Shown here: one piece after another, positions 1-64,000 of the stretch | How the letters are laid out: the number at the start of each line of letters is the position of its first letter | Numbering within the stretch: position 1 is the first letter of the stretch | Assembly: GCA_034423215.1 (NCBI GenBank) | Contig: DAOUIY010000008.1 | Location: 80,904 to 144,903 of the forward strand | Reading direction: 5' to 3' | Source: Dehalococcoidia bacterium | GTDB lineage: Bacteria > Chloroflexota > Dehalococcoidia > Lucifugimonadales > UBA3495 | DNA length: 64,000 nucleotides | Made by a program: the position numbers and the translations under genes | The notes under the pieces: generated by a model | Told to the model about the DNA's origin: nothing | The model's database searches: none | What the model saw: the letters and a program-made list of their open reading frames with translations, nothing else

Positions 1-1
1 A

Positions 2-460
2 ATGACGGAAGAGGTGGAGAAGAACCTTCTCAGCGCCGTCCGTCTTACCAGGGAAGTCATCCCCTACATGAAGCAGGAACATTGGGGCCGCATAATTAAC
101 TTGGAACTCGCCCCCACCAGGCACATTGCGGAGGGGCTGAACCAGGCATCCGCAAGGCAGCTATACCTGATTGGCTATTTCAAGTCCCTGGCCCAGGAGC
201 TGGCCCCGTTCAACATCACCGTCAACAGCCTGCTGACCGGCGCCCTGGAAACCGAGGAGCTAAAGAGCTACTTGAAAACCCGGGCCGAGGCGGATAACCT
301 GGATTTCGCGGACTTGTCCAGGCAGACGGCGAAGCGGGTCCCCATGAAGAGGCTAGGCAAGCCCGAGGAAGTGGGAGACATCGTAGCCTTCTTGGCCTCC
401 GAGAAGGCCGCCTACCTCACCGGAGCGGCCATTTCCGTTGACGGCGGCCAGACCCACTGA
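2..460 (+). CDS. short-chain dehydrogenase/reductase (SDR) family oxidoreductase, C-terminal part (5' end lies outside the window)
   Basis: ORF open from the window edge. The C-terminal sequence KRLGKPEEVGDIVAFLASEKAAYLTGAAISVDGG is typical of FabG-like SDRs. Ends in TGA. Confidence 0.8.
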   Translation: MTEEVEKNLLSAVRLTREVIPYMKQEHWGRIINLELAPTRHIAEGLNQASARQLYLIGYFKSLAQELAPFNITVNSLLTGALETEELKSYLKTRAEADNLDFADLSRQTAKRVPMKRLGKPEEVGDIVAFLASEKAAYLTGAAISVDGGQTH

Positions 461-475
461 CCAGTCGCCCAACGC

Positions 476-941
476 TATTGGAATGATGGATAAGCTGAGA
501 GTCCGCTCGTGGTGAGCCTGTCGAACCATGAACGGACGGCCCTTCGACAGGCTCAGGGTGAGCGGAAATACTATCCATCATTTCTAGGGGGTGTCGTCAA
601 ATTGAATGTGGGGGCTTCCTAGCGTCCCCTTTCGTCGTTCCCGCGAAGGCGGGAACCTCGACCGGCAGTGGTTAAGATTCCTGCCTTCGCAGGAATGACG
701 GTGCATTTGACGACACGCCTTAATAAGTTGAACCACTCGGTTGCCATACGGTTCAGCCACCCAGTTTTCGCAACCAGGAACCTCCTTTAGTTACTCTTTC
801 CGCCGCGGCACGGGCGTGTCGTCAAAAGCGCCGTAATTTCTGCGCAGGCAGGTATCTCCGCTACAGCCGGTCGAGGTATCCGCGCAGGCGGGAACGCCGA
901 ACAGGGACGCTCGACAACCTCCACCTTCAATTTGACGACGG
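476..941. repeat. cluster of nested palindromic MITE/REP-like repeats (B module 476-586 reversed; A element 589-718; degenerate inverted A copy 814-941)
   Basis: 476-586 carries inverted arms ccgctcgtggtgagcctgtcgaacc / cttcgacaggctcagggtgagcgg. 589-718 is bounded by gtgtcgtcaaat...atttgacgacac and holds hairpins GTTCCCGC-gaag-GCGGGAAC and ATTCCTGC-cttc-GCAGGAAT. Near-identical copies occur elsewhere in the window. Confidence 0.85.
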
Positions 942-1224
942 GCCTCAAAGAACTGGGCCGTAGCTCAAATGTGCCGTTGGTCCATTACCGGGGTGTCCCG
1001 GCCAGCGGGTCCCCGGTATTGCTCGCCCGCCACATGAAAAACGGCAAATACGTGCCGCCAACGGTGGCCGGGGGGACCACCCCTGGGCCAGACCTACCCG
1101 GAAACTCCTGGCGAATGACATCCGGCCCTTTCCCCGGACGCTGCCGGCGGGTAACATGGGGCCTTGCCGGCCGGGCGCCGGTCACGCCAGTCGGTCACGC
1201 TAAACCTGAGGACGAACAGAGCCC

Positions 1225-3468
1225 ATGTCCACTGCCCTTGCTCCCCTTTCAGTCCTGAAGACCCACTTCGGTTTCGACAGTTTCCGCCCGCTGCAGGAGG
1301 AAATCATCACCCACGTCCTGTCCGGCGGGGACAGCCTGGCCCTCATGCCCACGGGCGGAGGCAAGTCCCTGTGCTACCAACTGCCGGCCATGTGCCTGCC
1401 CGGAATGACCCTGGTGGTCTCGCCGCTGATTGCCCTGATGAAAGACCAGGTTGACGCGCTCAACGCCAATGGCATCCCGGCCAGGTTCATCAACAGCTCA
1501 CTGACCGCCGCCGAGATCGAGCGGGTCCAGTCCGAGGCCGCAAGGGAGCAGGTCAAGATACTCTACGTGGCGCCCGAGCGCCTTGCCAGCGCTGGCTTCC
1601 GGCGATTCCTCGGCTCTGCCAAACTCAGCCTGCTGGCCATTGACGAAGCGCACTGCATTTCCGAGTGGGGCCACGAATTTCGTCCTGACTACCGGAACCT
1701 GCGCCAGCTGCGAGCGGACTTCCCCCAGGTGCCGGCTATCGCCCTGACGGCCACCGCCACCGAGCAGGTGCGGCAGGACATTATCGAGCAACTGGGGCTG
1801 AGCCGGGGCAAGGTGTTCCTGTCCAGTTTCAACCGGGAAAACCTCACCTACTCCGTGGAGTCCAAAGAAGGATACTGGGCGAAACTACTGGCCCTGCTGA
1901 AGGAACACCGGGATGAGTCCGCCATAATCTACTGCTTCTCCCGCCAGGAAACCGAGGAACTGGCCGAGGACCTGAACTCTCGCGGCTTTCACGCCAGGCC
2001 CTACCATGCCGGCCTGGAACCAGATACCCGCCGCCTAACCCAGGACGAGTTCATCATGGACCGGACGCCCATCATCGTGGCAACCATCGCCTTCGGCATG
2101 GGCATAGACAAGCCGGATATCCGCCTGATTGTTCACCATAGCCTGCCCAAATCAGTGGAGGGGTACTACCAGGAGACGGGACGCGCCGGGCGGGACGGCC
2201 TGCCCAGCCAATGCGTCCTCTTCTATTCCTACGCCGACCGGGCCAAGCATGAGTATTTCATCAGCCGCATGGAAGACCCGTCCGAGCAGGCAAACGCCCG
2301 TCGCAAGCTGACGCAGATGGTTGAGTACGCCGAACTGCCCCTCTGCCGGCGCAAGTCGGTGCTGGAGTATTTCGGCGAAACCCGGGACGAGGACAACTGC
2401 GCAAACTGCGACGTCTGTATGACTGCCGCCGAGCACTTCGACGCAACGGAACTGGTACAGAAAATCCTCTCCGCCGTGATTCGCACGGGGGAACGCTTCG
2501 GGGCCGCGCACGTAATCAAGGTTTTGAAGGGCAGCCAAGAAAAGCGCATCCTGGAACTGGGCCACGACAAGCTCAGCGTTCACGGCATCGTCAAGGGCGT
2601 CAGCGATGCCGAACTCCGCGACGTTTTCGCACACCTTCGCGCCCGGGGTTTGCTGCTGCGACAGGAGAGCGAATACGCGGTACTCTCCGTTTCTGAGCAA
2701 GGCAAGCGGTTCCTGAGGGAACGGGAGTCAATATCCCTGCCGCGCCTGAAATCCGGGCCCGGGAGCGACAAAGCCCAGGCCCCGGGGGCCGGCCGGCGCC
2801 GGGGTCAGGTCGAGGAGGAAACGGCCGACTATGACGTGGCCCTGTTTGAAGAACTGCGCCTGCTGCGGAGAAACCTGGCCGAGGCCCAGGAGATTCCGGC
2901 TTACGTCATTTTCGGCGACGTGGCGCTGCGGTACATGGCGGCCTTCATGCCCCAGGGACTGGAGTCCTTCTCTAGGATTCCCGGCGTCGGCAAGGCAAAA
3001 CTGGACCAGTACGGCCAACGGTTCGTAACCGCCATCAACGGCTACGCCGGTCCCCGGGGCCTGCCCGACCGGGCCGGAGCGCTGACGGCCCGGCGAAACC
3101 CAACGGGTACAGGAGAAAGAGGGTCGGGTAACTCTACCGGGGCCGAGACGCGCCCCGGGTCAACTCACCGGCAGACCCGTGAACTCCTGGCAAGGGGCTT
3201 GACCGTTGCCGATGTAGCCCGGCAGCGCAACGTGAAGGAATCAACCGTAATCGGCCACCTGGAACGACTGGCCGCCCAGGGCGAGACACTGGCGCTGGAC
3301 CACCTGTTCCAAGACCAGGCGCGATTGCGCCGGATTCAGGAGGCATACGATGCCTGCGGCCTGGACTTACTGAAGCCGGTTTGGGAGCATCTGGGAGGCG
3401 AATTCAGCTACGAGGAACTGCGTCTGGTGCGCATCTTTTTGCGCCAGGAGCGGTCCAGGGAAGCATGA
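1225..3468 (+). CDS. recQ: ATP-dependent DNA helicase RecQ
   Basis: 747 aa. N-terminus FGFDSFRPLQEEII, Walker A MPTGGGKSLCYQLPA, DEAH box LLAIDEAHCISEWGHEFRPDY. Zn-binding Cys cluster and a C-terminal HRDC/HTH-like region. Confidence 0.95.
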   Translation: MSTALAPLSVLKTHFGFDSFRPLQEEIITHVLSGGDSLALMPTGGGKSLCYQLPAMCLPGMTLVVSPLIALMKDQVDALNANGIPARFINSSLTAAEIERVQSEAAREQVKILYVAPERLASAGFRRFLGSAKLSLLAIDEAHCISEWGHEFRPDYRNLRQLRADFPQVPAIALTATATEQVRQDIIEQLGLSRGKVFLSSFNRENLTYSVESKEGYWAKLLALLKEHRDESAIIYCFSRQETEELAEDLNSRGFHARPYHAGLEPDTRRLTQDEFIMDRTPIIVATIAFGMGIDKPDIRLIVHHSLPKSVEGYYQETGRAGRDGLPSQCVLFYSYADRAKHEYFISRMEDPSEQANARRKLTQMVEYAELPLCRRKSVLEYFGETRDEDNCANCDVCMTAAEHFDATELVQKILSAVIRTGERFGAAHVIKVLKGSQEKRILELGHDKLSVHGIVKGVSDAELRDVFAHLRARGLLLRQESEYAVLSVSEQGKRFLRERESISLPRLKSGPGSDKAQAPGAGRRRGQVEEETADYDVALFEELRLLRRNLAEAQEIPAYVIFGDVALRYMAAFMPQGLESFSRIPGVGKAKLDQYGQRFVTAINGYAGPRGLPDRAGALTARRNPTGTGERGSGNSTGAETRPGSTHRQTRELLARGLTVADVARQRNVKESTVIGHLERLAAQGETLALDHLFQDQARLRRIQEAYDACGLDLLKPVWEHLGGEFSYEELRLVRIFLRQERSREA

Positions 3469-3492
3469 GCGCATTGTTAGCGATATGGGAGC

Positions 3493-4095
3493 ATGATAAA
3501 ATATTATCACCCTGTAATTATTCGGATATTTGATTTGCGCACCCTTCCCCCGTTTATCGCCCCTGTAGCCTGGTTGTCCCTGGTTTTGGTTGTCGCCCTG
3601 TTTGCCGCCGGAAGCCCGGTGCAGGAAGCCGTTTCCGCCAACGGGCGGGCCACCCTGATTTCCAGCCAGGAACAGGGTCCGTACCGGTTTGAAGTTTCCA
3701 TTCTTCCCAGCCGGGCGGTGGTGAACAATACGCACCTCAGCGTGCGCGTCATGTCCCTTGAGTCTGCGGAAACGCTTACACAGGCCCAGGTGAGGGTATC
3801 GGCCGAGGGCCCGGACGCTTCCAACGAATTTGGCCCGCTGATTGCCGACAACGACGTCCTGCCCCAGTTTTTCGAGACCACGCTGCCCTTTGACGTTCCG
3901 GGCCTGTGGCAGGTGAGCATCAGCGTCGCGACCGAGTTGGGCGATGAGACGGTGCTGGTTCCGATGGATGTGCGGGAAAGCCGCCCCATTAACCTGATCC
4001 TGGTGGCGGCCATAGCGGTGGCGGTTATCGCCGTTAGCATCTGGACCTATGACCGGATCAAGTCCGGCATTCGTGCACGCCGCTCCCGTGGATGA
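3493..4095 (+). CDS. hypothetical bitopic membrane protein (possible FixH/YtkA-like ectodomain)
   Basis: 200 aa. N-terminal hydrophobic segment, central beta-rich segment, C-terminal TM helix (LILVAAIAVAVIAVSIW) and a basic tail. The start codon is uncertain because the SD spacing is poor. Confidence 0.55.
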   Translation: MIKYYHPVIIRIFDLRTLPPFIAPVAWLSLVLVVALFAAGSPVQEAVSANGRATLISSQEQGPYRFEVSILPSRAVVNNTHLSVRVMSLESAETLTQAQVRVSAEGPDASNEFGPLIADNDVLPQFFETTLPFDVPGLWQVSISVATELGDETVLVPMDVRESRPINLILVAAIAVAVIAVSIWTYDRIKSGIRARRSRG

Positions 4096-4188
4096 GCCGC
4101 AACGCCCGTGGCGATTATGCGGCTTAGGGTTGGTCGGGCCGCCTGGAAGAGTCCAAGGACCCTATTTGTACGTATTAGTACCGTTAAG

Positions 4189-4608
4189 ATGACGCAGTTT
4201 CTCCGGCCCCTGGTTGCGATTGCCCTGTACGCGCTGCTGCTGCCGGTGGCGGGTCCCCTGCTGGACCACCACTATGCCGAGTGGCAGCACAATCACGCCC
4301 ACGTATATTTCGGCAATGGCCCCGAGGGTAGCCAGGGTTATCACCTGCACATTTACGACTGGCAGGGTAGCCACGGCCACCTGCCCACGTCCGAAACGGA
4401 CGACGGCAACGCGCCGGGAGGGCTGGCCTACTTTACCAACCAGGATGGCTCCGCCAACGGAATGGTTTATTCGCCCGTGGGACCCACCCTGGAGACACCC
4501 TGCTACCCCGACCCCGACGATTGCCCCTTGCTGACTCAGTTTGACGCCGCGGAGACCCGGCCCCCGGGAACCCGTCCGGCGCCTCCCCTGAGACCTCCGA
4601 CCGCATAA
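4189..4608 (+). CDS. hypothetical His-rich membrane-anchored protein
   Basis: N-terminal TM helix LRPLVAIALYALLLPVAG, then His-rich stretches HHYAEWQHNHAHVYF and GYHLHIYDWQGSHGHL. I chose the internal ATG at 4189; the ORF is open from 4108. Confidence 0.5.
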   Translation: MTQFLRPLVAIALYALLLPVAGPLLDHHYAEWQHNHAHVYFGNGPEGSQGYHLHIYDWQGSHGHLPTSETDDGNAPGGLAYFTNQDGSANGMVYSPVGPTLETPCYPDPDDCPLLTQFDAAETRPPGTRPAPPLRPPTA

Positions 4609-4903
4609 CGCTCCCCATAACGCTTACATCGAACATTCCAGTCAAAAGCGCGCCAGCCCATTGCCTTGGTTAGTACCCGGGCCTGGGAAGAGTCTTTGTC
4701 GCAAAAGAATTCCCTGGCCCATCCCCTCAGACCCGGTTGGGAGTACAACCTAGATCTCGCTGTTTATGCCTGCCTTCGCTGGCAGAACGGCTGAAGTTGC
4801 AACTCCCAACCGGACCCACGGCCTGGGGCGCGAAGATATCCTGACCGGAGACGTTCACCAGGACTCTCATCAACCCAGACTGGAGACCTAAACAGGAGTC
4901 GCA

Positions 4904-6247
4904 ATGCGTCTGACCAAGAAGAGCTTTCTCTTGCTTGTATCTATTATTTCGATCGTGGTTCTGGCGCTGACCGCAGCCTGCGGTTCCGAGCAGCCCGCCA
5001 CCGAAGGGACGGGTAGCGCCGCCGGTCCCGGCCAGGCCAGCGCCGCCGCCGTTGGAGAAGCCACAGCTGTAGAAAATACGGCGGAAGAAACATCCATTCC
5101 GGTGAAGTTTGCGGAGCAGCAACTTACTCCCGAGACCATACGGGTCCGGCAGGGCGACGACGTTACCCTGCAACTGGAAACCGACCGGCCGGGTTCATTC
5201 CACATCCACGGCTACGATTATGAAAAGGAGGCCCGAGTGGGAGAGGTCACCGATTTCCGCTTCACCGCTGACGCCACCGGGAGATTTCGCATAAATTTCC
5301 ACGGCGCCGCTTCGGCAATGCCCATGGAAGGCGGGGATGACAACTCAAACAGTGATTCCGGCGGCCATCACCAGACGGGACACGCCCCGGTGGCGTCGTC
5401 CGTTCCCCTGGCCGTGGACTTTGCAGCCGAGGTCACCGAGGCGGGAAGCCTCCACGTGAACATCACCACCGAGGGCTGGCGCTGGGCCCCGGAGGAAGTT
5501 AACGAGGCCAATGCCGACGGCGCAGGCCACGCCCACATTTATGCCAACGGGGTGAAGCTGTCCCGGATTTATGGTCCCTACTACTACCTGGACGGCCTGG
5601 GGCCGGGAACCCACGAACTGCGGGTTGCCCTCAACACCAACTCCCACGAAGAACTTACCTGGCAGGGACGCCCACTCGAATCCACCAGCGTCATTACTAT
5701 TCCCGAATCGGCCTCCGGGCAACAAGGCGAGACGCCGATGGAGCCCCTGGAAGCCGAGTCCCTCATGTCAGTGGAGATAGTCGTCCACAAGGACGATCTG
5801 GGGGGCTACAACCTGGAAACTTCCGTCCAGGGGTTTGAGTTCGCTCATGGCGCCAACCTGGGCCACGAAGCCGGCCGAGGCTATGGCCTGCTGTCCATCA
5901 ATGGGGAGGGAGTCAACCGCATCTACGTTCCCTGGCTCAACCTGCCCGCCCAGGGAGAGGGCAACCACACCTTTACTGTGACGCTGTTGAACAGCGAAGG
6001 CAGGCCCTACCATCACGATGGCGCTCCCGTGTCCGCGTCGGTCCAGGTCCATGAGATGGCCAAGCCGGAAGAGGGAACGTCCAGCTCGGCCCCCGGACAC
6101 GACTCTAGGCCGGATGCCGCCGGAGGGTCCGGCCATCACGGCAACGGTTCGGCTGGCGGGAGCAGCCATGGACAGGCGGACTCCGGTTCCGGTGAAGGCA
6201 ATACCATAGACCTGGAGATAGGCTACCTGGAGGTCCTGCCCCGGTAG
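4904..6247 (+). CDS. lipoprotein with a cupredoxin-like domain, two internal repeat domains and a His/Gly/Ser-rich tail (putative metal binding)
   Basis: Signal peptide with lipobox LALTAAC. Cupredoxin-like segment TIRVRQGDDVTLQLETDRPGSFHIHGYD...FRINFHG, with no canonical type-1 Cu Cys. Two related segments (GHAHIYANGVKLSRIYGPYYYL.. and GYGLLSINGEGVNRIYVPWLNL..). Tail GSGHHGNGSAGGSSHGQ. Confidence 0.7.
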   Translation: MRLTKKSFLLLVSIISIVVLALTAACGSEQPATEGTGSAAGPGQASAAAVGEATAVENTAEETSIPVKFAEQQLTPETIRVRQGDDVTLQLETDRPGSFHIHGYDYEKEARVGEVTDFRFTADATGRFRINFHGAASAMPMEGGDDNSNSDSGGHHQTGHAPVASSVPLAVDFAAEVTEAGSLHVNITTEGWRWAPEEVNEANADGAGHAHIYANGVKLSRIYGPYYYLDGLGPGTHELRVALNTNSHEELTWQGRPLESTSVITIPESASGQQGETPMEPLEAESLMSVEIVVHKDDLGGYNLETSVQGFEFAHGANLGHEAGRGYGLLSINGEGVNRIYVPWLNLPAQGEGNHTFTVTLLNSEGRPYHHDGAPVSASVQVHEMAKPEEGTSSSAPGHDSRPDAAGGSGHHGNGSAGGSSHGQADSGSGEGNTIDLEIGYLEVLPR

Positions 6248-6352
6248 AAGGCGTTTCAGGGCCGGGAGTCTCTTCCTCTTGTTGGGGAAGTGTTGGGCCG
6301 GGGCGCTTGAAGGCGCGAAGCCATCGCCCTGCCGGCAACAACCAAGACTGAC

Positions 6353-6376
6353 GGGGCCGCCCGGTGGGCGGCCCCG
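6353..6376. terminator. GC-rich hairpin between convergent genes (candidate bidirectional terminator)
   Basis: GGGGCCGCCC-ggtg-GGGCGGCCCC, a perfect 10-bp stem. It lies between the lipoprotein gene (+, ends 6247) and purL (-, ends 6453). Flanks are modestly T-rich on both strands. Confidence 0.55.
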
Positions 6377-6452
6377 CAATGTTAGATTTCGATGCGGTGG
6401 ACCTGAGGAACCGGCCTCATCGCTACTGGCCCAGGGGTCACTGACCGGGCGG

Positions 6453-8684
6453 TCACTGGCCGAGGGCTCGTTCCAGGCCTCCCTCCCACGCCTCGCGAAT
6501 CTCGTCCAGGGCCACATCGGCGTAGCCTCCCAGCCGGAACCTGGGCCCTCCGGTCCATCCAATTTCCATCATCGGCACGTTCGTTTGGCCAGCCATGCGG
6601 CGAAGCTCCGGCAGGGCCTCCCGTTCCAGGGATACCACCACTCGCGACTGCCGTTCCCCGAAGAGGGCGCAGTCCCAGCGCGGCATGAGGATGTTCAAAG
6701 GCCTGGAACCCCGGAAACCGATTCCCCCCGGAATGGAGCACTCGGCCAGGGCCACCGCCAGGCCGCCATCCGAGCAGTCGTGGGCCGACGCAATTACCCC
6801 CGCCTGAATTCCCTGGCGGCACAGGGCCTGCACCCTGCTCTCCATCCCCAGGTCAATGGCGGGTTTGCCTTCCACCCGGCCGCAAATGACTTCCAGGTAT
6901 TCACTGCCCGCCAGGTCCGACGCCCGGGGCCGCAGCTTGCTCTGGCCCAGCAGGACCACGGGCATGCCCTCATCGGGGAAGTAGGACCGGGCGTGGCGGT
7001 TGACATCATCCAGCAATCCCAGGCCGCCAACAATCGGCGTGGGGTAGATGGCCTGTCCCTGGGACTCATTGTACAAACTGACGTTGCCGCTGATTACCGG
7101 CACGCCCAGGGCGCGACAGGCCCGGGCCATTCCCCGGATGCACCATTCAAGCTGGTAGTAGATGTCCGGCCGTTCCGGGTTGCCAAAATTCAGGCAGTCG
7201 GTCAGGGCCAGGGGTTCAGCCCCCACTGCGGACAGGTTGCGGCACACCTCGGCAACCGCTATTTGCCCGCCCCGGTAGGGGTCCAGGTAGCAGTACCGGC
7301 CATTCCCGTCAATGCTGAGGGCTATTGCCTTTTCCGTCCCATCCCTGCTGCCCTTGATTCTCAACACCGCAGCGTCGCAGCCCGGAACCACCACGGTATT
7401 GGTCTGGACCTGGTGGTCGTACTGGCGGTAAACGGAACGCTTGCTGGCTATGTTGGGAGCGGCCAGCAACCTGAGCAGCGCATCCACGACGACGACGCCA
7501 GGCGGGGGCGCATCTTCCAGGGTCAGATTCTGCCGCTTCAACTGTTCGGGAGAAGGCTGGCCCTTCAGGCGATACATGGGAGCTTCGGTCAGGTGTTTGA
7601 TGGGCAGTTGGGCGATGCGCTGGTCGCCGTCCAGAATGTGGGCCTCGGGACCCTCGATAACCTGCCCAATCTCCTGGCACGGCACGTCCCACTTGTCGAA
7701 TACTTTTCGCACCCGTCCTACGTGCTCGGGCTTCGTTACCAGGAGCATCCTTTCCTGGGACTCGGAGAGCATGACCTCGTAGCCGGTCATGCCCGCTTCC
7801 CGCCGGTTGACCTGGCCGATGTCCAACACTATCCCGCGCCGCCCCCGGTAGGCGGATTCTATGGCCGCGCTGGTAAGGCCCGCGGCGCCCAGGTCCTGGA
7901 TGCCGCTAACCAAACCGGTTTCCAGCGCCTCCAGGCAGGACTCAATCAGCACCTTTTCCAGGAACGGGTTGCCCACCTGCACCGTGGGCCGTAGTTCCTG
8001 TTCCTCTTCGAAGGTGCGGGAGGCCAGCCCCGAAGCGCCGTGAATCCCGTCCCGGCCCGTGCCGGCGCCCACCAGCAAAAGTACGCTGCCGGTATTGCCG
8101 GCGGCGGCGGTGGCCAGCTTATCGGTGGCAACCAGCCCGACGCACATGGCGTTTACCAGCGGGTTCTGGGAATAGGACTCGTCGAAGTAGATTTCCCCGC
8201 CGACGTCGGGCACGCCGATGCAGTTTCCGTACCAGGATATGCCCTCCACGACGCCGCGAAACAGGTATCGGTTGGCGGTGGAGTCCAGGGGGCCAAAGCG
8301 CAGGGAATTCAGTAGGGCGACGGGTCTCGCGCCCATGGCCAGGATGTCCCGGACAATGCCGCCGACGCCGGTGGCAGCCCCCTGCCTTGGCTCCACCGCC
8401 GATGGGTGGTTGTGGGACTCAACTTTGAACACTACTGCCATCCCGTCGCCGATGTCCACCGCCCCCGCGTTTTCCGCACCGGACTGGGAGAGCACGCGAC
8501 GGGAACGACTGGGGAAGAACTTCAGCAACGGCCGGGAATGCTTATAGCCGCAGTGTTCGCTCCACAGCGCTCCGAACATGCCCAGTTCAACCGGGTTGGG
8601 CTCCCGGTCCAGGCGGTCAACTATCATGTCGTACTCGGCCTGGCTCAGGGCAATTTCGTCCAGGACTTCTTTGGAAACGGGCAT
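6453..8684 (-). CDS. purL: phosphoribosylformylglycinamidine synthase subunit PurL
   Basis: 743 aa. FGALWSEHCGYKHSRPLL and AIR-synthase-like repeats, with the size typical of small-type PurL. Confidence 0.95.
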   Translation of the reverse strand: MPVSKEVLDEIALSQAEYDMIVDRLDREPNPVELGMFGALWSEHCGYKHSRPLLKFFPSRSRRVLSQSGAENAGAVDIGDGMAVVFKVESHNHPSAVEPRQGAATGVGGIVRDILAMGARPVALLNSLRFGPLDSTANRYLFRGVVEGISWYGNCIGVPDVGGEIYFDESYSQNPLVNAMCVGLVATDKLATAAAGNTGSVLLLVGAGTGRDGIHGASGLASRTFEEEQELRPTVQVGNPFLEKVLIESCLEALETGLVSGIQDLGAAGLTSAAIESAYRGRRGIVLDIGQVNRREAGMTGYEVMLSESQERMLLVTKPEHVGRVRKVFDKWDVPCQEIGQVIEGPEAHILDGDQRIAQLPIKHLTEAPMYRLKGQPSPEQLKRQNLTLEDAPPPGVVVVDALLRLLAAPNIASKRSVYRQYDHQVQTNTVVVPGCDAAVLRIKGSRDGTEKAIALSIDGNGRYCYLDPYRGGQIAVAEVCRNLSAVGAEPLALTDCLNFGNPERPDIYYQLEWCIRGMARACRALGVPVISGNVSLYNESQGQAIYPTPIVGGLGLLDDVNRHARSYFPDEGMPVVLLGQSKLRPRASDLAGSEYLEVICGRVEGKPAIDLGMESRVQALCRQGIQAGVIASAHDCSDGGLAVALAECSIPGGIGFRGSRPLNILMPRWDCALFGERQSRVVVSLEREALPELRRMAGQTNVPMMEIGWTGGPRFRLGGYADVALDEIREAWEGGLERALGQ

Positions 8685-8864
8685 AGCGCCTCTTCAGTTA
8701 CCGAAAAAGGAATGAATGGCAAAGGGAGAAACGAGGGTCGCCGGCAGGCATGGGCGGCAACGGCAATACGGCCGGGACCTTAGCAACCGCTACAGCCGGT
8801 TGACGGCGCAGAACCCGGTTTCCGGCCTACCCGCGACGCCTTGACCTTCACCTGGGAAGCCCCT

Positions 8865-9833
8865 TTAGCCGTTGAAGGGCAGGCCCGCCCCTTCGTCAAA
8901 ACCCAGCATCAGGTTCAGGTTTTGTATAGCCGCGCCGCAGGCCCCCTTGCCCAGGTTATCCAGCAGGGCCACCAGCAGCACGTGCCCCGAAGGATGGGGA
9001 GCGACGTGCAGTTCTATCCGGTTGGTATCGTTGCAGCTTTCCGGGTTGAAGCTGCGCTCGTTGAGGGCCCCGGGTTCCTGGAGGTGGGCTACCTCCACGA
9101 ACTTCTCGTCCTGGTAACGCTCGTACAACGTCTCCCAGACCTGCTCTCCCACGTTACCGGACCCGGGATTCAGCATAGAAGCGTGAACCGGGACCTGGAC
9201 CCTCATTCCGCAGCGGAAAGGGCCGACGGAGGGTACGAACTGGGGTTCGGCCGTCACCCGGGCATATTTCACCATTTCCGGTATGTGCTTGTGACGCTGG
9301 TAGAGGGCATACGGAGCCTCAAAGGGCAGCGCGTCCAGCCCGTTCTCCGGGTTCTCCCACTTGCTTATCAGAGAGTTGCCCCCACCCGAGTAACCGGACA
9401 GGGCATTTATGGAAATCGGGGCATCCTCCGACAGCAGCCCGGCATCTATCAGAGGACGCACCAGCAGAATAAAGCCGGTGGGATAGCAGCCCGGGTTGCT
9501 CACCAGCTTGGCTTCTTGTATTGACTCCCTCTGGCCGGCATTGAGTTCGGGCAAACCGTAGGCCCAGCCGTCGGCCACCCGGTGGGCGGTGCTGGCGTCA
9601 ATCAGGCGGGTGTCCGTATCCTGTACCCACCCGGCGACCTCTTCGGCAGCGTCATCGGGCAGGCACAGCACCGCCAGGTCCGCCTCCTCTATCTGACCTC
9701 GCCGTTCCTCCGGGTTGCGGCGCAATTCCTCGGGCAGGGTCAGCAGTTCAACGTCTTGCCTGTCCGCCATCCACTGGTGAATGCGGAGCCCGGTGGTTCC
9801 GGTGTGCCCGTCAATGAAAACCTTGGGTAGCAT
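8865..9833 (-). CDS. argC: N-acetyl-gamma-glutamyl-phosphate reductase (short type)
   Basis: 322 aa. N-terminal FIDGHTGTTGLRI NAD-binding motif and active-site NPGCYPTG. Confidence 0.9.
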   Translation of the reverse strand: MLPKVFIDGHTGTTGLRIHQWMADRQDVELLTLPEELRRNPEERRGQIEEADLAVLCLPDDAAEEVAGWVQDTDTRLIDASTAHRVADGWAYGLPELNAGQRESIQEAKLVSNPGCYPTGFILLVRPLIDAGLLSEDAPISINALSGYSGGGNSLISKWENPENGLDALPFEAPYALYQRHKHIPEMVKYARVTAEPQFVPSVGPFRCGMRVQVPVHASMLNPGSGNVGEQVWETLYERYQDEKFVEVAHLQEPGALNERSFNPESCNDTNRIELHVAPHPSGHVLLVALLDNLGKGACGAAIQNLNLMLGFDEGAGLPFNG

Positions 9834-9957
9834 TTCAGGCCCTCATCTAATTTCTGGAATTGGCTTCAAGATTCCCTTTTCCCTTGATGGAGAAGGATTG
9901 GGATGGATGCAAAGGCCCTGGTCGCCCTCTTACCCCGCTGGCAAGTGGCTTGCCTAG

Positions 9958-10090
9958 GGCGTGTCGTCAAATGCACCGTCATTCCTGCGAAGGCAGGAAT
10001 CTTAACTACTGCCGGTCGAGGTTCCCGCCTTCGCGGGAACGACGAAAGGGGACGCTGGGAAGCCCCCACATTCAATTTGACGACACCCCC
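9958..10090 (-). repeat. A-type MITE-like element (reverse orientation relative to 589-718)
   Basis: ggcgtgtcgtcaaatgcaccgtcATTCCTGCgaagGCAGGAAT...GTTCCCGCcttcGCGGGAAC...cacattcaatttgacgacaccccc. Near-identical to the reverse complement of 589-718 and to 25696-25828. Confidence 0.9.
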
Positions 10091-10251
10091 TAGCAACGAT
10101 GCTGAGAAAGTTACCGCATAAAGTAGCTGATTCTCAGCTTTCCAAGTTTAACGCCGGCATCCCATTGGTGGCAACACAAATGGCGGCCAGGTAAGTCAAT
10201 GCCCGGGGCAACGCGACGGGAATGGGAGCAAATCCCGGTCGGGCGCCGGTC

Positions 10252-10959
10252 TCAGCCGGCGGGAGATGCCCGGTGAATGCTGTCAATAACCGACGCAAAA
10301 ATCAGGTTTCCGTCTTCACTGCCCAGCAGCGGTTCACAGCTTCTCTCGGGATGGGGCATCATGCCCAGGACGTTGCCGTTTTCGTTGATAATGCCGGCTA
10401 TGTTGCGCGCCGACCCGTTGGGATTGGCGGCTTCCGTCGCCATTCCCCTGTCGTCGCAATAGCGGAACAGAACCTGCCCGTTGCTTTCCAGCCGGTCCAG
10501 GGTACCGGGCTCGGCGAAATAGTTTCCTTCGCCGTGGGAGACCGGTATCCGCAGGCCCTGCCCGGGCGGACACAGTCCGGTGAAGGCGGTGTCGGTGCGT
10601 TCGGTTCGGAGATTGGTCCACTGGCAGCGGTATTCCAGGTGACTGTTGCGCATCAGGCAGCCGGGCAGCAGTCCCGCTTCGCACAACACTTGAAACCCGT
10701 TGCATATCCCGACGGCCAGCCCGCCGCTCTCGACGTGGGCCCGGAGGGCAGTCATCACCGGGGAGAACCGGGCTATGGCCCCGGCCCTCAGGTAGTCGCC
10801 GTAGGAAAACCCGCCGGGGAGAATGACGCAATCAATGCCGTGGAGCGACGTTTCCTGGTGCCAGACATAGACCGCTTCCTGCCCCAGAACGTCCTTTACC
10901 TGGTAGTAGCAGTCGGTATCGCTCCAGGTGCCGGGGAAAACCAGAATGCCAAATCGCAT
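10252..10959 (-). CDS. purQ: phosphoribosylformylglycinamidine synthase glutaminase subunit PurQ
   Basis: 235 aa. MRFGILVFPG start, GGFSYGDYLRAGA, catalytic GICNGFQ. Confidence 0.93.
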   Translation of the reverse strand: MRFGILVFPGTWSDTDCYYQVKDVLGQEAVYVWHQETSLHGIDCVILPGGFSYGDYLRAGAIARFSPVMTALRAHVESGGLAVGICNGFQVLCEAGLLPGCLMRNSHLEYRCQWTNLRTERTDTAFTGLCPPGQGLRIPVSHGEGNYFAEPGTLDRLESNGQVLFRYCDDRGMATEAANPNGSARNIAGIINENGNVLGMMPHPERSCEPLLGSEDGNLIFASVIDSIHRASPAG

Positions 10960-11056
10960 GAGGAAAGCCCTGCCGGAATGTGGAAGGATAGGAGACGCCC
11001 AACCCGGGCCGCTTTTGGTCGGACCCTGGCGCCAGTACGGGAATCAGCCCGAGTAC

Positions 11057-11515
11057 TCAGCCCGCGTTATTGGACTCCAAAATCCGGGTAACTATGGCGT
11101 TAACCAACTGACCGTCGGCCTTGCCCTGTACCTGGGGCATGAGGCGACCCATCACTTTACCCTTGTCCCTTATGGACTCTGCGCCTACCTGCTGGACCAC
11201 GTCCATTACCAGGGCGGTAATCTCGTCCTCTTCCAGTTGGGGCGGCATGTATTCTTCTAGGATAACCAGGTCCGCCGTTTCCTTGGCCACCAGGTCGGCG
11301 CGGTTGCCCTGCTCGAACATGCGGATGCTGTCCCGCCGGTCCTTGACCTGGCGGACTACCACTTCGGTTACGCCTGCATCGTCCAGGGTAGCCCGGCGGT
11401 CTATCTCGACGCGGTTGATTGCGCTCTTGAGAAAGCGAAGCGCGTCCAGTCTCTGCTGGTTGCGACTGCGCATCGCCGCCTCTATGTCGGCCTCAAGTCT
11501 CTCTTTTATTGACAT
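11057..11515 (-). CDS. GatB/YqeY domain-containing protein
   Basis: 152 aa. The N-terminus MSIKERLEADIEAAMRSRNQQRLDALRFLKSAI and overall length match the YqeY family. Confidence 0.85.
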   Translation of the reverse strand: MSIKERLEADIEAAMRSRNQQRLDALRFLKSAINRVEIDRRATLDDAGVTEVVVRQVKDRRDSIRMFEQGNRADLVAKETADLVILEEYMPPQLEEDEITALVMDVVQQVGAESIRDKGKVMGRLMPQVQGKADGQLVNAIVTRILESNNAG

Positions 11516-11642
11516 GCCTGACTCGAACGGGTTTTCTCGGATGGGAATAGACCAGAATTATATTGGGGTAGCCGGAAAAGTGTCAATTTAGGGAGTGGCT
11601 TGAGAACCAGAAATTCGTCCAAAAGGCACAAGGGAAGGTCAC

Positions 11643-11785
11643 GTCGCCCTGAGCTTGCCGAAGGGCCTAAAATCCTCATGCCCAGGCGCGGTCGGGGCCC
11701 GATACAAACCTGCCGAGTAGGAGTTTAGATGCTTCGGCATAGTCTATACCGAGCTTGCCGAAGGACTCAGCATGACATTTCTCTA
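11643..11785. repeat. D-type repeat copy
   Basis: gtcgccctgagcttgccgaagggcctaaaatcct...gtttagatgcttc...gagcttgccgaagga. Related to 31037-31160 (gtcgccctgagcttgccgaagggctcgaaatcct...gtttagattcttc). Confidence 0.7.
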
Positions 11786-11897
11786 TGATCCAGTCGCCTT
11801 GCTGTCAGGATAGCTGTTTGTGTTTTGGGGCTTTCCCATTCTGAATCCGCCATACCTGCTTTCCGGCGAAAGCCGTCGCCACTTCCAGGGTCACCCC

Positions 11898-11927
11898 AGC
11901 CCCAATGTTATAAAGGATTGGGGCTGT
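11898..11927 (+). terminator. orphan terminator-like hairpin about 200 nt upstream of the membrane-protein pair
   Basis: CAGCCCCAAT-gttataaagg-ATTGGGGCTG (10-bp stem) followed by ttatcgcttctctcttatgtt. There is no + strand gene upstream. Confidence 0.35.
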
Positions 11928-12121
11928 TATCGCTTCTCTCTTATGTTCACTTTCTCCATTTTCCGCTCTTCATACCTTCGGTACACCTGAGCCGGCGATA
12001 ATTATGACAATTTGGGCGAAACTTTGCATAACTTGCAGTTCGGCCAAAGGGAACAGCAATGCGCTGCAATGCTAGGCTCTGGGAATAGGAAGATGTACGA
12101 AACAGTAGGAGAGGCGTTCCG

Positions 12122-12580
12122 ATGGACGTTCTGAGGATGCTGGTTTCCCTGGTACTGATTTTCTGCTCCGTTGTCGTGGCGCTGCAATTCGTGCTTGACC
12201 CCCTGTATGACGACATCGGGCAGGCTTCACTGGCGGTCTGGTACTACTTGGACATGCTGATGGCGGTCTCCATTGTCATCACTGTTGCCGTGCAGCTTCA
12301 GCGCAAGAGGGCGTCGGACCGCATCAGGGGCGACGGGCTGAACCGGGAACGGTTGGAGGCCAACGTGATGTTTTTCGCCTCCCTGCTGGTCGCGATCTGG
12401 TTCTTCCGCAACTGGTTCGATTTCCTCTCCTCGAGTCCCATCGGCGACCAATCCACGGCGACCTTTGTTATCTGGCTCATCCTGAACCCATTGCTGGCAA
12501 TACTGGTAGGCCTCACCGGAATAAGGCTCTGGCGTAATTCGGCTCCAGCCACCGGCTACATGAACACCGGCCGAACGTAG
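12122..12580 (+). CDS. hypothetical 4-TM membrane protein (paralog 1)
   Basis: 152 aa with an AGGAGAGG SD upstream. Shares VAxQFV, W(Y/D)YL and LQRKRA/FQRKRAF motifs and TM topology with the next gene. Confidence 0.7.
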   Translation: MDVLRMLVSLVLIFCSVVVALQFVLDPLYDDIGQASLAVWYYLDMLMAVSIVITVAVQLQRKRASDRIRGDGLNRERLEANVMFFASLLVAIWFFRNWFDFLSSSPIGDQSTATFVIWLILNPLLAILVGLTGIRLWRNSAPATGYMNTGRT

Positions 12581-12589
12581 GAGGTACGA

Positions 12590-13141
12590 ATGGGTGCATT
12601 CAGAAAAATGATGGCCGGCCTCCTGGCCGTCATTTCCGTGGCAGTAGCAGTCCAGTTCGTCATTGGCGAAATCTATAGCGAGTTCTGGTCCAACTCGCAC
12701 GTTATATGGGACTACCTGAACTGGCTCACCGGCCCCGGTCTGCTCGTTATTCTGTACTACCAGTTCCAGCGAAAGCGGGCCTTCGACGGGCAGAACCGGG
12801 ATGAAAGCGTCACCTTTGGCTACCTGTCGGCCAACCTGCTGCTCTTCACCAGCCTGTTCCTGACCCTCTGGTTCTTTGCCAACTGGTTTGAGGAGCTGAA
12901 CATCAACGAGAGCACGTCCACCACTGTACTGGGCTTCGTGTGGATTGTTTTCAACGCTTGCTTTATCGTGCTGGCCGCCATAACCGCCTGGCAGTTGTGG
13001 CGGCACGGCAGCGGCGACGGGACAGAAAACTCCGCCAACTCGCCGCAGACAACCATTAACGATTTTCCACCCGGCAACCCGGTAATCCAGGAAAACTCGA
13101 TAGTCCAGGAATCCGAGGGGCAGCTCACCCGCAGCCACTAA
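12590..13141 (+). CDS. hypothetical 4-TM membrane protein (paralog 2)
   Basis: 183 aa. AGGAGG SD 6 nt upstream of the ATG. Paralogous to 12122-12580, with an extra hydrophilic C-terminal tail. Confidence 0.7.
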   Translation: MGAFRKMMAGLLAVISVAVAVQFVIGEIYSEFWSNSHVIWDYLNWLTGPGLLVILYYQFQRKRAFDGQNRDESVTFGYLSANLLLFTSLFLTLWFFANWFEELNINESTSTTVLGFVWIVFNACFIVLAAITAWQLWRHGSGDGTENSANSPQTTINDFPPGNPVIQENSIVQESEGQLTRSH

Positions 13142-13150
13142 CCGTCCGAC

Positions 13151-13478
13151 TTAATTGAACTGATGGATAATATTCCCGCTCACTATAAGCTTGTTGAAGG
13201 GCCGCCCGTTCATATTTGGACAGGCTCACCACGGGCAACCCCCCGGTTTACTTATTGATACCGTGCCAGGGTAGGGGCCCACGGTCATGCGCCCCTGCGG
13301 CCTGACAAAACTGCAATGATCCCTGGACCCGCCCCGCCCGTCGTTCCCGCGTGGAAATCGCCGACTGGCCCCACCCGTCGTTCCCGCACAGGCGGGAACC
13401 TCGGCAGGTGGGCGCTCAGATTCCTGCGAAGGCAGGAATGACGATTCAGTGCGTTAGCCATCATTTCAACATGGTTGC
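13151..13478 (+). repeat. composite B-C-A repeat element
   Basis: Order: TIR-like aattgaactgatgg; B arms gctcactataagcttgttgaagggccg / ggacaggctcacc; C hairpin aggggcccacggtcatgcgcccct; A hairpins GTTCCCGCacagGCGGGAAC and ATTCCTGCgaagGCAGGAAT. The right end is ccatcatttcaacatggttgcc. Confidence 0.85.
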
Positions 13479-13715
13479 CCTGCTGGTAACGGCATGTAAA
13501 CCGCCCCCACCGTCTCTTCTACGTTGAAAGCGTACATTCGGGACGGAAGCGCGGGTCCCGTATCTCCCTTCCCCTACTGGCCGACGCTGCCTCCGGCACA
13601 ATCGTTGACCTGGCTGCCAGCCTGAACGGCCCGCTCCGGGCCCCTTTGGAAATGGGGCAAGAGGGGAGGGGCCGTTTCTTTGTGCCGCTCTCATCATAAA
13701 AAATCTTTAGGGGCC

Positions 13716-13744
13716 TATCTACAGCCGTCTATTTATGGTATAAT
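13716..13744 (+). promoter_or_regulatory. candidate sigma70-type promoter with extended -10
   Basis: TGgTATAAT at 13736-13744 (perfect TATAAT with an upstream TGn) and a weak -35. It is the only AT-rich patch upstream of the 13949 gene. Confidence 0.45.
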
Positions 13745-13948
13745 AGTTATCAATTTCACAAATGCAAAACGCGATGCCGGTTAAAACCGCAACACCGGCG
13801 CGCCCGCGGCGCTTTTCGCCCCTGCGAGTTGCGCCGCAAACCGTGCTAAAATAATTCAATCGCCACTCAAAACTGATTGGCCTTCCCAGAGCAGTGGATG
13901 TCTGGGCAGGCGCCGGCAGTCCATGCGTTGGAAACCGGAGGTATCCTA

Positions 13949-15133
13949 ATGACAAGAAGGCTTTTTGAGGACAGTGTAAGCAGAGCCATGCTGGAATTCA
14001 CGGCCATGTTCGACGCACTGAGCCCGGAGTACCGAAGCTCCGTAGTAATGCGCGCCCTGAGGGCCAGGGACCACGTCTCGACCGACACGGGCCGCGCATT
14101 GGACTCCGCCATCAGGGGCAGCATTCGCCTGATCGGCTATTCCAACCCGGCTTTGGCCATTTCGTCCGCTTTGCTGGAGCCGGTGACCAGCTCCATCGCC
14201 AAGTCCGAAAAACTGGCTACCGCAACCCTGAGGGTATGGGCCGAGTCCCTGGATGAACTGGAAAAACTGGTTTCCGGGCACTTGCAGTCCCAGGGGCTGC
14301 CGGTAGAGTATCCCGACTTTGAAAATTCCCGGTTCCGGGGCTTTTGGGACGACGATAGCTGGCAGAGGGAACTGGACTGGATAATTGACCTTTCAGAATC
14401 TTGGGACGAAGAAGACATAGCCCTGATGCTCTGCTACGTGTCGGGCAGAACGGTAATCATGGAAAGCGAAGATGGCATGGAACCGGAGGGCGAGCCCTTC
14501 CTTGAAATTTCCAGCCTGAGGGACAAGCAGCCGCTCCTGGAAGACCCGGTAGAAACGGAAACGCCGATTGCTGAAGACCCCAAGGTCGAAGGGCCAAGCG
14601 CCCCGCGGCGCAGCCCGGCGGCGCCTGTTTCTTCCACCCCGCCGGCCGAAATTAACGGCCCAATCATCCTCAACCAATGCATAAACTACCTCAGCTCTCT
14701 GAGCCCGGAAGACTGGAACTGGAACGAGGCCGTGCCCGCCTTTGTGGATGCCGTCAGCAACATTAGGTCCCTCAAGTCGGCCCAGCGCGAGAGGCGCGCC
14801 AGCCTGGTGGAAGCTCACAGCGAGATTACTCAGGAGTTTTCGGCAGACCTGGAGTTCCTGGAACAGGACACTTCCTTCTGGAGCGCCCAGGGCCTGACGG
14901 AACTGACCGAGCTGGACCGTACCCTGGAACTGGCCGAAGGGCTGAAGCGTTTGCTGGAGGAGTACCGGGAGGTCAGACGCCCGGGCACCACTCTCTCAGA
15001 GGAGTTGGGCCGCAGGGAACGCCGCTTTGCCCTGGAACCGCGCATCCTCGACACCATGTCAATGATGCGGCATGCCATGGCCGGCATCGGTGAGCCCGTT
15101 GACGGGCTGGACAGTTCCGAAGACAGGGATTAA
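13949..15133 (+). CDS. hypothetical acidic protein, no recognisable domain
   Basis: 394 aa from the ATG at 13949 (GGAGG 8 nt upstream); the ORF is open from 13877. Glu/Asp/Leu-rich with a Pro-rich central linker and a predicted helical C-terminal half. I recognised no motif. Confidence 0.65.
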   Translation: MTRRLFEDSVSRAMLEFTAMFDALSPEYRSSVVMRALRARDHVSTDTGRALDSAIRGSIRLIGYSNPALAISSALLEPVTSSIAKSEKLATATLRVWAESLDELEKLVSGHLQSQGLPVEYPDFENSRFRGFWDDDSWQRELDWIIDLSESWDEEDIALMLCYVSGRTVIMESEDGMEPEGEPFLEISSLRDKQPLLEDPVETETPIAEDPKVEGPSAPRRSPAAPVSSTPPAEINGPIILNQCINYLSSLSPEDWNWNEAVPAFVDAVSNIRSLKSAQRERRASLVEAHSEITQEFSADLEFLEQDTSFWSAQGLTELTELDRTLELAEGLKRLLEEYREVRRPGTTLSEELGRRERRFALEPRILDTMSMMRHAMAGIGEPVDGLDSSEDRD

Positions 15134-15300
15134 TTGGGCGGGGGCGCCAACACCGCCAGGGTTGAAGTTTACGGTGGCATGAAGTCTCCCGCGCCCAAGG
15201 AGCTATGGCGGCCCGCTCCGGGCCCGGCGCAAATCCCGACCATGAAGAAAACACCCGAAGCAAAGTGTTTGCCTCGGGTGTTCTTGCGGTATGCGGAGCC

Positions 15301-15640
15301 TGGTTGTTCAACTCATTTGAACTGGTGGGAAATTGTCTCTGCTCACCCTGAACTTGTCGAAGGGCCGCCCGTTCATGGTCCGACAGGCTCACCCCACGAG
15401 CGGACTAACGGGTTTAGTCCTCGATACAATGCAGGGGCGCACGGACAGGCGCTCCTACAACTTGGCAACTTTGACATGGTGCCTTGTCCCGCCCAGCCCG
15501 TTGATCCCGTTTGGAAGTCTCCGACCAGCCCAACCCGTCGTTCCCGCGCAGGCGGGAACCTCGACGGGCTGGAGTTATGATTCCTGCCTGCGCAGGAATG
15601 ACGGGTGAGCGCATGAGCCAGCATTCCAAAACGGTTGGAC
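15301..15640 (+). repeat. composite B-C-A repeat element
   Basis: Left end ggttgttcaactcatttgaactggtgg; B arms gctcaccctgaacttgtcgaagggccg / cgacaggctcacc; C hairpin aggggcgcacggacaggcgctcct. A hairpins are GTTCCCGCgcagGCGGGAAC and ATTCCTGCctgcGCAGGAAT. The right end is cattccaaaacggttggac. Same orientation as 13151-13478. Confidence 0.85.
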
Positions 15641-15744
15641 TACTACCGCCTCGCCCGTCTCGCCCTCGCCAAAGCTGGGGGTTGCCGTTAATACAAAGGC
15701 AGTTTCCCGCGGGTTGCCCGTCCGGTCGCACCCGGGGGTATTGC

Positions 15745-16110
15745 CTACACCCGGGTCAGCAGTTCCAGTACGTGCCCGTCCGGGTCCCGGAAGTAAACGC
15801 CTCTACCGCCTCGCCGGTGGTTGATGTCCATATCCTCCAGGCTGCGGGGCCCGCTCCCGTAGGCTATCTCCTCCGCCTTGATTCGCCCGAAAATGGCGTC
15901 GAAATCCTCCTCGCTGACGTGGAAAGCGTAGTGGTGGGACTCAAACTCCTCCCGGTCGTCAAAATCCAGGGTGAGCGCCTCGTTGACCTGGACCGGGGCG
16001 AAATGGCCGTGGGTGCCCGCATAGGTCAGGCCGAAAACTCGGGCGAAGAACCTGGCCCCCGCCTCCTTGTCTTGTGAGGGTACTATGGTGTGGTTCAGTT
16101 CAATAGCCAT
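15745..16110 (-). CDS. VOC (glyoxalase/bleomycin-resistance/dioxygenase) family protein
   Basis: 121 aa. LNHTIVPSQDKEAGARFFARVFG ... AFHVSEEDFDAIFGRI ... YFRDPDGHVLELLT. Confidence 0.8.
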   Translation of the reverse strand: MAIELNHTIVPSQDKEAGARFFARVFGLTYAGTHGHFAPVQVNEALTLDFDDREEFESHHYAFHVSEEDFDAIFGRIKAEEIAYGSGPRSLEDMDINHRRGGRGVYFRDPDGHVLELLTRV

Positions 16111-16223
16111 GCAGCGCCTCCTTTATCCTTCGGTAATCAAGTCCGGCTTCCGCCCGTCAAGGGGCTTAACGATTGCGAACCCCCGGGTCTTGCCCCAAAT
16201 CATCCTGACGGATGTGCGGCCGC

Positions 16224-17156
16224 CTACCTCCCTTCCTCTTCAAGGGCCTGGCGCAGGGCGTCCTCCTCGACCCGCACTTCTACCCCGGCCCTCTCTTCCT
16301 GCAGCAGCATTGCCACCCGGGAGTCGCGGTGCCCCCACCCGCGGTTGATGGCCTCGGTCATCTCCGCCAGGGTTATGTTGGCCAGCCGCATGGGCACGTT
16401 GAACTCCCGTCCCACGCCCACGGCCAGGTCAACGTCCTTGCGCGCCAACTGCAGGGCAAAGTCCGGGGGATCAAAATTGCCCGTCAGCAAATGCTCCGCC
16501 AGCCCCTCGAAGGGCCCCCGGCGGCCCTGGGCGCCCCGCCTGACCGCTTGCCACAGGGCCAGCGGCTCCACTCCCGCCTTCACCCCCATGGTGAAAGTCT
16601 CCGCCAGCGCGGCCTGGATGATGTACCCGGAACAGTTGTGGACCAGCTTGGCCACCGAGCCACAGCCGATGGGGCCCACGTAGTAGGCCTTGTCGCCTAT
16701 GGAATCCAGAACCGTCTTGTAGCGGTCGAATAGCTCCCGGTCGCCGCCCACCCAGATGGCCAGGTTGCGGGAACGGGCGCCCCGCGGTCCGCCGCTAACC
16801 GGTGCGTCCAGCATGTGAATGCCATTTTCGGCGTAAACTTCGTGAATCCTGCGGATAACCGTTGGCGAATTGGTGCTGAGGTCAAAATAGACCTTGCCGG
16901 AACTCATCCCCTCCAGCAGACCCTCTTCCCCCAGGGCCACCGCTTCAACCTCCACCGGGCCCGGCAGCGAGGTGAATACTACCTCCGCTCCCTCGGCGAC
17001 CTCCCGGGGACTGTCCGCCCACTCGGCGCCGGCCTCCAGGTGCGGGGTAGCCGCCTCCCTGCGGATGTCGTGAACAATCATTTCGTTGCCGCCCTGCAGG
17101 CAGTTGTAGGCCATGCTTCCGCCCATGGTTCCCAGGCCTATGAATCCAACCTTCAT
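16224..17156 (-). CDS. NAD(P)-dependent beta-hydroxyacid dehydrogenase (3-hydroxyisobutyrate dehydrogenase family)
   Basis: MKVGFIGLGTMGGSMA Rossmann motif and a 6PGDH-type NAD-binding domain. Start set at the ATG at 17156 with GGAGG upstream; the ORF is open to 17228. Confidence 0.85.
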   Translation of the reverse strand: MKVGFIGLGTMGGSMAYNCLQGGNEMIVHDIRREAATPHLEAGAEWADSPREVAEGAEVVFTSLPGPVEVEAVALGEEGLLEGMSSGKVYFDLSTNSPTVIRRIHEVYAENGIHMLDAPVSGGPRGARSRNLAIWVGGDRELFDRYKTVLDSIGDKAYYVGPIGCGSVAKLVHNCSGYIIQAALAETFTMGVKAGVEPLALWQAVRRGAQGRRGPFEGLAEHLLTGNFDPPDFALQLARKDVDLAVGVGREFNVPMRLANITLAEMTEAINRGWGHRDSRVAMLLQEERAGVEVRVEEDALRQALEEEGR

Positions 17157-17295
17157 CGGTCCCTCCGTTCCCTTCAAGAGTGCGCGAGTGTGCGTCGCCG
17201 TGAAATGCCGCGCGTACAGGCGCCCCAATTATCCTGTAGCTTCCCGGCAGCCGCAAGGCCCCGTTTCCGATGGCCCGCTACCCGAACAGCCACCA

Positions 17296-17447
17296 GGTGG
17301 TTCATGGGGGCAGGGATGACGAAAAAATTATGAGCCCGCTCATGGTGAGCTTGTCGAACCATTTACTTGTAAAACTGCGAACGGGCGGCCCTTCGACCAA
17401 CTCCGGGTGAGCGGGAGTATTATCCATCAGTTTAAATGTGTGAACCG
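17296..17447 (-). repeat. B-type repeat (reverse orientation) with an A-module remnant
   Basis: gcccgctcatggtgagcttgtcgaacc ... cccttcgaccaactccgggtgagcgg ... ccatcagtttaaatgtgtgaacc, preceded by the remnant cagggatgacg. Confidence 0.8.
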
Positions 17448-17571
17448 TTAAGGCGCCGGCCGGGTCTCATTGACCGGGAAAGACTCTCTCGATACCCAAA
17501 TCGTACTTTCAACAATGTAGAATAATATTATATATCGGCAGTTGCGAAATTACTGGGGGAAGGGTAAGGGT

Positions 17572-18894
17572 ATGACTACATCAGCACAAGAATTGAGCCC
17601 TACCGACCGGAATCTCTGGAGCGCCATCGTGGGAGAAGCGCTGGCCAATCTGAAGTACAATGCCTATTCCCACAAGGCCCTGGAAGAGGGTTACCCCGAG
17701 GTGGCTCAAATCTTCCAGGAAGTGGCCGGAGCGGAAACCATTCACGGCCTCAACCACCTGCGGGTGGCAGGGGAGGTGAACGGAACCCTCGAAAACCTGA
17801 AATCGGTGATTGAAGGAGAGTCCAAGGAATTCAGCGTCATGTATCCCCGCATGGTCCGGGCCGCCCAGGCGGAGGGGCGCCAGGACGCCGCCGACTCCTT
17901 CTCCCTGGCCCTGGAGCGGGAACATCACCACCAGGCCATTTTTGCCCGTGCCCTGGAACAAATGGAGTCCCGGCAGAGCAGGTCCGTGAACGAACCAACG
18001 GCCGCCGCACCCCTCGTTGACGCCTTGCCAGCCCCCGGGCCGCCGGTTGACGACAACCCGTCCGTGGATACAGCGGCCGCCGGTGCGGGTGACGGCCTGT
18101 CGCCGGACCCGGACCAGGTAACGGTCAGCCCCGACCTGGCCCTGGGCGAGGGCGCAAACCGTATAAGCCTCGACACCTACGTGACCGCAACCAGGGAGGT
18201 GGACCAGGAGCGCTTCCGGGTGGCCAATCTCGGCCGGCTCAGGGAGGTGGTATTCGGCGCCCAGGACGGAATCCTCAGCACGGTAGCCCTGGTAACCTCG
18301 GTGGCGGTTGCCATCGGCGACGGCGCCACGGTGCTGGTGGCCGGCATGGCGGCAGCCCTGGCCGGCATGATTTCCATGGCCACCGGCGCCTACCTGGGTT
18401 CCAGGGCCGAGCAGGACGTCCAGCGTTTTGAAATTGACCGGGAAGCCAGGGAACTGGAGGAAAACCCGGCGGAGGAACTGGCCGAACTGGTGGTAATGCT
18501 CCAAAGAGAAGGCAGAAGTTTCGCCGAAGCCCACGCCCTGGCATCGGAAATCGCCCAGGACAAGGAGCTTTGGCTGAAAACGCTGGTGGAGAAGGAACTG
18601 GGCATCAGCATGGAGGATACCACCAGCCCGGTCAAGGACGCGCTGGTGATGGGAGTTTCCTTCGTAGTGGCCGCCCTTATTCCCATTGCGCCCTACCTGC
18701 TGTTCGCCGGGCCGACGGCAATCGCCGTTTCGGTGGCCGGCGCCCTGGTTGGACTTTTCATCCTCGGAATGGGCAAGGGCAGGCTGGTGAGCAAGTCTCC
18801 ATTGCTCCAGGGATTGGAAATCCTGGTAATAGGCGCAATTTCCGCCGCCATAGGCTTTGTCCTGGGCGACGTGGTGCCCAGGCTATTCGGCTAG
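17572..18894 (+). CDS. ferritin-like (rubrerythrin/erythrin) domain fused to a VIT1/CCC1 iron-manganese transporter domain
   Basis: The N-terminal half has diiron-type E..H pairs (GEALANLKY, AGAETIHG, EGESKE, ALEREHHH). The C-terminal half has the VIT1 signature VFGAQDGILSTVALVTSVA and five TM helices. Confidence 0.8.
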   Translation: MTTSAQELSPTDRNLWSAIVGEALANLKYNAYSHKALEEGYPEVAQIFQEVAGAETIHGLNHLRVAGEVNGTLENLKSVIEGESKEFSVMYPRMVRAAQAEGRQDAADSFSLALEREHHHQAIFARALEQMESRQSRSVNEPTAAAPLVDALPAPGPPVDDNPSVDTAAAGAGDGLSPDPDQVTVSPDLALGEGANRISLDTYVTATREVDQERFRVANLGRLREVVFGAQDGILSTVALVTSVAVAIGDGATVLVAGMAAALAGMISMATGAYLGSRAEQDVQRFEIDREARELEENPAEELAELVVMLQREGRSFAEAHALASEIAQDKELWLKTLVEKELGISMEDTTSPVKDALVMGVSFVVAALIPIAPYLLFAGPTAIAVSVAGALVGLFILGMGKGRLVSKSPLLQGLEILVIGAISAAIGFVLGDVVPRLFG

Positions 18895-19002
18895 GCCCAT
18901 CCGTGTATCGGGGCCTATCTCCCTTGACCGGCCCTTAGCCAGAATAAATGAAACCGGAAACTTCGTGCGGGTATGCGGGGAGCAAGACCTGTGGGCGGAC
19001 CG

Positions 19003-19028
19003 CCCTGCCGGTCGCAGGGATGCTTTTC
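19003..19028 (+). terminator. candidate rho-independent terminator after the VIT1 fusion gene
   Basis: CCCTGC-cggtc-GCAGGG followed by atgcttttcc. Confidence 0.4.
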
Positions 19029-19055
19029 CCAGACCCGACCAGCCGGGCGGTGGCT

Positions 19056-19958
19056 TCAGGAAAGCCTTTTATAGAAGGCGCGCACCGCTGCCAGGAAATC
19101 CGACGGGTTGTCGCCGGCTACCAGGTGGCCGGCGTTGGGAACGGTAACGGTGTCGCAGTCGGGGATTACCTGCTTCATCCGCTGCATGGTTTCATCGGCA
19201 AATATGTCGCTGTCGCCACCCCGGACCACCAGCGTGGGACAGGCAATCTTCGCTACCGCGTCCCATAGCTGCTCGGGAGTCCATGCCGGACCCTGCCTGC
19301 CGGGGGTGCGGAGGAGCTTGTCGTACTTCCACGACCACTTGCCGTCGCTCCGCTGCCGGATGCTGTACTTCAGGGCCCCCAGCGTTTGTTCCCGCGTCCG
19401 CCCGGTGTATTCCTGCACCCGGTCGGCGAATTCTTCAAAGCTGTCCAGTTCATCGGGCAGTTCGCGGAAGTTCTGTATCCGATTCCGGCCCCGGGACTGG
19501 GCTACCGGCCCCGTATCCACAATTACCAGCGACCTCAGGACTTCCGGGTGACGGGATGCCCAGACGTAGCTGTTGCGCCCTCCCATGGAGTGCCCCACAA
19601 GGTTGAATCCGGTAAGGCCCAGGGCCGACACAAAACCGTCTATATCGCCCTGGTGCGCTTCCAGCGTGTAGTCTCCGTCCGATGCCCAGTCGCTGTCGCC
19701 ATGACCCCGCTGGTCCAGGGCGATAATATGGTAGTCCTCGGAAAGCGCCAGGCTTACAAAGTCCCAGCTGTGAGCCTGCTGGGAACCGCCGTGCAGCATC
19801 ACTACCAGGGGATTCCCGGCCTCACCCCACTCCAGGTAATGGAAGTTCATTCCATTCACCAGGACGTCGCGGTCCGCGGGTTCATTCTCCTGGCTAAACC
19901 GGACGCCTTTCTGCCGCGCCGCCTGGTACAGGGTCAGTCCCAGGGAATGAGAAGCCAT
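19056..19958 (-). CDS. alpha/beta hydrolase fold protein
   Basis: 300 aa. HGGSQQAHSW oxyanion region, nucleophile elbow GHSMGG, C-terminal NAGHLV. Confidence 0.85.
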   Translation of the reverse strand: MASHSLGLTLYQAARQKGVRFSQENEPADRDVLVNGMNFHYLEWGEAGNPLVVMLHGGSQQAHSWDFVSLALSEDYHIIALDQRGHGDSDWASDGDYTLEAHQGDIDGFVSALGLTGFNLVGHSMGGRNSYVWASRHPEVLRSLVIVDTGPVAQSRGRNRIQNFRELPDELDSFEEFADRVQEYTGRTREQTLGALKYSIRQRSDGKWSWKYDKLLRTPGRQGPAWTPEQLWDAVAKIACPTLVVRGGDSDIFADETMQRMKQVIPDCDTVTVPNAGHLVAGDNPSDFLAAVRAFYKRLS

Positions 19959-20070
19959 AGCGGAAACCTCCTGAATATGACAGTCCGGCCGCGCCTGGCC
20001 GAAGGGTTGCGGTCAACATTCCCAATCATAAACCCCTAAGCCCGCCTGTCAAGCTGGACAGGGTCGCGGG

Positions 20071-20204
20071 CAGGGCAAACGCATTCTCCCACCTGGCCGG
20101 ATTCCCGAAGGTTAAGAGGGACCTGATGCATTACTTGCCAGGTTCGAGGTTCCCGCCTTCGCTGGAACGACGGACTCTCCAAAATTTAGAATGCGTTTGC
20201 CCTG
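20071..20204. repeat. MITE-like element with perfect 17-bp terminal inverted repeats
   Basis: CAGGGCAAACGCATTCT (20071-20087) and AGAATGCGTTTGCCCTG (20188-20204) are exact reverse complements. The interior carries degenerate copies of the A-module hairpins (attcccgaagg..., GTTCCCGCcttcGCTGGAAC). Confidence 0.85.
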
Positions 20205-20423
20205 ACGGCGCCACCCCTTAAGTTTCATTTAATCCGGTACGGTGATATTATTAGAGGGTTACGCTCAAGGCGGGCCCGCTCTCCGGAAGGGAAAACAGTA
20301 TTCGGCCCCCGGGCCGGCCCCCTGCGTGGCAGTTTAATACAACACCTTTGTGTAGAATCCGACGTAGCCTATAGGCGCGGGCGTCATCGTCGCCCCGCCA
20401 GTTTGACTAGGAGATTAGTATCA

Positions 20424-21068
20424 ATGACCACGGAGTCAATCAGCCTGGAAGTGGAGCCCAGGGTAGTGCTGGGCAAGAAGGTAAAGCAACTGCGGCGGTC
20501 GGGCATTGTTCCGGTCCACCTCTACGGGCCGGGAATAGAACCCAGGCCCCTGCAATGCGAACAGAAACAGTTGCTGCGGGCGCTGTCCCAGGCGGGCAGC
20601 ACCAATCCGGTAAACCTGACGGTTAAGGGCGAATCCGGCGAAAGCCTGGCTTTCACCAGGGAAATTCAGTGGAGTCCCATCCGAAGTGAAGTCCTGCACG
20701 TGGACTTCCTGGCAGTCTCGGTAACCGAGCGGGTTACTGCCCAGGTGCCCATCAACCTGGTTGGAGAGTCTCCCGCTGCCCGCGAGACCGGCGGCGCGGT
20801 GGCCCAGGCGCTTTACCATCTGGACGTGGAAGCCCTGCCCCTGGAAATTCCCAACGAAATCGTCATTGACCTGTCGCAGTTGGTGGATACCAATTCCGTG
20901 GTCCGCGCCGGCGAACTGCCGCTGGCAGGCAACGTGACCATGCTCACCGACCCCGACGCCATGGTTGTCCGGGTTGATGCCGGGCGGCTGGCCGTGGCCC
21001 GCCCCGATGAAGGCGATTCCGGTGCCACCCCCGAGGCTGAAGCGTCAGAAGAAGAAAGCGAAGGCTGA
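20424..21068 (+). CDS. rplY: 50S ribosomal protein L25 / general stress protein Ctc
   Basis: LEVEPRVVLGKKVKQLRRSGIVPVHLYG N-terminus, a two-domain Ctc-type length and an acidic C-terminal tail. AGGAG SD upstream of the ATG at 20424. Confidence 0.9.
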   Translation: MTTESISLEVEPRVVLGKKVKQLRRSGIVPVHLYGPGIEPRPLQCEQKQLLRALSQAGSTNPVNLTVKGESGESLAFTREIQWSPIRSEVLHVDFLAVSVTERVTAQVPINLVGESPAARETGGAVAQALYHLDVEALPLEIPNEIVIDLSQLVDTNSVVRAGELPLAGNVTMLTDPDAMVVRVDAGRLAVARPDEGDSGATPEAEASEEESEG

Positions 21069-21270
21069 GGGACGGGGAAGGCGCGTCCACTGACATCGGG
21101 ATGGAGCCGGAACAAGGGTTGTTCCGCTGGGATAAGGACTTGTTCAGGGGTTTCACGGGAACGGGGCAAGCCGCCACTTGGCATTGCCCGCTAACGGTTT
21201 TCGTGACGCCCGGGGCTGGCAGCCCGAATCACCCAAGTTTTTGAGCCCGGCCTGCCGGGGAGGAAATGAA

Positions 21271-22038
21271 ATGTTTCTGGTTTATCTGGGAGAATCAGGG
21301 AACACCGGTACCAGCCTAAACGACCCCAACCAGGGCCACCAGGTCCTTTCGGGACTGGTGGTGCACGAAAACCAGTACGTTTCGATTAACGGGGAGTTCA
21401 ACGCCCTGTGCCGCCGCCACTTCGGCAATCCCCTGGGCGTTGACGGCACTCCCGAAAAGCTGAGGCCGGCCGATGTTTACCAGGGCAAGGGCTATTACCG
21501 GTCATGGTCGCCCGAAAGGCGCGCCGAACTTATCCAGGACTGCCTGAACATCCTGATTCGCCGGGAAACCCCGGTCATTGTCACCTATGTGGACAAGGGC
21601 CAGTTGGACCAGGCCAGGAACGACGGCAACCCGTCGGTCGCCGATTGGGACGGCCCGCCGGAAGCGATTATCAGCAAGTTCCTGTTCGCCCTGAACATGT
21701 ACATGGACGAGGCCGCCATCGCCGACATTCCCCCGGACCACATCATGGAAGCCACCGGCCCCATCAAGGACTATGCCCTGGTGGTAGCCGAAACGGGCAA
21801 GTCCATCAGGCCCGAGTTTATGCCCAGGTACCTCCATTCCGAGGTTGAGATTCCCACTCCCATAGTGCTGGAGAACTTCTGCTTTGTGGCCGGCGAGCAG
21901 TCGGTCTGCACCCAGTTGTCCGGCATTTGCTCCTACTTCGTGCGGCGCTGGCTTCAGAACCCGGCCGGCTCCCACGGCTATTTCGAGGCTCTCCGGGACG
22001 GGCGGGTCATCCAGGTCGTTTACCCCGTCCAGTTCTGA
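21271..22038 (+). CDS. DUF3800-like protein
   Basis: 255 aa from the ATG at 21271 (GGGGAGGAAA SD). The N-terminus MFLVYLGESGNTG resembles the DUF3800 hallmark (hydrophobic-x-DESG). Assigned by eye only. Confidence 0.5.
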   Translation: MFLVYLGESGNTGTSLNDPNQGHQVLSGLVVHENQYVSINGEFNALCRRHFGNPLGVDGTPEKLRPADVYQGKGYYRSWSPERRAELIQDCLNILIRRETPVIVTYVDKGQLDQARNDGNPSVADWDGPPEAIISKFLFALNMYMDEAAIADIPPDHIMEATGPIKDYALVVAETGKSIRPEFMPRYLHSEVEIPTPIVLENFCFVAGEQSVCTQLSGICSYFVRRWLQNPAGSHGYFEALRDGRVIQVVYPVQF

Positions 22039-22196
22039 CCTGGCGCGGGCCAGGCCGGATGCCCGTTCAGTTGCCTGGAACCTGTTTCAAAAATCCTCTT
22101 GCACCCTTATAGCCAAGGGGGAAGACGGCCCGAGTAAGGGAGTCACCGCCACCCTAACTTTCCCACTTGACGGGGGAAGGAATGCCGAAACAGGTT

Positions 22197-23087
22197 CTAG
22201 TCAAATCGGGCCAGCCGGCGCAGCCAGGCGCTGACCAGATCCACCCCAATGACCAGGATCAAGTACCACAGTATGATGAGCGCCAGTTCATCATACTGGA
22301 AGAAGCTGAGGTTTAGCCTGAACTCCCGCCCCAGCCCGCCGGCGTTCACGAAGCCCACCACCACGGTCGTCCTTATTACCACTTCCCAGCGGTAGAGCAG
22401 GTAGGTGATGAAGTGGGGCAGGGCCTGGGGAAGAACGGCATAGAGCAGTATCTGGAAAAGCCCGGCGCCGGAGGAACGCAGGGCCCGGGCCGGCGCCGGG
22501 TCCAGGTTCTCCACCACTTCCGCGGTCAGCCTTCCCACAATGCCCAAGTTGTGCAGCCCCAGCGCGATGGCGCCGGGCAGTATCCCCGGCGAAAGAAAGA
22601 AAATTATCAGCATCGCCCAGACCAGTTCGGGAACCGCCCGGGAGAAGGCGTAGGAGCCGCGGAACAGGTGGTAGAATGCCGCGCCCAGCCGGGATGGATT
22701 GTTGCCCAGGTCGCCGTTGCTGACCGAGCGGGCGGCCAGCATGAAGGTAAGGAAGGCGCCAACTCCCGCTATTCCCATGGCCAGGACGCTCATGGCCAGG
22801 GTGCGGTAGGCGAGATTTGCGGTGCTCCACCACTGCTGCCACTGGAAGAAGGCCGGGGTCTCCTCTGAGTCCAACCCGGCCAGTTGGGCGAGGAACCTGC
22901 CGGCGTAATTCCAGGTCTGGCCTTCCAGCAGGTTGCCGATGCCGGCGCCGCCACTGGCGAACAGGTAGGCCCAGGCCCCCACTACCAGGGCCAGGAAAAC
23001 GTACAGGGAGACCCGGGCAAAGGTCACGGGCCTGGCCCTTCTTGCCGTCACGTCGGCAAGTCCTCGCTGTTCCGGTGGCGGGTTCAT
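22197..23087 (-). CDS. phnE: phosphonate ABC transporter permease PhnE (second copy)
   Basis: Multi-TM permease paralogous to 23084-23890. Its start ATG overlaps the upstream stop (ATGA at 23084-23087). The longer ORF to 23312 is an upstream extension. Confidence 0.85.
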   Translation of the reverse strand: MNPPPEQRGLADVTARRARPVTFARVSLYVFLALVVGAWAYLFASGGAGIGNLLEGQTWNYAGRFLAQLAGLDSEETPAFFQWQQWWSTANLAYRTLAMSVLAMGIAGVGAFLTFMLAARSVSNGDLGNNPSRLGAAFYHLFRGSYAFSRAVPELVWAMLIIFFLSPGILPGAIALGLHNLGIVGRLTAEVVENLDPAPARALRSSGAGLFQILLYAVLPQALPHFITYLLYRWEVVIRTTVVVGFVNAGGLGREFRLNLSFFQYDELALIILWYLILVIGVDLVSAWLRRLARFD

Positions 23088-23890
23088 GATGTCAGCAGGC
23101 TGCGGCGCACGCGCTCGCTCCAGAAATCGGTAATGGCGACTATCGCCAGCAGCGCCAGCAGCAAGGTCCACACCTGGCTGAACAACAGGTCCCCCAGGGA
23201 GAGCTGAATCTGGTAGCCGATGCCCTGAATCCCCACGAAGCTCAAAATAGCCGCAGACCTGATCGAGCACTCGAACCGGTAGAAGGTGTAGCTGACCAGG
23301 TCCGGCAGGCACATGGGCAGCCTGCCGAAAAGCAGTTCCTGCCAGGCGGAAGCGCCCGACGACCGGAGGGCAACCAGCGGCTCTCCAGGGGTGTCTTCCA
23401 GGAAATCGGCGTATATGCGGCCCAGAATTCCGGCGTAGGGAATACCCAGGGCCATGATTCCGGCCATGGGCGACAGCCCCACGGCAGCCGCGAACAGGAC
23501 TGCCCAGACCAGTTCGTGGATGGACCGCATGGCCCCCAGAAGGAACTTTACGGCCAGCGCCACCGGCGTGCGCAGGCGGGAATTAGGGGCGGCCAGGGAA
23601 CCGGAGGCGATGACACCCAGGGGAAAGCCTATCAGCACCGCCACCGTCATGCCGGCCAGGGCAAAGGCCAGGGTTTGCCACACCGCCTGCAGGACGATGC
23701 CGAGAAAGGTCGGCGACAGGTCGGGCGGGAATAGTGCGACCAGGAAACGAAGGGCCGACTCTCCGCCCCCCGTGTGGACCAGGGGGTCGTTCCACCGCAC
23801 GCTGGTGAGGCTCCAAATGACCGCCCCTACCAGCAGCGCCGAAAGGACCTGGGGCCCTTCCAGAAATCTGCTTATCCGGTTGCGGTGCAT
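23084..23890 (-). CDS. phnE: phosphonate ABC transporter permease PhnE
   Basis: 268 aa with a BPD-type permease core and the operon position after phnC. Confidence 0.85.
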   Translation of the reverse strand: MHRNRISRFLEGPQVLSALLVGAVIWSLTSVRWNDPLVHTGGGESALRFLVALFPPDLSPTFLGIVLQAVWQTLAFALAGMTVAVLIGFPLGVIASGSLAAPNSRLRTPVALAVKFLLGAMRSIHELVWAVLFAAAVGLSPMAGIMALGIPYAGILGRIYADFLEDTPGEPLVALRSSGASAWQELLFGRLPMCLPDLVSYTFYRFECSIRSAAILSFVGIQGIGYQIQLSLGDLLFSQVWTLLLALLAIVAITDFWSERVRRSLLTS

Positions 23891-23899
23891 GGGGCCGCC

Positions 23900-24715
23900 C
23901 TAGCGCCAGAAGAGGGCGGACTCATCGTGGGACAGTTCGTAAAGGTCGGCCAGGGTGGATTGCGTCAACTCTTCCGAGGGCATGTCGAACTGGAGCAGGC
24001 CGTCCCGCAGACCGATTACCCTGGTGAAATAGCGGCGGACCAGGTCGGTTGTATGGATGCTGGCAACCAGGGCCCGGCCCGAGTCCCGGGTCAGGTCGGC
24101 CAGAAGCTGCATAACCTCTTCCGCCCGTACCGGGTCCAGGGATGCCACGGGTTCGTCGGCCAGGATCAGCCGGGGCGACTGGACGATGGCCCTGGCGATG
24201 GCCACCCGCTGCTGCTGGCCTCCGGACAGATGTGACGTCCTTTCCTGCACCTTCTCTGAAATGCCCATCTGTTCCAGAGCCGCCGTCGCCATTCGGTAGT
24301 CCTGCGGCCAGGCCAGGGACAGCAGGGAACGAAACATGCCCCACCTGCCGAACCGGCCCGCAAGCACGTTGTGAACTACCGGCAACTGGGGCACCAGGTC
24401 GAACTGCTGGTGGATAATGCCCACCAGGGAGGCCAACTCGCGACGGGGCAGGTTATTCGACAGGAACTTGCCCCCCACCGAGACGGACCCTTCATCCGGC
24501 TGCGAGGTGCCGGACAGGAGGTTGAGCAGGGTAGTCTTGCCGCTGCCGCTGGGGCCCACCAGGGCCACCCGCTCATCCTGGGCAATGTCAAAGGTCACGG
24601 CATTGAGGGCCACTACGCGGGCAAAAGCCTTGGTAATGCCCTCAACCCGCACCAGGGGAATTTCGTCGGACCTCTTCATGTAAAGACTATCGAGACCGCT
24701 TGCGGCGGGAGTCAT
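23900..24715 (-). CDS. phnC: phosphonate ABC transporter ATP-binding protein PhnC
   Basis: Walker A GPSGSGKTT, signature LSGGQQQRVAIARA, Walker B LILADEP. Confidence 0.9.
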   Translation of the reverse strand: MTPAASGLDSLYMKRSDEIPLVRVEGITKAFARVVALNAVTFDIAQDERVALVGPSGSGKTTLLNLLSGTSQPDEGSVSVGGKFLSNNLPRRELASLVGIIHQQFDLVPQLPVVHNVLAGRFGRWGMFRSLLSLAWPQDYRMATAALEQMGISEKVQERTSHLSGGQQQRVAIARAIVQSPRLILADEPVASLDPVRAEEVMQLLADLTRDSGRALVASIHTTDLVRRYFTRVIGLRDGLLQFDMPSEELTQSTLADLYELSHDESALFWR

Positions 24716-24733
24716 TGCCTTCTCTCGCCCCGT

Positions 24734-25633
24734 TTAATTGATCATCCCCAAATTTCGGGCCACTTCTTCTATGGCCAGATAGTTGGAGTTGTTGGTTTCA
24801 ATGAACTTTTCCGTGGTGAAAAGCTCCAGAATATCGCCATGCTCTTCGGCGTTGAGTTTCAGCAGGGCGTTCTGCAGCTTGGCGATAAAGCCCTCGCCGT
24901 AAATCTCATCCAGGTCGCCCCGCACCGTCCAATTGTAATCAAAGTAGTCGGGCGTAGTATAGAACTCCTTGACCGAGGAGGCATCCACCTTGTTCTCCCT
25001 GACCGCCCTGTTCCATACGTCCTCGTTCAGCGCTCCTATATCGTAGGAGCCGCCCTGGACCAGTTGCCAGGTCTTGTCATGGGAACCGGAAAAGCCGGGT
25101 GGGCCCCGGAAGTCCTCATCCGGGTTGATTCCCGCCTCGGCCAGGAAGTGCCTGGGCATCAGGTGCCCCGATGTCGAGCTTTCGCTGCCGAAGGTTATGG
25201 TCAAATCGGACGCCTGCGCCTTCACGTCTTCCAGGGAGGCCAGGGGCAAATCGGACCGGCCAATGAACTTGGAGTTAAAGCTGGCGTCGTTCTGCCGCTG
25301 GGCAATGGCTACCGAGCCGGGATTAAGGAGTCGAGCCTGTACTCCGGTCAGCCCGCCAAAGAATGCCATCTGCAGTTGATTCTGGCCGAATGCCGTCACC
25401 ACGGCGGCGTAGTCGGCGCTGGGAACGTATTCAACGTCTACGCCCAGCTCCCTGGACAGGTACTGGGAAAAGATGTCGTACCTGCGGGCAAGCCTGGTGG
25501 CATCCTGGTCGGGCACGCCGCCAACCTTCAGCACGGGCGCCTCCTCCGACGCGCAGGCCGTAAGAGTCATGAGGAAAACCGAAACCAGGAACAGGAGTAT
25601 GAGCCTGGTAGGCCACCGGGAAGAGTTGGACAT
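24734..25633 (-). CDS. phnD: phosphonate/phosphite ABC transporter substrate-binding lipoprotein PhnD
   Basis: Signal peptide with lipobox MTLTAC. PhnD-like body (LKVGGVPDQD..., SGHLMPRHFL). Start chosen at 25633. Confidence 0.85.
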   Translation of the reverse strand: MSNSSRWPTRLILLFLVSVFLMTLTACASEEAPVLKVGGVPDQDATRLARRYDIFSQYLSRELGVDVEYVPSADYAAVVTAFGQNQLQMAFFGGLTGVQARLLNPGSVAIAQRQNDASFNSKFIGRSDLPLASLEDVKAQASDLTITFGSESSTSGHLMPRHFLAEAGINPDEDFRGPPGFSGSHDKTWQLVQGGSYDIGALNEDVWNRAVRENKVDASSVKEFYTTPDYFDYNWTVRGDLDEIYGEGFIAKLQNALLKLNAEEHGDILELFTTEKFIETNNSNYLAIEEVARNLGMIN

Positions 25634-25695
25634 AATTGAAACCTCGTGCACAGTACAGCAACCAAACAAGAACGCTTATTCTCCGGAGAAGCCAG

Positions 25696-25828
25696 GGCGC
25701 GTCGTCAAGAGCGCCTTCATTCCTGCGAAGGCAGGAATCTTAACTACTGCCGGTCGAGGTTCCCGCCTTCGCGGGAACGACGAAAGGGGATGCTAGGAAG
25801 CCCCCACATTCAATTTGACGACACCCCC
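25696..25828 (-). repeat. A-type MITE-like element
   Basis: Nearly identical to 9958-10090: ...cattcctgcgaaggcaggaatcttaactactgccggtcgaggttcccgccttcgcgggaacgacgaaagggga...cacattcaatttgacgacaccccc. Confidence 0.9.
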
Positions 25829-26276
25829 TAACCTGTTGGAAGAGACGGACGGTTTCTTACCCAACGCTGCCAAAAGTCACGGCGGCAACAGGTTGGAGAT
25901 TCGCAGCGCCGGGGTTGGGGTTGCGCCGCTGGGCACAGTTCCCAAGGGTTACTCGCCACTGCTTCGAACTCCGACGGATTGCATCTTTCAGCCTGCCCAA
26001 AAAAGCATAAATGGCAGTCTAAAGCCCAGTTTATACAGTGTCAATAACTTTTACCCAGTATTCGTAAAACAAATAGATTTCGCCATCTATATCATGTAAA
26101 ACGTCGCCGAGGTGAGGAAAGCAGCGCCATGTCTCGCGTTCACAGGCCCGCGACAGACTGGGCCCAGAGCTTGAAGGGAGCCGGCCGGTCTCCCAGCTAA
26201 AGCCCCACCGCCCCGGCCCGTCCGCAGCCGCCTGGCGCGGTGACAGCCCGCCCTTTCCCCCAGCCGAAGCCCACGC

Positions 26277-26282
26277 TATAAT
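26277..26282 (+). promoter_or_regulatory. perfect TATAAT hexamer 9 nt upstream of the helicase ATG (possible leaderless or near-leaderless promoter)
   Basis: cgcTATAATttgctggttATG. There is no SD between the hexamer and the start codon, and the -35 is weak. Confidence 0.3.
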
Positions 26283-26291
26283 TTGCTGGTT

Positions 26292-28550
26292 ATGTCCAAC
26301 CCACCCCCGGATATTCTCCAAAACCTGAACGACGCGCAGGCCGAGGCCGTAATGTGCAGCGAGGGCCCGCTGCTCATCATAGCCGGGCCAGGCAGCGGCA
26401 AGACCCGGGTGGTCACCCACCGCATCGCCTACCTGGTCCGGGAGTGCGAGGTTAGCCCCTTCCGCATCGCCGCCGTTACCTTCACCAACAAGGCGGCCAG
26501 GGAAATGCGAAGCCGCATAGAGGGGCTGGAAGTCCCCAATGCCGACTCCGTCTTTGCCGGAACGTTTCACGCCTTTTGCGCCAGGCTGCTCCGACGACAT
26601 GGGTACGGCGTCGGCCTGGACTCCAATTTCACCATCTACGATGCCGAGGACCAACTGGGCCTCATCAAACAGGCCATGGACCTGGCCGACGTGGATGCCA
26701 AGCGCAACAGCCCACGGGCCATGCAGTCCATAATTTCCGGCGCCAAGAGCGTCCTGATGGACTCCGTAGGACTGGCGAGCCAGGCACGGTCCGAAGACAG
26801 TTACCCCAAGGAACTGGCAGCCCGGGTATTTCACCATTACGAGGAACTGCTGGGGCGCAGCAATGCGGTGGACTTTGACGACCTGCTGGTGAGGTCGGTG
26901 CAATTGCTGGACGGCTACGAGGAAGTTCGGGAAGAGTACCACCGCCGCTACCGCTACCTGATGGTGGACGAGTTTCAGGACACTAACATTGCCCAGTACC
27001 GCCTGGCCAAGCTGCTCACCGGGCCCGACCAGAACATCTGCGTGGTGGGCGACCCGGACCAGTCCATTTACTCGTGGCGCAACGCCGACATTAGAAACAT
27101 TCTCAGCTTTCAGCAGGATTTTCCCGATGCGCGGGTGATTTCCCTGGAGCAGAACTACCGCTCCACCCGCAACATACTCGACGCCGCCGGCTCTCTCATC
27201 GCCAACAACGGGATGCGGGTGCCCAAGGACCTGCGTACGGACAGGGAGTCGGGACCGGACGTGGTAGTGCACGAGGCCTATACCCAGAACGAAGAGGCGG
27301 ACTTCGTGGCCAGGCAGGTCCTTGACCTGGAACGGCGCCAGAATGTACGGGCGGGCAAGTGCGCGGTCATGTACCGCATTAACGCCCAGTCCCGGGCCCT
27401 GGAAGAGGCTTGCCTCCGGCTGGGCATCAAGTACCGCATCGTCGGGGGCATCCAGTTCTACCGACGCCGGGAAATCAAGGACCTGATGGCCTACCTGTCG
27501 GTGCTGCACAATCCGCAGGACGACGTTAACCTCTCCCGGGCCGTCAACACTCCGCCCCGGGGCATCGGCGACAAGACAATCCAGGACATAACCCGCTGGG
27601 CGCTCCAACAGCGCATTCCGCTTCACGAGGCCTTCCGGGTCGTGTCGCAGGCCAGGGCCCAGGGGCTGCCCTGTCCGGCGCCCCTGGCCGGGCGCGCCTA
27701 CACCGCCGTGTCCCGCTTCGGTGATTTGCTCACCCGGCTGGCTGAACTCAAGGGCAAGCTGCCGATTTCGGACCTGATCCGGCTGGTATTCAAGGAGGCG
27801 GGGCTGGAGGACCACATCCGAAAGGTGGATACCAACCCCGAAGAACGGCTGGAGAACATCCAGGAGTTTATATCGCTGGCCGCCGAGTATGAGACCGACT
27901 CACCGGAAGACAGCCTGGCCGCCCTGCTGGAGCGGGCGTCCCTGGTTTCGGACGTGGACAGCTTTGAGGAGTCGGAGGATACACTGACGCTGATTACCCT
28001 CCACCAGGCCAAGGGGCTGGAGTTTCCCGTTGTGTTCATTGCGGGAATGGAGGAGGGGCTACTGCCCCACAGCCGCTCCATGGACAGCAACGCCGAACTG
28101 GAGGAGGAGCGTCGGCTCTGCTACGTGGGAATCACCCGCGCCCGGGAGCAGTTGTTCCTGGTGCGGGCCTTCCAGCGGGGGATATGGGGGCCCAGTTCAC
28201 CCACCATCCCTTCCCGGTTCCTGGAGGAAATTCCCCAGCGGCTGCTTACCTACGCCTCCGCCCCGGGAGCGGCCAGGATTAACTCGTCAACGTCAAACAG
28301 GACAGCCAGTCGCTCCATCCCTTCCCGCAGCCTGACCGCCTGGGAAACCTCCCCAGTTACGGCGGAGCAGACCGCCCCCGATTACATACCTGAAGTCGGA
28401 GACTCGGTCCGACACGACAGGTTCGGCGAGGGGATAGTGATGAATTGCGAGGAATGGGGCAGCGACTACGAGGTCTCGGTCTGCTTTGACGGTGGGGAAC
28501 TGAAACGGCTGCTGCTGAGCTTTGCCCGCCTGGAAAAAGTTCAAAGCTAG
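26292..28550 (+). CDS. pcrA: ATP-dependent DNA helicase, UvrD/PcrA family
   Basis: AGPGSGKTRV Walker A, TFTNKAAREM, VDEFQDTN, QNYRST, TLHQAKGLEF. Confidence 0.93.
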   Translation: MSNPPPDILQNLNDAQAEAVMCSEGPLLIIAGPGSGKTRVVTHRIAYLVRECEVSPFRIAAVTFTNKAAREMRSRIEGLEVPNADSVFAGTFHAFCARLLRRHGYGVGLDSNFTIYDAEDQLGLIKQAMDLADVDAKRNSPRAMQSIISGAKSVLMDSVGLASQARSEDSYPKELAARVFHHYEELLGRSNAVDFDDLLVRSVQLLDGYEEVREEYHRRYRYLMVDEFQDTNIAQYRLAKLLTGPDQNICVVGDPDQSIYSWRNADIRNILSFQQDFPDARVISLEQNYRSTRNILDAAGSLIANNGMRVPKDLRTDRESGPDVVVHEAYTQNEEADFVARQVLDLERRQNVRAGKCAVMYRINAQSRALEEACLRLGIKYRIVGGIQFYRRREIKDLMAYLSVLHNPQDDVNLSRAVNTPPRGIGDKTIQDITRWALQQRIPLHEAFRVVSQARAQGLPCPAPLAGRAYTAVSRFGDLLTRLAELKGKLPISDLIRLVFKEAGLEDHIRKVDTNPEERLENIQEFISLAAEYETDSPEDSLAALLERASLVSDVDSFEESEDTLTLITLHQAKGLEFPVVFIAGMEEGLLPHSRSMDSNAELEEERRLCYVGITRAREQLFLVRAFQRGIWGPSSPTIPSRFLEEIPQRLLTYASAPGAARINSSTSNRTASRSIPSRSLTAWETSPVTAEQTAPDYIPEVGDSVRHDRFGEGIVMNCEEWGSDYEVSVCFDGGELKRLLLSFARLEKVQS

Positions 28551-28636
28551 CCGGGCGCCGGGTGGCTTACGGCAATTAAGCAGCGCCGGGCGGGCCGCAA
28601 AATACCGCGTCTAACCCCGTTACTTTTCCACCTTAT

Positions 28637-29014
28637 GGGTCAACTTGCTTGAACTATGGACAATATTTCTGCTCACCATGGTCCTGTCGAAGGGCCGTTC
28701 CTTGATGGTCCAACAAGCTAATCATGAGCGGGCCACCGGGTTTGCTCATTGATGCAACGTAGGGGCGCGTGGACATGCGCCCCTACGGCCCGGCAATTTT
28801 GAATTGATGGTTGCAGCGGCCCAACCCGTCGTTCCCAAAAAGACGGGAACCTCGACCAACCCAACTCGTCGTTCCCGAGCAGGCGGGAACCTCGACCAAC
28901 CCAACCCGTCGTTCCCGAGCAGGCGGGAACCCCGACAGGCTGGAGTTAAGATTGCTGCCGTCGCAGGAATGACGGGTTAGTGCATTACCCATCTTTTCAA
29001 ACATGGTTAACCAC
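28637..29014 (+). repeat. most complete composite B-C-A element, with imperfect TIRs and a 3x tandem 40-nt hairpin unit
   Basis: Left end gggtcaacttgcttgaactatgg, right end ccatcttttcaaacatggttaaccac (imperfect inverted repeat). B arms, then C hairpin GTAGGGGCGC-gtggacat-GCGCCCCTAC. Three tandem units of cgtcgttccc....gggaacctcgaccaacccaac (28821-28935), then ATTGCTGCcgtcGCAGGAAT. Confidence 0.85.
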
Positions 29015-29047
29015 TAACTGCCGGCACGGCCTTCCGGCGCGGCAGGG

Positions 29048-29680
29048 TCACGGCTGGGACAGTTCGGTGAATACGCGGCGCCATTCCTGGTCGTCTCCCT
29101 GTCCCATGCCCTCCCGGTAAGTTATCATCCCTTCCCGGTCAAAGGCGATTTTGGTGGACTGGATGGTCACACCCAGGTCCGCCATTACCTGGGCGGGGGC
29201 GGTGGCCACCGGCCAGGGATGGTCGCGTTCGGCCCGGTAGGTCTCCAGGGTGGTAATGTCCTCAACGATTCCCGGGTGGACTCCGATGGCATAGAAGTCC
29301 ACGTCCCCGGCGTATTGGGGGTAGATGTCCTTCATCCGCCGCAACTCGGCGGTGCAAACCGGTCAAACGGTGGCCCAGAAAAAGAGGAAGGTGGGCCGGC
29401 CCGAGTTCACCAGGTCAGCAGAGGTAACGGCGCTGCCGTCTGCCAGCGTCAGGGTAAAGTCGGGCACCTGGTAGCCCGGCTGGTTTCCAATATCGGCAAC
29501 CGGATCGGGGAAATCTGCGCCGGTAAGCACGTAGCCGGATCCAGGGGGTTCTGTATTGCCGCCGGACACGTCCATGCTCTCCCCGTTGGCAGCCAAATAG
29601 ATGGACACCCCCATTCCGATGGCGGGCACCAGCACCCCCAGCCCCAGCAACACCTTTCCGATCCAACCGTTCTTGTTCAT
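29048..29680 (-). CDS. membrane-anchored thioredoxin-fold (TlpA/AhpC-TSA redoxin-like) oxidoreductase, predicted selenoprotein with U-P-V-C motif (in-frame TGA at 29363-29365)
   Basis: Track ORFs 29363-29794 and 29048-29344 are in the same frame, separated only by TGA. The joined sequence reads ...GRPTFLFFWATV-U-PVCTAELRRMKDIY.... The TGA sits where the first redox Cys belongs. The paralog at 29831-30892 has the same arrangement and a hairpin lies 10 nt downstream. Start set at ATG 29680 because a strong terminator lies at 29744-29789. Confidence 0.8.
29336..29352 (-). promoter_or_regulatory. candidate bacterial SECIS stem-loop for the 29363-29365 UGA
   Basis: The mRNA reads UGA-ccgguuugca-CCGCCG-aguug-CGGCGG. 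This is a 6-bp all-GC stem with a 5-nt G/U-containing loop starting 10 nt after the UGA. A further A-U and C-G pair is possible across one bulge. The sequence is identical in the paralog. Confidence 0.65.
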
Positions 29681-29743
29681 AGTTGTTCCCACAGAATCCA
29701 AATGGACGACTTCGAGCAACTCGGCTATTGTTGCCCAGACCAG

Positions 29744-29789
29744 GAGTGAAAAGCAAGCCGGGGCAGGTTTCTGTCTGCCCCGGCTTGCT
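29744..29789 (-). terminator. strong rho-independent terminator between the two selenoprotein paralogs
   Basis: On the minus strand: AGCAAGCCGGGGCAG-acagaaac-CTGCCCCGGCTTGCT (perfect 15-bp stem) followed by TTTTCAC. Confidence 0.8.
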
Positions 29790-29830
29790 GGCATTCCAAC
29801 CTTTATTGGCTTATGAGGTCGGTTATTGCA

Positions 29831-30892
29831 TTACTGGGATGACAGGTCCGTGAACACCTGCTGCCAGACGTCAGGACCGCCGCCGCCAAAACCGTCCCGG
29901 TAGATTATGACGCCCCGGGAATCGAAGGCTATCTTGGTTGACTGGCTGGAGACGTTCAGGGCGGAAAGGGCCTCGCGTTCGTTGACGGGGTTGGCTACCG
30001 GCCAGGGAAACCCGTTTCTCTCTCGGTGGCTTTCCAGCCTGTTCACGTCCTCAACTGCCTTGACGTATGTACCCACCGCATAAAAGTTGACCTGGTCCGC
30101 ATATTCGGGGTAAATCTCCTTCAGCCGCCGCAACTCGGCGGTGCAGACCCCTCAAGTGGTGGCGGTAAAGAACAGGAAGGTCGGTTTGCCCTGCTCCACC
30201 AGGCCGGCGGTCGAAACCGTATCTCCGCCGAACAGTTCGAGGGTAATGTCCGGGATGCGGTTGCCCACCTTGTTGCCCACCTCGGGCAGGGGTTCCTGGG
30301 GAACCGGCGTAGGCGCGTCCGTGGGCGTGGGTTCCGCGGCCTGGGTCGGCGCCGGGGCGGAGGTGGCGGTAGGGGCCGGCTGTACCACGGGAGCCTCAGC
30401 AGGAGTTGCTGCTGTTGGCTGAGCTACTGCCGGCTGGGCCTCCGTCGCCTGGGTGGGCTCGGCGGCCGGCTCAGGCTGGGCAACTACGACCACGGCCAGG
30501 GCAGGGTTTTCAGACGCCGGCGGGTCTGCTACGGCTGCAGGGGTATTTTCCGCCGCCTGGCTCATTTCCTCGACGGACGGTGAATCCTGGACTGCTCCGG
30601 CAACCACCGGCTGGGTTTCGACCGGTGCGGCCTGCTGGGAGGACGTTGCCGCCAGGGGTTGACTCGCTTCCTGGGGCGCGGTCTGCTCAACCGCGGTGCC
30701 CAGGGATTCGGACTGCGCGCCGGTAGCCGGCTCCGATTGGCGGCTTTCTCCGGCGGCCGGGGCCACTTGTTCCGGGGGGCTGTCGGACTGGCAAGCCACG
30801 CTGGCTACCAGCAGCAGGCCAACCAATCCGGGGACGGCCCAGCGCAGCTTGCCGCGCAACCTCCGGCCCCCCGCGGGGAAGGTTAATTTCAT
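29831..30892 (-). CDS. lipoprotein with a long low-complexity linker and a thioredoxin-fold redoxin-like domain, predicted selenoprotein with U-G-V-C motif (in-frame TGA at 30152-30154)
   Basis: Track ORFs 30152-30892 and 29831-30133 are in frame across the TGA. The junction reads ...GKPTFLFFTATT-U-GVCTAELRRLKEIY.... Lipobox LLVASVAC, then about 170 aa of Ala/Pro/Gln/Thr/Glu-rich linker. The C-terminal domain aligns with gene A on both sides of the TGA. Confidence 0.8.
30125..30141 (-). promoter_or_regulatory. candidate bacterial SECIS stem-loop for the 30152-30154 UGA
   Basis: The mRNA reads UGA-ggggucugca-CCGCCG-aguug-CGGCGG. The hairpin and the 10-nt spacing match 29336-29352. Confidence 0.65.
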
Positions 30893-30988
30893 TTGACTAC
30901 TCCTGAAATTATTCGAGATCGTTGCAGAAGGTTTAGGCTCCTAATTCTAACATACGAAATTGGGCCCACACCGGTTTCGCTTGGGGAT

Positions 30989-31195
30989 GCAGGGCGATTG
31001 CAGCTTGAATTGAGCCGTACACCCAACCTGAAGTCATGTCGCCCTGAGCTTGCCGAAGGGCTCGAAATCCTTCCCTCCAACCCGGTTGCGGGTACGAAAG
31101 TCGAATTGTGGGATGGGGTTTAGATTCTTCACTCCGTTCAGAATGACAGGTTTAGCCGCTCAGGATAACAATTCGTTAAAGCGCATTTGCCCTGC
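30989..31195. repeat. D-type repeat with imperfect TIRs related to the 20071-20204 element
   Basis: Left end gcagggcgattgcagctt, right end aaagcgcatttgccctgc (compare CAGGGCAAACGCATTCT). The interior gtcgccctgagcttgccgaagggctcgaaatcct...gtttagattcttcactccgttcagaatgac matches 11643-11785. Confidence 0.7.
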
Positions 31196-31403
31196 CTTCT
31201 GATACCGCAATGGTGCAAGCGGAACAAAGGGGAAGTACTCAGCGGACTGACTGGAAAAACCTTCCAGGGCAAGGACACCTGCAAATAGGAAACAAAGCCC
31301 TATTAGGCAACGCAAGGTGCGGATAAAAATGAGAGGCGCCGTGCCCTCCTCACCACGCAGGCCCTACCAAATCCCCTCGACAGGCCCCACGCAGGGAGCG
31401 ATG

Positions 31404-32891
31404 CTACCGGGCCCGGCCGCCCTGCAGCCAGGCCCGGCCGTCAATTGACATGAACCTGTCCGCTTCTACAGGCCCCCAACTGCCCTCGGAGTAGTAGTAA
31501 GGGCGGGGAGCGTTCGGGAGGCTGAATCCCGCGATGATGGGGTCAACGATGCTCCAGGCCTGCTCAATCTCGTCGGCCCGGGTAAAGAGGGAGGCGTCGC
31601 CGTTCAGGGCATCCAGGAGCAGGCGCTCATAGGCATCGGGGATGGCCTGGCCGCTGAAGGCCTCGTGGTAGTGGAATTCCAGCTCGGCTTTACGCATCTG
31701 CAATCCCGCCTCGGGAGTCTTGGTCTGAAACTCCAATTGGAACCCCTCGTCGGGCTGCACGAAGATGGCCAGGGTATTGGGGGGTATGTCCTCGTCTTCG
31801 GCCAGGGGGAAAAGCATGTGAGGCGGGTTGCGGAACTGGATGATGATTTCGGTGGACTTGTTGCGCAGGGCCTTGCCGGACCGCAGGTAGAAGGGGACTC
31901 CCTGCCACCGCCAGTTGTCCACGTAGAGGCGCACGGCCGCATAGGTGGCGGTGTCGGACTCCAGCGATACGCCACTTTCGTCCCGGTAGGTCCGGTACTG
32001 GCCGGGGATGGCGTGGACTGCCACGTCCTCCGGGTGGATGCGGCGGATAGCATTAAGCACCTTGACCTTTTCGTTGCGAAGGGCCTCAGCCTCGAAGGCG
32101 TGAGGAGGTTCCATGGCCACCAGGGTCATCAGCTGCAGCAGGTGATTCTGGAACATATCCCGCAGCACCCCGGTCTGGTCATAGTACTCGCCCCGCTCGT
32201 CAATCTTCAGGGTTTCGGCCACGGTAATCTGTACGTGGTCTATGTAATTGCGGTTCCATATTGGCTCAAAAATGGCGTTGGCAAAGCGGAAAACCAGCAG
32301 GTTTTGCACCGTTTCCTTGCCCAGGTAATGGTCTATGCGAAACACTTGGTCTTCCCGGAACACCGAGTGGGCGACATCGTTCAGTTCCCGTGCCGAGGAA
32401 AGGTCGGTGCCGAAGGGTTTTTCCACCACCAGCCGGCGCCAGCCACCGGCATCTTCGGCCATGCCGGCCTCACCCAGCCCGGCAATGGCCGACTGGTATA
32501 AGGCGGGAGCAAGGGAAAGGTAGTACAGCCGGTTTCCGGCCTGCCCGGCCGGCTCTATGCCGGAGAGCTTGTTCCTGACCTCCAGCAGGTCGCCGGTACT
32601 GGTGACGTCGCCGTGGAGGTAGTGAATGCGGGAGGCAAACTCGGTCCATTGGCCCGGCGTGGGCGAGGCTATTTCTCCGTCCAGTGACTGCCTCAAAAGG
32701 CCCCGGAACTGGTCGTCGTTCAGGTCGCTGCGGGCTACGCCGAGAATTCCCAGGTTTTCCGGCAGGCTCCCCTTGCAGTAGAGACTGCACAGGGCCGGCA
32801 CCAGTTTTCGCCTGGTGAGGTCGCCGCTGGCCCCGAAAATCACCAGCGTATTAGACTCCCGGCTCCCGGTGGGCAATTCAGCCGTCGCCAT
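31404..32891 (-). CDS. zwf: glucose-6-phosphate 1-dehydrogenase
   Basis: LVIFGASGDLTRRKL NADP motif and active-site RIDHYLGKE. Start at ATG 32891 with AGGAGG 7 nt upstream. The track ORF to 33179 is an upstream extension overlapping gnd. Confidence 0.93.
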   Translation of the reverse strand: MATAELPTGSRESNTLVIFGASGDLTRRKLVPALCSLYCKGSLPENLGILGVARSDLNDDQFRGLLRQSLDGEIASPTPGQWTEFASRIHYLHGDVTSTGDLLEVRNKLSGIEPAGQAGNRLYYLSLAPALYQSAIAGLGEAGMAEDAGGWRRLVVEKPFGTDLSSARELNDVAHSVFREDQVFRIDHYLGKETVQNLLVFRFANAIFEPIWNRNYIDHVQITVAETLKIDERGEYYDQTGVLRDMFQNHLLQLMTLVAMEPPHAFEAEALRNEKVKVLNAIRRIHPEDVAVHAIPGQYRTYRDESGVSLESDTATYAAVRLYVDNWRWQGVPFYLRSGKALRNKSTEIIIQFRNPPHMLFPLAEDEDIPPNTLAIFVQPDEGFQLEFQTKTPEAGLQMRKAELEFHYHEAFSGQAIPDAYERLLLDALNGDASLFTRADEIEQAWSIVDPIIAGFSLPNAPRPYYYSEGSWGPVEADRFMSIDGRAWLQGGRAR

Positions 32892-33798
32892 GGCTCGTCC
32901 TCCTGACCGGGTGCCCGCCAAACTGGTTGCGCAGGGCGGCCAGCAGCTTGGCGCCGAAGGGCTGGGCCTGGCGGGAGCGGAACCGCTGCAAGAGCGACAG
33001 TGTGATAACGGGAGCCGGCACCGCCAGGTCAACCGACTCCTGGACGGTCCACCTGCCCTCGCCTGAGTCTTCCACGTAGGCCTCCAGGTCGGAAAGGCTG
33101 GGATCGTCTTCCAGGGCCGACACCACCAGGTCAAGCAGCCAGGAACGCACGACGCTGCCGTGCCGCCAGGTATTGGCAATCCTGGGCAGGTCGAGGTTGA
33201 ATTCCTCCTTGGCCGCCATGAGTTCGAAACCCTCGGCGTAGGCCTCCATCAGGGCGTACTCCACGCCGTTGTGCACCATCTTGACGAAATGCCCGGCCCC
33301 CACAGGGCCCACGTGGCTATAACCCCGGCCGGCTCCCGGGGCCAACGACTGGAGAATCGGGTCCAGTCTTTGGAACGTCTCTTCCCGGCCGCCCACCATC
33401 AGGGTATAGCCCTCGGACAGGCCCCAGATTCCCCCGCTGGTACCCACGTCCATCAACTCAATGCCCTGACGTTCCAGCTCTGCGGCCCGGCGCAGCGTAT
33501 CCTTGTAGTTGGCGTTGCCCCCGTCCAGAATCACGTCGCCCGGACTCAGCAGGGGGGCCAGCGAAAGCATGGTATCTTCCGTTGGCTGTCCCTGGGGCAG
33601 CATCAGCCAGATGGGTCGGGGAGGACTCAACTGGTCCACCAGGTCCTGCAGGGATGACGCGCCCTGGGCTCCGAGAGCCCCGGATGCAGCGACGGCGTCT
33701 TCGCTGGTGTCGTAGGCAACCACGCGGTGACCGGATTCCAGCAACCGCTGGACCATGTTGCCGCCCATGCGGCCCAGGCCAATCATACCCAGTTCCAC
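32878..33798 (-). CDS. gnd: 6-phosphogluconate dehydrogenase, decarboxylating (short, about 300-aa type)
   Basis: MIGLGRMGGNMVQRL Rossmann motif and HNGVEYALMEAYAEGF. GTG start with a GGGAGG SD. The 3' end overlaps the zwf start by 14 nt. Confidence 0.88.
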   Translation of the reverse strand: MELGMIGLGRMGGNMVQRLLESGHRVVAYDTSEDAVAASGALGAQGASSLQDLVDQLSPPRPIWLMLPQGQPTEDTMLSLAPLLSPGDVILDGGNANYKDTLRRAAELERQGIELMDVGTSGGIWGLSEGYTLMVGGREETFQRLDPILQSLAPGAGRGYSHVGPVGAGHFVKMVHNGVEYALMEAYAEGFELMAAKEEFNLDLPRIANTWRHGSVVRSWLLDLVVSALEDDPSLSDLEAYVEDSGEGRWTVQESVDLAVPAPVITLSLLQRFRSRQAQPFGAKLLAALRNQFGGHPVRRTSHGDG

Positions 33799-33951
33799 GA
33801 AGCTAACCTCCCTGGCGCCAGCCCTGACTAAGTAACTATCTCAACAGTCCCTTCCCTTTTGACCGGAGAAGGCCAGAACGGGGATGGAATTTCTCCCCAC
33901 CATGCAGATACAAGGCATTCACCAAGTTCGCTGCAGGACTAGAAATTCTCC

Positions 33952-35577
33952 CTAAATGCTCTCGGCCAGTGGTTCAATGCCCCGCCCCGGTGCATCTTCC
34001 AGGCGGACTCGGGCGACTCGCCTTCCCAGGGCCTTCAGGGCCAGGAAATCACCCGACGCCTGGGCTTCCGCCAGCGTGCCAAAGGAGTAGGGGCGGCCGG
34101 GAATCTCAATCCGGGAGCCGCAGTCGGCCGTAAGTTGAAGGAAGATGCCCGAATCGGGGCCGCCCTTGTGCAGCTGCCCGGTAGAGTGCAGATAGCGGGG
34201 GCCAAAACCGGCCGTGGTAGCTATATTGTACTGCTGGGAAATCCGCCGGCGGAGATTATCCAGTTGCTCGTTCACCTCGGGCGAATCCGGCAGGTAAGCA
34301 AGGATGGCCAAGTAGTCCCCCAGGCCCGCCGCATCCAGCAGCGACTCCAGCGAGTGGGAGCTTTCCACTTCCGGCAGTTGTCCGGTGGCGACAAACTCAT
34401 CCAACACCCGGTCGGTCATATCCTTGGCTCCCTGCACGTCGGGCTGGTCAAAGGGATGAACGCCCAGCAGGTGGCCGGCCACCGCCGTAGCGAACTCCCA
34501 GCGGTAGAACTCGCCGCCCAGGTCGTACCTGTCCCCCAACCGCAGCCGGACTACCGGGTGATTGCCGGCCAGGCTGTCAACCAGCACATCAGTATCCGTA
34601 TTGTCCGCTCCTTCCAGGCGAAGGTAAACAAACAACCGGTCGTCGGCATAGCTTTCGGGGCTGAGCAAGGGTTCGTTCGCCACGGGAATTATCCCTTTGC
34701 CCGACTTTCCCAGGCTCTCGGCAAGCATCTGCTCTACCCAGAGGCCGAAGCCGGCCAGAGCGGGCGAGGTTACCAGGGTAAGCTTGTCGCGGCCCGCCTG
34801 CGCCAGCGATGCCATCGCAGCCCCCAGGCGGGCGCCGGGATTCTCCCCGGCAGGCGACAGGGCGCAGGCCTCGCGCATGGACTGGGCGCTGTCCAGCAAC
34901 CGGGGCAAGTCCAGTCCAATCAATGACGCCGGAACCAGGCCGAAATATGACAGGACGGAATAGCGGCCGCCAACTTCCGGGGGGTTTGCAAAGACCCGCC
35001 GGAAATGCTCCCTCGCACCCAATTTCTCCAGTGGCGTTCCGGGGTCGGTGACGGCGATGAAGTTTTCGCCGGCCCGCTCCTCCCCAACTATGGCGGCCAC
35101 CCGGCGCCGGTAGTAGGAGTAGAGGGTATTGGGCTCTATCGTCGTGCCCGACTTGGAGGAGACCAGGAACAGGGTCGAGGCCGGGTCTATCCTGGCGTCA
35201 ACGGCCTCAATCCAGGACGGCAGGGTAGCATCCAGCACCAACAACTCAGGGCAGCCCGGTCGGCTGCCGAAAGTGCGCCGCAGCACCTCCGGCCCCAGGC
35301 TGCTTCCCCCCATGCCCAGCAGCGCCACGTGCCGGTACCCACACGAAAGAACTTCGCCGGTAAAACCGTCCAGTTCCGCGACCTGCCGCCCCATGCTGGC
35401 CGGCAGTTCCAGCCAGCCCAGGCGGTCGGATATTTCTGCCGGCCCGTCGGCCCAGACCCGGAAATCGCCCTGCCAGATGCGGGAGACTATGTCCCGGGCA
35501 TCCAGGTCCCGCAGGGCGGACTGGGCCGCTTTGCCAAGACTGCCCAGAGATTCTTCTGAAGAGGCAACTGTAACCAC
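33952..35577 (-). CDS. pgi: glucose-6-phosphate isomerase (SIS-domain PGI of the type found in transaldolase/PGI fusions)
   Basis: LLGMGGSSLGPEV and FLVSSKSGTTIEP SIS motifs. The start is uncertain. I chose GTG at 35577 (GGGAG SD 6 nt upstream); the ORF is open to 35748. Confidence 0.8.
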   Translation of the reverse strand: MVTVASSEESLGSLGKAAQSALRDLDARDIVSRIWQGDFRVWADGPAEISDRLGWLELPASMGRQVAELDGFTGEVLSCGYRHVALLGMGGSSLGPEVLRRTFGSRPGCPELLVLDATLPSWIEAVDARIDPASTLFLVSSKSGTTIEPNTLYSYYRRRVAAIVGEERAGENFIAVTDPGTPLEKLGAREHFRRVFANPPEVGGRYSVLSYFGLVPASLIGLDLPRLLDSAQSMREACALSPAGENPGARLGAAMASLAQAGRDKLTLVTSPALAGFGLWVEQMLAESLGKSGKGIIPVANEPLLSPESYADDRLFVYLRLEGADNTDTDVLVDSLAGNHPVVRLRLGDRYDLGGEFYRWEFATAVAGHLLGVHPFDQPDVQGAKDMTDRVLDEFVATGQLPEVESSHSLESLLDAAGLGDYLAILAYLPDSPEVNEQLDNLRRRISQQYNIATTAGFGPRYLHSTGQLHKGGPDSGIFLQLTADCGSRIEIPGRPYSFGTLAEAQASGDFLALKALGRRVARVRLEDAPGRGIEPLAESI

Positions 35578-35772
35578 AAGGCGCTCCCGGCTGGCCGGTT
35601 CAAGGACTGAACGATCAGGTGAAAGTACGCTAAAGATACCATACCGTTTTCGGACGGGCCAAGCGAGGAGACAGACCATCCCGACCCAATTGGCCCGCGG
35701 CCCCATGCTATAATCCCGAAAGTTCCTACGGCAAGGTCTTTCTTCCAACCGCTATGCGCAGGAGGTATTCAG

Positions 35773-36660
35773 TTGAATAGCATGGCTCCAAACCCCGGTG
35801 GACCAACTGAACACCGCACCCGGGTAGGTGAACTTGACGTTCATTACCTTGAATGGCTTCCCTCCGAACAACCGAAATCCACCCCGGTTGTGGCGCTGCA
35901 CGGCCTGGCTTCAACCTCCCATTGGTACGAGCGGCTATCCGCCCGCCTGAGCGGCAGTTACCGGGTGGTGGCCCCCGACCAGCGCGGCCACGGCCGGACC
36001 ACCCAGGCGCCCGCGGGCTACGACTGGCAGACACTGGCTTCGGACGTCATAAGTTTCATGGACGGGCTGGGTATAGAGACTGCGGCGGTGGTGGGCCATT
36101 CCTGGGGCGGCAACGTGGCCATCAACGTAGCGGCAAAATTCCCGGAACGGGTCAGCAAACTGGTGATGATTGACGGCGGCTTTCTGGACGGCCACCTGCT
36201 GCCGGACGCCTCATGGGAGTTGTTCAGAAACCGTTTCGCGCCGCGCAACGTCTCCGGTACCCGCGCGGAGTTCCTGGCCCGGGTCAGCGACCAGTTGGCC
36301 GACTGCTGGGCAGAAGACCTGGAACGCATTGTCCAGACCATGGTTTACGAGGACGGTGAGGGCCAGATTCAGGATATCCTGCGGCCTTCCAACCACGCCC
36401 AGGTGTTGGAAGCCATGTGGGGAGAGCCGCCATCGGTCACTTTGCCCCGTATTGAGTGCCCCACGTTGATCGTTCCGGCCGGGCCCAGGCCGGACCGGGC
36501 GGGGGGCGAGTTCAGCCGCACCAAGCAGGTGATGGTGGAAGCGGCGGCGCAGGCGGTCCCCAACAACCGGGTCCACTGGATACCCGAGACCATCCACGAC
36601 ATCGGCTACCACAAGCCGGACGAACTGGCCGGCGTCATCCTGGAGTTCCTGGGAGACTAA
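35773..36660 (+). CDS. alpha/beta hydrolase fold protein
   Basis: 295 aa. LHGLASTSHW, nucleophile elbow GHSWGG, C-terminal HDIGYHKP. TTG start 7 nt after GGAGG. Confidence 0.85.
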   Translation: MNSMAPNPGGPTEHRTRVGELDVHYLEWLPSEQPKSTPVVALHGLASTSHWYERLSARLSGSYRVVAPDQRGHGRTTQAPAGYDWQTLASDVISFMDGLGIETAAVVGHSWGGNVAINVAAKFPERVSKLVMIDGGFLDGHLLPDASWELFRNRFAPRNVSGTRAEFLARVSDQLADCWAEDLERIVQTMVYEDGEGQIQDILRPSNHAQVLEAMWGEPPSVTLPRIECPTLIVPAGPRPDRAGGEFSRTKQVMVEAAAQAVPNNRVHWIPETIHDIGYHKPDELAGVILEFLGD

Positions 36661-36788
36661 TGAGAGTGTGGCCCGGGTTGGACGATGCGGCGGGACCGGA
36701 AAAAGAGTCGGGGCGGGTTGCAGACCCGCCCCGATTCTTTTCATTTGTTCAGGCCCCATTTGTTAGAGAGCCTCCCGGGGGGCAGAGA

Positions 36789-38717
36789 TTAGTCGTTGTC
36801 CGCCGGGGCCGGAATCAAGGCGCCTCCGCCGGGCTCAGACCCATTATCGTGGGAGAGGCCGTAGTTAATGGCATACAGCCTGGAGTAAACACCGTTCCGG
36901 CGCAGCAGTTCCTCGTGGCGGCCAACCTCGGCGATTCGCCCCTTGTCCAGCACCACAATCTTGTCCGCGCTCCGGATGGTTGAGAGTCGGTGGGCTATGA
37001 CTACGGAGGTACGGCCCTCCAGGACATGGCTCAACGCTTCCTGAATCAGAATTTCCGTATGGGTATCAATGTTGGCGGTGGCCTCGTCCAGGACAATAAT
37101 GCGGGGGTCGCCCACGATGGCGCGGGCGAAGCTGATTAACTGGCGCTGCCCCACGCTGAGGTTGACGCCCCTTTCCGCCAGGACCGTGTTGTAGCCGTCC
37201 TCCAGGGACATGATGAAGTCGTGGGCGCCCACGGCCCGGGCGGCGGCAATAACATCCTCGTCCGTGGCATCCTCGTAGCAGTAGCGTATGTTGTCCATGA
37301 CGTTGCCGGAGAACAGGTAGGGCTCCTGCAGCACCATGCTCATCTGGCCCACCAGGGATTCCCGCCTGACGTCCCGCAGGTCATATCCGTCAATGGTAAT
37401 CCTGCCCCCGGTAACGTCGGCAAACCGGTGAACGAGGGTTACCATGGTGCTCTTGCCAGCGCCGGTGGAGCCCACCAGGGCCACGTTCTCGCCGGGGTTA
37501 ATCTGAAGGTTGATGTCCTGCAGTACCTCGACGCCCTCCACATAGTGGAAGTTGACCTCTTCGAACTTTATCTCGCCGCGAATGGGCGGCATTTCAATGG
37601 CGTCTGGCTTGTCCTTGACTTCCGGTTCCAGGTCCATCAACTCGAAGATGCGGACGCCGGCGGCCATGGACCGCTGGAACACCCCGTACTGCATGGTAAG
37701 ATGCCGGATAGGCTCAAAGAAGCGCTGAATCCAGAAGGCGAAGGCCACCAGCACGCCCCAGTCCAAGTTGCCGCCCTTGACCAGCAGGCCGCCCACCAGG
37801 ATTACGCCGAATCCCATGCCCACGCCGATGAGAAACTCCACCATGGGCTGCAAACCGCCCGAGAACCGGCTGGCCTGGAGGTTGGCGTCCAGGTGCTCCT
37901 GGTTCAGTTCCTGAAAGTGGCGCAGGTTCTCATCCTGCCGGTTGAGGCTCTGCACCACCCGGACGCCGGTAATGTTCTGGTTGTACTCGCCGTTGACCAT
38001 GGCTATTGCTCGCCGGATGCGCATGAAGGAACGGCGGGCGAAACGCTGCCAGTAAGCCAGGATAAAGAAGAGGACCGGCACTATGCTCAAGCTGACCAGG
38101 GCCAGTTGCCAGTCCACCACCAGCATGTAAATGATGATGAAGGCCAGGGTCAGGACGTCGGCCAGGGCCAGCACCAGCATTTCGAAGGTTTCCTGGAGTT
38201 GCAGCACGTCGCTCTGGCTGCGGGACATAATGCGTCCCACCGCCGTCCGGTGGTAGAAGGAGGGCGACAGGTTCTGCAGGTGGCTGAACATCTGGGTGCG
38301 CAGGGAATAGAGAATGCTCTGCCCCACCCGCGCCATGAACACGAACTGAAGGTAGTTGGCGCCAAAATGGACCAGCGTTACCAGCAGGAAGCCCAGGCCA
38401 ATCATGTGCAGCGGGTGCAGGCTCCAGAATCCTCCTTCATTCCCGCCGCCGGTAATGCTGTTGATACCCAGCAATATGAGCAGGGGTATGCTGGCGTTGG
38501 AGATGGTATAGGTCAGTACCGCTATCAGGCTTTTAATAACGTCGGACTTGTAGGGCCCCATGTATGAGATGAGGCGCAACACCACCTTGTTGTTGTAAAC
38601 CGAGCCAATAGCATTGTCGTCGCTGAGGTTGTCCATGGTGGGAGAGTTGATGCCGCCCGATTGCAGGCCGCGCATCCCGCCCATCATGCCGCCGAAGCCG
38701 CCTCCCATTCCGCGCAT
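36789..38717 (-). CDS. ABC exporter, fused permease/ATPase subunit (partner 2 of a heterodimer) with a Gly/Met-rich N-terminal extension
   Basis: Six-TM domain plus NBD (GSTGAGKST, LSVGQRQLISFARA, IVLDEATA). The start ATG overlaps the upstream stop (TAATG) and has GGAGGTGA 8 nt upstream. The N-terminus is MRGMGGGFGGMMGGMRGLQSGG. Confidence 0.9.
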   Translation of the reverse strand: MRGMGGGFGGMMGGMRGLQSGGINSPTMDNLSDDNAIGSVYNNKVVLRLISYMGPYKSDVIKSLIAVLTYTISNASIPLLILLGINSITGGGNEGGFWSLHPLHMIGLGFLLVTLVHFGANYLQFVFMARVGQSILYSLRTQMFSHLQNLSPSFYHRTAVGRIMSRSQSDVLQLQETFEMLVLALADVLTLAFIIIYMLVVDWQLALVSLSIVPVLFFILAYWQRFARRSFMRIRRAIAMVNGEYNQNITGVRVVQSLNRQDENLRHFQELNQEHLDANLQASRFSGGLQPMVEFLIGVGMGFGVILVGGLLVKGGNLDWGVLVAFAFWIQRFFEPIRHLTMQYGVFQRSMAAGVRIFELMDLEPEVKDKPDAIEMPPIRGEIKFEEVNFHYVEGVEVLQDINLQINPGENVALVGSTGAGKSTMVTLVHRFADVTGGRITIDGYDLRDVRRESLVGQMSMVLQEPYLFSGNVMDNIRYCYEDATDEDVIAAARAVGAHDFIMSLEDGYNTVLAERGVNLSVGQRQLISFARAIVGDPRIIVLDEATANIDTHTEILIQEALSHVLEGRTSVVIAHRLSTIRSADKIVVLDKGRIAEVGRHEELLRRNGVYSRLYAINYGLSHDNGSEPGGGALIPAPADND

Positions 38718-40537
38718 TAGTTGTCACCTCCGTCGCCGCCGGCTATGGAAGCGTCCAGCAGGACTTCCTCCTGGGGCCGAAGTTGCAATTCGTAAATATC
38801 CCTGTAAATTCCACGCTTGGCCATCAAGTCGGTGTGATTGCCCTCCTCCGCTATCTTGCCGTCCCGCAGCACCAGGATCTGGTCCGCCTCCCTCACGGTG
38901 CTGAGGCGGTGGGCGATAACGAAGGTAGTCCGGCCCTTCATCACGTTTACCATGGCCTGGTGAATTTGCCGCTCCGTCTCCACGTCCACGCTGGAGGTTG
39001 AGTCGTCCAGGATGAGGATGGGCGGGTTCACCAGCACCGTGCGGGCGATGGAAAGCCGCTGCCGCTGGCCGCCCGAGAGGGTGCTTCCCCGTTCCCCGAC
39101 CCAGGTATCGTAACCGTAGGCGAAGGACATTATCTGGTCGTGGAGTTGTGCGACCTTGGCCGCATTGATAATGTCCTCCTCGGTGGCGGTGGAAATCCCG
39201 TAGGCTATGTTGTCCCGGATGGTGGCGTCGAACAGGAAGATGTCCTGCTGCACGATGCCCACGTTGCGCCGGAGGGATTCCAGGGTATATTCACGGATGT
39301 CCTCACCGTCAATAGTGACTCTGCCGCCGGTTACGTCGTAGAAGCGGGGCAGCAGGTTTACGACGGTGCTCTTGCCGCTGCCCGGCGCCCCCAGAATGGC
39401 GGTCACCTTGCCGGGTTCGGCATTTATGTTGACCTCGTTGAGGGTGGCCGCCCGGGCTTCGTAGGCGAAGGACGCCTGTTCGAACCGGACGTGACCCACG
39501 GCCCGCCCCATTTCGCGGGCGCCCGGCTTCTCTTCCACCGGGGAACTGGCGTCCAGGACCTCAAAGATGCGGCGGCCCGAGGAAATCGCCCTGGAGAAGC
39601 TGTTGATAATCTGCGCCGAAGCCCGAATGGGGAAAGTCAACTGGTTCAGGTAGAGAACGAACTTGGTCAAGTCACCCGCGCTCAGGTCACCCCGTAAAAT
39701 CTCCCAGCCGCCGTACCACACAATCAGGCACAGGGCAAAGGTGAAATAGAGGCTCATCCACGCGCTGTTGGTGCCCTGGAGCCGCTCCGACTGGTAGTAT
39801 TCCTCTCTTAGCTCCCTGGCCTTCCTGTCGTATTTGCGACGCTCAAAGTTCTCGGACCCGAAGGCCTTGACCACATGGATGCCAACCAGGTTTTCCTGCA
39901 GCACGGTTACGAGCTCGCCGTTAACCTCCTGAACGTGCAGCCACATCCGCCGCAGCTTGCCGATGACAAAGGTGGACCGCATTACCAGGAAGGGCACGAA
40001 TACCAGGCTGATGAGGGCCAGTTCCCAGTTCAGCCAAATGAGGATGCTGGTAACGGCAATGGTGCGTACCACAACCTCCAGCGAGCGGACCAGGCCCATG
40101 TTTACGAACCGGCGTATGGCCTCCACGTCGGCGGTGGCCTTGGACATCAGGTTGCCGGTGTGTTCCTTGTCGTGGTAGGCAAAGCTGACGTGCTGCAGCT
40201 TGTCGTAAATCTGGTTGCGGAAGTCGTAGCTGACCAACTGGGAGAGGGAGTCGGTGGTGTAGGTGCGGGCAAAGTCGAAGAAGCCGCGCATGAGGCTGGC
40301 GCCCAATAGCAGGCTGGCCAGCAGGAACAATGTTCCCACGGTGAGGTCGGGGTTGCTGATAAACCTGCCGCCCTCTTCAAGGACGCCTTCCACCACCACA
40401 ATTTCGTCTATGGCCTCGCCAAAGAGCCAGGGAACCAGCAGGGAGAAACCGATAGCGGCAAAGAAGGAGGCGTATGCCAGAATCAACCGCGTCCGGTAAA
40501 GATAGGCCATGCGGGTGATTCTTATCAAAATGCTCAT
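38717..40537 (-). CDS. ABC exporter, fused permease/ATPase subunit (partner 1)
   Basis: TM domain plus NBD (GAPGSGKST, LSGGQRQRLSIART, LILDDSTS). Start set at ATG 40537 (MSILIRITRMAYLY...); the ORF is open to 40738. Confidence 0.9.
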   Translation of the reverse strand: MSILIRITRMAYLYRTRLILAYASFFAAIGFSLLVPWLFGEAIDEIVVVEGVLEEGGRFISNPDLTVGTLFLLASLLLGASLMRGFFDFARTYTTDSLSQLVSYDFRNQIYDKLQHVSFAYHDKEHTGNLMSKATADVEAIRRFVNMGLVRSLEVVVRTIAVTSILIWLNWELALISLVFVPFLVMRSTFVIGKLRRMWLHVQEVNGELVTVLQENLVGIHVVKAFGSENFERRKYDRKARELREEYYQSERLQGTNSAWMSLYFTFALCLIVWYGGWEILRGDLSAGDLTKFVLYLNQLTFPIRASAQIINSFSRAISSGRRIFEVLDASSPVEEKPGAREMGRAVGHVRFEQASFAYEARAATLNEVNINAEPGKVTAILGAPGSGKSTVVNLLPRFYDVTGGRVTIDGEDIREYTLESLRRNVGIVQQDIFLFDATIRDNIAYGISTATEEDIINAAKVAQLHDQIMSFAYGYDTWVGERGSTLSGGQRQRLSIARTVLVNPPILILDDSTSSVDVETERQIHQAMVNVMKGRTTFVIAHRLSTVREADQILVLRDGKIAEEGNHTDLMAKRGIYRDIYELQLRPQEEVLLDASIAGGDGGDN

Positions 40538-40722
40538 AAAACTGTCCCTGTAGCGTGAAAATGCAAGGGGAGCTCTGCAGGAGAGCCGCGAGCCTTGTCG
40601 GTCCGGGGTATCGAATTGACGCAGGGTTATTGATGGGATGCAGAGGGATAGCGTTCGCCGTGCGGGGCTGCGTAAGGGGAAAACCGGTGCGGGAACCGCG
40701 CTATCTCCGAATTGACTCCGAC

Positions 40723-40751
40723 ATGATAAACATAACACTCTGATAATTCAA
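40723..40751 (-). promoter_or_regulatory. candidate sigma70 promoter for the ABC exporter operon
   Basis: On the minus strand: TTGAAT (40751-40746), a 17-nt spacer, then TATCAT (40728-40723). This implies a 5' leader of about 180 nt. Confidence 0.5.
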
Positions 40752-41059
40752 GCAACTTTTAATCGTATTTCACAATAGTTTAATAGCCGGCAGTTTGCTT
40801 TCCGCGGCCGGGTTTGGGCCGGGAAAGTGAGACAGGGCAGGTAGCAGAGAGGTACGGGGAGGCGACGCTTGTGTCATCGGAATGGACGCAGGGCAGTGAG
40901 CCGGGCAGTGAGCCGGGATGGCATTGAAGAAGCGGCTGGCCCGGCCCCCGGCGCCGGGGGAACCTGAAAAGAGGCTGGCAGAAAAAACGGCAACGCCTAT
41001 TGTCGTGCGACGCTGCCGAAAACCGGGAAATCAACCGGAGGGACTACTTGCCCGAAGGA

Positions 41060-42739
41060 CTACATACGTTCCGGGGCATTCATCCCCATCAACTCAAGGG
41101 ACCGCCGGAAGACGATTTGGGCGGACTCCACCAGTTTCAACCGGGCCAGAGTAATGTCGTTGTCCTCGGCATTGGCCGAAATTACCCGGCAGTTCTCGTA
41201 GAACCAGTGGAAGGCGGTGGCCAGTTCCATGGCATAGTGGGGCAAGTGATGGGGCTCCAGGGTTCGGGCCATCTGGTCCACCAGCTCCGGCAACCGGACC
41301 ATGGTGCGTATCAGGTTCAACTCGTTGGGGTCGTTGAGCAGCGACACGTCTCCCTGGCTCCAGTCTATGTTGCGGCTGCGGGCCAGGTTCAGAATACTGA
41401 AATTCCGGGCGTGGGCGTACTGGATGTAATAGACCGGGTTCTCGGAGGACTCCTTCTTGGCCAGTTCCAGGTCAAATTCCATCTGGGTGGACGGCGACCG
41501 GGCCAGGAAGAAGTAGCGGCAGGCGTCCGAACCAACCTCATCGGCCAACTCTCGCAGGGTGATGAAATCGCCGGTCCGCTTGGATGCCCGGACTACTTCC
41601 GAGCCCCGCTTCAGGGTTACGATCTGGGAAATCAGGACCGTCAAGCTGTCCGGCTCGATACCCAGGGCTTCCACGGCAGCCTTCATGCGGGGCACGTGGC
41701 CCTGATGGTCGGCCCCCCAGATGTCAATCACGCGTTCAAATTCCCTCTTCACGAATTTGTTGTAGTGATAGGCAATGTCCGACGCGAAATAAGTGGGTTC
41801 GCCCGATGAACGGACCACCACGTTGTCCTTGTCGTCGCCCAGCATGGTGGAGTTAAACCAGAGGGCGTTATCCCGCTCGGAGATGTAGCTCTTGTGGCGC
41901 AGCAGGTCCATGGCCTGCTCGTATTCGTGATTCCCGTAAAGCGAGCGCTCGCTGAACCAGTTGTCAAAGGAAACGCCGATTTCCTCCAGGTCTTCCCGAA
42001 TAAGGGCGACCATCTTCTCACGCCCGATGTCGCCTATCTCCCGGACGGCCTGGCTATCCTCCATATCCAGGAAGCGGCTGCCTTCAGTCTCGGCAATTTC
42101 CCGGCCCAGGTCGGTTATGTAATCGCCCGCATAGCCGTTGGATGGGAAATCGGCCTCGCGCCCCAGGGCCTCCCGGTACCTTGCGTAGATGGAGCGATAG
42201 AAGGCTTCCATCTGGGTTCCGGCGTCGTTCACGTAGTATTCCCTGGTAACGGAATAGCCGGCGGCATCCAGGGTATTGGCCAGCGCGCTGCCCAGCACAG
42301 CCCCCCGGGTGTGGCCGACGTGGACCGGACCCGTGGGGTTTACGCTGACGAACTCCACCATGACCGGCCGGCCCTGCCCAGCCGGTACGTTGCCGTATTC
42401 GGCGCCGGCCTCGCGGACCGCTTCCACCTGCTTCTGAATCCAGGCATCGTTGAGGTGAAAGTTAATGAAGCCGGGATGCGCGGCCTCTACCTTCTCCACC
42501 TCTTCAACCGCTGGAACGAACTCCACCAGGGTCTCCGCCAGCCTAAGGGGATTTATTCTAGTGGCCCGAGCCAGGCGGAGCGGAAGGCTGGTGGCGAAGT
42601 CCCCATGCTCAGGATTGCCGGGGCGTTCCACCAGGATTTCCGGCATGGATTCCAGTTGAATCGCGCCCTGTTCCCGCGCCCGTTCAATGGCGGACGCCAC
42701 CAATTCCTGGATTCTGTCTCGAACCAAAGTCGTTGCCAT
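41060..42739 (-). CDS. argS: arginine--tRNA ligase
   Basis: 559 aa. The class I HIGH variant NPTGPVHVGHTRGAV, a DALR anticodon-binding-like C-terminus and the ending ...MGMNAPERM. Confidence 0.95.
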   Translation of the reverse strand: MATTLVRDRIQELVASAIERAREQGAIQLESMPEILVERPGNPEHGDFATSLPLRLARATRINPLRLAETLVEFVPAVEEVEKVEAAHPGFINFHLNDAWIQKQVEAVREAGAEYGNVPAGQGRPVMVEFVSVNPTGPVHVGHTRGAVLGSALANTLDAAGYSVTREYYVNDAGTQMEAFYRSIYARYREALGREADFPSNGYAGDYITDLGREIAETEGSRFLDMEDSQAVREIGDIGREKMVALIREDLEEIGVSFDNWFSERSLYGNHEYEQAMDLLRHKSYISERDNALWFNSTMLGDDKDNVVVRSSGEPTYFASDIAYHYNKFVKREFERVIDIWGADHQGHVPRMKAAVEALGIEPDSLTVLISQIVTLKRGSEVVRASKRTGDFITLRELADEVGSDACRYFFLARSPSTQMEFDLELAKKESSENPVYYIQYAHARNFSILNLARSRNIDWSQGDVSLLNDPNELNLIRTMVRLPELVDQMARTLEPHHLPHYAMELATAFHWFYENCRVISANAEDNDITLARLKLVESAQIVFRRSLELMGMNAPERM

Positions 42740-42966
42740 GATAAATGACCCTTACCTAACTGTTCTTAATTTCTGGAGCAGCCACGGAAAGCAAACCGGG
42801 GCATTGCTCGCCACTCAACAGTAAGCGGTGAATGCCCGTGACTAATACTAGCATATACGGCGGCTCCGTTAAACGAAGGGGGCCGCGCTTTGGGCACATT
42901 TCTTATGTTCACCACACGCCTCCGTTTCGGGCGACCGGCCGGCGATAGAGAGCAACACTGCCATTT

Positions 42967-42975
42967 TGCTAGAAT
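42967..42975 (+). promoter_or_regulatory. candidate extended -10 promoter for the S51-like gene
   Basis: TGcTAGAAT about 40 nt upstream of the ATG at 43015, which is preceded by an AGAGGAGG SD. Confidence 0.4.
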
Positions 42976-43014
42976 AGCCCAAACCAAACACTCCGACCGG
43001 TTAGAGGAGGCGCC

Positions 43015-43701
43015 ATGACGGGAAAAATCGCACTGGTGGGCGGCGACGAGTTTCGCCGTTACTGCGGAGACATGGACCGGGACATTCTTGCCGCCTCCGG
43101 CAGGACATCCGCCAGGGTGGTTGTGCTGCCCACGGCCACGGCCAACTCGGCGCCGGTAAAAGCGGCCTACGACGGCGTTACCCACTTCAACGGTCTGGGA
43201 GCCTCGGCCCAACCGCTGATGATACTGGAGCGCGAGCAGGCGGACGACGAGGAAATGGTCGGCCGGATCTCTGACGCCGATGTCATATATTTTACCGGCG
43301 GCAATCCAAATCACCTGCTGGAAACCCTGCAAGGTTCTCTGCTGCTGACGGCCGTGAACGACGCCGTGGCGCGGGGGGCGATTCTTGCCGGCTCCAGCGC
43401 CGGGGCCATGGTGATGGGTTCACAGATGCGGCGGCCCCGCGCCGACGAATGGGTTACCGGGCTCGGCATTGCAGAGGGCCTTTGCATTTTGCCCCATCAC
43501 GAGCGAAGCAACCCGGAGGAGGCGGCTGAACAGCTTGCGGAGAGACTCTCGGGAGGGTTGCAGGTCTTTGGCATTGACGGCCAGACCGGCTGCCTGGGCA
43601 GGCCCGGCGAGTGGCAAGTCACGGGACACGGCCGGGTGGTGGTTTACCGGCAACAGGGCTGGCAGGTCTATCAGGCAGGCGAGACCATTAGGGAAAGCTA
43701 G
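43015..43701 (+). CDS. peptidase S51 / type-1 glutamine amidotransferase-like protein (cyanophycinase/dipeptidase E family)
   Basis: GKIALVGGDEF..., VVVLPTA..., IYFTGGNPNHLL, nucleophile region LAGSSAGAMVMG. Confidence 0.75.
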   Translation: MTGKIALVGGDEFRRYCGDMDRDILAASGRTSARVVVLPTATANSAPVKAAYDGVTHFNGLGASAQPLMILEREQADDEEMVGRISDADVIYFTGGNPNHLLETLQGSLLLTAVNDAVARGAILAGSSAGAMVMGSQMRRPRADEWVTGLGIAEGLCILPHHERSNPEEAAEQLAERLSGGLQVFGIDGQTGCLGRPGEWQVTGHGRVVVYRQQGWQVYQAGETIRES

Positions 43702-43705
43702 CAAT

Positions 43706-43990
43706 CCACCAGTTTTGATGAGGTGGTTATTGCACCAAGGCGTCATTCCTGCTTTCGCAGGAACCTGAACTCCAGGCAATCGAGGTTCCCGCCTGCGCGG
43801 GAACGACGGGTTGAGCCGGGCCGAGCTTCATTTCAGAGTTGCCAGATTACCAGTGGTTCAACTCATTTGAACTGATGAACAACATTTCCGCTCACCCTGG
43901 GCTTGTCGAAGGGCCGCCCTTTCATGGTTGGACAAGCTCACCATGAGCGGACTTTCAGCGATAACATCATCTCTATGGCGAAAGACCACT
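43706..43990. repeat. two abutting half-elements: reversed A end (43706-43818) and forward B module (43853-43990)
   Basis: The A end contains gtcATTCCTGCtttcGCAGGAAC...GTTCCCGCctgcGCGGGAACgacgg. The B module reads gtggttcaactcatttgaactgatg...gctcaccctgggcttgtcgaagggccg...ggacaagctcaccatgagcgg. Confidence 0.8.
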
Positions 43991-43993
43991 GGT

Positions 43994-44623
43994 TCAGCCC
44001 CGGCGTTCCCTTAGCGCATCCCACACTTCCTGGGGGCGGGAGCCGCTGGCGGCCAGCAATACAAGCATGTGGTACAGCAGGTCCGCCACTTCGCCGGGCA
44101 GGGCTTCCCGGTCTTCGGTGGCCGCGGCCAGGGCTGTCTCGCCTGCTTCCTCAATTACCTTCTGGGCCACCCGGGCCACCCCTTCCTGCAACAGCCGGAC
44201 GGTATAGCTTCCTTCGGGTTGCTCCCTCTGCCGGTCCTGTATCAGGGCGAACAGTTCGTCCAGAATACCGGAACCGGTCTCGGTAGCCTCGTAGTCTTCG
44301 GGCAGCTCTTCCAGCCTGTTGTGGAAACAGGAGACATCGCCGGTATGGCAGGCCGGACCGTCGGGCTGCACCTTCAGCAGAATGGTGTCGGCGTCGCAGT
44401 CCAGGTATGCCTCCCGCAAGTTAAGGTAATTGCCCGAAATCTCTCCCTTGTGCCAGAGGTCCTCCCGGCTGCGGCTGTAAAACCAGACCTGCTCGCCCTC
44501 CACGGTGCGCTTCAGCGAGCCGGGGTTCATGTAGCCGAGCATCAGCACCTCGCCGGTGTTGATGTCCTGGGCTATGGCCGGCACCAGGCCCTTTTCATTC
44601 AGTTTAACCTTCATGTCTGCCAT
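43994..44623 (-). CDS. hisIE: bifunctional phosphoribosyl-AMP cyclohydrolase / phosphoribosyl-ATP pyrophosphatase
   Basis: HisI part GLVPAIAQD...LMLGYMN...FYSRSR...CHTG. HisE part LFALIQDRQ...SYTVRLL...KVIEEAGE. Confidence 0.92.
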   Translation of the reverse strand: MADMKVKLNEKGLVPAIAQDINTGEVLMLGYMNPGSLKRTVEGEQVWFYSRSREDLWHKGEISGNYLNLREAYLDCDADTILLKVQPDGPACHTGDVSCFHNRLEELPEDYEATETGSGILDELFALIQDRQREQPEGSYTVRLLQEGVARVAQKVIEEAGETALAAATEDREALPGEVADLLYHMLVLLAASGSRPQEVWDALRERRG

Positions 44624-44710
44624 GTCTGCTTCCTCATCCCTGGCGCGGGTTTGCCTTCCCCGGCCCTCTGCCGGGGTCCGTCTTCGGGCCGGGTTGCGCC
44701 GCGCGTGGGG

Positions 44711-45406
44711 TTATTTGTCGAAAAGAGTTTCCAGGTCAAGCAGGGTCGAAATCCGGTAGTCCGGTGTGGGCAGGGCCGGGTCCGGCTCGGCCCCCGCACG
44801 ATTTATCCAGACGGTGCCCAAGCCAGCCTGGCCGGCCCCCATGACGTCCTCGTACTGCCTGTCACCCACGTAAACCGCTTCCTCCGGTTTCAGGTCCAAC
44901 TGCCGCAGCAGGGTTCGGAAAAGCTCCGGGTTGGGCTTGTAGCTGCGGGCTCCTTCGGAAGAGAGGGCGGCGGCGAAGGGGAAATCCAGCCGCTGCAGCA
45001 CCGGTTCCAGGAAACAGTCGTCGGCGTTGGAAAGAACGACCACGCGGTACCTGCCGGCCAGGGCTGCCAGGGCCTGCCGGGTTTCGGGGTAGGGGTCGCG
45101 CCGGCCCATGTCGTTAATCCAGTACTCGGCGGCGGCAGCGGCATCCCCATGCAGTCCCAGGGACCGGAAGGCCTCGGCAAAGGCGTCTCGCCACGCCACG
45201 GTGTAGGACTGGAAGGGATGGCTGGAGTCGCTGCGGGTTTCCCGAAAACTGACACAGGCTTCCAGCCACGCATCGTTGAGAACCTCAACGGTTACATCAA
45301 AGCCCTGCTGTTCTATGATGCTGCCCATGGCGGCGTTCCAGTGTTCGGGGGAATCCTGGAACAGAGTACCAAAGGCGTCAAAAATTACGGTAGTTATATT
45401 GGCCAT
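44711..45406 (-). CDS. HAD-superfamily hydrolase, haloacid-dehalogenase-like (motif I D-A-F-G-T)
   Basis: VIFDAFGTLFQ motif I, VVVLSNAD motif II region, YVGDRQYEDVMGA motif III/IV region. Start at ATG 45406. Confidence 0.8.
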   Translation of the reverse strand: MANITTVIFDAFGTLFQDSPEHWNAAMGSIIEQQGFDVTVEVLNDAWLEACVSFRETRSDSSHPFQSYTVAWRDAFAEAFRSLGLHGDAAAAAEYWINDMGRRDPYPETRQALAALAGRYRVVVLSNADDCFLEPVLQRLDFPFAAALSSEGARSYKPNPELFRTLLRQLDLKPEEAVYVGDRQYEDVMGAGQAGLGTVWINRAGAEPDPALPTPDYRISTLLDLETLFDK

Positions 45407-45473
45407 CTGTGGAATCCGGTCCTCTCTGTATTGGGTTGCCCTTGCCTCGGCCACTAGAGAAAATTGCGCTGTC

Positions 45474-46304
45474 TCAGCGGGCGGTGGGCCTGACGGGAAT
45501 GCCCCGGTTTCCCAGGTACTCCTTGGCCTGGGCAATGCTGTAGGAGCCGTAATGGAAAATGGAAGCGGCCAGCACCGCGTCGGCCTGGCCCCGGTCCAGG
45601 GCGTCGTAAAGGTGTTCCAGGCTGCCCGCGCCGCCGCTGGCTATCACCGGCACCGGCACCGCGCCCGATATGGCGGCGGTCAGTTCCAGATCATAGCCTG
45701 AAAGCTGGCCGTCGGCGTCCATGCTGGTAAGCAGTATCTCTCCGGCCCCCCGCTCGACGGCCTGGACCGCCCATTTGACCGCATCCAGCCCGGTGGGATT
45801 CCTGCCGCCATGCGTATAGACCTCCCAACCCGACCCTTCATCCAGGGCCAGGGAGGGGTCCTTCAATGGCTGGAGCGGCGTAAGCTGCCCCCTATTCCGG
45901 TCCACCCTCTTGGCATCAATGGCAACCACGATGCACTGGCTTCCGAATTGGGCCGCGCCGTTGCCGATGATGTCCGGGTTGTTGATGGCAGCGGTATTGA
46001 CGGATACCTTGTCCGCCCCGGCGTTTAGCATCCGCCGCATGTCCTCCAGCGTCCTGATGCCACCGCCTACGGTCAAGGGAATAAAGACCTGCTCCGACAC
46101 CCGCTGCACCACGTCAACCATGGTATTGCGGGAGTCGGCGCTGGCGGTAATGTCGAGAAACACCAGTTCGTCGCCGCCCTCCCGGTCATAAAAGGCGGCC
46201 AGTTCCGCCGGGTCTCCCGCATCCCGCAGGTTCACGAAGCTGGTGCCTTTCACAACCCGTCCAGCATCCACATCCAGGCAGGGAATTATGCGCTTGGTCA
46301 ACAT
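45474..46304 (-). CDS. hisF: imidazole glycerol phosphate synthase cyclase subunit HisF
   Basis: [35 protein letters not shown]. It carries a short insertion ([24 protein letters not shown]) relative to the usual length of about 250 aa. Confidence 0.93.
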
Positions 46305-46420
46305 TTGCCGAGTCTGCTCCGACGCCTTCTTTACCTTACCTGGGAAAGTATAGCACCCAACGGCAACAAAGAAAGCCGATTTCGACGCTGGGGCCGGCGT
46401 AAAATTCGCTTAACAGGCTA

Positions 46421-46595
46421 GTGGTTCAACTCATCTGAAGTGATGGATAGTATTTCCGCTCACCCTGAGCCTGTCGAAGGGCCGCCCATTCGCAGATTGA
46501 CAATTTGACGGTTCGACAGGTTCACCATGAGCGGACTCCCGGTTTACTCATCAATGCAAAGTGGTCAATCTACTATGAGCCAATCTACTATGAGC
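46421..46595 (+). repeat. B-type repeat followed by a 2x15-bp tandem duplication
   Basis: gtggttcaactcatctgaagtgatgg...gctcaccctgagcctgtcgaagggccg...ttcgacaggttcaccatgagcgg...catcaatgcaaagtggtc. After it, caatctactatgagc occurs twice in tandem (46566-46595). Confidence 0.85.
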
Positions 46596-46702
46596 GGTAG
46601 CCCGATGACCGATGAGCAGGTCACCCGGCCAATAACCGGCTTCAGTTGGCAGCTATGTGCCGCTGGGCTACAATAGGCCATCCTTACCCAACGAGGTGCA
46701 AC

Positions 46703-47098
46703 ATGGCGATTACCCTGGAAGAGGCCAACAGGATTATCGAAGGGGCCCTTGCCCAGGCCGCGGAATTTGACATCAAGATTAGCGCTGCGGTGGTTGACGG
46801 CGGTGGAAGGCTCATAGCCATGAACCGCATGGACGGCGCCATCTGGGCCAGCGCCTACGGCTGCCAGGGCAAGGCGGTAGCGTCGGCGGCCTTTGGGCGG
46901 GCCAGCGGAGAGATGCAGGACCGGGCCACCCAGCCCACGCCGGCGGGCATCAACGCCGCCTCGGGCGGTGAGATGATTATGGGCCAGGGCGCGGTTCCGA
47001 TCATCCGCAACGGCGTCATTGAGGGCGCCTGCGGCGTAGGCGGCGGCACCAGCCAACAGGACGAAGACTGCGCCAAGGCGGGCGTGGCTCGCCTCTAA
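46703..47098 (+). CDS. GlcG/HbpS-like (DUF336) heme-binding family protein
   Basis: MAITLEEANRIIEGALAQAAEFDIKISAAVVDGGGRLIAMNRMDGA... Start at ATG 46703 with a GAGGTG SD. Confidence 0.8.
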   Translation: MAITLEEANRIIEGALAQAAEFDIKISAAVVDGGGRLIAMNRMDGAIWASAYGCQGKAVASAAFGRASGEMQDRATQPTPAGINAASGGEMIMGQGAVPIIRNGVIEGACGVGGGTSQQDEDCAKAGVARL

Positions 47099-47314
47099 CC
47101 CGCCCCATTCCGCAATGTAGGGCCAGCGCATTGCCGGGCCCGCTCTTCCGGGCATTGACGGCCGCCGGTAGCTCCGGCTTTGGCGGCGGTTGCCGGGAAA
47201 GGGCGGGCCCGGTTTGGTTGGAAGCACGGCAGTTGCGCCGGAAATATGCGGCAAACACCCACCCCGTTCAACGACTCGGGTTAGCATCCCCTTCTAATTG
47301 GGTAGGGGAGAGCG

Positions 47315-48022
47315 TCAGGGCAGGAAGGCAAGCACCGAGGCAGGGGAGCCGGAGCCTCCCTTCAAGCGCAGAATCCCCACAACGAGGACAGCCCCCACCG
47401 GCGGGAGCTTGTCCAGGTTGCAGAGGTTTTCCAGGACCGGCCGGCGGCGTTCCAGCACCCGTCGGTTTATCGAGAAGGCGGTGTCCAGGCCGCCATCTAC
47501 CCCGTGAGTATCAATGCCCACGCCGGCGACGCCCCGCTGGGTCAGCAACACCCCCATGGACTGGGCATCAAAGCCGGGAAAGTGCAGGGAGCCATCCTCC
47601 GCCGGGCCCAGGTAGGCGCGGGAGTCCTGCCATTTGTCTTGCCAACCGGTGTAGAGGAGGGCAAAACACTGGGGCGGAACGGCGCCGTGTTCCCGTTCCC
47701 ATGCCAGCAGCTTGTCAACCCGCAGCAGGTAGTCGGGGTCAGCGCCCGCTTCCTCGCTCACGTCTATCACCACCGCGGGGGCAACCAGCGCTGAGGCGGG
47801 GAATTCGTCCACGCCCATGCCGCCAGCGATGAACCCGGCCGGCGCGTTGACGTGGGTGCCCGAATGTTCACCCATGGAGAACCGCCGCAAATTGAAACCG
47901 TCCTCCTGCAGGCTGGCGACGGATTCCAGTTCGAGTTCAGGGTCTCCGGGCCAGGTTGGCATTTCGGAGTCCAGGACGTGGCTCAAGTCCACAACGCGGT
48001 AATTGGCGGGGAAATTGGTCAT
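47315..48022 (-). CDS. putative cyclase / kynurenine-formamidase-like family protein
   Basis: VVDLSH..., MGEHSGTHVNAP (HxGTHxDxP-like metal motif), GVGIDTHGVD. Start at ATG 48022. Confidence 0.75.
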   Translation of the reverse strand: MTNFPANYRVVDLSHVLDSEMPTWPGDPELELESVASLQEDGFNLRRFSMGEHSGTHVNAPAGFIAGGMGVDEFPASALVAPAVVIDVSEEAGADPDYLLRVDKLLAWEREHGAVPPQCFALLYTGWQDKWQDSRAYLGPAEDGSLHFPGFDAQSMGVLLTQRGVAGVGIDTHGVDGGLDTAFSINRRVLERRRPVLENLCNLDKLPPVGAVLVVGILRLKGGSGSPASVLAFLP

Positions 48023-48111
48023 ATTGCAAGCATCCGACGGGAAGAGACGCGGCGCCCGCCGGGGCACAGAGTGTTGGCGTGATCCCGACTGTTTGTTGGT
48101 CTTTATCGCAT

Positions 48112-48906
48112 TTACTGGTCCTCTTCGTCCAGCCCGCTGACCCGACCCAGGAAAACGTCGGTGAGGATATTGGTTTCCTCCACGGTTTGAGGGGTCCCGC
48201 TATGGACGACCCTGCCCTTGTCCAGGACGTAGGCACGGCTGGCTATGTCCAGCACTCCCTTGATGTTGTGCTCCACCACGAAAATGGTAGTCTGCAAACG
48301 CTGGTTGATTTCGTGGACCTTGTCGAACACTTCCTTGACGATGATGGGGGCCAGCCCCAGGGTGGGCTCATCCAGCAGCAGCACCTCCGGCGATGCCATC
48401 AGCCCGCGTCCCAGGGCCAGCATTTGCTGCTGGCCACCGGACATCTGGCTGGCCATATCCTTCCGCTTTTCGTACAGCACCGGAAACAACTCCAGCACCG
48501 AATCCAGCCGCCTGGCCTGCTCGGACGAATCGTTCAGGTAGAGGCAGCCAATCTCCAGGTTTTCGGCCACCGACAGGTGGGTAAATACCCGCCGGCCCTG
48601 GGGCACGAAGGAAATACCCTGCCTGACTATTTCGTGGGTAGGCGACCTGAGGCGTTCGCCCTTCCAGTAAACCTCGCCCCCGGTGACCGGAACCAGGCCC
48701 ATGATGGCCTTCAGCACCGTGGACTTGCCGGCGCCGTTGGGGCCCATCACCGCGGCAAGCTCGCCCCGGCGCACACCCAGGGTGGCGTGGTTCAGGGCGA
48801 CAACCGCGCCAAACTGCACCGTCACGTCGCTCAACTCCAGAACCATTCCCGATTCTGCGGCGCCCGCGTCGTCATGGGGCTTTATGTTGGTCGCCTGGTT
48901 GTTCAT
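48112..48906 (-). CDS. livF: branched-chain amino acid-type ABC transporter ATP-binding protein (LivF-like)
   Basis: GPNGAGKST, MSGGQQQMLALGRGL, LLLDEPTLGLAP. Last gene of the liv-type operon. The substrate is unknown. Confidence 0.85.
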   Translation of the reverse strand: MNNQATNIKPHDDAGAAESGMVLELSDVTVQFGAVVALNHATLGVRRGELAAVMGPNGAGKSTVLKAIMGLVPVTGGEVYWKGERLRSPTHEIVRQGISFVPQGRRVFTHLSVAENLEIGCLYLNDSSEQARRLDSVLELFPVLYEKRKDMASQMSGGQQQMLALGRGLMASPEVLLLDEPTLGLAPIIVKEVFDKVHEINQRLQTTIFVVEHNIKGVLDIASRAYVLDKGRVVHSGTPQTVEETNILTDVFLGRVSGLDEEDQ

Positions 48907-48970
48907 GGCTCACATACCGGCTTCATACCACCGAATATCTTGTGACCAGGAAAATATTCCTTAGCTGATA

Positions 48971-49345
48971 GCAGTTCAACCGTTTTGAAACGATGGGAGT
49001 ATTTCCGCTCACCCTGAGCCTGTCGAAGAGCCATCCGCTCATGGTTCGACAGGCTCACCATGAGCGGACTCCCGGGTTTACCCATCAATAAAAAGTGGTC
49101 TAACTACTAGCAGTTCGACCGTCCTGAAATGATGGCTGACGCCCTGAACCGTAATTCCTGCTAAGGCAGGAATCTGAACTATAGCCAGCCGAGGTTCCCG
49201 CTTGCACGGGAACGACGGATTAGGCTGATTTGATCATCATTTCCTATTTGTCAGAGTACCAGTCGAAAAACTTGCTTGAAACCATGGTAGTGTTCCCGCT
49301 CACTCTGAAACTGAGGAAAAGCGCTCCTCCAAAGGGCCGCTACTC
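48971..49345. repeat. block of three or four repeat modules between livG and livF
   Basis: A B module (gcagttcaaccgttttgaaacgatgg...gctcaccctgagcctgtcgaagagcc...ttcgacaggctcaccatgagcgg). A TIR-like agcagttcgaccgtcctgaaatgatgg. Reversed A hairpins ATTCCTGCtaagGCAGGAAT and GTTCCCGcttgcaCGGGAAC. A truncated B copy (gttcccgctcactctgaaactg...). Confidence 0.85.
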
Positions 49346-49377
49346 CGCTGAAAGGGACCGTCGTGTGACCCAACCGG

Positions 49378-50139
49378 CTATGTTCCCAGGTAAGCCGCGA
49401 TCACCTCCGGTTGGTTGAGCACCTCTTCAACCTCGCCGCCCAGGAGAAACTTGCCGTCCTCCAGTACGATCAGGTGGTCTGCCATCTCCCGCACAATATC
49501 CATGTTGTGCGAAACAAAAATGATGCTCTTTCCTTCGTCTCTCATGCCCTTCAGGATGGCTTTCACTCTCTCCAGCATCTGGGGAAAGAGGCCGGCGAAT
49601 GGCTCGTCCAGCAGGTAGATGTTCACGTCCAACGCCATGGCGCGCCCGATTTCCAGCAGTTTGCGCTGCCCGTAGGACAGGTCGCTGGCCAGGGAGTCCC
49701 TCTTGTCCCAGAGCCCCACCTTTTCCAGGATATCCTGGGCCCGTTCCCGACGTTGGCTGTTGGACCGCTCGAAAAGGGAGGGCCAGAACTTGCGGGTCGT
49801 CAGCACCACCAGGATGTTGTCCAGGACGCTTATCTGGTTGAAGAGCCGCACTTCCTGGAAGGTGCGGGTGATGTTGTGGTCGGGAGTCTCGTGGGCCTGG
49901 ACCACCCGGAGGCTCAGGCCGTCAATTATCACTATCCCCTCGTCCAGGGGCAGGATGCCGCTGAGGAGATTGATTAATGTTGATTTTCCCGAGCCATTGG
50001 GCCCGACGATGCTGGTCACTCCGCGCCTGGGTATGGCGATGCTGAGGGAATCCACGGCAGCCACAGCGCCAAAGTACTTGGAAATCTCCCGAGTTTCCAG
50101 AATGTAGTAGTCGGAGTTGGTTGACTCGTCTGAATTCAT
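49378..50139 (-). CDS. livG: branched-chain amino acid-type ABC transporter ATP-binding protein (LivG-like)
   Basis: GPNGSGKST, LSYGQRKLLEIGRAM, YLLDEPFAGL. The start overlaps the livM stop (ATGA). Confidence 0.88.
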   Translation of the reverse strand: MNSDESTNSDYYILETREISKYFGAVAAVDSLSIAIPRRGVTSIVGPNGSGKSTLINLLSGILPLDEGIVIIDGLSLRVVQAHETPDHNITRTFQEVRLFNQISVLDNILVVLTTRKFWPSLFERSNSQRRERAQDILEKVGLWDKRDSLASDLSYGQRKLLEIGRAMALDVNIYLLDEPFAGLFPQMLERVKAILKGMRDEGKSIIFVSHNMDIVREMADHLIVLEDGKFLLGGEVEEVLNQPEVIAAYLGT

Positions 50140-51191
50140 AACCGGAACCTCCCCAGCAGGCCCTGGGGCCGGAAGAGCATCAACAGCACCAGCATTATGC
50201 CCAGCACCACCTGCCTGGCCTGGCCGACGTATTCCTGCGGCAGGCCCGGAAGGAATCGCATTCCTTCTTCCAGAAGCACGAAGGCCAGGGCTCCCAGCAG
50301 CGACCCCCAGATTGTTGCCAGGCCCCCGAGAATCACGATGGCGACCAGCAGCACGGATTCGAGCAGTATGAAGGAGTTGGGGTCAATAAAGGTAGTCCAA
50401 CTGGCAAACATACCTCCGGCCAGGCCGGCCATCATTGCCGAAATCACCCAGACCGCCAGCTTGTATTGGGTCACGCGATACCCGAAAACCGCCGCAACCT
50501 GCTCGTCTTCCCGAATGGCGGTCAATACCCGGCCAAAGGAGGAGGACACGATAAACCAGGAAATACCCACCACTATTACCATCAGCGCCATGGCCAGGAG
50601 CATCAGTTCTATTTCCGTATCAAACACCCAACTGCCAATCTGGGGCCTGGCAACGTCGTGAATCCCGAAGGCTCCCCGGGTAATTTCCCGAAGGTTGAGA
50701 AACACGTTAAACGCAATTATGGCAAACCCGAAGGACACCAGAACGTAAATATCATCGCGGAACCGGTTGAACGCTATCCCCACCAGCAAGGCCACCAGGC
50801 CGGCTACCAGAATTGCCACCGGCAGGGCCGCAAAGAAGGGCCAGCCGAACGTGGGAATTGAGCCGGTTCTCAGCTGCTCGTAAGAGGTGGTGGAGGTGAG
50901 GATGGCAACCGAATATGCGCCCAGACCAAAGAACCCGATATGACCAATGGACAGCAACCCACTGAAGCCAACCACCAGGTTGAGACTCACCGTGAGCATC
51001 GCCCAAATGGCGAAAACGGTCCCCAGGGTGATGGCGAAGGTGGCGCCCTTTATGAGCATGAACACCGCCGCCGCGCCCAGAATTATCACGTTGGCCCACA
51101 ACTCCACGTTGCCCCGGGAAGGCGAAAGCGCCTGACGCGGGTTGCGGAAGATGCCCTGAATTTGCTGCCAGCCCGGTGGTTTTGTCAGCAC
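50136..51191 (-). CDS. livM: branched-chain amino acid-type ABC transporter permease (LivM-like)
   Basis: 351 aa polytopic permease with a GTG start 4 nt after the livH stop. LSIGHIGFFGLGAY core. Confidence 0.85.
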   Translation of the reverse strand: MLTKPPGWQQIQGIFRNPRQALSPSRGNVELWANVIILGAAAVFMLIKGATFAITLGTVFAIWAMLTVSLNLVVGFSGLLSIGHIGFFGLGAYSVAILTSTTSYEQLRTGSIPTFGWPFFAALPVAILVAGLVALLVGIAFNRFRDDIYVLVSFGFAIIAFNVFLNLREITRGAFGIHDVARPQIGSWVFDTEIELMLLAMALMVIVVGISWFIVSSSFGRVLTAIREDEQVAAVFGYRVTQYKLAVWVISAMMAGLAGGMFASWTTFIDPNSFILLESVLLVAIVILGGLATIWGSLLGALAFVLLEEGMRFLPGLPQEYVGQARQVVLGIMLVLLMLFRPQGLLGRFRL

Positions 51192-51195
51192 GTTT

Positions 51196-52545
51196 CTACT
51201 TCCTCGGCAGCAGGCCCTGGGGCCAGAACGAAAGAAAAACTATCAAAAGGCCAAAGGCCACTACGTCCTTCCACTCGCCGGCCAGGTCCCAAATGGCGAA
51301 CTGCTCAATTATTCCCAGGACAAACCCGCCCAGGATGGCGCCATAGATGTTGCCGATGCCTCCAACCACAGAAGCGATCCAACCCTTCAAGAGCAAGAGG
51401 AGTCCCATCCTGGGCTGAATGGCCGTGTCGTGGCCGCTGAGAATACCGGCAAAGGCCGCGAACATGGCCCCAATGAAGAATACCGAGGCGACTATCACGG
51501 TGGTATTAATCCCCACCACTTTGGCAACCTCTTCATCGTCCCCTATGGCCCGGACCGCCCGGCCGAAAGCCGTCCACTTTATCAATGCCAGCAGGCCGGC
51601 GAACCCGGCCACAGCGGCCCCTATGGCGAACAGGTTGAACCCCTTGATATTCGCCCCCCATATCGTCCAGGGGACTACTCCAAAGGGGTCGGGCAGAGGC
51701 CTGGGGGCGCTGCTGAAAACAATGGAAATGAGAGCGGAGAGGGCCAGGAGGATGCCCAGCGACGCCACCAGCATTATCAGCGGGGAGCGGGACCGCTGCC
51801 TCATGTAAACGTACAGGCCCCGGTACAAGGCCAACCCCACCGACCCGGCCAGCAGGCAGGACACCGCCCAGCTCAAATACAGCTTGCTTCCCGGAGCGCC
51901 AAACAGTGACAAGCTGGCAAACAAGGCGAGGGCGGCGGCCAGCACGCTCACCACGGCGGTGACAATGCCAAGCCCTCTTTGGCCAATAAGCCTGGTATAG
52001 ATTGACCTGGCCAGCCAGATAAGCAGGAGTCCGGCGGCCACCGCCAAGAGCGGACCAAAGGTCTGGTGTATGCGGGTGGGGAAAATGAGCACTACCGCCA
52101 GGTAGGCTCCCGCCCCCGTGGCGACGATCCCGCCGGCCAGCCTCAGAATCGTGGGCGAAAATCGGGACTCGAGGCGCCGGTACAGCAGCGTGTGAAAGGC
52201 CCAGGCCACTACTCCGGCTACCACCAGGGCAAACAGGATGTTGACCACCGGGGTATTCACCTGGTATTGCCCGCCGAGCGACTCCTGGGACCTGAGGTAG
52301 AACACTCCGTAGGCCCCCAATGCAGCCGCCGAACCATAGTACAGGTCGAAGAACCAGACCGTGCTGTAAACCAGCGTAAAGCCCATGGCCATCAGGGCAT
52401 AAACGGCCCCCACCGACATCCCGTTAAAGCCAAACTGCATCGCCTGCCCGGGGGAGGTAGCGGCCCTCCACCCGATGTAGGCCAGGATGGCAATAACCAG
52501 CGCCGTGGCTATAAGTCGGTCAGTTCGGGAAAAGTAAGCGGCCAA
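51196..52545 (-). CDS. livH: branched-chain amino acid-type ABC transporter permease (LivH-like) with extra TM segments
   Basis: 449 aa. LivH-like ends (NGMSVGAVYALMAMGFTLVY ... GGIGNIYGAILGGFVLG) flank about 140 aa of additional hydrophobic helices. TTG start at 52545; an alternative ATG lies at 52440. Confidence 0.8.
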   Translation of the reverse strand: MAAYFSRTDRLIATALVIAILAYIGWRAATSPGQAMQFGFNGMSVGAVYALMAMGFTLVYSTVWFFDLYYGSAAALGAYGVFYLRSQESLGGQYQVNTPVVNILFALVVAGVVAWAFHTLLYRRLESRFSPTILRLAGGIVATGAGAYLAVVLIFPTRIHQTFGPLLAVAAGLLLIWLARSIYTRLIGQRGLGIVTAVVSVLAAALALFASLSLFGAPGSKLYLSWAVSCLLAGSVGLALYRGLYVYMRQRSRSPLIMLVASLGILLALSALISIVFSSAPRPLPDPFGVVPWTIWGANIKGFNLFAIGAAVAGFAGLLALIKWTAFGRAVRAIGDDEEVAKVVGINTTVIVASVFFIGAMFAAFAGILSGHDTAIQPRMGLLLLLKGWIASVVGGIGNIYGAILGGFVLGIIEQFAIWDLAGEWKDVVAFGLLIVFLSFWPQGLLPRK

Positions 52546-52807
52546 GTTAAACTCATTTGCCTCTGCTGACTAAACTGCTGCCTACCGTTTAACGGCACGC
52601 GAGGGTTGTACACACTTCTACTCAATGCTTCCAATGGGATGGGCGCTGCTCCTTAATCTGCCCGGCAAGGGGTTGACTAAACCCCAACATCGCTCCGGAT
52701 TTTCAAACTGCAACACTCGGAAAACAGACTTCCGGCGCGACGCAAATTTCCAAACCAAACCAAAATGCCCGGTGGTTGCCGTACCAGGAAGCGGGCGGCT
52801 GCCCAAG

Positions 52808-52846
52808 GCAAAAAGGGTTGACTGGCCCTCGCCAAGCCAACCCTTT
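52808..52846 (-). terminator. hairpin plus T-tract just downstream of the binding-protein gene (intra-operon attenuator candidate)
   Basis: On the minus strand: AAAGGGTTGGC...GCCAGTCAACCCTTTTTGCC, an imperfect long stem ending in TTTTT, 24 nt after the stop at 52870. Confidence 0.5.
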
Positions 52847-52869
52847 CCATCTTTACACAGGTACATCCG

Positions 52870-54051
52870 CTAGGGAGTCGGAGCAGGACCCAATACCCGG
52901 TAACCGTTATTTTCCTCAGTCCGCTCGCTCAAAGGAAGAACTTCGACCACCGCGTTGGCAAGTCCTACCACCTCGCCATTGGCGTCAAAGCTGTAACCGT
53001 CACCGATGGTTCCGTTCCAGGATATATCGTACAGGCAGTCCCTGAACCCGTCAGCATCCTGGTCGTCCTTGGTTTGGCCCAGGCAGTCCGCGGCAATGTG
53101 AACCGTGTCGTAGGCTGAGCCAATGAACCAGGGCAAGGTCACGTACCCATACCGCTCGCGGAAATTAGCCAGGAATTCCTTGCCCTTCTGGGTCTCAAGG
53201 TCGGGACTGGGAATTATGGCCTTCAGTCCCGTAGCCGATTCACCGGCTATCTCCAAAGCGGTGGTGCCGGTTGGGACGACCTCGCTGTAGATGGGCCCGT
53301 CGTAGCCGAGTTCCCTGGCCTGCTTCACAATGGTGCCGCCGGTGAATTCCGACTGGGCGGCAAGCAGTAGGCCGTCGGGTGACGAGCCAAACAGCTTGGT
53401 CAACTGGCTCCTGAAGTCGGTCACGTCCGAAGCGTACTTTTCTTCCGCCACCACCTGGCCTCCCAGCCCCTTGAACCGCTCCACGGTGGTTTTCTGCACG
53501 CCCTCGGCATAGTCGGTAGTCTCGTTGATGGTAGCGAGGTTGCGTATGCCATCGGACCACATGGCGTTGCCGGCATCCACTCCCAGTTGCGCGTCATTGA
53601 TAGCGGTGCGGAAAATGTAGTCCCCAGCCCCTTCAATGTCCGGGCTGGTTGCCGACGCCGAGAACAGGACCACGCCGTCCGCTTCGGCCAGCGGGGCCGC
53701 TCCCAGCATCGCGCCACTGCAAGAAGTGCCAAGAATAATTTTCACGCCGTCAACATCGGTGAGCTTGTTGTAAGCCGTGATGGCATCCTGAGCCCCGCAC
53801 TTGGAGTCTTCGACTATCAACTCCAGGTTCTTGCCATCAATTCCGCCGGCAGCGTTAATTTCAGCTACGGCCATTTCCTTGGACTGATTAATTACGGTAC
53901 CGTAGGTTTCCCCGGGACCGGTCAACGACTCCATTACGCCAATGCGATAGACGTCGTCTCCTCCACCCACCTGCTGACATGCAACGCTGAACATTGCAAA
54001 AGACGCCAGCGCGGCAACGACGACTACAATTCGCAAATACATGCTGCTCAT
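52870..54051 (-). CDS. Liv-type (type I periplasmic binding fold) ABC substrate-binding lipoprotein
   Basis: Signal peptide with lipobox MFSVAC. YRIGVMESLTGPGETYG and LGTSCSGA motifs of the LivK/amide-urea binding family. Start at ATG 54051 with a GGGAGGTG SD. Confidence 0.85.
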   Translation of the reverse strand: MSSMYLRIVVVVAALASFAMFSVACQQVGGGDDVYRIGVMESLTGPGETYGTVINQSKEMAVAEINAAGGIDGKNLELIVEDSKCGAQDAITAYNKLTDVDGVKIILGTSCSGAMLGAAPLAEADGVVLFSASATSPDIEGAGDYIFRTAINDAQLGVDAGNAMWSDGIRNLATINETTDYAEGVQKTTVERFKGLGGQVVAEEKYASDVTDFRSQLTKLFGSSPDGLLLAAQSEFTGGTIVKQARELGYDGPIYSEVVPTGTTALEIAGESATGLKAIIPSPDLETQKGKEFLANFRERYGYVTLPWFIGSAYDTVHIAADCLGQTKDDQDADGFRDCLYDISWNGTIGDGYSFDANGEVVGLANAVVEVLPLSERTEENNGYRVLGPAPTP

Positions 54052-54213
54052 ACACTCACCTCCCGGATTGCGGTAACCTTCGCCTGATTCTCTTTTACCA
54101 TACAAGTTGCCAACATAGCAACTCAAGGTAGATATTCTATCTCAATTCCATTCAGAATGCAGGCCTAATCAACGAAGAATTTACCAATCATCCGGCGAAG
54201 TGCGTCGGAGCTT

Positions 54214-54462
54214 TCACGCAGCTACGGCGCCCCGAGCCAGCAAAAGTATCTCTTCGATGGTGACCTTGGTGTCCTTGAGCTTTTCCTCGATGGCGATGCG
54301 CGAGTCCACCCACTTCATGGCCTCGCGGGAAGTGCCGGCAGTCGCCAACTCCTTCCGGTCGGGACGACGGTCGTAAATGGTGTAGCACACGGCAGGTACG
54401 TCTTCATGGATAACATAGCCGCGGTAGTAGATGTTCTTTCCGGTAGCCAGCGCTTCTGTCAT
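54214..54462 (-). CDS. small hypothetical protein (82 aa)
   Basis: GGGAGAG SD 5 nt upstream of the ATG, and codon usage like the neighbours. I recognised no domain. Confidence 0.55.
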   Translation of the reverse strand: MTEALATGKNIYYRGYVIHEDVPAVCYTIYDRRPDRKELATAGTSREAMKWVDSRIAIEEKLKDTKVTIEEILLLARGAVAA

Positions 54463-54730
54463 TTCAACTCTCCCTTGAATAGTTTTGAGTCTTCAAAGAC
54501 CCGGCCCGCCGTTCGCAGTGGGAACCGGTAGCCTGAGCCGTTTGTTGAATCAAATGTTCTAATATGTAACGCCAATAGTCAACAAGCAAATGTCAGTAAA
54601 TTCTTGAAAGACAAGAATGGAGGAAATAGTCAGGACCCGGCAGGCTTGCCGCCTACCAACGGGCGCCACTTACGGGGGCGCCGGTCAGCCCGGTAGAAGG
54701 ACCGGCACGCAGGCATGACTGAAGGAGATG

Positions 54731-55837
54731 CTATTTCAATGCCAGGGTAGCGGGCCGAAGCTCTCCGGTCACATTAAAGCCGCGATGTACGATCTTGGTG
54801 TGCCTGGGGAAACGCGGCGAGGCAAAGTTTATGGTCGTCTCACCCGGCCCGGCGGACGCCAGAACCTGGAAAACTATGGTGCAAAGAGTGAAGGGAGAGG
54901 TTGCCCCCGCGCCGGTTGTCCCGGCGGCGAACCCTATTCTCCCGGCCAAATTGCTTGTCTCGTTCTGCAGCACAAATCTAAGCTTGCCGCCGGGTTTCAA
55001 GGAGATTATTTCCAGCTTGGACCTGTCGAAATCCAGGTAAACCTGGGCGGCGTCCACCGGGTTTTTTTCGCCCGCATTTATTCTCACCCGGACCGCCACC
55101 TCCTGACCGACGCCTGCTGGCGCCCCCTCAACGTCAAGCTCCGCGGCAACCAACGACTCCGGTACCGGCGTGGGAGTCGGCAACGGAGTACTTGTCGGCC
55201 TGGGCGTAGGCGTCACAGTCGGGGTAGGAACGGGCGCCAGTGTATTGGCCGGCAATGGCGTCGCCTGAGGAGAAATGGTCTCTACCGGGGTTGGTGAAGG
55301 CGCCACCATGGTACCGGATAGCGCGTCGGAGCCAGCTAATTCATGAAAGGGGGTTGCGGCGAGCGCAGGTGGTGTGCCGAATATCCCTGACCCAAGATAC
55401 ACGGCCAGCGCTCCTTCCGCCGTCGGCGCGGAACCCTGGGCCGGTACGGTGGCGCCGGTAGTTGCATCGGCTGCGTCGGCCCCGGGCTCTGCGGCAGAGG
55501 ACAGGGAAGGAATCACGGTTCTCGGTCCAATCCTCAAGACGCTGGTGGCGGCATCCGCAGGCAACCCGGTCGGGGCGGTGGGAAGGGGTGTTGAAGAAAT
55601 GTTAGCGCTTTCTGGTTCCAGGCCGGAGGGACCCGGCCCCTGTGGAGTGGGCGACAGCGAGCCCTCTGTTTCGCTAACCGCCGGCAACTCCCTGTCTGGA
55701 CCGGTGCAGGCAACAACGCACATTGCCAGCAGCACCGCTCCGGCCAGCGCCCCGAACCCTCTGGCCACCCGGCAAGCGCGACCACCTGTTGCGAGGACTG
55801 GGGAAAGGCGATGGGGGCAATCGTCGGGCTGATTCAA
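54731..55837 (-). CDS. secreted or lipoprotein with a Pro/Thr linker and a C-terminal cohesin-like beta-sandwich domain
   Basis: Hydrophobic leader ending in the lipobox-like AMCVVAC. PTPTVTPTPRPTSTPLPTPTPVP linker. The C-terminal approx. 135 aa (VAAELDVEGAP...VAVRVRINAG...AQVYLDFDRSKLEIISLKPG...) resembles cohesin domains by eye. The start is uncertain (TTG at 55837 or an internal GTG). Confidence 0.6.
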   Translation of the reverse strand: MNQPDDCPHRLSPVLATGGRACRVARGFGALAGAVLLAMCVVACTGPDRELPAVSETEGSLSPTPQGPGPSGLEPESANISSTPLPTAPTGLPADAATSVLRIGPRTVIPSLSSAAEPGADAADATTGATVPAQGSAPTAEGALAVYLGSGIFGTPPALAATPFHELAGSDALSGTMVAPSPTPVETISPQATPLPANTLAPVPTPTVTPTPRPTSTPLPTPTPVPESLVAAELDVEGAPAGVGQEVAVRVRINAGEKNPVDAAQVYLDFDRSKLEIISLKPGGKLRFVLQNETSNLAGRIGFAAGTTGAGATSPFTLCTIVFQVLASAGPGETTINFASPRFPRHTKIVHRGFNVTGELRPATLALK

Positions 55838-55845
55838 GGGGCCGT

Positions 55846-57210
55846 TTATTCTGGCGTAGAACCCAGCGACTGGATGAACTCGGTCATCGGGATGGTTTGC
55901 TGGGAGGAAGTGCTCATATCCCGAACCATCACCTCGCCCCGGGCAATTTCGTCATCGCCCAGGATCACTACAAAGGGAATACCAAGGGAGTTGGCCTGCC
56001 GCATCTGTCCCCGCAGGGCGCGGGAACCGCTGCTGAGGATGGCGCCCGCTCCAGCCCGCCGGATACGCGACGCCAGCTCCAAAGCCGGTTGCCGGGCAGC
56101 ATCGCCCACATTGGCGACCAGGTACTCGGGGGCAGGCAGCTCGGGAACTTCCACCCCGCTGCGTTTCAGGTTCAAGGTCAGGCGCTCCAGGCCGGAGCCA
56201 AAGCCGATCCCCGGCGTGGGGCGGCCGCCCAACTGCTCCATCAGCCCGTCGTAGCGGCCCCCGCCGCAGATGGTGGACTGAGCGCCGGCTTCTATCGGCT
56301 GAATTTCAAACACAGTCCGGGAGTAATAGTCCAGTCCCCGGACAAGCCGGTGGTCTATCTGATAGGGAATGTCCATTGCCGTCAGATAACTCTTCAGCTT
56401 CTCCCAATGGTCCAGGCTGTCGGCATTCAGGTGGTCAACCGACCGGGGCGCGTCCTCTCCAATGCTGCGGCAGGTCTCCACCTTGCAGTCCAGCAGCCGC
56501 AGCGGGTTGCGGTCCAGGCGGTTGCGGCAATCTCCGCACAGGCTTTCGTATCGCTGCGAATAGTATGATTTCAGTTCTTGCACGTATGCGGGCCGGCTTT
56601 CGCCGTCGCCAATGCTGTTGATGAACAGCCGGATGTCGGTCAGCCCCAGCGAGTGCATGAGCCTCCAAGCCAACTCGATGACCTCGGCATCCACCGCCGG
56701 ATTCGGGTCGCCAAGTACCTCAACGCCAAACTGGTGGTGCTGCCGGAAGCGGCCGGCCTGGGGACGCTCGTAACGAAACACCGGGCAGAAATAATACATC
56801 CGCACGGGCTGGGGCAGGTTGTGCATACCATGTTCAAGGTAGGCGCGGCAGACAGGCGCCGTGCCCTCGGGTCTCAGGGTTACCAGGTCCCCGCCCCGGT
56901 CCTCGAAGGTGTACATTTCCTTTTCAACAATATCGGTGCCCTCGCCCACCGAGCGAACAAACAGCCCGGCGTCCTCAAATACCGGGCTATCAATGCGGCC
57001 GTATCCGTAGCTCTGGGCCAGGGCTACGGCCTTGGATTCAATGTAGCGGCGGTACTTCTGCTCCACGGGCAGGAGGTCAGCAGTACCTCTGGGGGCTTGA
57101 AACAAAGAAGATGCTCCAGTTAAACAGGTTAAATCTACGCTTGCCGGGTCCGCAGCGCCGGGCCCCGGCAAAGACAAAGCTATTTTATAAGGCAACCCGT
57201 CATTACTCAA
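55846..57210 (-). CDS. hisS: histidine--tRNA ligase
   Basis: QAPRGTADLLP, class II motifs (FRYERPQAGRFRQHHQFG, GGGRYDGL) and a C-terminal anticodon-binding domain. A TTG at 57105 (GGAG 8 nt upstream) would give the usual short N-terminus; the ORF is open to 57210. Confidence 0.92.
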   Translation of the reverse strand: MSNDGLPYKIALSLPGPGAADPASVDLTCLTGASSLFQAPRGTADLLPVEQKYRRYIESKAVALAQSYGYGRIDSPVFEDAGLFVRSVGEGTDIVEKEMYTFEDRGGDLVTLRPEGTAPVCRAYLEHGMHNLPQPVRMYYFCPVFRYERPQAGRFRQHHQFGVEVLGDPNPAVDAEVIELAWRLMHSLGLTDIRLFINSIGDGESRPAYVQELKSYYSQRYESLCGDCRNRLDRNPLRLLDCKVETCRSIGEDAPRSVDHLNADSLDHWEKLKSYLTAMDIPYQIDHRLVRGLDYYSRTVFEIQPIEAGAQSTICGGGRYDGLMEQLGGRPTPGIGFGSGLERLTLNLKRSGVEVPELPAPEYLVANVGDAARQPALELASRIRRAGAGAILSSGSRALRGQMRQANSLGIPFVVILGDDEIARGEVMVRDMSTSSQQTIPMTEFIQSLGSTPE

Positions 57211-57419
57211 CCCGGGCGCCGGCGTTGGCTATTTTGCTTCTGCGCCTGGCCGCCGCGTCAATTATGACCTGCAATGCCTTGCGGTTGCTCTTGCGCCGCT
57301 TCTTTTCGTGCCGGCGCGTCAGTTTCTGCGCCCTTCTCTCGCCCTTCAACATGCCGCCGTTATCCCAACGCTATCTTATCGGTGACGCTATCCCGGACTG
57401 CGCTGTTACTCCAGTTCCT

Positions 57420-57791
57420 CTACAACCACGGGGCTACAACCACGGGGCCGTTGGCGTAATTGTCTATGGTAATCCGGTTGCGCCAGAGGAGATTCATTCC
57501 CAGCAGGGCCTCACCCTTGCTTTCCAATATCAAGACGCTTTGGAGCCTTCCGTGCCACATTTCCTGGCCATCAAATCCTTGAACAACAACGCTTCGACCA
57601 TCAGCAAGGTTGGAAACAAAATCATCATACAGGGGAAAGCCCAGACTTTTGATAACATGATCAGGTATCAATAGCGAGCCATCGAAACCGGTGTCCAGGA
57701 GCACTTCTATCTGGTAGACCTGTCCCTCCGTCCCCACCAAATCTAGCGGGACCAAGGGCTCGAACCTGGGGCTGACTCTTCCCCTAAACAT
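57420..57791 (-). CDS. retropepsin-like clan AA aspartic protease (DTGF type)
   Basis: 123 aa from ATG 57791. Catalytic motif VLLDTGFDGSLLIP and a single-lobe size consistent with a homodimeric retropepsin fold. The start overlaps the upstream gene by 8 nt. Confidence 0.7.
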   Translation of the reverse strand: MFRGRVSPRFEPLVPLDLVGTEGQVYQIEVLLDTGFDGSLLIPDHVIKSLGFPLYDDFVSNLADGRSVVVQGFDGQEMWHGRLQSVLILESKGEALLGMNLLWRNRITIDNYANGPVVVAPWL

Positions 57792-58050
57792 CGTCAGGCT
57801 TCCTGGGCACGAAGCTAAAAGGAGTGGTATAACCCACACGTTGTGCGGTCAGCGCAGAATCCGGGTTGCGGGCCTTCAGCCGTTGCAAGGCTTCAGAAAC
57901 TTGAACATCCACCTCATAGTCCCCAGTGTCCACGTCAATGGCGACAAACTTGCCAATGTCCTCATCCGTCATCAGAGGCTTGATTTTCTTGACATATATC
58001 GCGCGGCCCAGATCTGCACCTTCGCCCCGACGGTAATCTCCCCTTGGCAT
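57784..58050 (-). CDS. small hypothetical protein translationally coupled to the aspartic protease
   Basis: 88 aa with AAGGAAA upstream of the ATG. The central segment GKFVAIDVDTGDYEV is reminiscent of small DUF5678-like proteins; this is a low-confidence reading by eye. Confidence 0.55.
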   Translation of the reverse strand: MPRGDYRRGEGADLGRAIYVKKIKPLMTDEDIGKFVAIDVDTGDYEVDVQVSEALQRLKARNPDSALTAQRVGYTTPFSFVPRKPDDV

Positions 58051-58101
58051 TATTGTTTCCTTTACTTTAGAAGAAGATGGACTTCCACATTTGTGTCATT
58101 A

Positions 58102-58130
58102 ATTATAGTGTGCCTTATCCGGCCTGACTA
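58102..58130 (-). promoter_or_regulatory. candidate sigma70 promoter of the small-protein/protease module
   Basis: On the minus strand: TAGTCA (58130-58125), a 17-nt spacer, then a perfect TATAAT (58107-58102). It lies in an AT-rich gap just downstream of the CoA-transferase stop. Confidence 0.5.
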
Positions 58131-58134
58131 CCTG

Positions 58135-59370
58135 CTACACTACGCCGTCTTCCCGCAATTGCGCCAGTTCGTCGGGGCTAACTCCGCCTATGGCGCACAG
58201 GATATCCTCGTTGTGCTCGCCCAGCAGAGGCGGAGCGTTATCCGCAGTATCGGGTGACTCCGTCAGTCTAATGGGATTGTTGACCGTCTTGAAGGGACCG
58301 CCCAGGGAGTCCCCGCTCTCCACGAACATCTTCCGCGCTTCCAGGTGGGGGCACTGGTCTAGGTCGGCAGCATCCTGCACGACGCCCATGGAAAAGCCCA
58401 GCTCAATGAGCTTCTGGGCAATTTCCAGCTTGGGAACATGCTGCGACCATTCCTCAATGGCGGGCACGATGTGGTTAAAGTAAAACTCCCCGCTGATACC
58501 CTCGCCCAGGAAGCGGCGGTCCTCTATCAGGTCTTCCCGACCAATCAATTTCCACAGTCCTTCCCACTTGCCGCCCCCACCGCCGGAACCGGCCAAAACA
58601 GCGTAGCCGTCTGAGGCCTTCAGCGCCAGTTGAGCGGTGATCATGTTCTCCCGGGCCCGGGTGGTCACCTGGCCGCTGGCTTGGTAGAAGGGCATGATGC
58701 TGGTGGTGTGGGCCACCATGCAGTCGTACATGGCCATGTCCAGGTGCTGGCCCCGTCCGGTCTTCCGGCGGGTTTCCAGGGCCATCATTATGCCCAGCGC
58801 AGTCCATACGCCGGGAACGGAATCGCCGATGTTGTCGCCCACCATCTGGGGAGGGCCGTCGGGAGCCCCGGTAATCTCCATCCAGCCGCCCATGCCCTGG
58901 ACACAGGGATTATTGGCCGGCCAGTCGGAGTAGGGACCGCGCAAGCCGTCGCTGTCCCCATAACCGGTTATGCTGGCGTAGATCAGGCGCGGGTTCAGCC
59001 CCCGCAGATGCTCAAACCCCAGGCCCAGACGCCGGAGAGCCCCCGGGCCCCAGTTATCCAGCAGAACGTCCGAACTCTTTACCAGGGTCTCGAATATTTC
59101 CTTGCCCCTGGGATTGCGCAGGTCCAGGGTTATGCTCTTCTTGTTCCGGTTGATTGCCAGGAAACGGGCGCTCACCTTCCCGCCGTCTTCGCTTTCGACA
59201 AAGGGTTCATTGAGGCGGGCCCGCTCCCCTACCCGGGTGCGCTCGACTTTGATTACCTCTGCGCCCATATCGGCCAGGATCATGGCGCAAAAGGGGCCAG
59301 CTACGATGTGTGTTGCGTCCAGTACCCGCAGACCCTCCAGGGGACGGGGAGTGGTTTCTTGGTCGGTCAT
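58135..59370 (-). CDS. CoA-transferase family III (CaiB/BaiF) protein
   Basis: LEGLRVLDATHIVAGPFCAMILADMGAEVIKVE N-terminus and a length of about 410 aa from ATG 59370. The ORF is open to 59622. Confidence 0.88.
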   Translation of the reverse strand: MTDQETTPRPLEGLRVLDATHIVAGPFCAMILADMGAEVIKVERTRVGERARLNEPFVESEDGGKVSARFLAINRNKKSITLDLRNPRGKEIFETLVKSSDVLLDNWGPGALRRLGLGFEHLRGLNPRLIYASITGYGDSDGLRGPYSDWPANNPCVQGMGGWMEITGAPDGPPQMVGDNIGDSVPGVWTALGIMMALETRRKTGRGQHLDMAMYDCMVAHTTSIMPFYQASGQVTTRARENMITAQLALKASDGYAVLAGSGGGGGKWEGLWKLIGREDLIEDRRFLGEGISGEFYFNHIVPAIEEWSQHVPKLEIAQKLIELGFSMGVVQDAADLDQCPHLEARKMFVESGDSLGGPFKTVNNPIRLTESPDTADNAPPLLGEHNEDILCAIGGVSPDELAQLREDGVV

Positions 59371-59672
59371 GCTGGGATTCCTCCGCCAGTCGGCACTGCA
59401 AATTTGAGGGTAATATAATCCAGAGGCGCATCCGGTTACAATCGCCCCCGGCTTACAATCGCCCCCGGCTGGTTGCCAAAACTTGAGCGCCGGCCGGTCA
59501 TGCCAACAGCAGGGGAAGCGCGTTAGACCCGGCATTCCCGCTCCAACAGTCTGACACCCATCACACAACACATCAGAAAACCTTGCGCCGCTGCCTGCCG
59601 CATCTTGACACGCGGAAGGCAAAAGTCATAAACTCATATCTGCGGCACGGAAATGCGCCGTGCGGTTTCAGT

Positions 59673-59749
59673 GGCCCGGTGGTGTAGTTGGTTAACATAC
59701 CGCCCTGTCAAGGCGGAGATCGGCGGTTCGAGTCCGCTCCGGGTCGCCA
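59673..59749 (+). tRNA. tRNA-Asp (anticodon GUC), CCA encoded
   Basis: Hand-folded cloverleaf. Acceptor GGCCCGG/CCGGGTC (one G-U pair). Anticodon stem ccgcc/ggcgg with loop cTGTCAa. T arm ggcggTTCGAGTCcgcc. 77 nt including the 3' CCA. Confidence 0.9.
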
Positions 59750-59775
59750 ACTCAAACAAGTCCATCGAAAAACTG

Positions 59776-59809
59776 CCCCGTGAATTTTATTCACGGGGCG
59801 TATCTTTTG
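59776..59809 (+). terminator. rho-independent terminator after tRNA-Asp
   Basis: CCCCGTGAAT-ttt-ATTCACGGGG (10-bp stem) followed by cgtatcttttgt. Confidence 0.8.
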
Positions 59810-59813
59810 TCCT

Positions 59814-59847
59814 TCAAACTGAAAGGAGCGGCCGCGTTGGCCGCTCC
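59814..59847 (-). terminator. rho-independent terminator after the NHL-repeat gene
   Basis: On the minus strand: GGAGCGGCC-aacgc-GGCCGCTCC followed by TTTCAGTTTG. Confidence 0.65.
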
Positions 59848-59881
59848 TCTTGTCAACCGTCGTTGCAGGGGTATGAAATGC

Positions 59882-60778
59882 CTACTGCTTGACGTACTTG
59901 TCCACGCCAACGCCGTCGGGAACGCCCACGTAGATGTCGCCGTTGGGGGCAATCCACGAACCGTGGCCGCCGCGAATTATCCAGCGGGCCAGCAGGTCGC
60001 CACTGGCGTTCATCAGGCTTATGCGGGAATCCGTCTCCTCGGTCCAGCCCTGGCGCGCGTCCCGGCCACCCTCGCTGATGCAGAAGACGCCGTTGTCGTC
60101 CTGGGAAATGTCCATAGGCCGCAGCACGTCCGTCCACATCCCCTGGTACTCGCCGTCGGCGTTGAAAATCTGGATGCGGTTGTTCTCCCGGTCGCAGACG
60201 TACAGCAGGCCGTCAGCGCCCACCATCATGCTGTGGACCAGGTGAAACTCGTTGGGCGCGTCCTTGCCAGGCTCGCCCCAGGAGGACTTCAACTGGCCAT
60301 CGGCGGCAAAGCGATGGACCCGGGCGTTGCGGTAGCCGTCGGCCACGTACATGTCGCCACCGGCGCCGGGAACCAGTTCCGCCGGATAATTGAAGGGGCC
60401 GGCCGAGCGCGGGCACAGGGTGCCAGGAACTTCGCAGCCGGTGTCGGAATGGACGCCCCGGTCGCCGATGACCTGGAGGGGCTTGCCGTCCAGGGTATAG
60501 CGGAGGCAGACCGAGTCCTCGCGGTCGGTGATATAGACTATGTCGTCCTTGATAAAAATGCCGTGCGGGTTGCTGATGGCGCTCAGCCCCCAGGAACCTA
60601 TGTATTCGCCGTCGGGATTGAATATGACGATGGGCGGCTCTTTGCGCTGGAAGGCGTACAGGTTGCCCGCCGAGTCGGTGGCGCAGGCGCTGACCATGCC
60701 AAACTCCTCGCCCTCGGGCAGCTTGGCCCAGCTCTCAACGAGCTCGTAAGTATATTCTCCGCTTCCTACGGTAGTCAT
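59882..60778 (-). CDS. NHL-repeat six-bladed beta-propeller protein (peptidyl-alpha-hydroxyglycine lyase-like)
   Basis: Repeated blades of the type PHGIFIKDDIVYITDRE / YVADGYRNARVHRF / LYVCDRENNRIQIF. Start at ATG 60778 with a GGAGGT SD. Confidence 0.8.
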   Translation of the reverse strand: MTTVGSGEYTYELVESWAKLPEGEEFGMVSACATDSAGNLYAFQRKEPPIVIFNPDGEYIGSWGLSAISNPHGIFIKDDIVYITDREDSVCLRYTLDGKPLQVIGDRGVHSDTGCEVPGTLCPRSAGPFNYPAELVPGAGGDMYVADGYRNARVHRFAADGQLKSSWGEPGKDAPNEFHLVHSMMVGADGLLYVCDRENNRIQIFNADGEYQGMWTDVLRPMDISQDDNGVFCISEGGRDARQGWTEETDSRISLMNASGDLLARWIIRGGHGSWIAPNGDIYVGVPDGVGVDKYVKQ

Positions 60779-61100
60779 AGGACGTTTACCTCCAAAAGTT
60801 AGGGTGGTTACGGCCCAAAGTATCGGTATTTGGGAGTGGAGAGTCAATAGGGGGATTAGCCTTGAGCTAAGGAGAGTCCCGGAACAAATGTGACAACCCC
60901 ATATCTTCAAAAGCCGGATCACCTGTCTCCATTGAATAAGGCATCGCTTGTTTTTGGGGACAAGGGTACGCAGCTAGTCAACGCGAAGTGCATTTAAAGT
61001 TGTTGCGAGGACTGGCCATAAATCTAGGCAGCATGGTCAGGAAAATCAGAAACGAGTCACCTCTAGCATAAACAAGTATTTATCAGTCAGCAAATGTATA

Positions 61101-61129
61101 TTGACAAATAGCCAACTTTGTGGTAGACT
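61101..61129 (+). promoter_or_regulatory. near-consensus sigma70 promoter of the two-gene module
   Basis: TTGACA (61101-61106), a 17-nt spacer, then TGgTAGACT (extended -10, 61121-61129). Confidence 0.6.
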
Positions 61130-61180
61130 TAACAAATGGACAACCGTTATGACCCGGCAAAACTATGACTGGAGGTTCGA

Positions 61181-61231
61181 ATGAAACAGAACGAAGTCTT
61201 GACCAAATACGATTGGCAGTCACGTGGCTGA
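61181..61231 (+). other. 16-codon leader mini-ORF (MKQNEVLTKYDWQSRG) whose stop overlaps the GTG start of the next gene
   Basis: GGAGG 5 nt upstream of the ATG at 61181. Its TGA (61229-61231) lies 5 nt after the GTG at 61224, which itself lacks an SD. This suggests termination-reinitiation coupling, or a frameshifted longer gene. Confidence 0.35.
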
Positions 61232-61526
61232 CAGGGTTCAGTCTAGGTTTGGCGTCCCAATTCGGTTGACTCACGAGGCATGGGACCATATCTTAGAAGG
61301 ACATCCTGAACTAGCAGAAAATCGGCGTCTGATACTCGATTCACTAGAGAGCCCAGATTATATTGTGGACGGCGGCGACGGAGAGTTGCTAGCAGTCAGG
61401 CAGCTTGATTCTGGCAAGCGGCTTGTAGTAGTCTACAGAGAATTGGCGTCGGATGGCTTCGTAATAACTGCCTATGTAACAGGCAGAGAAACATCGCTAA
61501 GGCGCAAGAGGCAGATATGGCCTTGA
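61224..61526 (+). CDS. small toxin-like protein (possibly DUF4258-like)
   Basis: 100 aa with a GTG start. The pattern IRLTHEAWDHILEGHPE...LVVVYRE...FVITAYV resembles small DUF4258/RelE-fold-like proteins by eye. It overlaps the downstream gene by 10 nt. Confidence 0.5.
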   Translation: MADRVQSRFGVPIRLTHEAWDHILEGHPELAENRRLILDSLESPDYIVDGGDGELLAVRQLDSGKRLVVVYRELASDGFVITAYVTGRETSLRRKRQIWP

Positions 61527-61744
61527 AAAATATGAACGAGTACTTGAACCTTATCCCGGCTGTACGACAATCACCAAGTAATTGCCTTTGGTCATCCTAT
61601 TACGAACCAGGCGATGTTTTGTACATTAGCTTTGACAAGCCCCGCGCAGCCACTGACAGCGAACTGACCGACGACGACATCATCCTCCGCTACGATGGCG
61701 ACGAACTTATCGGTATCACAATTCTCCACGCCAGCAAGCGCTGA
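61517..61744 (+). CDS. DUF2283-like small protein (putative antitoxin partner)
   Basis: 75 aa. YEPGDVLYISFDKPRAATDSE...ILRYDGDELIGITILHASK matches the DUF2283 pattern (YD..aD.lyi ... G.ivGiei). Confidence 0.6.
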   Translation: MALKNMNEYLNLIPAVRQSPSNCLWSSYYEPGDVLYISFDKPRAATDSELTDDDIILRYDGDELIGITILHASKR

Positions 61745-61751
61745 AGCCCCC

Positions 61752-62963
61752 CTACTTTCCCCTCTTCGACTGATACTCCTTAATCGCCGGTATTACTTCC
61801 TGCCCCAGCAAATCAATGCACCGCGTCGCCGTCTCGTGGGACATGGGGCCTTCCCGGCCCCACAGCACCAGGTAGCTGGGATCAACAATGTCAATGACGT
61901 GCTTCAGCTTCTTGACCACCGTGTCCGGGTTGCCGGTGACTATCTGGTAGGTAGCGTGGGCTTCCTCGTAGCTTAGGGGCGGACCGCCCGGGGCTACCGG
62001 GCGCTTGTCGTTGCTGCTCTCCGCGTTCACGTAGCGGGTGGTGGCCCGGCGCTGCTGCCGCTGGCCCTGGGTTGCGGCCCGGCTCAGGTAACCCGGCGGG
62101 GCCTGCCACTCCCGGGGCGCCACGCCGAAGGACGTGCCCAGTTGCCAGAAGAAATTCTTGCCCTCTTCGTAGGCCCGCTCGTCGCTGTCCGCCACATTTA
62201 CCCGGATGGCGTAACCCCGGTTGTCCGATGTTGCCTTATACCCCTCCTCCTCAGCGGTGCGGTCGTAGAGGTCGTAGATTTCCTCCATCAGGTCCAGGGG
62301 CGGCGCCAGGGCGATGTAGGGGTACTTGTGACGGGCAGCGAAAATCACCGACTCCGGGCTGGCAACTCCGGGAATCCAGATGGGCGGATGCGGCTTCTGC
62401 AAGGGCATGGCCCAGGGGTTGATCGCCCGGAAGTGGAAGTGCTTGCCCTCCCAGCGGAAGGGACCCGGCGTGGTCCAGGTCTTCACAATCAGGTCGTGGG
62501 CCTCCTCGAACCGCTCCCGGTTGTAGATGGGATTGGTGTTGGTGGCCCAGCTTTCTTGCCCCAGACCCCGCACGAAGCCGCAGACCACACGCCCGCCCGA
62601 GATGCAGTCAATCATGGCAATCTCTTCGGCCACCCGCAGCGGGTTCTCGTGGATGGGCAGGACGTTACCCAGGAAGACTATTTTGCCCTTCTTCGTCAGC
62701 TTGGATAGGACGGCGCCGATGACGTTGACCGAGGGCATCATGCACAGGGGATTGTTGTGGTGCTCGTTTATCATCACCCCGTCGAAGCCGTTCTCGGTGC
62801 AGTACTGCAATTCGTCGAAGTACATGCTGTACAGTTCCGAGGCCTTCTCGGGGACGAAGTTCTCGTTGGGGAACATCAGGTTGGTGTAGCCGTAGCTGGC
62901 AGCGGTTTCTTGGGAGTAGGCGGTGTAACCCATTTCGGTAAAGAAAAAGACCTCTTTGACCAT
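61752..62963 (-). CDS. LLM-class (luciferase-like) flavin-dependent oxidoreductase
   Basis: FFFTEMGYTAY..., GFDGVMINEHHNNP, size about 400 aa. Start at ATG 62963 with an AGGAGGAAAACC SD. Confidence 0.85.
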   Translation of the reverse strand: MVKEVFFFTEMGYTAYSQETAASYGYTNLMFPNENFVPEKASELYSMYFDELQYCTENGFDGVMINEHHNNPLCMMPSVNVIGAVLSKLTKKGKIVFLGNVLPIHENPLRVAEEIAMIDCISGGRVVCGFVRGLGQESWATNTNPIYNRERFEEAHDLIVKTWTTPGPFRWEGKHFHFRAINPWAMPLQKPHPPIWIPGVASPESVIFAARHKYPYIALAPPLDLMEEIYDLYDRTAEEEGYKATSDNRGYAIRVNVADSDERAYEEGKNFFWQLGTSFGVAPREWQAPPGYLSRAATQGQRQQRRATTRYVNAESSNDKRPVAPGGPPLSYEEAHATYQIVTGNPDTVVKKLKHVIDIVDPSYLVLWGREGPMSHETATRCIDLLGQEVIPAIKEYQSKRGK

Positions 62964-63060
62964 GGTTTTCCTCCTGCGCGGGTTCACTAATGCGCCAGTA
63001 TTCTATTGCCGGTATCCCATTGGTGGTTATTGGTGGGCATTCGTGGAGGGGAAGGCGCCG

Positions 63061-63957
63061 CTAACCACAAACCGCAATTCCCCGGGCGCTTATCTCCATG
63101 CGGTAGATGGTAGTGCGGCAGGCGAAGAACATCGTCCGCAAGTCTTCGCCGCCAATGGTGAAGTTGTGGCAGGGTTCCGGCGTGCGTATCAGCCCTAAGT
63201 GGTTGCCGTCGGCATCCAGCGCCCACACCCCGCCCGGGCCAGTGCAATAGACATTGCCCTCGGTGTCCACCTTAATGCCGTCCGGGTGGCCCACGTCCGC
63301 GCCGTGCAGGTCGGCAAAGTGGCGCGGGTTGCCAACAGTTCCGTCCTCCAGCACGTCAAAAACACGAATGTAGTGCTGGGTGGTGTCATTGACGTACAGC
63401 AGCGACTCATCGGGGGAAAAACAGAGGCCGTTGGGGAAAACCATGTCGTCGTTAAGCAGGGTCAGTTCCCCGGTTTCCGCGTTCAGGCGGTACACTCCCT
63501 CGTAGTCCAGGTACTTCTGCAGGTCCCCGCCCTGGTGTCCTACCAGGTGGCAGCCGTTGGACGGGTCGGTGAAATAGACGTGGCCGTCTGACTTGATAAC
63601 AATGTCATTGGGGGTGTTCAGCTTGACGCCGTTGAAGTGAGACGCCAGGGTGGTGGGGGTGCCGTCCCGCTCGATGCGCCAGACGGTGCGACCGCTCCAG
63701 CCGGCGATGACCAGGCGTCCCTCATCGTCAAAGGTCATGCCGTTGGCGTGGGCCGAGGGCCGCATGACGATGCTCTTGCCCTGACCCGGCACCCACTTCC
63801 AGATGGTGTCCCCGATTATGTCCACCCAGGCCAGGTAGCCCTCCCGGTGATTCCAGACCGGCCCCTCGGTAAAGGTGAGGCCGGTCGCCACCTTGGAAAA
63901 CGTGGCTTCTTCCGGCACCAGCCGGCGAAAGGCGGGGTTAAATGCCTGGGTTACCAT
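63061..63957 (-). CDS. SMP-30/gluconolactonase/LRE family protein
   Basis: GLTFTEGPVW, NDIVIKSDGHVYFTDP, PNGLCFSPDE, PDGIKVD propeller motifs. Start at ATG 63957 with an AGGAGG SD. Confidence 0.88.
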   Translation of the reverse strand: MVTQAFNPAFRRLVPEEATFSKVATGLTFTEGPVWNHREGYLAWVDIIGDTIWKWVPGQGKSIVMRPSAHANGMTFDDEGRLVIAGWSGRTVWRIERDGTPTTLASHFNGVKLNTPNDIVIKSDGHVYFTDPSNGCHLVGHQGGDLQKYLDYEGVYRLNAETGELTLLNDDMVFPNGLCFSPDESLLYVNDTTQHYIRVFDVLEDGTVGNPRHFADLHGADVGHPDGIKVDTEGNVYCTGPGGVWALDADGNHLGLIRTPEPCHNFTIGGEDLRTMFFACRTTIYRMEISARGIAVCG

Positions 63958-64000
63958 CGGGGCCTCCTGGTTATCCACGAATGCACACGAATGGGCACCA

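Follow-up and report, generated by a model that had tools for sequence, protein, structure and literature searches.

Palindromic intergenic repeats of a Dehalococcoidia genome are probably IS630-type MITEs with hairpin cargo

A 64-kb stretch of DNA from a Dehalococcoidia bacterium, here called the window, carries palindromic intergenic repeats built from a few modules (A to D), which raises the question of whether the hairpins themselves spread or are carried by larger units. Self-BLAST together with a repeat search of the window recovered all 13 intergenic loci counted in an earlier note (478-941, 9955-10101, 11638-11735, 13144-13488, 15297-15645, 17332-17446, 20144-20173, 25694-25830, 28636-29011, 31033-31130, 43708-43961, 46415-46575, and 48974-49287), and the description of them as MITE/REP-like modular repeats was correct. 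With up to one mismatch allowed, the A hairpin pattern RTTCCYGC-N4-GCRGGAAY had 18 matches, where dinucleotide shuffles predict 0.01, and the B arm had 9, where 0.08 would be expected by chance. Repeats make up 2,929 bp, corresponding to 4.6% of the window, in line with the several percent estimated before, and to 23% of its intergenic DNA. They occupy all kinds of gene junction, as had been claimed (five tandem, three convergent, and five divergent gaps), and no repeat was located within any called gene. The same repeats were present at the same sites in independent assemblies from other samples, 98.4 to 99% identical, and an assembly artefact is therefore ruled out.

Module A consists of two different CGTC-tagged REP hairpins joined head to head as a 68-bp heterodimer, laid out as CGTC-GTTCCCGC-N4-GCGGGAAC, a 20-bp spacer, and ATTCCTGC-N4-GCAGGAAT-GACG. 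Each of the 11 dimers in 78 kb pairs a G-type with an A-type hairpin, their starts exactly 40 bp apart, and all 11 sit within one of two TIR frameworks, S or T. Free-standing A hairpins were absent from the 78 kb; the sole singleton is a truncated dimer (20130..20172, + strand) that consists of part of the spacer and a G-type hairpin with one stem mismatch (20149-20168), the remnant of half a CGTC-1 dimer. All of the loops previously listed for the second A hairpin (GAAG, CTTC, CTGC, TTTC, TAAG, and CGTC) were found. Much of their apparent variety is nevertheless an orientation effect: GAAG/CTTC and GCAG/CTGC each represent one loop in two orientations, and only GAAG, GCAG, and GAAA are seen when A loops are read from the CGTC tag.

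The S family is 134 bp long, with the TIR GGGsGTGTCGTCAAAT and the module A heterodimer as its cargo. One copy, recorded earlier as a long A element (587..720, - strand; TIRs GGGGGTGTCGTCAAAT / AGGCGTGTCGTCAAAT; hairpins 637-656 and 677-696), is flanked by TA at 585-586 and 721-722 and lies in the left TIR of a T-family element containing module B. Excising these 134 bp plus one TA restored a gap-free TIR, GTTCAACTTATTAGAAATGATGG, which aligned without gaps to five other left ends of this element type. This shows that the S family duplicates TA on insertion. It also changes how the locus at 476-941 is read: the modules said to stand back to back there are present, but their arrangement includes a nested insertion. 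A second copy (9957..10090, + strand; heterodimer 9981-10000, 10021-10040) is 98.5% identical to the first, has TA at both ends, and yields CTAG as its reconstructed empty site. A third (25695..25828, + strand; heterodimer 25719-25738, 25759-25778) is 95% identical to the second. In the old, degenerate copy at 812..944 (+ strand), which is approximately 77 to 80% identical to the young ones, both hairpin stems are broken, with six of eight pairs remaining. This spread, from 95 to 98.5% identity among young copies to approximately 77 to 80% and broken stems in old ones, would fit bursts of transposition followed by decay. Among three strains 98.4 to 99% identical to the window, no S or T copy differed in presence or absence, and recent activity is thus not demonstrated. 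No autonomous partner of the S family was found, nor any relative of its TIR beyond two contigs of Chloroflexota MAGs.

The T family is defined by a TIR that reads GYRGTTCAAC-N5-TGAA-N2-GATGG after a TA, and it frames module B alone, module A alone, or a B-C-A composite. The core of module B is a 63-bp imperfect palindrome; module C is a GC hairpin that starts with GTAG and lies between B and A. The B-C-A order noted before occurs three times, all on the + strand. At 13141..13483, T TIRs bound the whole of a B element, C (13271-13298), and an A element with its heterodimer (13380-13399, 13420-13439). The second composite, at 15303..15643, has C at 15431-15458 and the heterodimer at 15540-15559 and 15580-15599, and the third, at 28635..29014, has C at 28759-28786 and a triplicate G-type hairpin (28820-28936) followed by the A-type (28951-28970). 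Modules had also been described as occurring alone, which applies to B and A, each within a T framework, but not to C, whose three copies are confined to these composites. Single B elements were found at 464..741 (- strand; core 503-565; outer TIR interrupted by the S copy at 587-720), 17332..17449 (- strand, one end truncated), 43853..43990 (+ strand), 46421..46570 (+ strand), and 48971..49107 (+ strand). Single A elements are located at 43708..43852 (- strand; heterodimer 43745-43764, 43785-43804), adjoining the B element at 43853, and at 49110..49275 (+ strand; heterodimer 49154-49173, 49194-49213), the latter followed by a degenerate B-like remnant to approximately 49345. The cluster from 48971 to approximately 49345 lies between two same-strand ABC ATPase genes.

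TA precedes 8 of the 11 well-aligned T ends, four of these 8 being preceded by CTA; the other three lack it, as does the composite at 15303 at its left end. Copies with TA on both flanks are those at 46421-46570, 48971-49107, and 28635-29014, and the right TA of the second is shared with the next element (49110..49275). We consider it probable, at roughly 0.7, that the repeats are non-autonomous MITEs of the IS630/Tc1-mariner type in two TIR families, with the hairpins as cargo. Since the moving units are defined by TIRs and TA is duplicated, the likely enzyme is a DDE transposase that acts on these TIRs; encoded elsewhere in the genome, it would bind these ends and insert the element at TA, often within CTAG, with duplication of TA. 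A B-C-A unit would move as one composite of approximately 340 bp via its two outermost TIRs, and nested and side-by-side insertions would produce the modular look. That insertions lie in divergent, tandem, and convergent gaps alike agrees with elements that can enter any non-coding DNA. We infer that this genome encodes an IS630-family transposase, which mobilizes both S and T, and that the dimers of hairpins travel as passengers and are not the sites recognized. So understood, the repeats would be selfish intergenic DNA of a well-documented and fairly ordinary sort. The same hairpin dimer occurs in two unrelated TIR frameworks, and its entry into both is not explained by simple passenger carriage.

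Pfam matches of all called genes in 78 kb of the 287-kb scaffold bore out that no transposase, RAYT, or integrase is encoded there, and ten unannotated proteins compared with NCBIfam revealed none either. A scan with a degenerate T-TIR pattern returned three matches. One, on metagenome contig L181, was an element with a stop codon within its TIR and three collinear ORF fragments that match NCBIfam NF033545, IS630 family transposase. Another (L182) was a chance match within an IS30-like gene, as judged by eye from the translated sequence. A complete relative of the L181 element (L190) has the TIRs GTGGACCAACCGTGCTAATTTGACG / GTGGTTCAACCGAGCTGAATTGATG, each flanked by C-TA-G. Intact relatives carry an HTH orfA and a DDE_3 orfB (protein P0109); on the seven contigs read, three or more distinct flanks occur at either end, with CTA before every left end and TAG after six of the seven right ends. 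In a manual alignment, the T TIR of the window was identical to the L190 right TIR at 24 of 28 positions, and it retains Y-P-S-L-Q-M-S-stop, a remnant of the transposase C-terminus ...RLYPSIQLG-stop. It was the left TIR of the B element at 46421..46570, TA followed by GTGGTTCAACTCATCTGAAGTGATGG, that best matched the IS630-family end in both contigs. Judged by these alignments, the T TIR is homologous to the ends of real IS630-family elements. The elements compared come from unrelated metagenomes and not from the organism of the window, and the link is one of TIR similarity.

RUP of Streptococcus pneumoniae is an IS630-derived MITE thought to be mobilized by IS630-Spn1; Correia elements are also TIR-bounded and TA-flanked. 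Like RUP and other IS630-derived MITEs, the repeats described here are small and non-coding, with TIRs resembling an IS630-family end, TA target duplication, many intergenic copies, and mobilization that would occur in trans. They differ in their cargo, which consists of REP-type hairpins and a long palindrome instead of deleted IS sequence, in having two TIR families and two-element composites that would move as one, and in that the partner IS was not found in the 78 kb.

To our knowledge, RAYT/IS200-type elements produce no target duplications. This bears on the classical REP/BIME explanation, in which the hairpins themselves would be mobile or amplified, a RAYT (IS200/IS605 HUH) would recognize GTAG- or CGTC-tagged stem-loops on single-stranded DNA, and the larger units would be REP mosaics. 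Module A, with its CGTC tag, 8-bp stem, 4-nt loop, and head-to-head dimers, fits family CGTC-1 of tagged REPs, module C starts with GTAG, and one locus has three tandem copies of the G-type hairpin, repeated every 40 bp. Across genomes, perfectly paired stems of CGTC hairpins come in 15 or more versions, in which compensatory changes affect both sides of six of eight pairs, and loop polarity relative to the tag is constant; hairpin geometry is therefore maintained at the level of the family. The earlier statement that stems are kept while loops vary is upheld at this level, whereas the proposal that the hairpin itself is recognized or propagated does not hold in this genome, where hairpins are never free, moving units are defined by TIRs with TA duplication, and stem changes are mostly one-sided. 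Nine of ten imperfect hairpins in the 78 kb carry changes on one side of the canonical stem, which looks like decay, and the tenth (43745) has the base of the other hairpin type on one side; a change on both sides was seen just once, in a perfect copy at -1422. No transposase family recurred near CGTC hairpins at 118 loci of other genomes, and none was associated with CGTC repeats in the accessible text of Di Nocera, De Gregorio, and Rocco (2013; PMC3733652). As far as that text goes, the repeats here share with CGTC-1, which includes Neisseria dRS3 and Rickettsia RPE-6, an unpaired tag, loops of few types, dimers with the tags outside, intergenic location without a linked transposase, and heterodimers, as in Halothiobacillus neapolitanus and C. 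taiwanensis; H. neapolitanus dimers are enclosed in a 41-bp palindrome, a precedent for S. By the same text they differ in the tail after the stem (CTC/CTT versus CCA), the first pair of the G-type stem (G-C versus A-T), the spacer fixed at 20 bp, the host, here probably a member of the Chloroflexota, whereas Chloroflexi are named there for GTAG repeats, and the enclosing palindrome, which here is a real TIR with demonstrated TA duplication. With RAYT-associated REP/BIMEs (Nunvar et al. 2010, PMC2817692), they have in common GC-rich tagged palindromes, alternating orientation, and composite intergenic structures, but they have TIRs and target duplications, no RAYT in the 78 kb, and few GTAG-type hairpins. 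Given hairpins present in the 78 kb solely as a fixed dimer in TIR-bounded units, we regard hairpin mobility as unlikely.

Apart from MITE insertion, host selection could maintain the repeats as functional RNA or regulatory elements, namely, terminators, mRNA-stabilizing hairpins, or operator sites of a regulon. The folds are strong, with z scores of -5.7 for the A dimer as DNA and -8.4 and -9.8 for its two strands as RNA, and of -2.9 and -7.6 for two B elements as DNA; roles in mRNA stability and termination are reported for REPs of other bacteria (PMC3733652). Such a role is very unlikely here, as Rfam gave no match even at E<=1, a T-run after the hairpins was absent from sequences read by eye, elements occur in both orientations with five of eight divergent gaps occupied, and stems of old copies are broken and uncompensated. 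TIRs, TA duplication, and the nested insertion point instead to selfish spread.

Growth of mosaics by recombination instead of transposition, as in substrates like the Neisseria intergenic mosaic elements (NIMEs), is a highly improbable alternative to MITE insertion, even though several repeat families are mixed in NIME arrays too. Neisseria dRS3, itself a CGTC-1 element, reads ATTCCC-N8-GGGAAT; the window contains ATTCCT-N8-AGGAAT and GTTCCC-N8-GGGAAC, and an exact ATTCCCGC...GCGGGAAT lies immediately upstream of it. Both settings mix dRS3-like hairpins with other repeat families in intergenic mosaics, but NIMEs are described as Neisseria-specific, long dRS3-RS arrays are absent here, and the TIR and internal-unit sequences are unrelated to those of NIME/Correia (PMC1797815). 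Instead of long arrays spaced by varied units of 50 to 150 bp, the hairpins form a fixed dimer whose 20-bp spacer is conserved; Pfam matches of called genes in the 78 kb revealed neither a recombinase nor a prophage near the repeats, and the nested insertion, in which TA is duplicated, is a footprint of transposition. Recombination between repeat motifs did occur in module D, of which the window has two copies. The first (11638..11763, + strand) comprises two hairpins with short stems, 11-nt loops, and CGTC/TGTC tags, the first hairpin being related to the B arm (GTCGCCCTGAGCTTGCCGAAGGGC). Another strain lacks 100 bp of it, with a 14-bp direct repeat at the borders of the difference, which demonstrates such recombination. 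The second copy (31033..31155, + strand) shares 75% identity with a Dehalococcoidia MAG (L040:1069-1163) across 96 nt.

We read 78 kb (window coordinates -8775 to 69370, negative values lying upstream) of the 287-kb ENA metagenome scaffold NGUY21-1_SAMN17524321_METAG-scaffold_102, using gene calls and precomputed Pfam hits across the whole region and NCBIfam for ten proteins without Pfam hits. The window has a G+C content of about 61%, and the gene content of the 78 kb is that of ordinary housekeeping and catabolism, including RecQ, split PurL/PurQ, UvrD, G6PD, ArgRS, HisRS and ABC transporters. SGL (SMP-30/gluconolactonase-like) paralogues are abundant, three of them in tandem (59882-69210 and upstream to -2659), and three CoA-transferase family III genes were found, together with a luciferase-like oxidoreductase and an amidohydrolase. 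We take this content (SGL, CoA-transferase III, luciferase-like) to resemble that of SAR202-type Chloroflexota. A tRNA-Asp at 59673-59749 was the only Rfam match, whether the gathering threshold or a limit of E<=1 was applied; none fell on the repeats, and a known structured RNA was dropped as their identity.

Self-BLAST and a repeat finder recovered 13 intergenic repeat loci, which is the minimum number that the earlier note had counted, and the general label of modular MITE/REP-like repeats given to them there was right. They occupy 2,929 bp, corresponding to 4.6% of the window (several percent had been estimated) and 23% of its intergenic DNA. As had been claimed, the repeats sit at all kinds of gene junction: they were found in 5/33 tandem, 3/9 convergent and 5/8 divergent gaps. 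Their similarity exceeds chance, with 18 matches to the A hairpin pattern against 0.01 expected and 9 matches to the B arm against 0.08 expected. More copies are present within the 10 kb preceding the window. Assemblies made independently from three further samples, at 98.4-99% identity, show the same repeats in the same places, which excludes assembly error. Two similarities within coding regions were unrelated to the intergenic families: 29289-29414 versus 30078-30203 lies within a four-gene operon of small unannotated genes, and 37281-37484 versus 39200-39376 connects two adjacent ABC membrane/ATPase paralogues.

The 78 kb contain 25 hairpins of module A, the CGTC hairpin dimer: besides 11 dimers, there are a tandem triplication and a single remnant hairpin. 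Each dimer consists of a G-type hairpin, CGTC-GTTCCCGC-N4-GCGGGAAC, and an inverted A-type hairpin, ATTCCTGC-N4-GCAGGAAT-GACG, with hairpin starts exactly 40 bp apart and a conserved 20-bp spacer of roughly CTCGrCnGGCnGnrGTTnAG. All 11 dimers are head-to-head with their tags outside, and the outer CGTC/GACG tag, allowing no more than one mismatch, is present in 23 of the 25 hairpins, the exceptions being those at -1422 and 28951. Full 8/8 stem pairing is displayed by 15 of the 25. Nine of the ten imperfect hairpins depart one-sidedly from both canonical stems; in the one at 43745, an A-type stem has the G-type base at one of its ends. The only two-sided stem change in the 78 kb occurs in the copy at -1422 (ATTCCCGC...GCGGGAAT). 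The stem changes within this genome follow the pattern of copies decaying from master sequences. Loops, when read tag-first, are mostly GAAG, GCAG or GAAA. In two A-type hairpins the loop runs opposite to the direction expected from the CGTC tag, with GAAG in place of CTTC (13420-13439) and TTTC in place of GAAA (43745-43764); loop flipping in a perfect palindrome would yield both. At 28820-28936, a G-type hairpin and its flank form 2.9 tandem copies with a 40-bp period and 90% matches, the sole array-like arrangement in the region. A CRISPR array was rejected, since this is the only such tandem and the gene calls of the 78 kb contain no cas genes.

The genomes of 185,579 species were scanned for the pattern CGTCGTTCCCG-N6-CGGGAACC. 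At least 118 stretches matched, in Massilia, Duganella, Cupriavidus, Lysobacter, alphaproteobacterial MAGs and several Dehalococcoidia, Chloroflexota and Anaerolineales MAGs. Among the matches listed, an inverted partner accompanied 86 of 151 hairpins, with at least 15 distinct perfectly complementary stems, and tag-first loops of the 151 were almost always GCAG, GAAG or GAAA. Across 57 distinct partners among these matches, two-sided change was seen at 6/8 stem pairs, the partners having been preselected for at least 6/8 pairs so that the percentage paired is partly set by construction. Judged from these sequences, hairpin geometry is maintained across genomes. The preservation of hairpin structure stressed in the earlier note is borne out at this wider scale; within the present genome, however, stem changes are mostly one-sided and look like decay, and much of the loop variety listed in that note comes from reading one loop in both orientations.

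As described by Di Nocera, De Gregorio and Rocco, CGTC-1 tagged REPs have an unpaired CGTC tag (with TGTC and CCTC variants), an 8-bp stem and a 4-nt loop, mostly form head-to-head dimers with the tags outside, and count Neisseria dRS3 as a member; A-T pairs at stem positions 1-2 and a CCA-like tail are graded there as "almost invariable" or found in "most" (PMC3733652). Module A shares the tag, the 8-bp stem, the 4-nt loop of few types and the head-to-head dimers. It differs in its tails, which are CTC, CTT or CTG instead of CCA, and in its G-type stem (GTTCCCGC), which starts with G-C, whereas the A-type stem (ATTCCTGC) has A-T pairs. The CCA tail was seen in proteobacterial copies of the CGTC hairpin, and a CTCG tail variant in Chloroflexota/Dehalococcoidia MAGs. 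These differences in tail and first pair mark module A as a CGTC-1 variant and do not exclude it from the class. A search of JGI metagenomes for the exact heterodimer gave no match; this lineage is therefore not in that collection.

The dimers do not stand alone. Alignment of the long A elements defined the S family, a 134-bp unit with module A inside terminal inverted repeats (TIRs) GGGCGTGTCGTCAAAT and GGGGGTGTCGTCAAAT, 16 bp long with one mismatch. Five copies are present in the 78 kb, three at 95-98.5% identity and two old ones at 77-80%, and the sponge MAG Chloroflexota RHO2_bin_36 has relatives on two of its contigs (about 84% identity over the alignable part). The stretch at 476-941, previously described as modules placed back to back, contains a nested insertion, where a B element has its outer inverted repeat interrupted by an S unit (587-720). 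Excision of these 134 bp together with one flanking TA gives GTTCAACTTATTAGAAATGATGG, which aligns without gaps to five other B elements. From this paralogous empty site, it follows that S duplicated a 2-bp TA target. The S copy at 9957-10090 likewise has TA on both sides, and its reconstructed site is CTAG. Comparison of the sister strains (98.4-99% identical) revealed no S or T copy present in some and missing from others, nor any filled or empty site for these families.

A second TIR framework, termed T, surrounds module B (T-B elements), module A (T-A elements, the second kind of A element) or the composite B-C-A unit. All three share a TIR of about 28 bp with the outer inverted repeat GYRGTTCAAC-N5-TGAA-N2-GATGG directly after a TA. 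This TA precedes 8 of 11 well-aligned T ends, as CTA in 4 of those 8, and three elements are TA-flanked on both sides. T-B elements measure about 135-150 bp, T-A elements about 145-165 bp, and the three composites about 340-380 bp; S and T elements alike are short, present in several copies and without coding capacity. The core of B is a 63-bp imperfect palindrome, and two B elements fold as DNA at z -2.9 and -7.6. In the composites, a T-B element, the GC hairpin C and a T-A element follow one another, bounded by the outermost TIRs. Their junctions are identical in layout across the three copies (72-82% identity), so B-C-A was copied as one unit. A perfect 15-bp tandem duplication (46566-46595, CAATCTACTATGAGC twice), situated at the right-hand end of one T-B element, covers the TIR end and the flanking TA.

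In a further scan, a degenerate T-TIR pattern matched three metagenome contigs, of which L182 was rejected as a chance match. Contig L181 contains an end reading CCATCAATTCAGCTCGGTTGAACCAC followed by TA. Three collinear ORF fragments upstream of this end match the IS630 family transposase model NCBIfam NF033545 (profile positions 7-95, 147-206 and 241-299), each below the curated cutoff because the gene is frameshifted, as well as HTH_32 and DDE_3 in Pfam; the last fragment has its stop codon inside the TIR. L190, a complete relative (95% identical), retains both TIRs, each flanked C-TA-G. Intact relatives numbered 1,589 proteins at E<=1e-5, typically a 209-aa DDE_3 orfB ending in ...RIKLKRLYPSIQLG. 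For one of these proteins, P0109, seven contigs were read; each end showed three or more different flanks, with CTA preceding 7/7 left ends and TAG following 6/7 right ends. Elements of the IS630 family target TA, frequently within CTAG, and duplicate it on insertion, and such flanks are what we saw at P0109 and L190.

By manual alignment, the T TIR at 46421 (TA followed by GTGGTTCAACTCATCTGAAGTGATGG) agrees with the right TIR of L190 at 24/28 positions, and its other strand still encodes Y-P-S-L-Q-M-S-stop. The TIR match and this coding remnant together identify the T family as a MITE whose source is the transposase-distal terminus of an IS630-family element. TIR similarity to L181/L190 and a kept coding remnant were thus found for T. 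For S, no IS with a matching TIR was found: across all the loci retrieved, which were searched for both the S and the T TIR, the sole match was a related S end in the Chloroflexota MAG contig L056.

Mobilization of the S and T elements in trans by IS630/Tc1-mariner-type DDE transposases is the best account of the repeats in this genome. The elements would then carry REP hairpin dimers or the B palindrome as internal cargo, and the modular look would result from nested, adjacent and composite insertions. This account predicts as autonomous partners an IS630-family IS ending in TA followed by GTGGTTCAAC... and another ending in TA followed by GGGsGTGTCGTCAAAT. The main rival is that RAYT-type enzymes mobilize the hairpins themselves, as in REP/BIME systems. 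A RAYT flanked by REPs would be expected in that case, but the 78 kb contain no transposase, integrase, RAYT or Y1_Tnp (Pfam; NCBIfam on ten proteins), which extends beyond the window what had been noted within it. Abundant dispersed GTAG palindromes would also be expected, whereas here there is module C alone, with three copies, all within B-C-A composites and nowhere else in the 78 kb; with so few copies, none independent, C was rejected as a GTAG REP family. Hairpins mobilized in this way would further leave the TA duplications unexplained, and no free hairpins are present in the 78 kb. Nor has a transposase been linked to CGTC repeats, either in the published description (PMC3733652) or locally, where clustering of 3,250 ORFs from 118 loci among the matches listed yielded no recurring transposase and only common housekeeping families.

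Two other roles may be added functions of the repeats. In the NIMEs of Neisseria, arrays of dRS3 (ATTCCC-N8-GGGAAT) flank diverse RS units of 50-150 bp (PMC1797815), and a recombination role of this type may apply, given that the window hairpins are close dRS3 variants. They differ in forming fixed dimers with a 20-bp spacer, the triple tandem at 28820-28936 being the sole array, and recombination does not explain the TIRs and duplications. A role as RNA hairpins may likewise exist, but it also leaves TIRs and duplications unexplained, the repeats have no Rfam match, and the hairpins, on reading their sequences, are without T-tails.

The repeats represent element types already known, namely CGTC-1 REP dimers and IS630-type MITEs. 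The useful details are REP dimers within TA-duplicating MITEs, one MITE family from an IS630 end and the extension of this repeat class to a host that is probably Chloroflexota. The same 68-bp heterodimer sits in two unrelated TIR frameworks, one of which demonstrably transposes with TA duplication. This is a clean case, from sequence only, of CGTC-type REP dimers being able to ride in TA-duplicating MITEs, and it bears on how "orphan" CGTC REPs spread. It may be, although we regard it as rather unlikely, that the CGTC REPs of several phyla, for which no transposase is known, have spread as passengers in IS630/Tc1-mariner-mobilized MITEs and, more loosely, that the B arm is an undescribed pan-bacterial repeat unit. 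If passenger spread were general, it would settle a question left by Di Nocera et al. 2013, namely the route by which CGTC REPs disseminate, including between phyla.

In plasmids of Sphingobium, Novosphingobium and Comamonas, the B arm (CCGCTCACCCTGAGCyTGTCGAAGGG) reappears with 94-100% identity across about 30 bp, and 28 IMG/VR contigs carry it singly, in inverted pairs or in tandem arrays. No published description of it was found by its sequence or by repeat-encoded junk peptides. It is nearly unchanged in alpha- and betaproteobacterial megaplasmids and viral contigs (L127:1437-1530, L128:1300-1620 and L145-L172). Singletons there occupy very short gene gaps, and one phage-contig copy forms a hairpin followed by a T-run. 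Relatives of three of the repeat families, S, B and D, were found only in Chloroflexota/Dehalococcoidia MAGs. Taken with the CTCG tail variant, the split PurL/PurQ genes and the SGL, CoA-transferase III and luciferase-like gene content, they suggest that the host is a Chloroflexota, probably a sponge symbiont resembling Dehalococcoidia.

Repeats such as these fragment metagenome assemblies and generate spurious ORFs. Contigs from the sister samples stop inside them (L121 ends at 43803, L124 at 17335 and L178 at about 13514, and L175 starts at about 46454), as is usual for high-copy repeats in short-read assemblies, and this suggests a high genome-wide copy number of the repeat families. They can also alter expression of neighboring genes, and five loci lie in divergent promoter regions. 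At 48971-49345, the 471-bp gap between two same-strand ABC-transporter ATPase genes is filled by one T-B and one T-A element together with a degenerate B-like remnant; permease and binding-protein genes adjoin the ATPase genes. This cluster may affect cotranscription of an apparent single operon.

Module D pairs two tagged hairpins that are related to each other, each with a 5-bp stem and an 11-nt loop, and a 75% identical copy is present in a Dehalococcoidia MAG. A conserved leader RNA was rejected as its identity, since its folding (z +0.6 to -0.9) does not surpass that of shuffled sequence and it resembles a tagged hairpin pair. The strain of SAMN17524316 is without exactly 100 bp of module D (window 11665-11764 versus L178:3140-3200), a difference bounded by the 14-bp direct repeat GAGCTTGCCGAAGG, whose copies fall inside two B-arm-like motifs. 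The simplest explanation is a deletion through recombination between these motifs, because the full D is kept at 31033 and in the Dehalococcoidia MAG. Within 8 kb of a Dehalococcoidia chromosome, the unit TGTC-ATyCT-GAACGGAGTGA-AGrAT is present at three sites (L040:6826 and two others), one copy being identical to that in module D at 31033 (31100-31150). With its 5-bp stem and 11-nt loop, it looks like another tagged-hairpin repeat family.

Follow-up and report, generated by a model that had tools for sequence, protein, structure and literature searches.

Selenoproteins that carry a UxxC or UxxU motif (U denoting selenocysteine, Sec) in an AhpC-TSA domain (PF00578) were predicted as 'Prx-like thiol:disulfide oxidoreductases' (Kryukov & Gladyshev, 2004) and appear as 'Prx-like 1' in the GOS selenoproteome, with WP_010940744.1 from Geobacter as the reference member of the family. 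The predicted exported DsbA-like, DsbG-like and thiol:disulfide interchange selenoproteins resemble the proteins considered here in that they combine a thioredoxin fold with UxxC and are presumed to have a redox role in the periplasm or otherwise outside the cytoplasm, but differ in their Pfam assignment (PF01323, NF041057 and PF13098 versus AhpC-TSA/Redoxin here). ResA, TlpA and CcmG (DsbE) offer a further comparison, as they share with the present family the fold with its active site at the start of helix alpha-1, the position outside the membrane to which they are tethered (tethering being predicted for the present family) and the motif context F-[FW]-A-T-W-C-x-x-C, which is found in the family's Cys forms. 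Literature searches returned nothing on selenoproteins in connection with SAR202 or on selenoproteins of sponge Chloroflexota.

The window, that is the whole 64-kb stretch of DNA that was analysed, contains two genes of this kind in tandem, gene A (29048..29680, minus strand) and its upstream paralog gene B (29831..30892, minus strand). With a probability of roughly 0.88, both encode outward-facing, membrane-tethered selenoproteins with one ResA/TlpA-like domain each, in which an in-frame UGA is read as Sec. The initial annotation had proposed Sec at the in-frame UGA of a thioredoxin-fold UxxC oxidoreductase, and this proposal is supported by the conserved TGA, its alternation with Cys codons, a hairpin downstream, coding constraint and the fold.

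Translation together with the Pfam domain defines gene A as a complete coding sequence of 210 codons including Sec, which starts at the ATG at 29680, in agreement with the starts of its orthologs about 104 codons ahead of the TGA, and ends at a terminator TGA at 29048-29050. The minus-strand translation of 29048-29680 contains a single internal stop (...RPTFLFFWATV*PVCTAELRRMKDIYP...) and reproduces the previously given sequence exactly; the strand itself had been omitted in the initial annotation. The internal UGA, the predicted Sec codon of the motif U-P-V-C, lies at 29363..29365 on the minus strand and reads 'tca' on the plus strand. When U was replaced by C, residues 69-188 matched AhpC-TSA (PF00578) with 50.2 bits (cut-off 26) and Redoxin (PF08534) with 48.7 bits. 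The match runs from profile position 2 to 123 of 124; a single domain thus extends across both open reading frame pieces, in agreement with the initial annotation. This thioredoxin-fold domain of the AhpC-TSA/Redoxin, TlpA/ResA-like type, also recovered by PDB profile hits, occupies 29117..29476 on the minus strand. Gene B comprises 353 codons including Sec, ends with TAA and encodes a lipobox-like signal, then a long linker rich in Pro, Ala, Thr and Gln, and finally an AhpC-TSA domain as in gene A (PF00578, 40.3 bits, cut-off 26). Its in-frame UGA, predicted to specify Sec in U-G-V-C, is located at 30152..30154 on the minus strand.

A PDB profile search returned ResA, DsbE/CcmG and TlpA-like chains with E values of 1e-14 to 1e-9, in which U is aligned with the N-terminal Cys of the CxxC motif; peroxiredoxin chains followed as weak hits (E = 1e-5 to 1e-3). 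An AF2 model of a Cys-containing homolog (P0005, not gene A itself) had a pLDDT of 90.7 and found its best PDB matches in ResA, with TM scores of 0.84-0.90 and an rmsd of 1.6-1.8 Å. Judged from these alignments and from the modelled Cys homolog, the predicted fold of gene A is ResA/TlpA-like with U in place of the first Cys of CxxC. Two placements of the UGA had originally been considered: the N-terminal Cys of CxxC agrees with the PDB profile alignment, whereas the Thr of a peroxiredoxin TxxC motif is at odds with both the motif and the TlpA/ResA-like family.

The family differs from ResA, TlpA and CcmG (DsbE) in several respects. Sec takes the place of the nucleophilic Cys, Sec-containing members mostly have Thr, Ile, Val or Tyr instead of the Trp ahead of it, and the cis-proline is replaced in the family. 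In the column of the Pro of the ResA 'L-P-T' motif, the 83 sequences have mostly Ser (47), Ala (14) or Thr (12), with four each of Asp and Pro; genes A and B both have Ser, and the family pattern is S/A/T followed by Thr-Lys, in which the Lys, two residues after the cis-proline column, hardly varies (72 of 83). Since the cis-proline is replaced, the chemistry may differ from that of ResA and TlpA. Scores with NCBIfam models were far below the cut-offs (ResA 37.8 bits versus 170, DsbE 29.3 versus 123.15), and no model reached its cut-off. Genes for resB, resC, ccm or ccdA, or for a reductant of the CcdA/DsbD type, were absent from the window and from the conserved neighbourhoods. Orthology with ResA or DsbE/CcmG was rejected on account of these scores and of the missing cytochrome c maturation context.

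Selenoprotein families are named in the field by Pfam domain plus motif. By this rule (PF00578, UxxC) gene A is a predicted 'Prx-like thiol:disulfide oxidoreductase' selenoprotein, thus a kind that is already known and that is expanded into tandem copies in SAR202/Dehalococcoidia. It agrees with the described family in exceeding the PF00578 gathering cut-off, in the Sec as first residue of UxxC, in the existence of Cys homologs and in a SECIS hairpin right after the UGA. Predictions of thioredoxin-fold selenoproteins with UxxC, some of them presumably exported, go back two decades, and no concept is changed by the present findings.

Among the alternatives, the most serious accepts Sec insertion and questions the function: the protein might be an extracytoplasmic peroxidase with selenenic-acid chemistry of the Prx/GPx type, or a binder or carrier of metal or chalcogen, rather than a disulfide reductase. 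AhpC-TSA as top Pfam match would fit this reading, as would the loss of the cis-proline typical of CxxC reductases together with the conserved Lys, on a strand which we take, from our own alignment by eye, to correspond to the strand of the catalytic Arg in peroxiredoxins. The missing cytochrome maturation and CcdA genes nearby point in the same direction, and so does a marginal and partial Pfam match to SCO1/SenC over the motif region (23.8 bits versus a cut-off of 22.8, profile positions 2-68 of 134). Against this, the peroxiredoxin motif PxxxTxxC is absent; the observed F-F-x-A-T-x-U-x-x-C, with Sec as the first residue of the pair, corresponds to the TlpA-type F-W-A-T-W-C-x-x-C with W-C changed, and a peroxiredoxin assignment was rejected for this reason. 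ResA, DsbE, Etrx and SdbA are the neighbours in the PDB by sequence and by fold, and peroxiredoxins rank far behind them. A SCO1/SenC copper chaperone was likewise rejected, as Sco proteins require CxxxC and a His, and the alignments show UxxC spacing and no invariant His. A function other than disulfide reduction is therefore considered unlikely, and a reductase remains the preferred reading.

The membrane-tethered position is predicted from the N termini. In gene A a hydrophobic segment, V10-A31 (29588..29653, minus strand), is preceded by Lys3 and Lys9 and is predicted to act as a signal anchor, which would leave the N terminus inside and the domain outside. A hydrophobic 17-mer (Kyte-Doolittle mean >2) is found at the N-terminal place in all gene A orthologs, and nearly all family members have N-terminal hydrophobic segments. 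The signal-anchor pattern is that of the gene A type; in gene-B-type and deeper-branching members the hydrophobic segment is followed by a lipobox-like [AG]-C. In gene B itself the putative signal peptide (30791..30892, minus strand) ends in the lipobox-like ...LLVASVA-C34, as deduced from the sequence. Periplasmic formate dehydrogenase-N and [NiFeSe] hydrogenase are classic extracytoplasmic selenoproteins. The initial view that such a location is unusual for bacterial selenoproteins was overstated, DsbA-like, DsbG-like and thiol:disulfide interchange selenoproteins having been predicted in the literature as well.

Relatives were collected by a DNA scan of genomes; a word-indexed protein search with the joined sequence returned three matches only. 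The resulting set of 95 domains derives from the window and from 60 Dehalococcoidia/SAR202/Chloroflexota loci, with amino acid identities down to about 45%. Complete chromosomes, OZ244136.1 and OZ247428.1 among them, also carry orthologs. The codon aligned with the UGA of gene A is TGA in 62 of 63 primary matches and in 92 of the 95 domains when tandem paralogs are included. The remaining three, the protein of locus L050 and the first domains of L001 and L002, have TGT or TGC. In a library clustered at 50% identity, 36 of 38 full-length relatives have Cys in W-C-P-x-C. Cys- and Sec-containing homologs thus align at the UGA position, the outcome of a check that had been proposed from the outset. 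Tandem arrays of up to four genes occur in the family, as do two-domain fusions of the type Sec plus Sec or Cys plus Sec.

Immediately downstream of the UGA lies a SECIS-type hairpin. In gene A (29336..29352, minus strand) it reads CCGCCG-AGUUG-CGGCGG and starts 10 nt after the UGA; the hairpin of gene B (30125..30141, minus strand) is identical in sequence. It consists of 17 nt with a G+C-rich stem of 6 bp and an A-G-U-U-G loop in which G-U-U is invariant, and the distance from UGA to loop is 16 nt. RNAalifold recovered the structure on its own. Among 62 sequences (59 distinct) used for covariation analysis, 97.5% of the stem cells are paired, and compensatory double changes (CG/GC, CG/UA, GC/UA) affect four of the six pairs. 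The covariation score was 0.476 versus 0.163 in shuffled alignments, none of 500 shuffles reaching the observed value, and slid partners scored at most 0.119. At least four of six pairs, and mostly all six, can form in each of the 92 TGA forms, versus none or one in all three Cys forms. Synonymous variation is suppressed in the hairpin codons, where third-position entropy is 0.63 as compared with 1.36-1.43 in the flanks: Glu is always encoded by GAG and the loop Leu by TTG or TTA, whereas 80 of 90 sequences use CTG or CTC for the Leu at codon -7.

Bacterial SECIS elements of the E. coli fdhF type and of the bSECISearch consensus resemble this hairpin in two ways: they too follow the UGA directly on its 3' side within the coding sequence, and their small apical loop contains G. 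With its stem of 6 bp the family hairpin is, by comparison, very short; a bulged U is missing, and covariation lends no support to a lower stem. The minimal fdhF element, an upper stem-loop of 17 nt, is spaced 11 nt from its UGA; the bSECISearch consensus permits 16-37 nt between UGA and loop. A search with the Rfam models, in gathering as well as in E-value mode, had been suggested as a check and gave no match to a SECIS family, only spurious hairpin matches in the region; the SECIS models in Rfam cover few lineages only.

Decoding of the UGA as Trp, Cys or Arg, be it by structure-stimulated read-through with a near-cognate or suppressor tRNA or by a partial reassignment in the lineage, appears very improbable. 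Downstream hairpins can stimulate read-through in general, and neither selA, selB and selD nor tRNA-Sec was found in the 82 kb inspected (the window plus about 9 kb on each side) of the 287-kb scaffold. The tRNA search was performed with ARAGORN on the window, the 60 loci and the two scaffold extensions, without a tRNA-Sec being detected; SelA, SelB and SelD were sought by Pfam annotation of about 40 open reading frames of the window and in the gene tables of the extensions. The AIRS-domain protein encoded at 6456-8693 is PurL. Several observations speak against decoding by another amino acid. TGA terminates at least 12 open reading frames of the window with Pfam domain matches, among them recQ, purL, 6PGD and hisF, in addition to gene A itself, which bears out the earlier statement that it serves as an ordinary stop elsewhere. 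The recoding falls precisely on the position of the nucleophilic Cys of CxxC, and homologs with another residue there invariably have Cys. Genes for unrelated selenoproteins of the UGSC family (S-UGA-G-S-C), with a GU-loop hairpin of their own, adjoin the present family in 11 loci, and at the level of the class, Dehalococcoidia MAGs with 46-49 selenoprotein genes figure in BSepDB among the species with a Sec pathway.

Still less probable is the production of two polypeptides, with an N-terminal piece ending at the TGA, either functional in truncated form or accompanied by a C-terminal piece restarted at TTG (+7) or ATG (+10). This corresponds to the annotation provided by gene callers, and an in-frame TTG or ATG is indeed found 7-10 codons past the TGA in many members. 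The sequence between TGA and restart, x-x-Cys-x-Ala-Glu, is however conserved as protein. The resolving Cys at +3, which precedes any possible restart codon, is invariant, and its codon varies synonymously (69 TGC, 21 TGT). Codon +10 is Leu (CTG, TTG, CTC or CTA) in 52 of 90 members, so ATG is not conserved there. The split would moreover cut one thioredoxin fold at its active site with loss of the resolving Cys, and the full-length Cys homologs are single chains. The entropy pattern over codon positions is alike upstream and downstream of the UGA, and the codons 3' of it are under purifying selection at the protein level.

The possibility that the TGA arose by a recent nonsense mutation, or from miscalling of a TGC/TGT Cys codon, as a lone in-frame stop in an otherwise intact gene and the frameshifts in one relative (L003, from an assembly of 2x coverage) might suggest, is effectively refuted by its occurrence at one column in 92 of 95 domains from some 60 genomes, by its presence in both paralogs of the window and by the selection acting on the downstream codons. 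In addition, 2288 nt of the locus are identical to an ENA scaffold (ERZ23495130, scaffold_102, 287,390 bp), on which the window occupies approximately 104,751-168,750, and the TGAs of both genes are retained in two strain variants that were found in other samples and are distinguished by SNPs. The in-frame TGA of gene A is neither due to chance nor an assembly error.

For Sec insertion, export topology and reductase chemistry, including substrate and reductant, we infer the following course. A ribosome arriving at the UGA would have the hairpin 10 nt ahead, a gap approximately equal to the presumed length of mRNA that it occludes, and the hairpin would recruit SelB carrying Sec-tRNA(Sec). Sec would then be inserted as the first residue of U-x-x-C at the N-terminal end of helix alpha-1. 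The protein would be exported and then held at the membrane, in the case of gene A by the N-terminal signal anchor and in that of gene B by the lipoprotein-type signal and the long linker. Outside, the exposed selenolate could attack a disulfide or another oxidized sulfur or selenium species of the substrate, the resulting selenenylsulfide would be resolved by the C-terminal Cys, and a membrane electron shuttle might re-reduce the U-x-x-C pair.

A near-obligate use of Sec in an oxidoreductase that is predicted to face outward and that is duplicated in tandem suggests investment of selenium in cell-surface redox chemistry. The present clade appears to differ from the Prx-like selenoproteins described before: it is predicted to be membrane-anchored or of the lipoprotein type, lacks the cis-proline (S/A/T-T-K), contains Sec almost always and forms arrays and fusions. 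It is conceivable, albeit doubtful, that we are dealing with a distinct, Sec-dominant, exported and membrane-tethered ResA-like clade specific for SAR202/Dehalococcoidia that has not been described as such, marked by Ser-Thr-Lys in place of the cis-proline, arrays of up to four genes, fusions with two Sec or Cys plus Sec and a minimal SECIS of 17 nt. If so, aerobic marine and sponge-associated Chloroflexota would possess a selenium-based extracytoplasmic redox or antioxidant system, with a chemistry unlike that of classical CxxC reductases.

As the initial annotation had anticipated, gene callers split gene A, which occurs in the public collection as unnamed fragments. In public data generally, gene A, gene B and some 90 relatives exist solely as half-genes without a name, and no NCBIfam model applies at its cut-off; genome pipelines will therefore go on annotating them as fragments or pseudogenes. 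For Dehalococcoidia the hairpin alignment yields a minimal SECIS (6 bp plus AGUUG, 10 nt from the UGA) that is unusually clean and backed by covariation. A lineage-specific SECIS model could be built on it and help selenoprotein calling in the SAR202 bacteria, which are very abundant and live in the deep ocean and in association with sponges.

A scan of the window for in-frame TGAs with coding-like flanks returned genes A and B and otherwise antisense shadows only. Two same-frame pairs of open reading frames, one interrupted by TGA (3481-4605) and the other by TAG (12089-13138), were rejected as recoded genes because they are separate genes with starts of their own. Genes for G6PD, 6PGD and PGI upstream and PcrA downstream are syntenic in the closest clade only (17-20 loci); since the neighbours differ in other clades, no function is deduced from them. 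The stretch from the stop of gene B to the start of gene A contains a long perfect hairpin followed by UUUUC (29743..29797, minus strand), which resembles a terminator and surfaced in the Rfam search as a spurious match to mir-3926.

Gene A (29048-29680, minus strand) translates as a frame of 210 codons that a single stop interrupts, ...SGRPTFLFFWATV*PVCTAELRRMKDIYP..., and this stop is a TGA (29365..29363, minus strand). With the stop replaced by cysteine, the product matches the Pfam families AhpC-TSA (50.2 bits, cut-off 26 bits) and Redoxin (48.7 bits) over residues 69-188. As positions 2-123 of the 124-position AhpC-TSA profile are covered, a single thioredoxin-type domain runs across both open reading frame pieces, in line with the initial annotation, which had described one frame for a redoxin/TlpA-like domain split by a UGA. 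Gene B, a paralog of the same family and architecture located directly upstream (30892..29831, minus strand), carries an in-frame TGA (30154..30152, minus strand) in the motif T-U-G-V-C, U being predicted selenocysteine (Sec). That TGA is an ordinary stop elsewhere had likewise been stated correctly: it terminates at least 12 Pfam-matched ORFs in the window and gene A itself (29048-29050). The intergenic stretch from the stop of gene B to the start of gene A contains a perfect long hairpin (AGCAAGCCGGGGCAG ... CUGCCCCGGCUUGCU) followed by UUUUC (29743-29797, minus strand), which is terminator-like, so that the two genes may be transcribed separately. The same hairpin gave a spurious mir-3926 match in Rfam.

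The reading of the gene A TGA as an error or as the mark of a pseudogene is effectively ruled out by strain variants that carry it and by its conservation in 92 of 95 domains. The 95-residue C-terminal fragment of gene A is found verbatim on eight public contigs. One of these, metagenome scaffold_102 of ENA ERZ23495130 (NGUY21-1_SAMN17524321; 287,390 bp), is evidently where the window comes from: positions 1-64000 of the window fall at about 104751-168750, and the two are identical over the 2288 nt compared. Close strain variants are present in at least two further samples of this series; two such variants show scattered SNPs and keep both TGAs. A profile-guided homolog scan, in which each species was represented by a single genome, gave 57 loci, all from Dehalococcoidia, SAR202 or Chloroflexota MAGs, the closest being Chloroflexi MAG SB0662_bin_28 with 83% identity. 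The aligned codon is TGA in 62 of 63 primary members and TGT in one (locus L050); the figure of 92 of 95 is reached once tandem paralogs and fused domains of the same loci are counted. All three exceptions are Cys codons, residing in L050 and in the first domains of two-domain proteins in L001 and L002; at the UGA position, TGA forms and Cys-containing homologs are aligned.

Two separate polypeptides are what automated annotation makes of these genes. Gene callers break them at exactly the UGA, as had been foreseen, and in the public protein collection the family genes appear solely as fragments without a name. By our own count, fragments of 90-100 residues make up about 58 of the 150 best relatives in a 50%-identity protein library, and such fragments start 6 or 9 residues past the Sec column in the curated alignment; about 41 of the 150 are full-length Cys forms with the motif W-C-P-x-C. 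Two independent genes are, however, argued against by the codon-position entropies of 90 distinct sequences. Mean values for positions 1, 2 and 3 are 0.63, 0.56 and 1.36 over the 15 codons before the TGA and 0.64, 0.47 and 1.16 over the 21 codons after it, that is, the protein-coding signature is the same on either side. The resolving cysteine at +3, which precedes any possible restart codon (TTG at +7, ATG at +10), is invariant as an amino acid while its codon varies (TGC 69, TGT 21), and codon +10 encodes leucine in 52 of the 90 members, which also speaks against two genes.

As to decoding of the UGA as something other than Sec, a hairpin of the type that directs Sec insertion (SECIS) follows the codon. 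Genes A and B share the same 22 nt behind U-x-x, which form CCGCCG-AGUUG-CGGCGG, beginning 10 nt after the UGA. RNAalifold predicted the same hairpin, and nothing else, from 62 homologous sequences. Among 59 distinct sequences, 97.5% of the hairpin cells are paired, and double changes that preserve pairing (CG to GC, CG to UA, GC to UA) occur at four of the six pairs. At 0.476, the covariation score lies above the 0.163 ± 0.020 of shuffles, none of 500 reaching the observed value, and it does not exceed 0.119 when the partners are slid by 1-3 columns as a control. Typically, a synonymous change accompanies a non-synonymous one, as with GCC to GCU (Ala) and CGG to CAG (Arg to Gln), and compensatory pairing of this kind cannot be explained by protein constraint. 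Third-position entropy drops to 0.63 in the hairpin codons versus 1.36-1.43 in the flanks. In all 90 sequences the loop glutamate is encoded by GAG, and the loop leucine by TTG (83) or TTA (7), whereas leucine at codon -7 is CTG or CTC in 80 of 90. At least four of the six pairs, mostly all six, form in each of the 92 TGA forms, compared to none or one in each of the three Cys forms.

The minimal SECIS of E. coli fdhF is a 17-nt stem-loop 11 nt from the UGA with a loop G-U that is contacted by SelB, and the family hairpin resembles it in size and distance. It furthermore agrees with the published description of bacterial SECIS elements as stem-loops that directly follow the UGA and have a G in their small apical loop, and its start at +11 agrees with the approximately 11 nt of mRNA occluded by the ribosome. 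None of the SECIS models in Rfam matches the hairpin, which is unsurprising because these models are lineage-specific. The bases flanking the UGA (29366-29368 and 29362, minus strand) are biased in the 90 aligned homologs: the preceding base is U in 86, the preceding codon ACT in 61, and the following base is C, G or A but never U. Judged by termination contexts in E. coli, such a bias would be consistent with selection against efficient RF2 termination.

Genes for tRNA-Sec, SelA, SelB and SelD were found neither in the 64-kb window nor in about 9 kb more per side on the scaffold, an absence that means little as only 82 kb of a several-megabase genome are covered; nor are they present in the flanks of the 60 related loci. 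In 11 loci (L049, L051-L060), the TlpA-like Sec gene adjoins, on the opposite strand, a gene for a member of the well-known, unrelated UGSC selenoprotein family (PF24696; for example L060:3440-4174, minus strand, S-TGA-G-S-C). The UGSC genes have a hairpin of their own (CGUGCA-GUG-UGCACG, beginning 13 nt after the UGA) and are likewise broken up by gene callers. In BSepDB, which takes in only species with a Sec pathway, the ten bacteria richest in selenoprotein genes include two Dehalococcoidia MAGs (49 and 46 genes). Together with the UGSC neighbors, these entries lend indirect support to Sec decoding in the lineage. The conserved TGA, the covarying hairpin and the coding constraint bear out the earlier prediction of Sec in a thioredoxin-fold oxidoreductase and, at the level of sequence, identify genes A and B as a real selenoprotein gene pair.

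In a search of the PDB, the family profile matched ResA, DsbE/CcmG and uncharacterized TlpA-like thioredoxin proteins (E = 1e-14 to 1e-9) with the Sec column aligned to the first cysteine of CxxC, while peroxiredoxins appeared only at E = 1e-5 to 1e-3. Thus, the UGA does occupy the redox-motif position of the fold, of the two alternatives originally offered the CxxC cysteine holds, and the peroxiredoxin TxxC motif is to be dropped. P0005, a full-length Cys homolog 48% identical to gene A over residues 107-208 (positions 1-102 of a 104-residue query starting right after the Sec codon), was modeled in its place. The AlphaFold model (mean pLDDT 90.7) puts the first cysteine immediately before helix 86-102, and its best PDB matches are ResA structures (TM 0.84-0.90, normalized to target; rmsd 1.6-1.8 Å), followed by pneumococcal Etrx lipoproteins, SdbA and mycobacterial DsbE/DsbF. 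Cys forms have the TlpA-type context F-[FW]-A-T-W-C-P-x-C; in Sec forms the tryptophan position is usually Thr, Ile, Val or Tyr. Gene A starts with lysine-rich residues and a 22-residue hydrophobic segment, which we read as a putative signal anchor, and gene B with a signal with a lipobox-like end (...VASVA-C), followed by a low-complexity, Pro/Ala/Thr/Gln-rich linker of about 170 residues. Both tethering types recur across the family, and membrane topology is predicted from the sequence.

The classical cis-proline opposite the active site of thioredoxin folds is absent. Of 83 sequences, 47 have Ser, 14 Ala, 12 Thr, 4 Asp and 4 Pro in the column of the ResA L-P-T proline. Thr and then Lys, the latter nearly invariant (72/83), come next, so that the family signature reads Q-S-T-K (29147-29158 in gene A); the pattern is common to Sec and Cys forms. 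Furthermore, the family scores far below the cut-offs of both the ResA and DsbE NCBIfam models, and no genes for cytochrome c maturation or CcdA/DsbD lie nearby. We therefore place it in the TlpA-like structural family and not among ResA or CcmG orthologs. Neighbor conservation in the closest clade extends to G6PD on the upstream side and PcrA/UvrD on the downstream side (the latter convergent in the window); neighbors differ in other clades. We propose a reductase mechanism with moderate confidence; its main functional rival is a peroxidase-like or other chemistry.

Selenoprotein families are named by Pfam domain plus Sec motif, and genes A and B are accordingly 'Prx-like thiol:disulfide oxidoreductase' (PF00578, UxxC/UxxU), a family that has been predicted since 2004 and is present in Deltaproteobacteria and Clostridia; 'Prx-like 1' is abundant in the GOS marine metagenomes (225 Sec and 2,740 Cys sequences). 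An extracytoplasmic location, initially thought unusual for bacterial selenoproteins, is in itself not new, since presumed exported UxxC selenoproteins (DsbA-like, DsbG-like, thiol:disulfide interchange protein) are already listed. Our literature search found no paper on selenoproteins of SAR202 or sponge Chloroflexota, and BSepDB (2026) may already contain these genes. The family is possibly a distinct subfamily, with Sec dominance, the missing cis-proline, tandem and fused copies and a minimal SECIS as features of modest interest. Its closest clade carries the gene B/gene A pair. Tandem rows of four Sec paralogs occur in the genomes L005 and L007, and three Sec domains are found in L049 and likewise in L052, where two of the three share a reading frame and so form a two-Sec protein. 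The lipoprotein encoded in L001 and L002 combines a Cys-type (WCPIC) domain with a Sec-type (W-U-PSC) domain behind it. L001 also encodes a 1026-residue ComEC-type competence protein with C-terminal AhpC-TSA/Redoxin/thioredoxin domains (17023-20103).

A 40-nt tandem repeat (2.9 copies, 90% matches; 28820-28936) separates the stops of gene A and of the convergent pcrA/uvrD; each unit contains the inverted repeat GTTCCCG-AGCAGG-CGGGAAC, and the repeat may be a REP-like or terminator element. Recoding seems not to apply to two same-frame ORF pairs on the plus strand, 12089-13138 (single TAG between, 12578-12580; tandem paralogous membrane proteins) and 3481-4605 (single TGA between, 4093-4095); in each pair the two ORFs appear to be distinct genes, each with a start of its own. 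The window also encodes a fusion of rubrerythrin and the iron transporter VIT1 (17521-18891, plus strand).

Follow-up and report, generated by a model that had tools for sequence, protein, structure and literature searches.

We report two identical RNA hairpins, each just downstream of an in-frame UGA in neighbouring, paralogous TlpA/ResA-like redoxin genes (genes A and B) of a Dehalococcoidia bacterium, that, on the comparison of homologous sequences, very probably (probability about 0.9) serve as bacterial SECIS elements directing selenocysteine (Sec) at these UGAs. The genes lie in a 64-kb stretch of DNA, referred to here as the window (coordinates in Table 1). The mechanism is textbook, here in unannotated SAR202/Dehalococcoidia genes of a known kind of selenoprotein. 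Direct support comes from the UGA at the position of the catalytic Cys, purifying selection downstream of it, the strict co-occurrence of hairpin and UGA, compensatory changes in the stem, and invariance of G-U-U in the loop.

Translated through its UGA, gene A has an N-terminal hydrophobic anchor and the active site FWATV-U-PVC, and its terminal stop (29050..29048) is also TGA. Gene B, which was also aligned to gene A, has a lipobox-like N-terminus (LLLVASVAC), a long Pro/Ala/Thr-rich linker and the active site FTATT-U-GVC, so that the U-x-x-C motif reads U-P-V-C in the first gene and U-G-V-C in the second. With its UGA read through, gene A matches the Pfam families AhpC-TSA (3.2e-13) and Redoxin (8.8e-13), and gene B matches the same two (3.6e-10 and 2.5e-08, respectively); PF00578 and PF08534 are above their cut-offs in the redoxin genes. 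Sequence matches in the PDB are to ResA and DsbE/CcmG, and NCBIfam matches to ResA/DsbE are weak and below cut-off. A search for homologues with a single protein sequence gave three matches only, and an alignment was needed as the query.

Table 1. Predicted selenoprotein genes, Sec codons and SECIS hairpins, with positions in the window.
Feature	Position	Strand	Basis and details
Gene A, TlpA/ResA-like redoxin selenoprotein (predicted)	29048..29680	minus	translation, 210 residues
In-frame UGA of gene A, predicted Sec codon	29363..29365	minus	translation and homologue alignment
Predicted SECIS hairpin, gene A	29336..29352	minus	CCGCCG-AGUUG-CGGCGG, 10 nt after UGA, loop 16 nt after UGA
Gene B, paralogous TlpA-like redoxin selenoprotein (predicted)	29831..30892	minus	translation, 353 residues
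In-frame UGA of gene B, predicted Sec codon	30152..30154	minus	translation and alignment with gene A
Predicted SECIS hairpin, gene B	30125..30141	minus	identical 17-mer, 10 nt after UGA

In alignments with Cys homologues, whose motif is C-P-V-C, C-P-S-C or similar, the UGA column coincides with the first Cys of CxxC, placing UGA at position 1 of U-x-x-C. TGA occupies exactly this catalytic position in 84 distinct homologues, and the frame 3' of it has a dN/dS of 0.05-0.12 at a pS of ~0.6, indicating purifying selection. Elsewhere in the window TGA is an ordinary stop, and orthologues of gene A end at the same position with TAG, TAA or TGA. A SECIS after the terminal TGA of gene A was considered and rejected, since that site has an unrelated hairpin and the orthologues stop at the same codon position with TAG or TAA.

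An earlier reading made from the window sequence alone (the sequence-only reading) had placed the same hairpin 10 nt past both UGAs, and this is confirmed (spacers ccggtttgca in gene A and ggggtctgca in gene B; hairpin RNA CCGCCGAGUUGCGGCGG). The 18-nt identity it had noted between the paralogues in fact spans 21 nt (TGC ACC GCC GAG TTG CGG CGG, seven codons), the longest exact match between genes A and B, the next longest being 12 nt. Folding downstream of the UGA places the hairpin within the minimum-free-energy structure in both genes, and the forced 17-nt hairpin has a dG of -10.4 kcal/mol (family mean -9.18). The exact 17-mer is present at these two sites only in the whole window, as is the combination of a 6/6 stem and an NGUUR loop 8-13 nt past a TGA, for which shuffles give an expectation of 0.25. 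Fold z-scores for the 43-63 nt after each UGA (-0.9 to -1.8) are unremarkable in this G+C-rich context, and generic bSECIS-like hairpins after any TGA in the window show no enrichment (12 vs 14.3 expected), so that agreement with the generic model alone is weak evidence. A proposed extension of the stem by an A-U and a C-G pair across a bulged base does form in both window genes but finds no support in the family, where 12 and 8 of 74 sequences break these pairs and covariation is absent.

All 84 distinct UGA homologues carry the hairpin in the same alignment columns and at identical spacing from the UGA, with all six stem pairs in 79 and five of six in the other 5, the mismatch always being at the terminal pair. 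Sec-containing orthologues without any structure, which would have spoken against a SECIS, were thus not found. The minimum-free-energy fold holds all six stem pairs in 74/84, and RNAalifold recovered exactly the 6-bp stem de novo. The loop is AGUUG in 71 homologues, AGUUA in 11 and CGUUG in 2, leaving G2, U3 and U4 invariant (84/84). Covariation statistics, computed on 74 sequences, reveal compensatory changes at four of the six stem pairs: pair 23-39 (CG 56, GC 11, GU 2, UA 1), pair 24-38 (CG 55, UA 15, UG 4; none broken), pair 26-36 (CG 71, UG 2, UA 1) and pair 27-35 (CG 50, UA 20, UG 4; none broken). The third stem pair is otherwise invariant, and is U-A in one homologue (L071). The covariation score was matched by 0/500 shuffles, 95.9% of cells are paired in the true register vs 20-68% in slid registers, and three of the pairs need no fewer than 13, 8 and 9 state changes by parsimony on a tree built without hairpin residues. 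When other TGAs in all fetched loci were scanned, the same hairpin type was found after further members of the redoxin family and at three apparent chance matches; no second selenoprotein family with this hairpin was found in these loci.

Homologues with Cys in place of Sec behave differently, with only 0-4 of 6 pairs in 65/66, which disposes of the concern that the hairpin might recur in Cys forms as plain codon conservation. Where a Cys domain is fused to a Sec domain in one gene (L001/L002), the Cys domain is likewise without the hairpin. The sole Cys form with a stem, L054, has the peptide RAELRR and the loop AGCUG, in which an otherwise invariant U is changed; it is nested among Sec forms, with 78% identity to L073, the pattern expected for a relict that recently exchanged Sec for Cys.

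It could be argued that the hairpin is a by-product of a conserved T-A-E-L-R-R peptide combined with codon bias, or of gene conversion between the paralogues, and has no RNA function. Within the window, 33/65 identical residues outside the hairpin share codons between genes A and B, and ACC, GCC, GAG and CGG are preferred codons; seven of seven shared codons at a given place has P ~0.009, and a run of at least seven anywhere has P ~0.38. Since half of the identical residues share codons anyway, the claim of the sequence-only reading that synonymous-site conservation reflects selection on RNA is suggestive, not decisive, when drawn from the two paralogues alone. Across homologues the same claim becomes strong, and the by-product explanation correspondingly highly improbable, even with the stem of the Cys form L054 in its favor. 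Synonymous sites are fixed inside the hairpin only: Leu at U+7 is UUG/UUA in 83/83 (vs 17.6% UUR for Leu in the remainder of these genes) and Glu at U+6 is GAG in 81/81 (vs 54.5% elsewhere), as the unvarying G-U-U of the loop dictates, whereas flanking residues P-10, F-5, T-2, C+3, Y+14 and P+15 are invariant, yet their synonymous sites vary freely. The peptide itself varies (T/A/R/S/G/V/H, A/V/S, R/Q and R/Q/S at successive variable positions), yet pairing is always preserved. In several cases a synonymous change of Ala GCC to GCU is coupled to a non-synonymous change of Arg CGG to Gln CAG, and a C-A mismatch occurs in none of the 74 sequences. Cys homologues carry different peptides and form no stem, and conservation of the hairpin across genomes with a synonymous divergence of ~0.6 cannot be accounted for by gene conversion within a genome. 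Being embedded in coding sequence, the hairpin also confines the residues directly behind the CxxC-type motif to x-A-E-L-(R/Q)-(R/Q).

The agreement with the general bacterial SECIS model that had been claimed for the hairpin extends to four published criteria. In that model (Zhang and Gladyshev 2005, summarised in PMC13188914) the loop has 3-9 nt and the upper stem 4-16 bp, at least one of the first two loop bases is G, as a rule with G or U after it, the UGA-to-apical-loop distance is 16-37 nt, and the minimum free energy is -7.5 kcal/mol or lower. The predicted hairpin similarly lies within the coding region directly 3' of the UGA, with a 5-nt loop (A-G-U-U-G, with G second and U third), a 6-bp stem and an energy of -10.4 kcal/mol, and its 10-nt spacer and 6-nt arm place the loop at 16 nt, the lower limit of the range. 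It differs in being a bare 17-nt minihelix without a conserved lower stem, and its first and last loop bases, A and G, are unable to form the N1-N2 pair seen in the most common loop pattern, except in the CGUUG variants. Its geometry comes close to that of the minimal 17-nt upper stem-loop of the E. coli fdhF SECIS, although it starts 10 nt after the UGA, one nucleotide nearer than the E. coli optimum of 11 nt. The two share G-U in the apical loop, where G23/U24 are the SelB contact in E. coli. Unlike fdhF, it lacks the essential bulged U17 of the 5' arm (no bulge in 84/84) and has an AGUUG pentaloop on a fully Watson-Crick, 6-bp G+C-rich stem without a conserved lower helix. An Rfam scan of the window detected one tRNA only and no matching SECIS family. 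The proteins resemble, by description, the TlpA-like/thiol-disulfide isomerase-like UxxC selenoproteins (cd02966; published representative MGB1650493.1) in their thioredoxin-fold Redoxin/AhpC-TSA domain, U-x-x-C motif and marine origin, an assignment that rests on Pfam and on Cys relatives being named 'TlpA family protein disulfide reductase' at source. They differ in forming arrays of 2-4 tandem paralogues, and in the presence of fusions of Cys and Sec domains.

Neither the window nor the sequence flanking related loci contains a selA, selB, selD or tRNA-Sec gene: a search for tRNA-Sec found none in the window or in 51 loci, and a Pfam scan for SelA, SelB and SelD found none among 36 large ORFs of the window. 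An AIRS-domain protein (6453..8684) was considered as SelD and rejected, being PurL-like with an FGAR-AT linker. The related SAR202 genome bin22 (source of homologue L007) contains three such UGA redoxin genes, and is reported to encode SelA (2), SelB (1) and SelD (1) (Slaby et al. 2017, Table S4). Among the selenoprotein-rich bacteria in BSepDB are Dehalococcoidia MAGs, which have 46-49 selenoprotein genes there. To judge from these relatives and the literature, the source genome is probably Sec-competent.

By analogy with SelB of E. coli and Moorella, when the UGA is in the ribosomal A site, the 17-nt minihelix (6-bp G+C-rich stem, loop A-G-U-U-G/A, beginning 10 nt past the UGA) would sit just outside the mRNA entry channel. 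There it would be bound by the C-terminal winged-helix domains of SelB, and the SelB-GTP-Sec-tRNA(Sec) complex, thus tethered at the UGA, would outcompete release factor 2. Sec would then become the N-terminal residue of the U-x-x-C redox motif in what is predicted to be an extracytoplasmic, membrane-anchored TlpA/ResA-like thiol-disulfide reductase.

In other systems, read-through can be promoted by a hairpin a few nucleotides 3' of the stop codon, and the structure described here might act at its UGA without SelB, as a pausing or RF2-antagonising stimulator of read-through by a near-cognate Trp or Cys tRNA. The unusually short spacing, the lack of an E. coli-type bulged U and the lack of Sec machinery in the window fit such a role. 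We nevertheless regard it as very unlikely, given that a loop G-U-U kept in 84/84 points to sequence-specific recognition, like that of G23/U24 by SelB, rather than to a purely physical barrier, that the UGA stands where CxxC has its catalytic Cys, the typical position of Sec, and that the machinery is reported in a related genome and selenoproteins are abundant in Dehalococcoidia MAGs. On another reading the TGAs are real stops and the loci are pseudogenes, or pairs of split genes for an N-terminal and a separately initiated C-terminal fragment, which is how public gene callers annotate them. In the protein collection searched (NCBI, ENA and Logan gene calls) these Dehalococcoidia/SAR202 genes are present only as unnamed fragments, with the products of the loci given as pieces of 95, 100, 105 and 143 residues. 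Hardly any weight can be given to this reading, against which stand the retention of TGA at the exact catalytic position across 84 homologues, the strong purifying selection on the downstream half, and the two halves around the UGA, which share a frame and jointly make one Redoxin domain. True decay looks different, as in the third paralogue of L019, with TAA at the Sec position and a degraded hairpin.

Reading the UGAs as Sec codons corrects the annotation of two full-length selenoprotein genes and more than 80 distinct relatives, which the public protein collection searched contains only as unnamed half-genes. The covariation-supported signature UGA-N10-stem6-AGUUR-stem6 can serve to find this family in SAR202/Dehalococcoidia and to translate it correctly. 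The homologues, among them the Cys and Sec fusion in one gene and the apparent Sec-to-Cys relict, provide a well-controlled Sec-vs-Cys comparison for a coding-region RNA element that constrains protein sequence; the understanding of the SECIS mechanism itself is unchanged. A further suggestion, which we consider doubtful, is that the hairpins form a 'minimal' class of SECIS peculiar to this lineage and family, defined by a bare 17-nt G+C minihelix, an invariant G-U-U, no bulge or lower stem, and the shortest allowed spacing. If so, the geometry of SelB-mRNA recognition in Dehalococcoidia/SAR202 would depart from the paradigm set by E. coli and Moorella, and the family would offer an unusually clean natural case of RNA pairing dictating amino-acid replacements in the helix beside an active site. 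The replacements concerned are Arg/Gln at positions U+8 and U+9; they are coupled to positions U+4 and U+5, with their Thr/Ala/Arg codons and synonymous Ala codons. Many of the SAR202/Dehalococcoidia genomes are those of sponge symbionts.

Genes A and B are tandem paralogues of the TlpA/ResA-like redoxin type on the minus strand of the window, each with a single in-frame TGA at the exact place of the first Cys of the CxxC motif in Cys homologues. It is highly probable (about 0.9) that the hairpins behind these codons are bacterial SECIS elements and that both unannotated genes encode TlpA-like U-x-x-C selenoproteins, U being the predicted selenocysteine (Sec). Pfam assigns AhpC-TSA and Redoxin to both C-terminal domains above curated cut-offs; the domains share 62% nucleotide identity with each other and have ResA and DsbE/CcmG-type thiol-disulfide oxidoreductases as nearest solved relatives by sequence. 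In public gene calls, both genes occur solely as fragments without names. The family probably corresponds to two predicted selenoprotein families in the literature, thiol-disulfide isomerase-like (cd02966, UxxC; Sargasso Sea 2005) and Prx-like thiol:disulfide oxidoreductase (PF00578, UxxC); as mechanism and protein kind are already known, only the members are new.

Window coordinates of genes A and B, their predicted recoding signals and neighbouring elements
Feature	Position	Strand	Description
Gene A	29048..29680	-	210 residues; hydrophobic N-terminal anchor
Gene B	29831..30892	-	353 residues; lipobox-like N-terminus; long Pro/Ala/Thr-rich linker
In-frame TGA, gene A	29365..29363	-	active site FWATV-U-PVC
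In-frame TGA, gene B	30154..30152	-	active site FTATT-U-GVC
Hairpin, gene A	29352..29336	-	CCGCCG-AGUUG-CGGCGG, starting 10 nt past TGA
Hairpin, gene B	30141..30125	-	CCGCCG-AGUUG-CGGCGG, starting 10 nt past TGA
Codon -1, genes A and B	29366..29368; 30155..30157
GGGG and CCCC, gene B	30148..30151; 30107..30110	-	GGGG directly after UGA; CCCC ~40 nt downstream
Inverted repeat	29750..29797	-	gene B stop to gene A start; perfect 14 bp, GCAAGCCGGGGCAG-ACAGAAAC-CTGCCCCGGCTTGC, then UUUU
CGTCGTTCCCGCGAAGGCGGGAACC, tandem	28827..28931		three copies, 40-nt period, just downstream of gene A
CGTCGTTCCCGCGAAGGCGGGAACC, other	633, 10020, 13376, 15536, 20148, 25758, 43784, 49193
Pentose-phosphate cluster	31404..35748	-	glucose-6-phosphate dehydrogenase, 6-phosphogluconate-dehydrogenase-like gene, PGI-domain protein

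Judged from the sequence, the in-frame UGA is read through; between codons U+11 and U+99 (counted from the UGA), comparison with colinear orthologues gives dN/dS of 0.05-0.12 at ~0.6 synonymous differences per site. TGA elsewhere in the window is an ordinary stop, and gene A itself ends in TGA (29050..29048). A SECIS element behind this terminal TGA was rejected, as the hairpin there is unrelated and orthologues stop at the equivalent position with TAG or TAA. No selA, selB, selD or tRNA-Sec was found in the 64-kb window or in the flanks of related loci examined. One homologous locus (L007) belongs to bin22, a SAR202 genome in the Aplysina aerophoba study, for which column 24 of Table S4, as we read it, gives SelA 2, SelB 1 and SelD 1 (Slaby et al., 2017), and BSepDB holds Dehalococcoidia MAGs with 46-49 selenoprotein genes. 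Sec decoding is thus documented in the lineage, and we infer it for the exact genome of the window.

The sequence-only reading had placed the same hairpin 10 nt after both UGAs, which is correct, within an 18-nt identity that in fact extends to 21 nt (TGCACCGCCGAGTTGCGGCGG, the longest exact match between the genes; runner-up 12 nt). The bacterial SECIS consensus of Zhang and Gladyshev (2005), as summarised in PMC13188914, sets four requirements: a 3-9 nt loop on a 4-16 bp stem, a G among the first two loop bases, usually with G or U next, UGA-to-loop spacing of 16-37 nt and energy at or below -7.5 kcal/mol. The hairpin agrees with all four (loop 5 nt on a 6-bp stem, loop start A-G-U, spacing 16 nt at the bottom of the range, -10.4 kcal/mol), bearing out the agreement with the general bacterial model proposed earlier. 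Its geometry is close to that of the minimal E. coli fdhF element (17-nt stem-loop, 11 nt from UGA, loop G23/U24), but the bulged U17 required by E. coli SelB is absent. The two extra pairs suggested across a bulge do form in genes A and B but fail to pair in 8 and 12 of the 74 relatives and show no covariation.

Within the window, the case for a hairpin beyond chance is only moderate. The minimum-free-energy fold contains it after both UGAs, although z-scores against this G+C-rich background are only -0.9 to -1.8. Outside the hairpin, genes A and B already use the same codon at 33/65 identical residues, and seven identical codons have P ~0.009 at the chosen place but P ~0.38 anywhere in the alignment; the earlier argument from synonymous sites therefore pointed in the right direction and needed outside evidence. 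Generic SECIS-like hairpins behind any TGA show no excess (12 vs 14.3 in shuffled sequence), and a 6/6 stem with NGUUR loop 8-13 nt after TGA occurs only at the two UGAs (expected 0.25).

A profile search yielded 222 proteins. Among the 120 listed, about three quarters are C-terminal fragments of ~93-113 residues starting just past the UGA, a few (~217-247 residues) span the interval between two successive UGAs, and full-length matches consist almost entirely of Cys forms. The best match, P0004, is a UGA form with the UGA rendered as Trp: the JGI gene call (L055 192..779) has ATWWPVC, translation under table 11 does not give the deposited protein, and it looks as if the gene caller chose the wrong genetic code, not as if Trp were a genuine variant. 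A scan with one genome per species gave 50 loci, nearly all from Dehalococcoidia, SAR202 or Chloroflexota MAGs, many from sponges, and a metagenome scan seeded by Cys forms gave 80 more. Every active-site motif was extracted, its codon classified and the same downstream columns read, giving 84 distinct UGA and 66 distinct Cys (TGC/TGT) sequences. Related genomes carry tandem sets of two to four such genes (e.g. L005, L006), and L001 (6001..7140) and L002 (6001..7383) each encode, in a single gene, a Cys-type redoxin domain, a Pro-rich linker and a Sec-type domain; P0039, P0044, P0050 and P0079 are also multi-domain. The called proteins bounded by two UGAs are a second multi-domain type and imply that some proteins have at least two redoxin domains with Sec.

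The stem lies at the same columns in 84/84 UGA sequences, with 6/6 pairs in 79 and 5/6 in five, the mismatch being at the terminal pair; loops are AGUUG (71), AGUUA (11) and CGUUG (2). For 74 sequences, the RNAalifold prediction consists of precisely this 6-bp stem and no other structure. Covariation, proposed earlier as a check, is evident as compensatory changes: no column shuffle of 500 reached the observed score, and pairing falls from 95.9% to 20-68% once the 3' partner is shifted by 1-3 columns. The third pair, invariant elsewhere, is U-A in L071 (metagenome set) through two non-synonymous changes. By parsimony on a rough neighbour-joining tree, built from protein without the hairpin residues, three pairs require no fewer than 13, 8 and 9 state changes, so compensatory changes arose many times; these figures are minima rather than probabilities.

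Stem pairs in 74 UGA sequences
Pair	States	Broken
23-39	CG 56, GC 11, GU 2, UA 1	4
24-38	CG 55, UA 15, UG 4	0
26-36	CG 71, UG 2, UA 1	0
27-35	CG 50, UA 20, UG 4	0

Conservation of the protein cannot produce this pattern, because in several pair switches a silent Ala change (GCC to GCU) is coupled to an Arg-to-Gln replacement (CGG to CAG). Codon use points the same way: Leu at U+7 is UUG/UUA in 83/83 (17.6% elsewhere in the same genes, where CUG reaches 55%), Glu at U+6 is GAG in 81/81 (54.5% elsewhere) and Ala at U+5 is only GCC or GCU, whereas the flanking invariant residues Pro -10, Phe -5, Thr -2, Cys +3, Tyr +14 and Pro +15 use all their synonymous codons. The loop G-U-U is thus fixed at synonymous sites. 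The sequence-only reading had named two patterns that would speak against a SECIS element, Sec orthologues lacking the structure and Cys homologues sharing it; neither was borne out, the stem occurring in a single Cys form. In 65/66 Cys forms, 0-4 of 6 pairs remain, random-looking, with differing peptides (RREMNQ, RGEMAQ, ARELTE, FKELAE, RGELER, RAELTQ), and in L001 and L002 the hairpin (GCGCCG-CGUUG-CGGCGC) is confined to the Sec domain and missing from the Cys domain of the same gene. The exception, L054 (667..730; TGC, peptide CRAELRR), has stem GCGCCG/CGGCGC and loop AGCUG; its nearest relatives are all Sec forms (L073, 78% identity; L072, 68%), and the best reading is that Sec was recently replaced by Cys here, leaving a decaying SECIS relict. 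The hairpin offers a compact, well-supported signature for the family and shows cleanly, in a natural case, how RNA pairing can constrain the sequence of a protein.

Two third copies look decayed or odd: that of L019 (around 3909) carries TAA in place of the Sec codon, and its stem is mismatched, and that of L021 (around 3909), despite a further in-frame stop five codons upstream (YF*ATT-U), keeps a perfect hairpin that includes a compensatory U-A pair. GGGG and CCCC in gene B could form a lower stem, as Pro U+15 is CCC in 18/18 of the UGA-GGG-GUN subfamily and a CCC/CCG/CCU mix in other subfamilies (counts that ignore phylogeny); the pattern is not seen in gene A's subfamily. Most homologues have U immediately 5' of the UGA (for Thr at -1, ACU 41 vs ACC 3, though ACC is preferred elsewhere) and nearly all have C or G at +1, which may reflect an influence of codon context on decoding or termination.

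The inverted repeat between the genes looks like an intrinsic terminator by its sequence, missed by a simple terminator scan because its T run has only 4 T, and A and B may therefore be separate transcription units. The REP-like dispersed palindrome (stem GTTCCC/GGGAAC) has 11 copies in the window vs 0.06 expected; REP, MITE and terminator are candidate identities. The redoxin pair adjoins a conserved pentose-phosphate cluster, a synteny also present in L003 (167..4220), and the proximity of NADPH-generating enzymes to redox selenoproteins may not be accidental.
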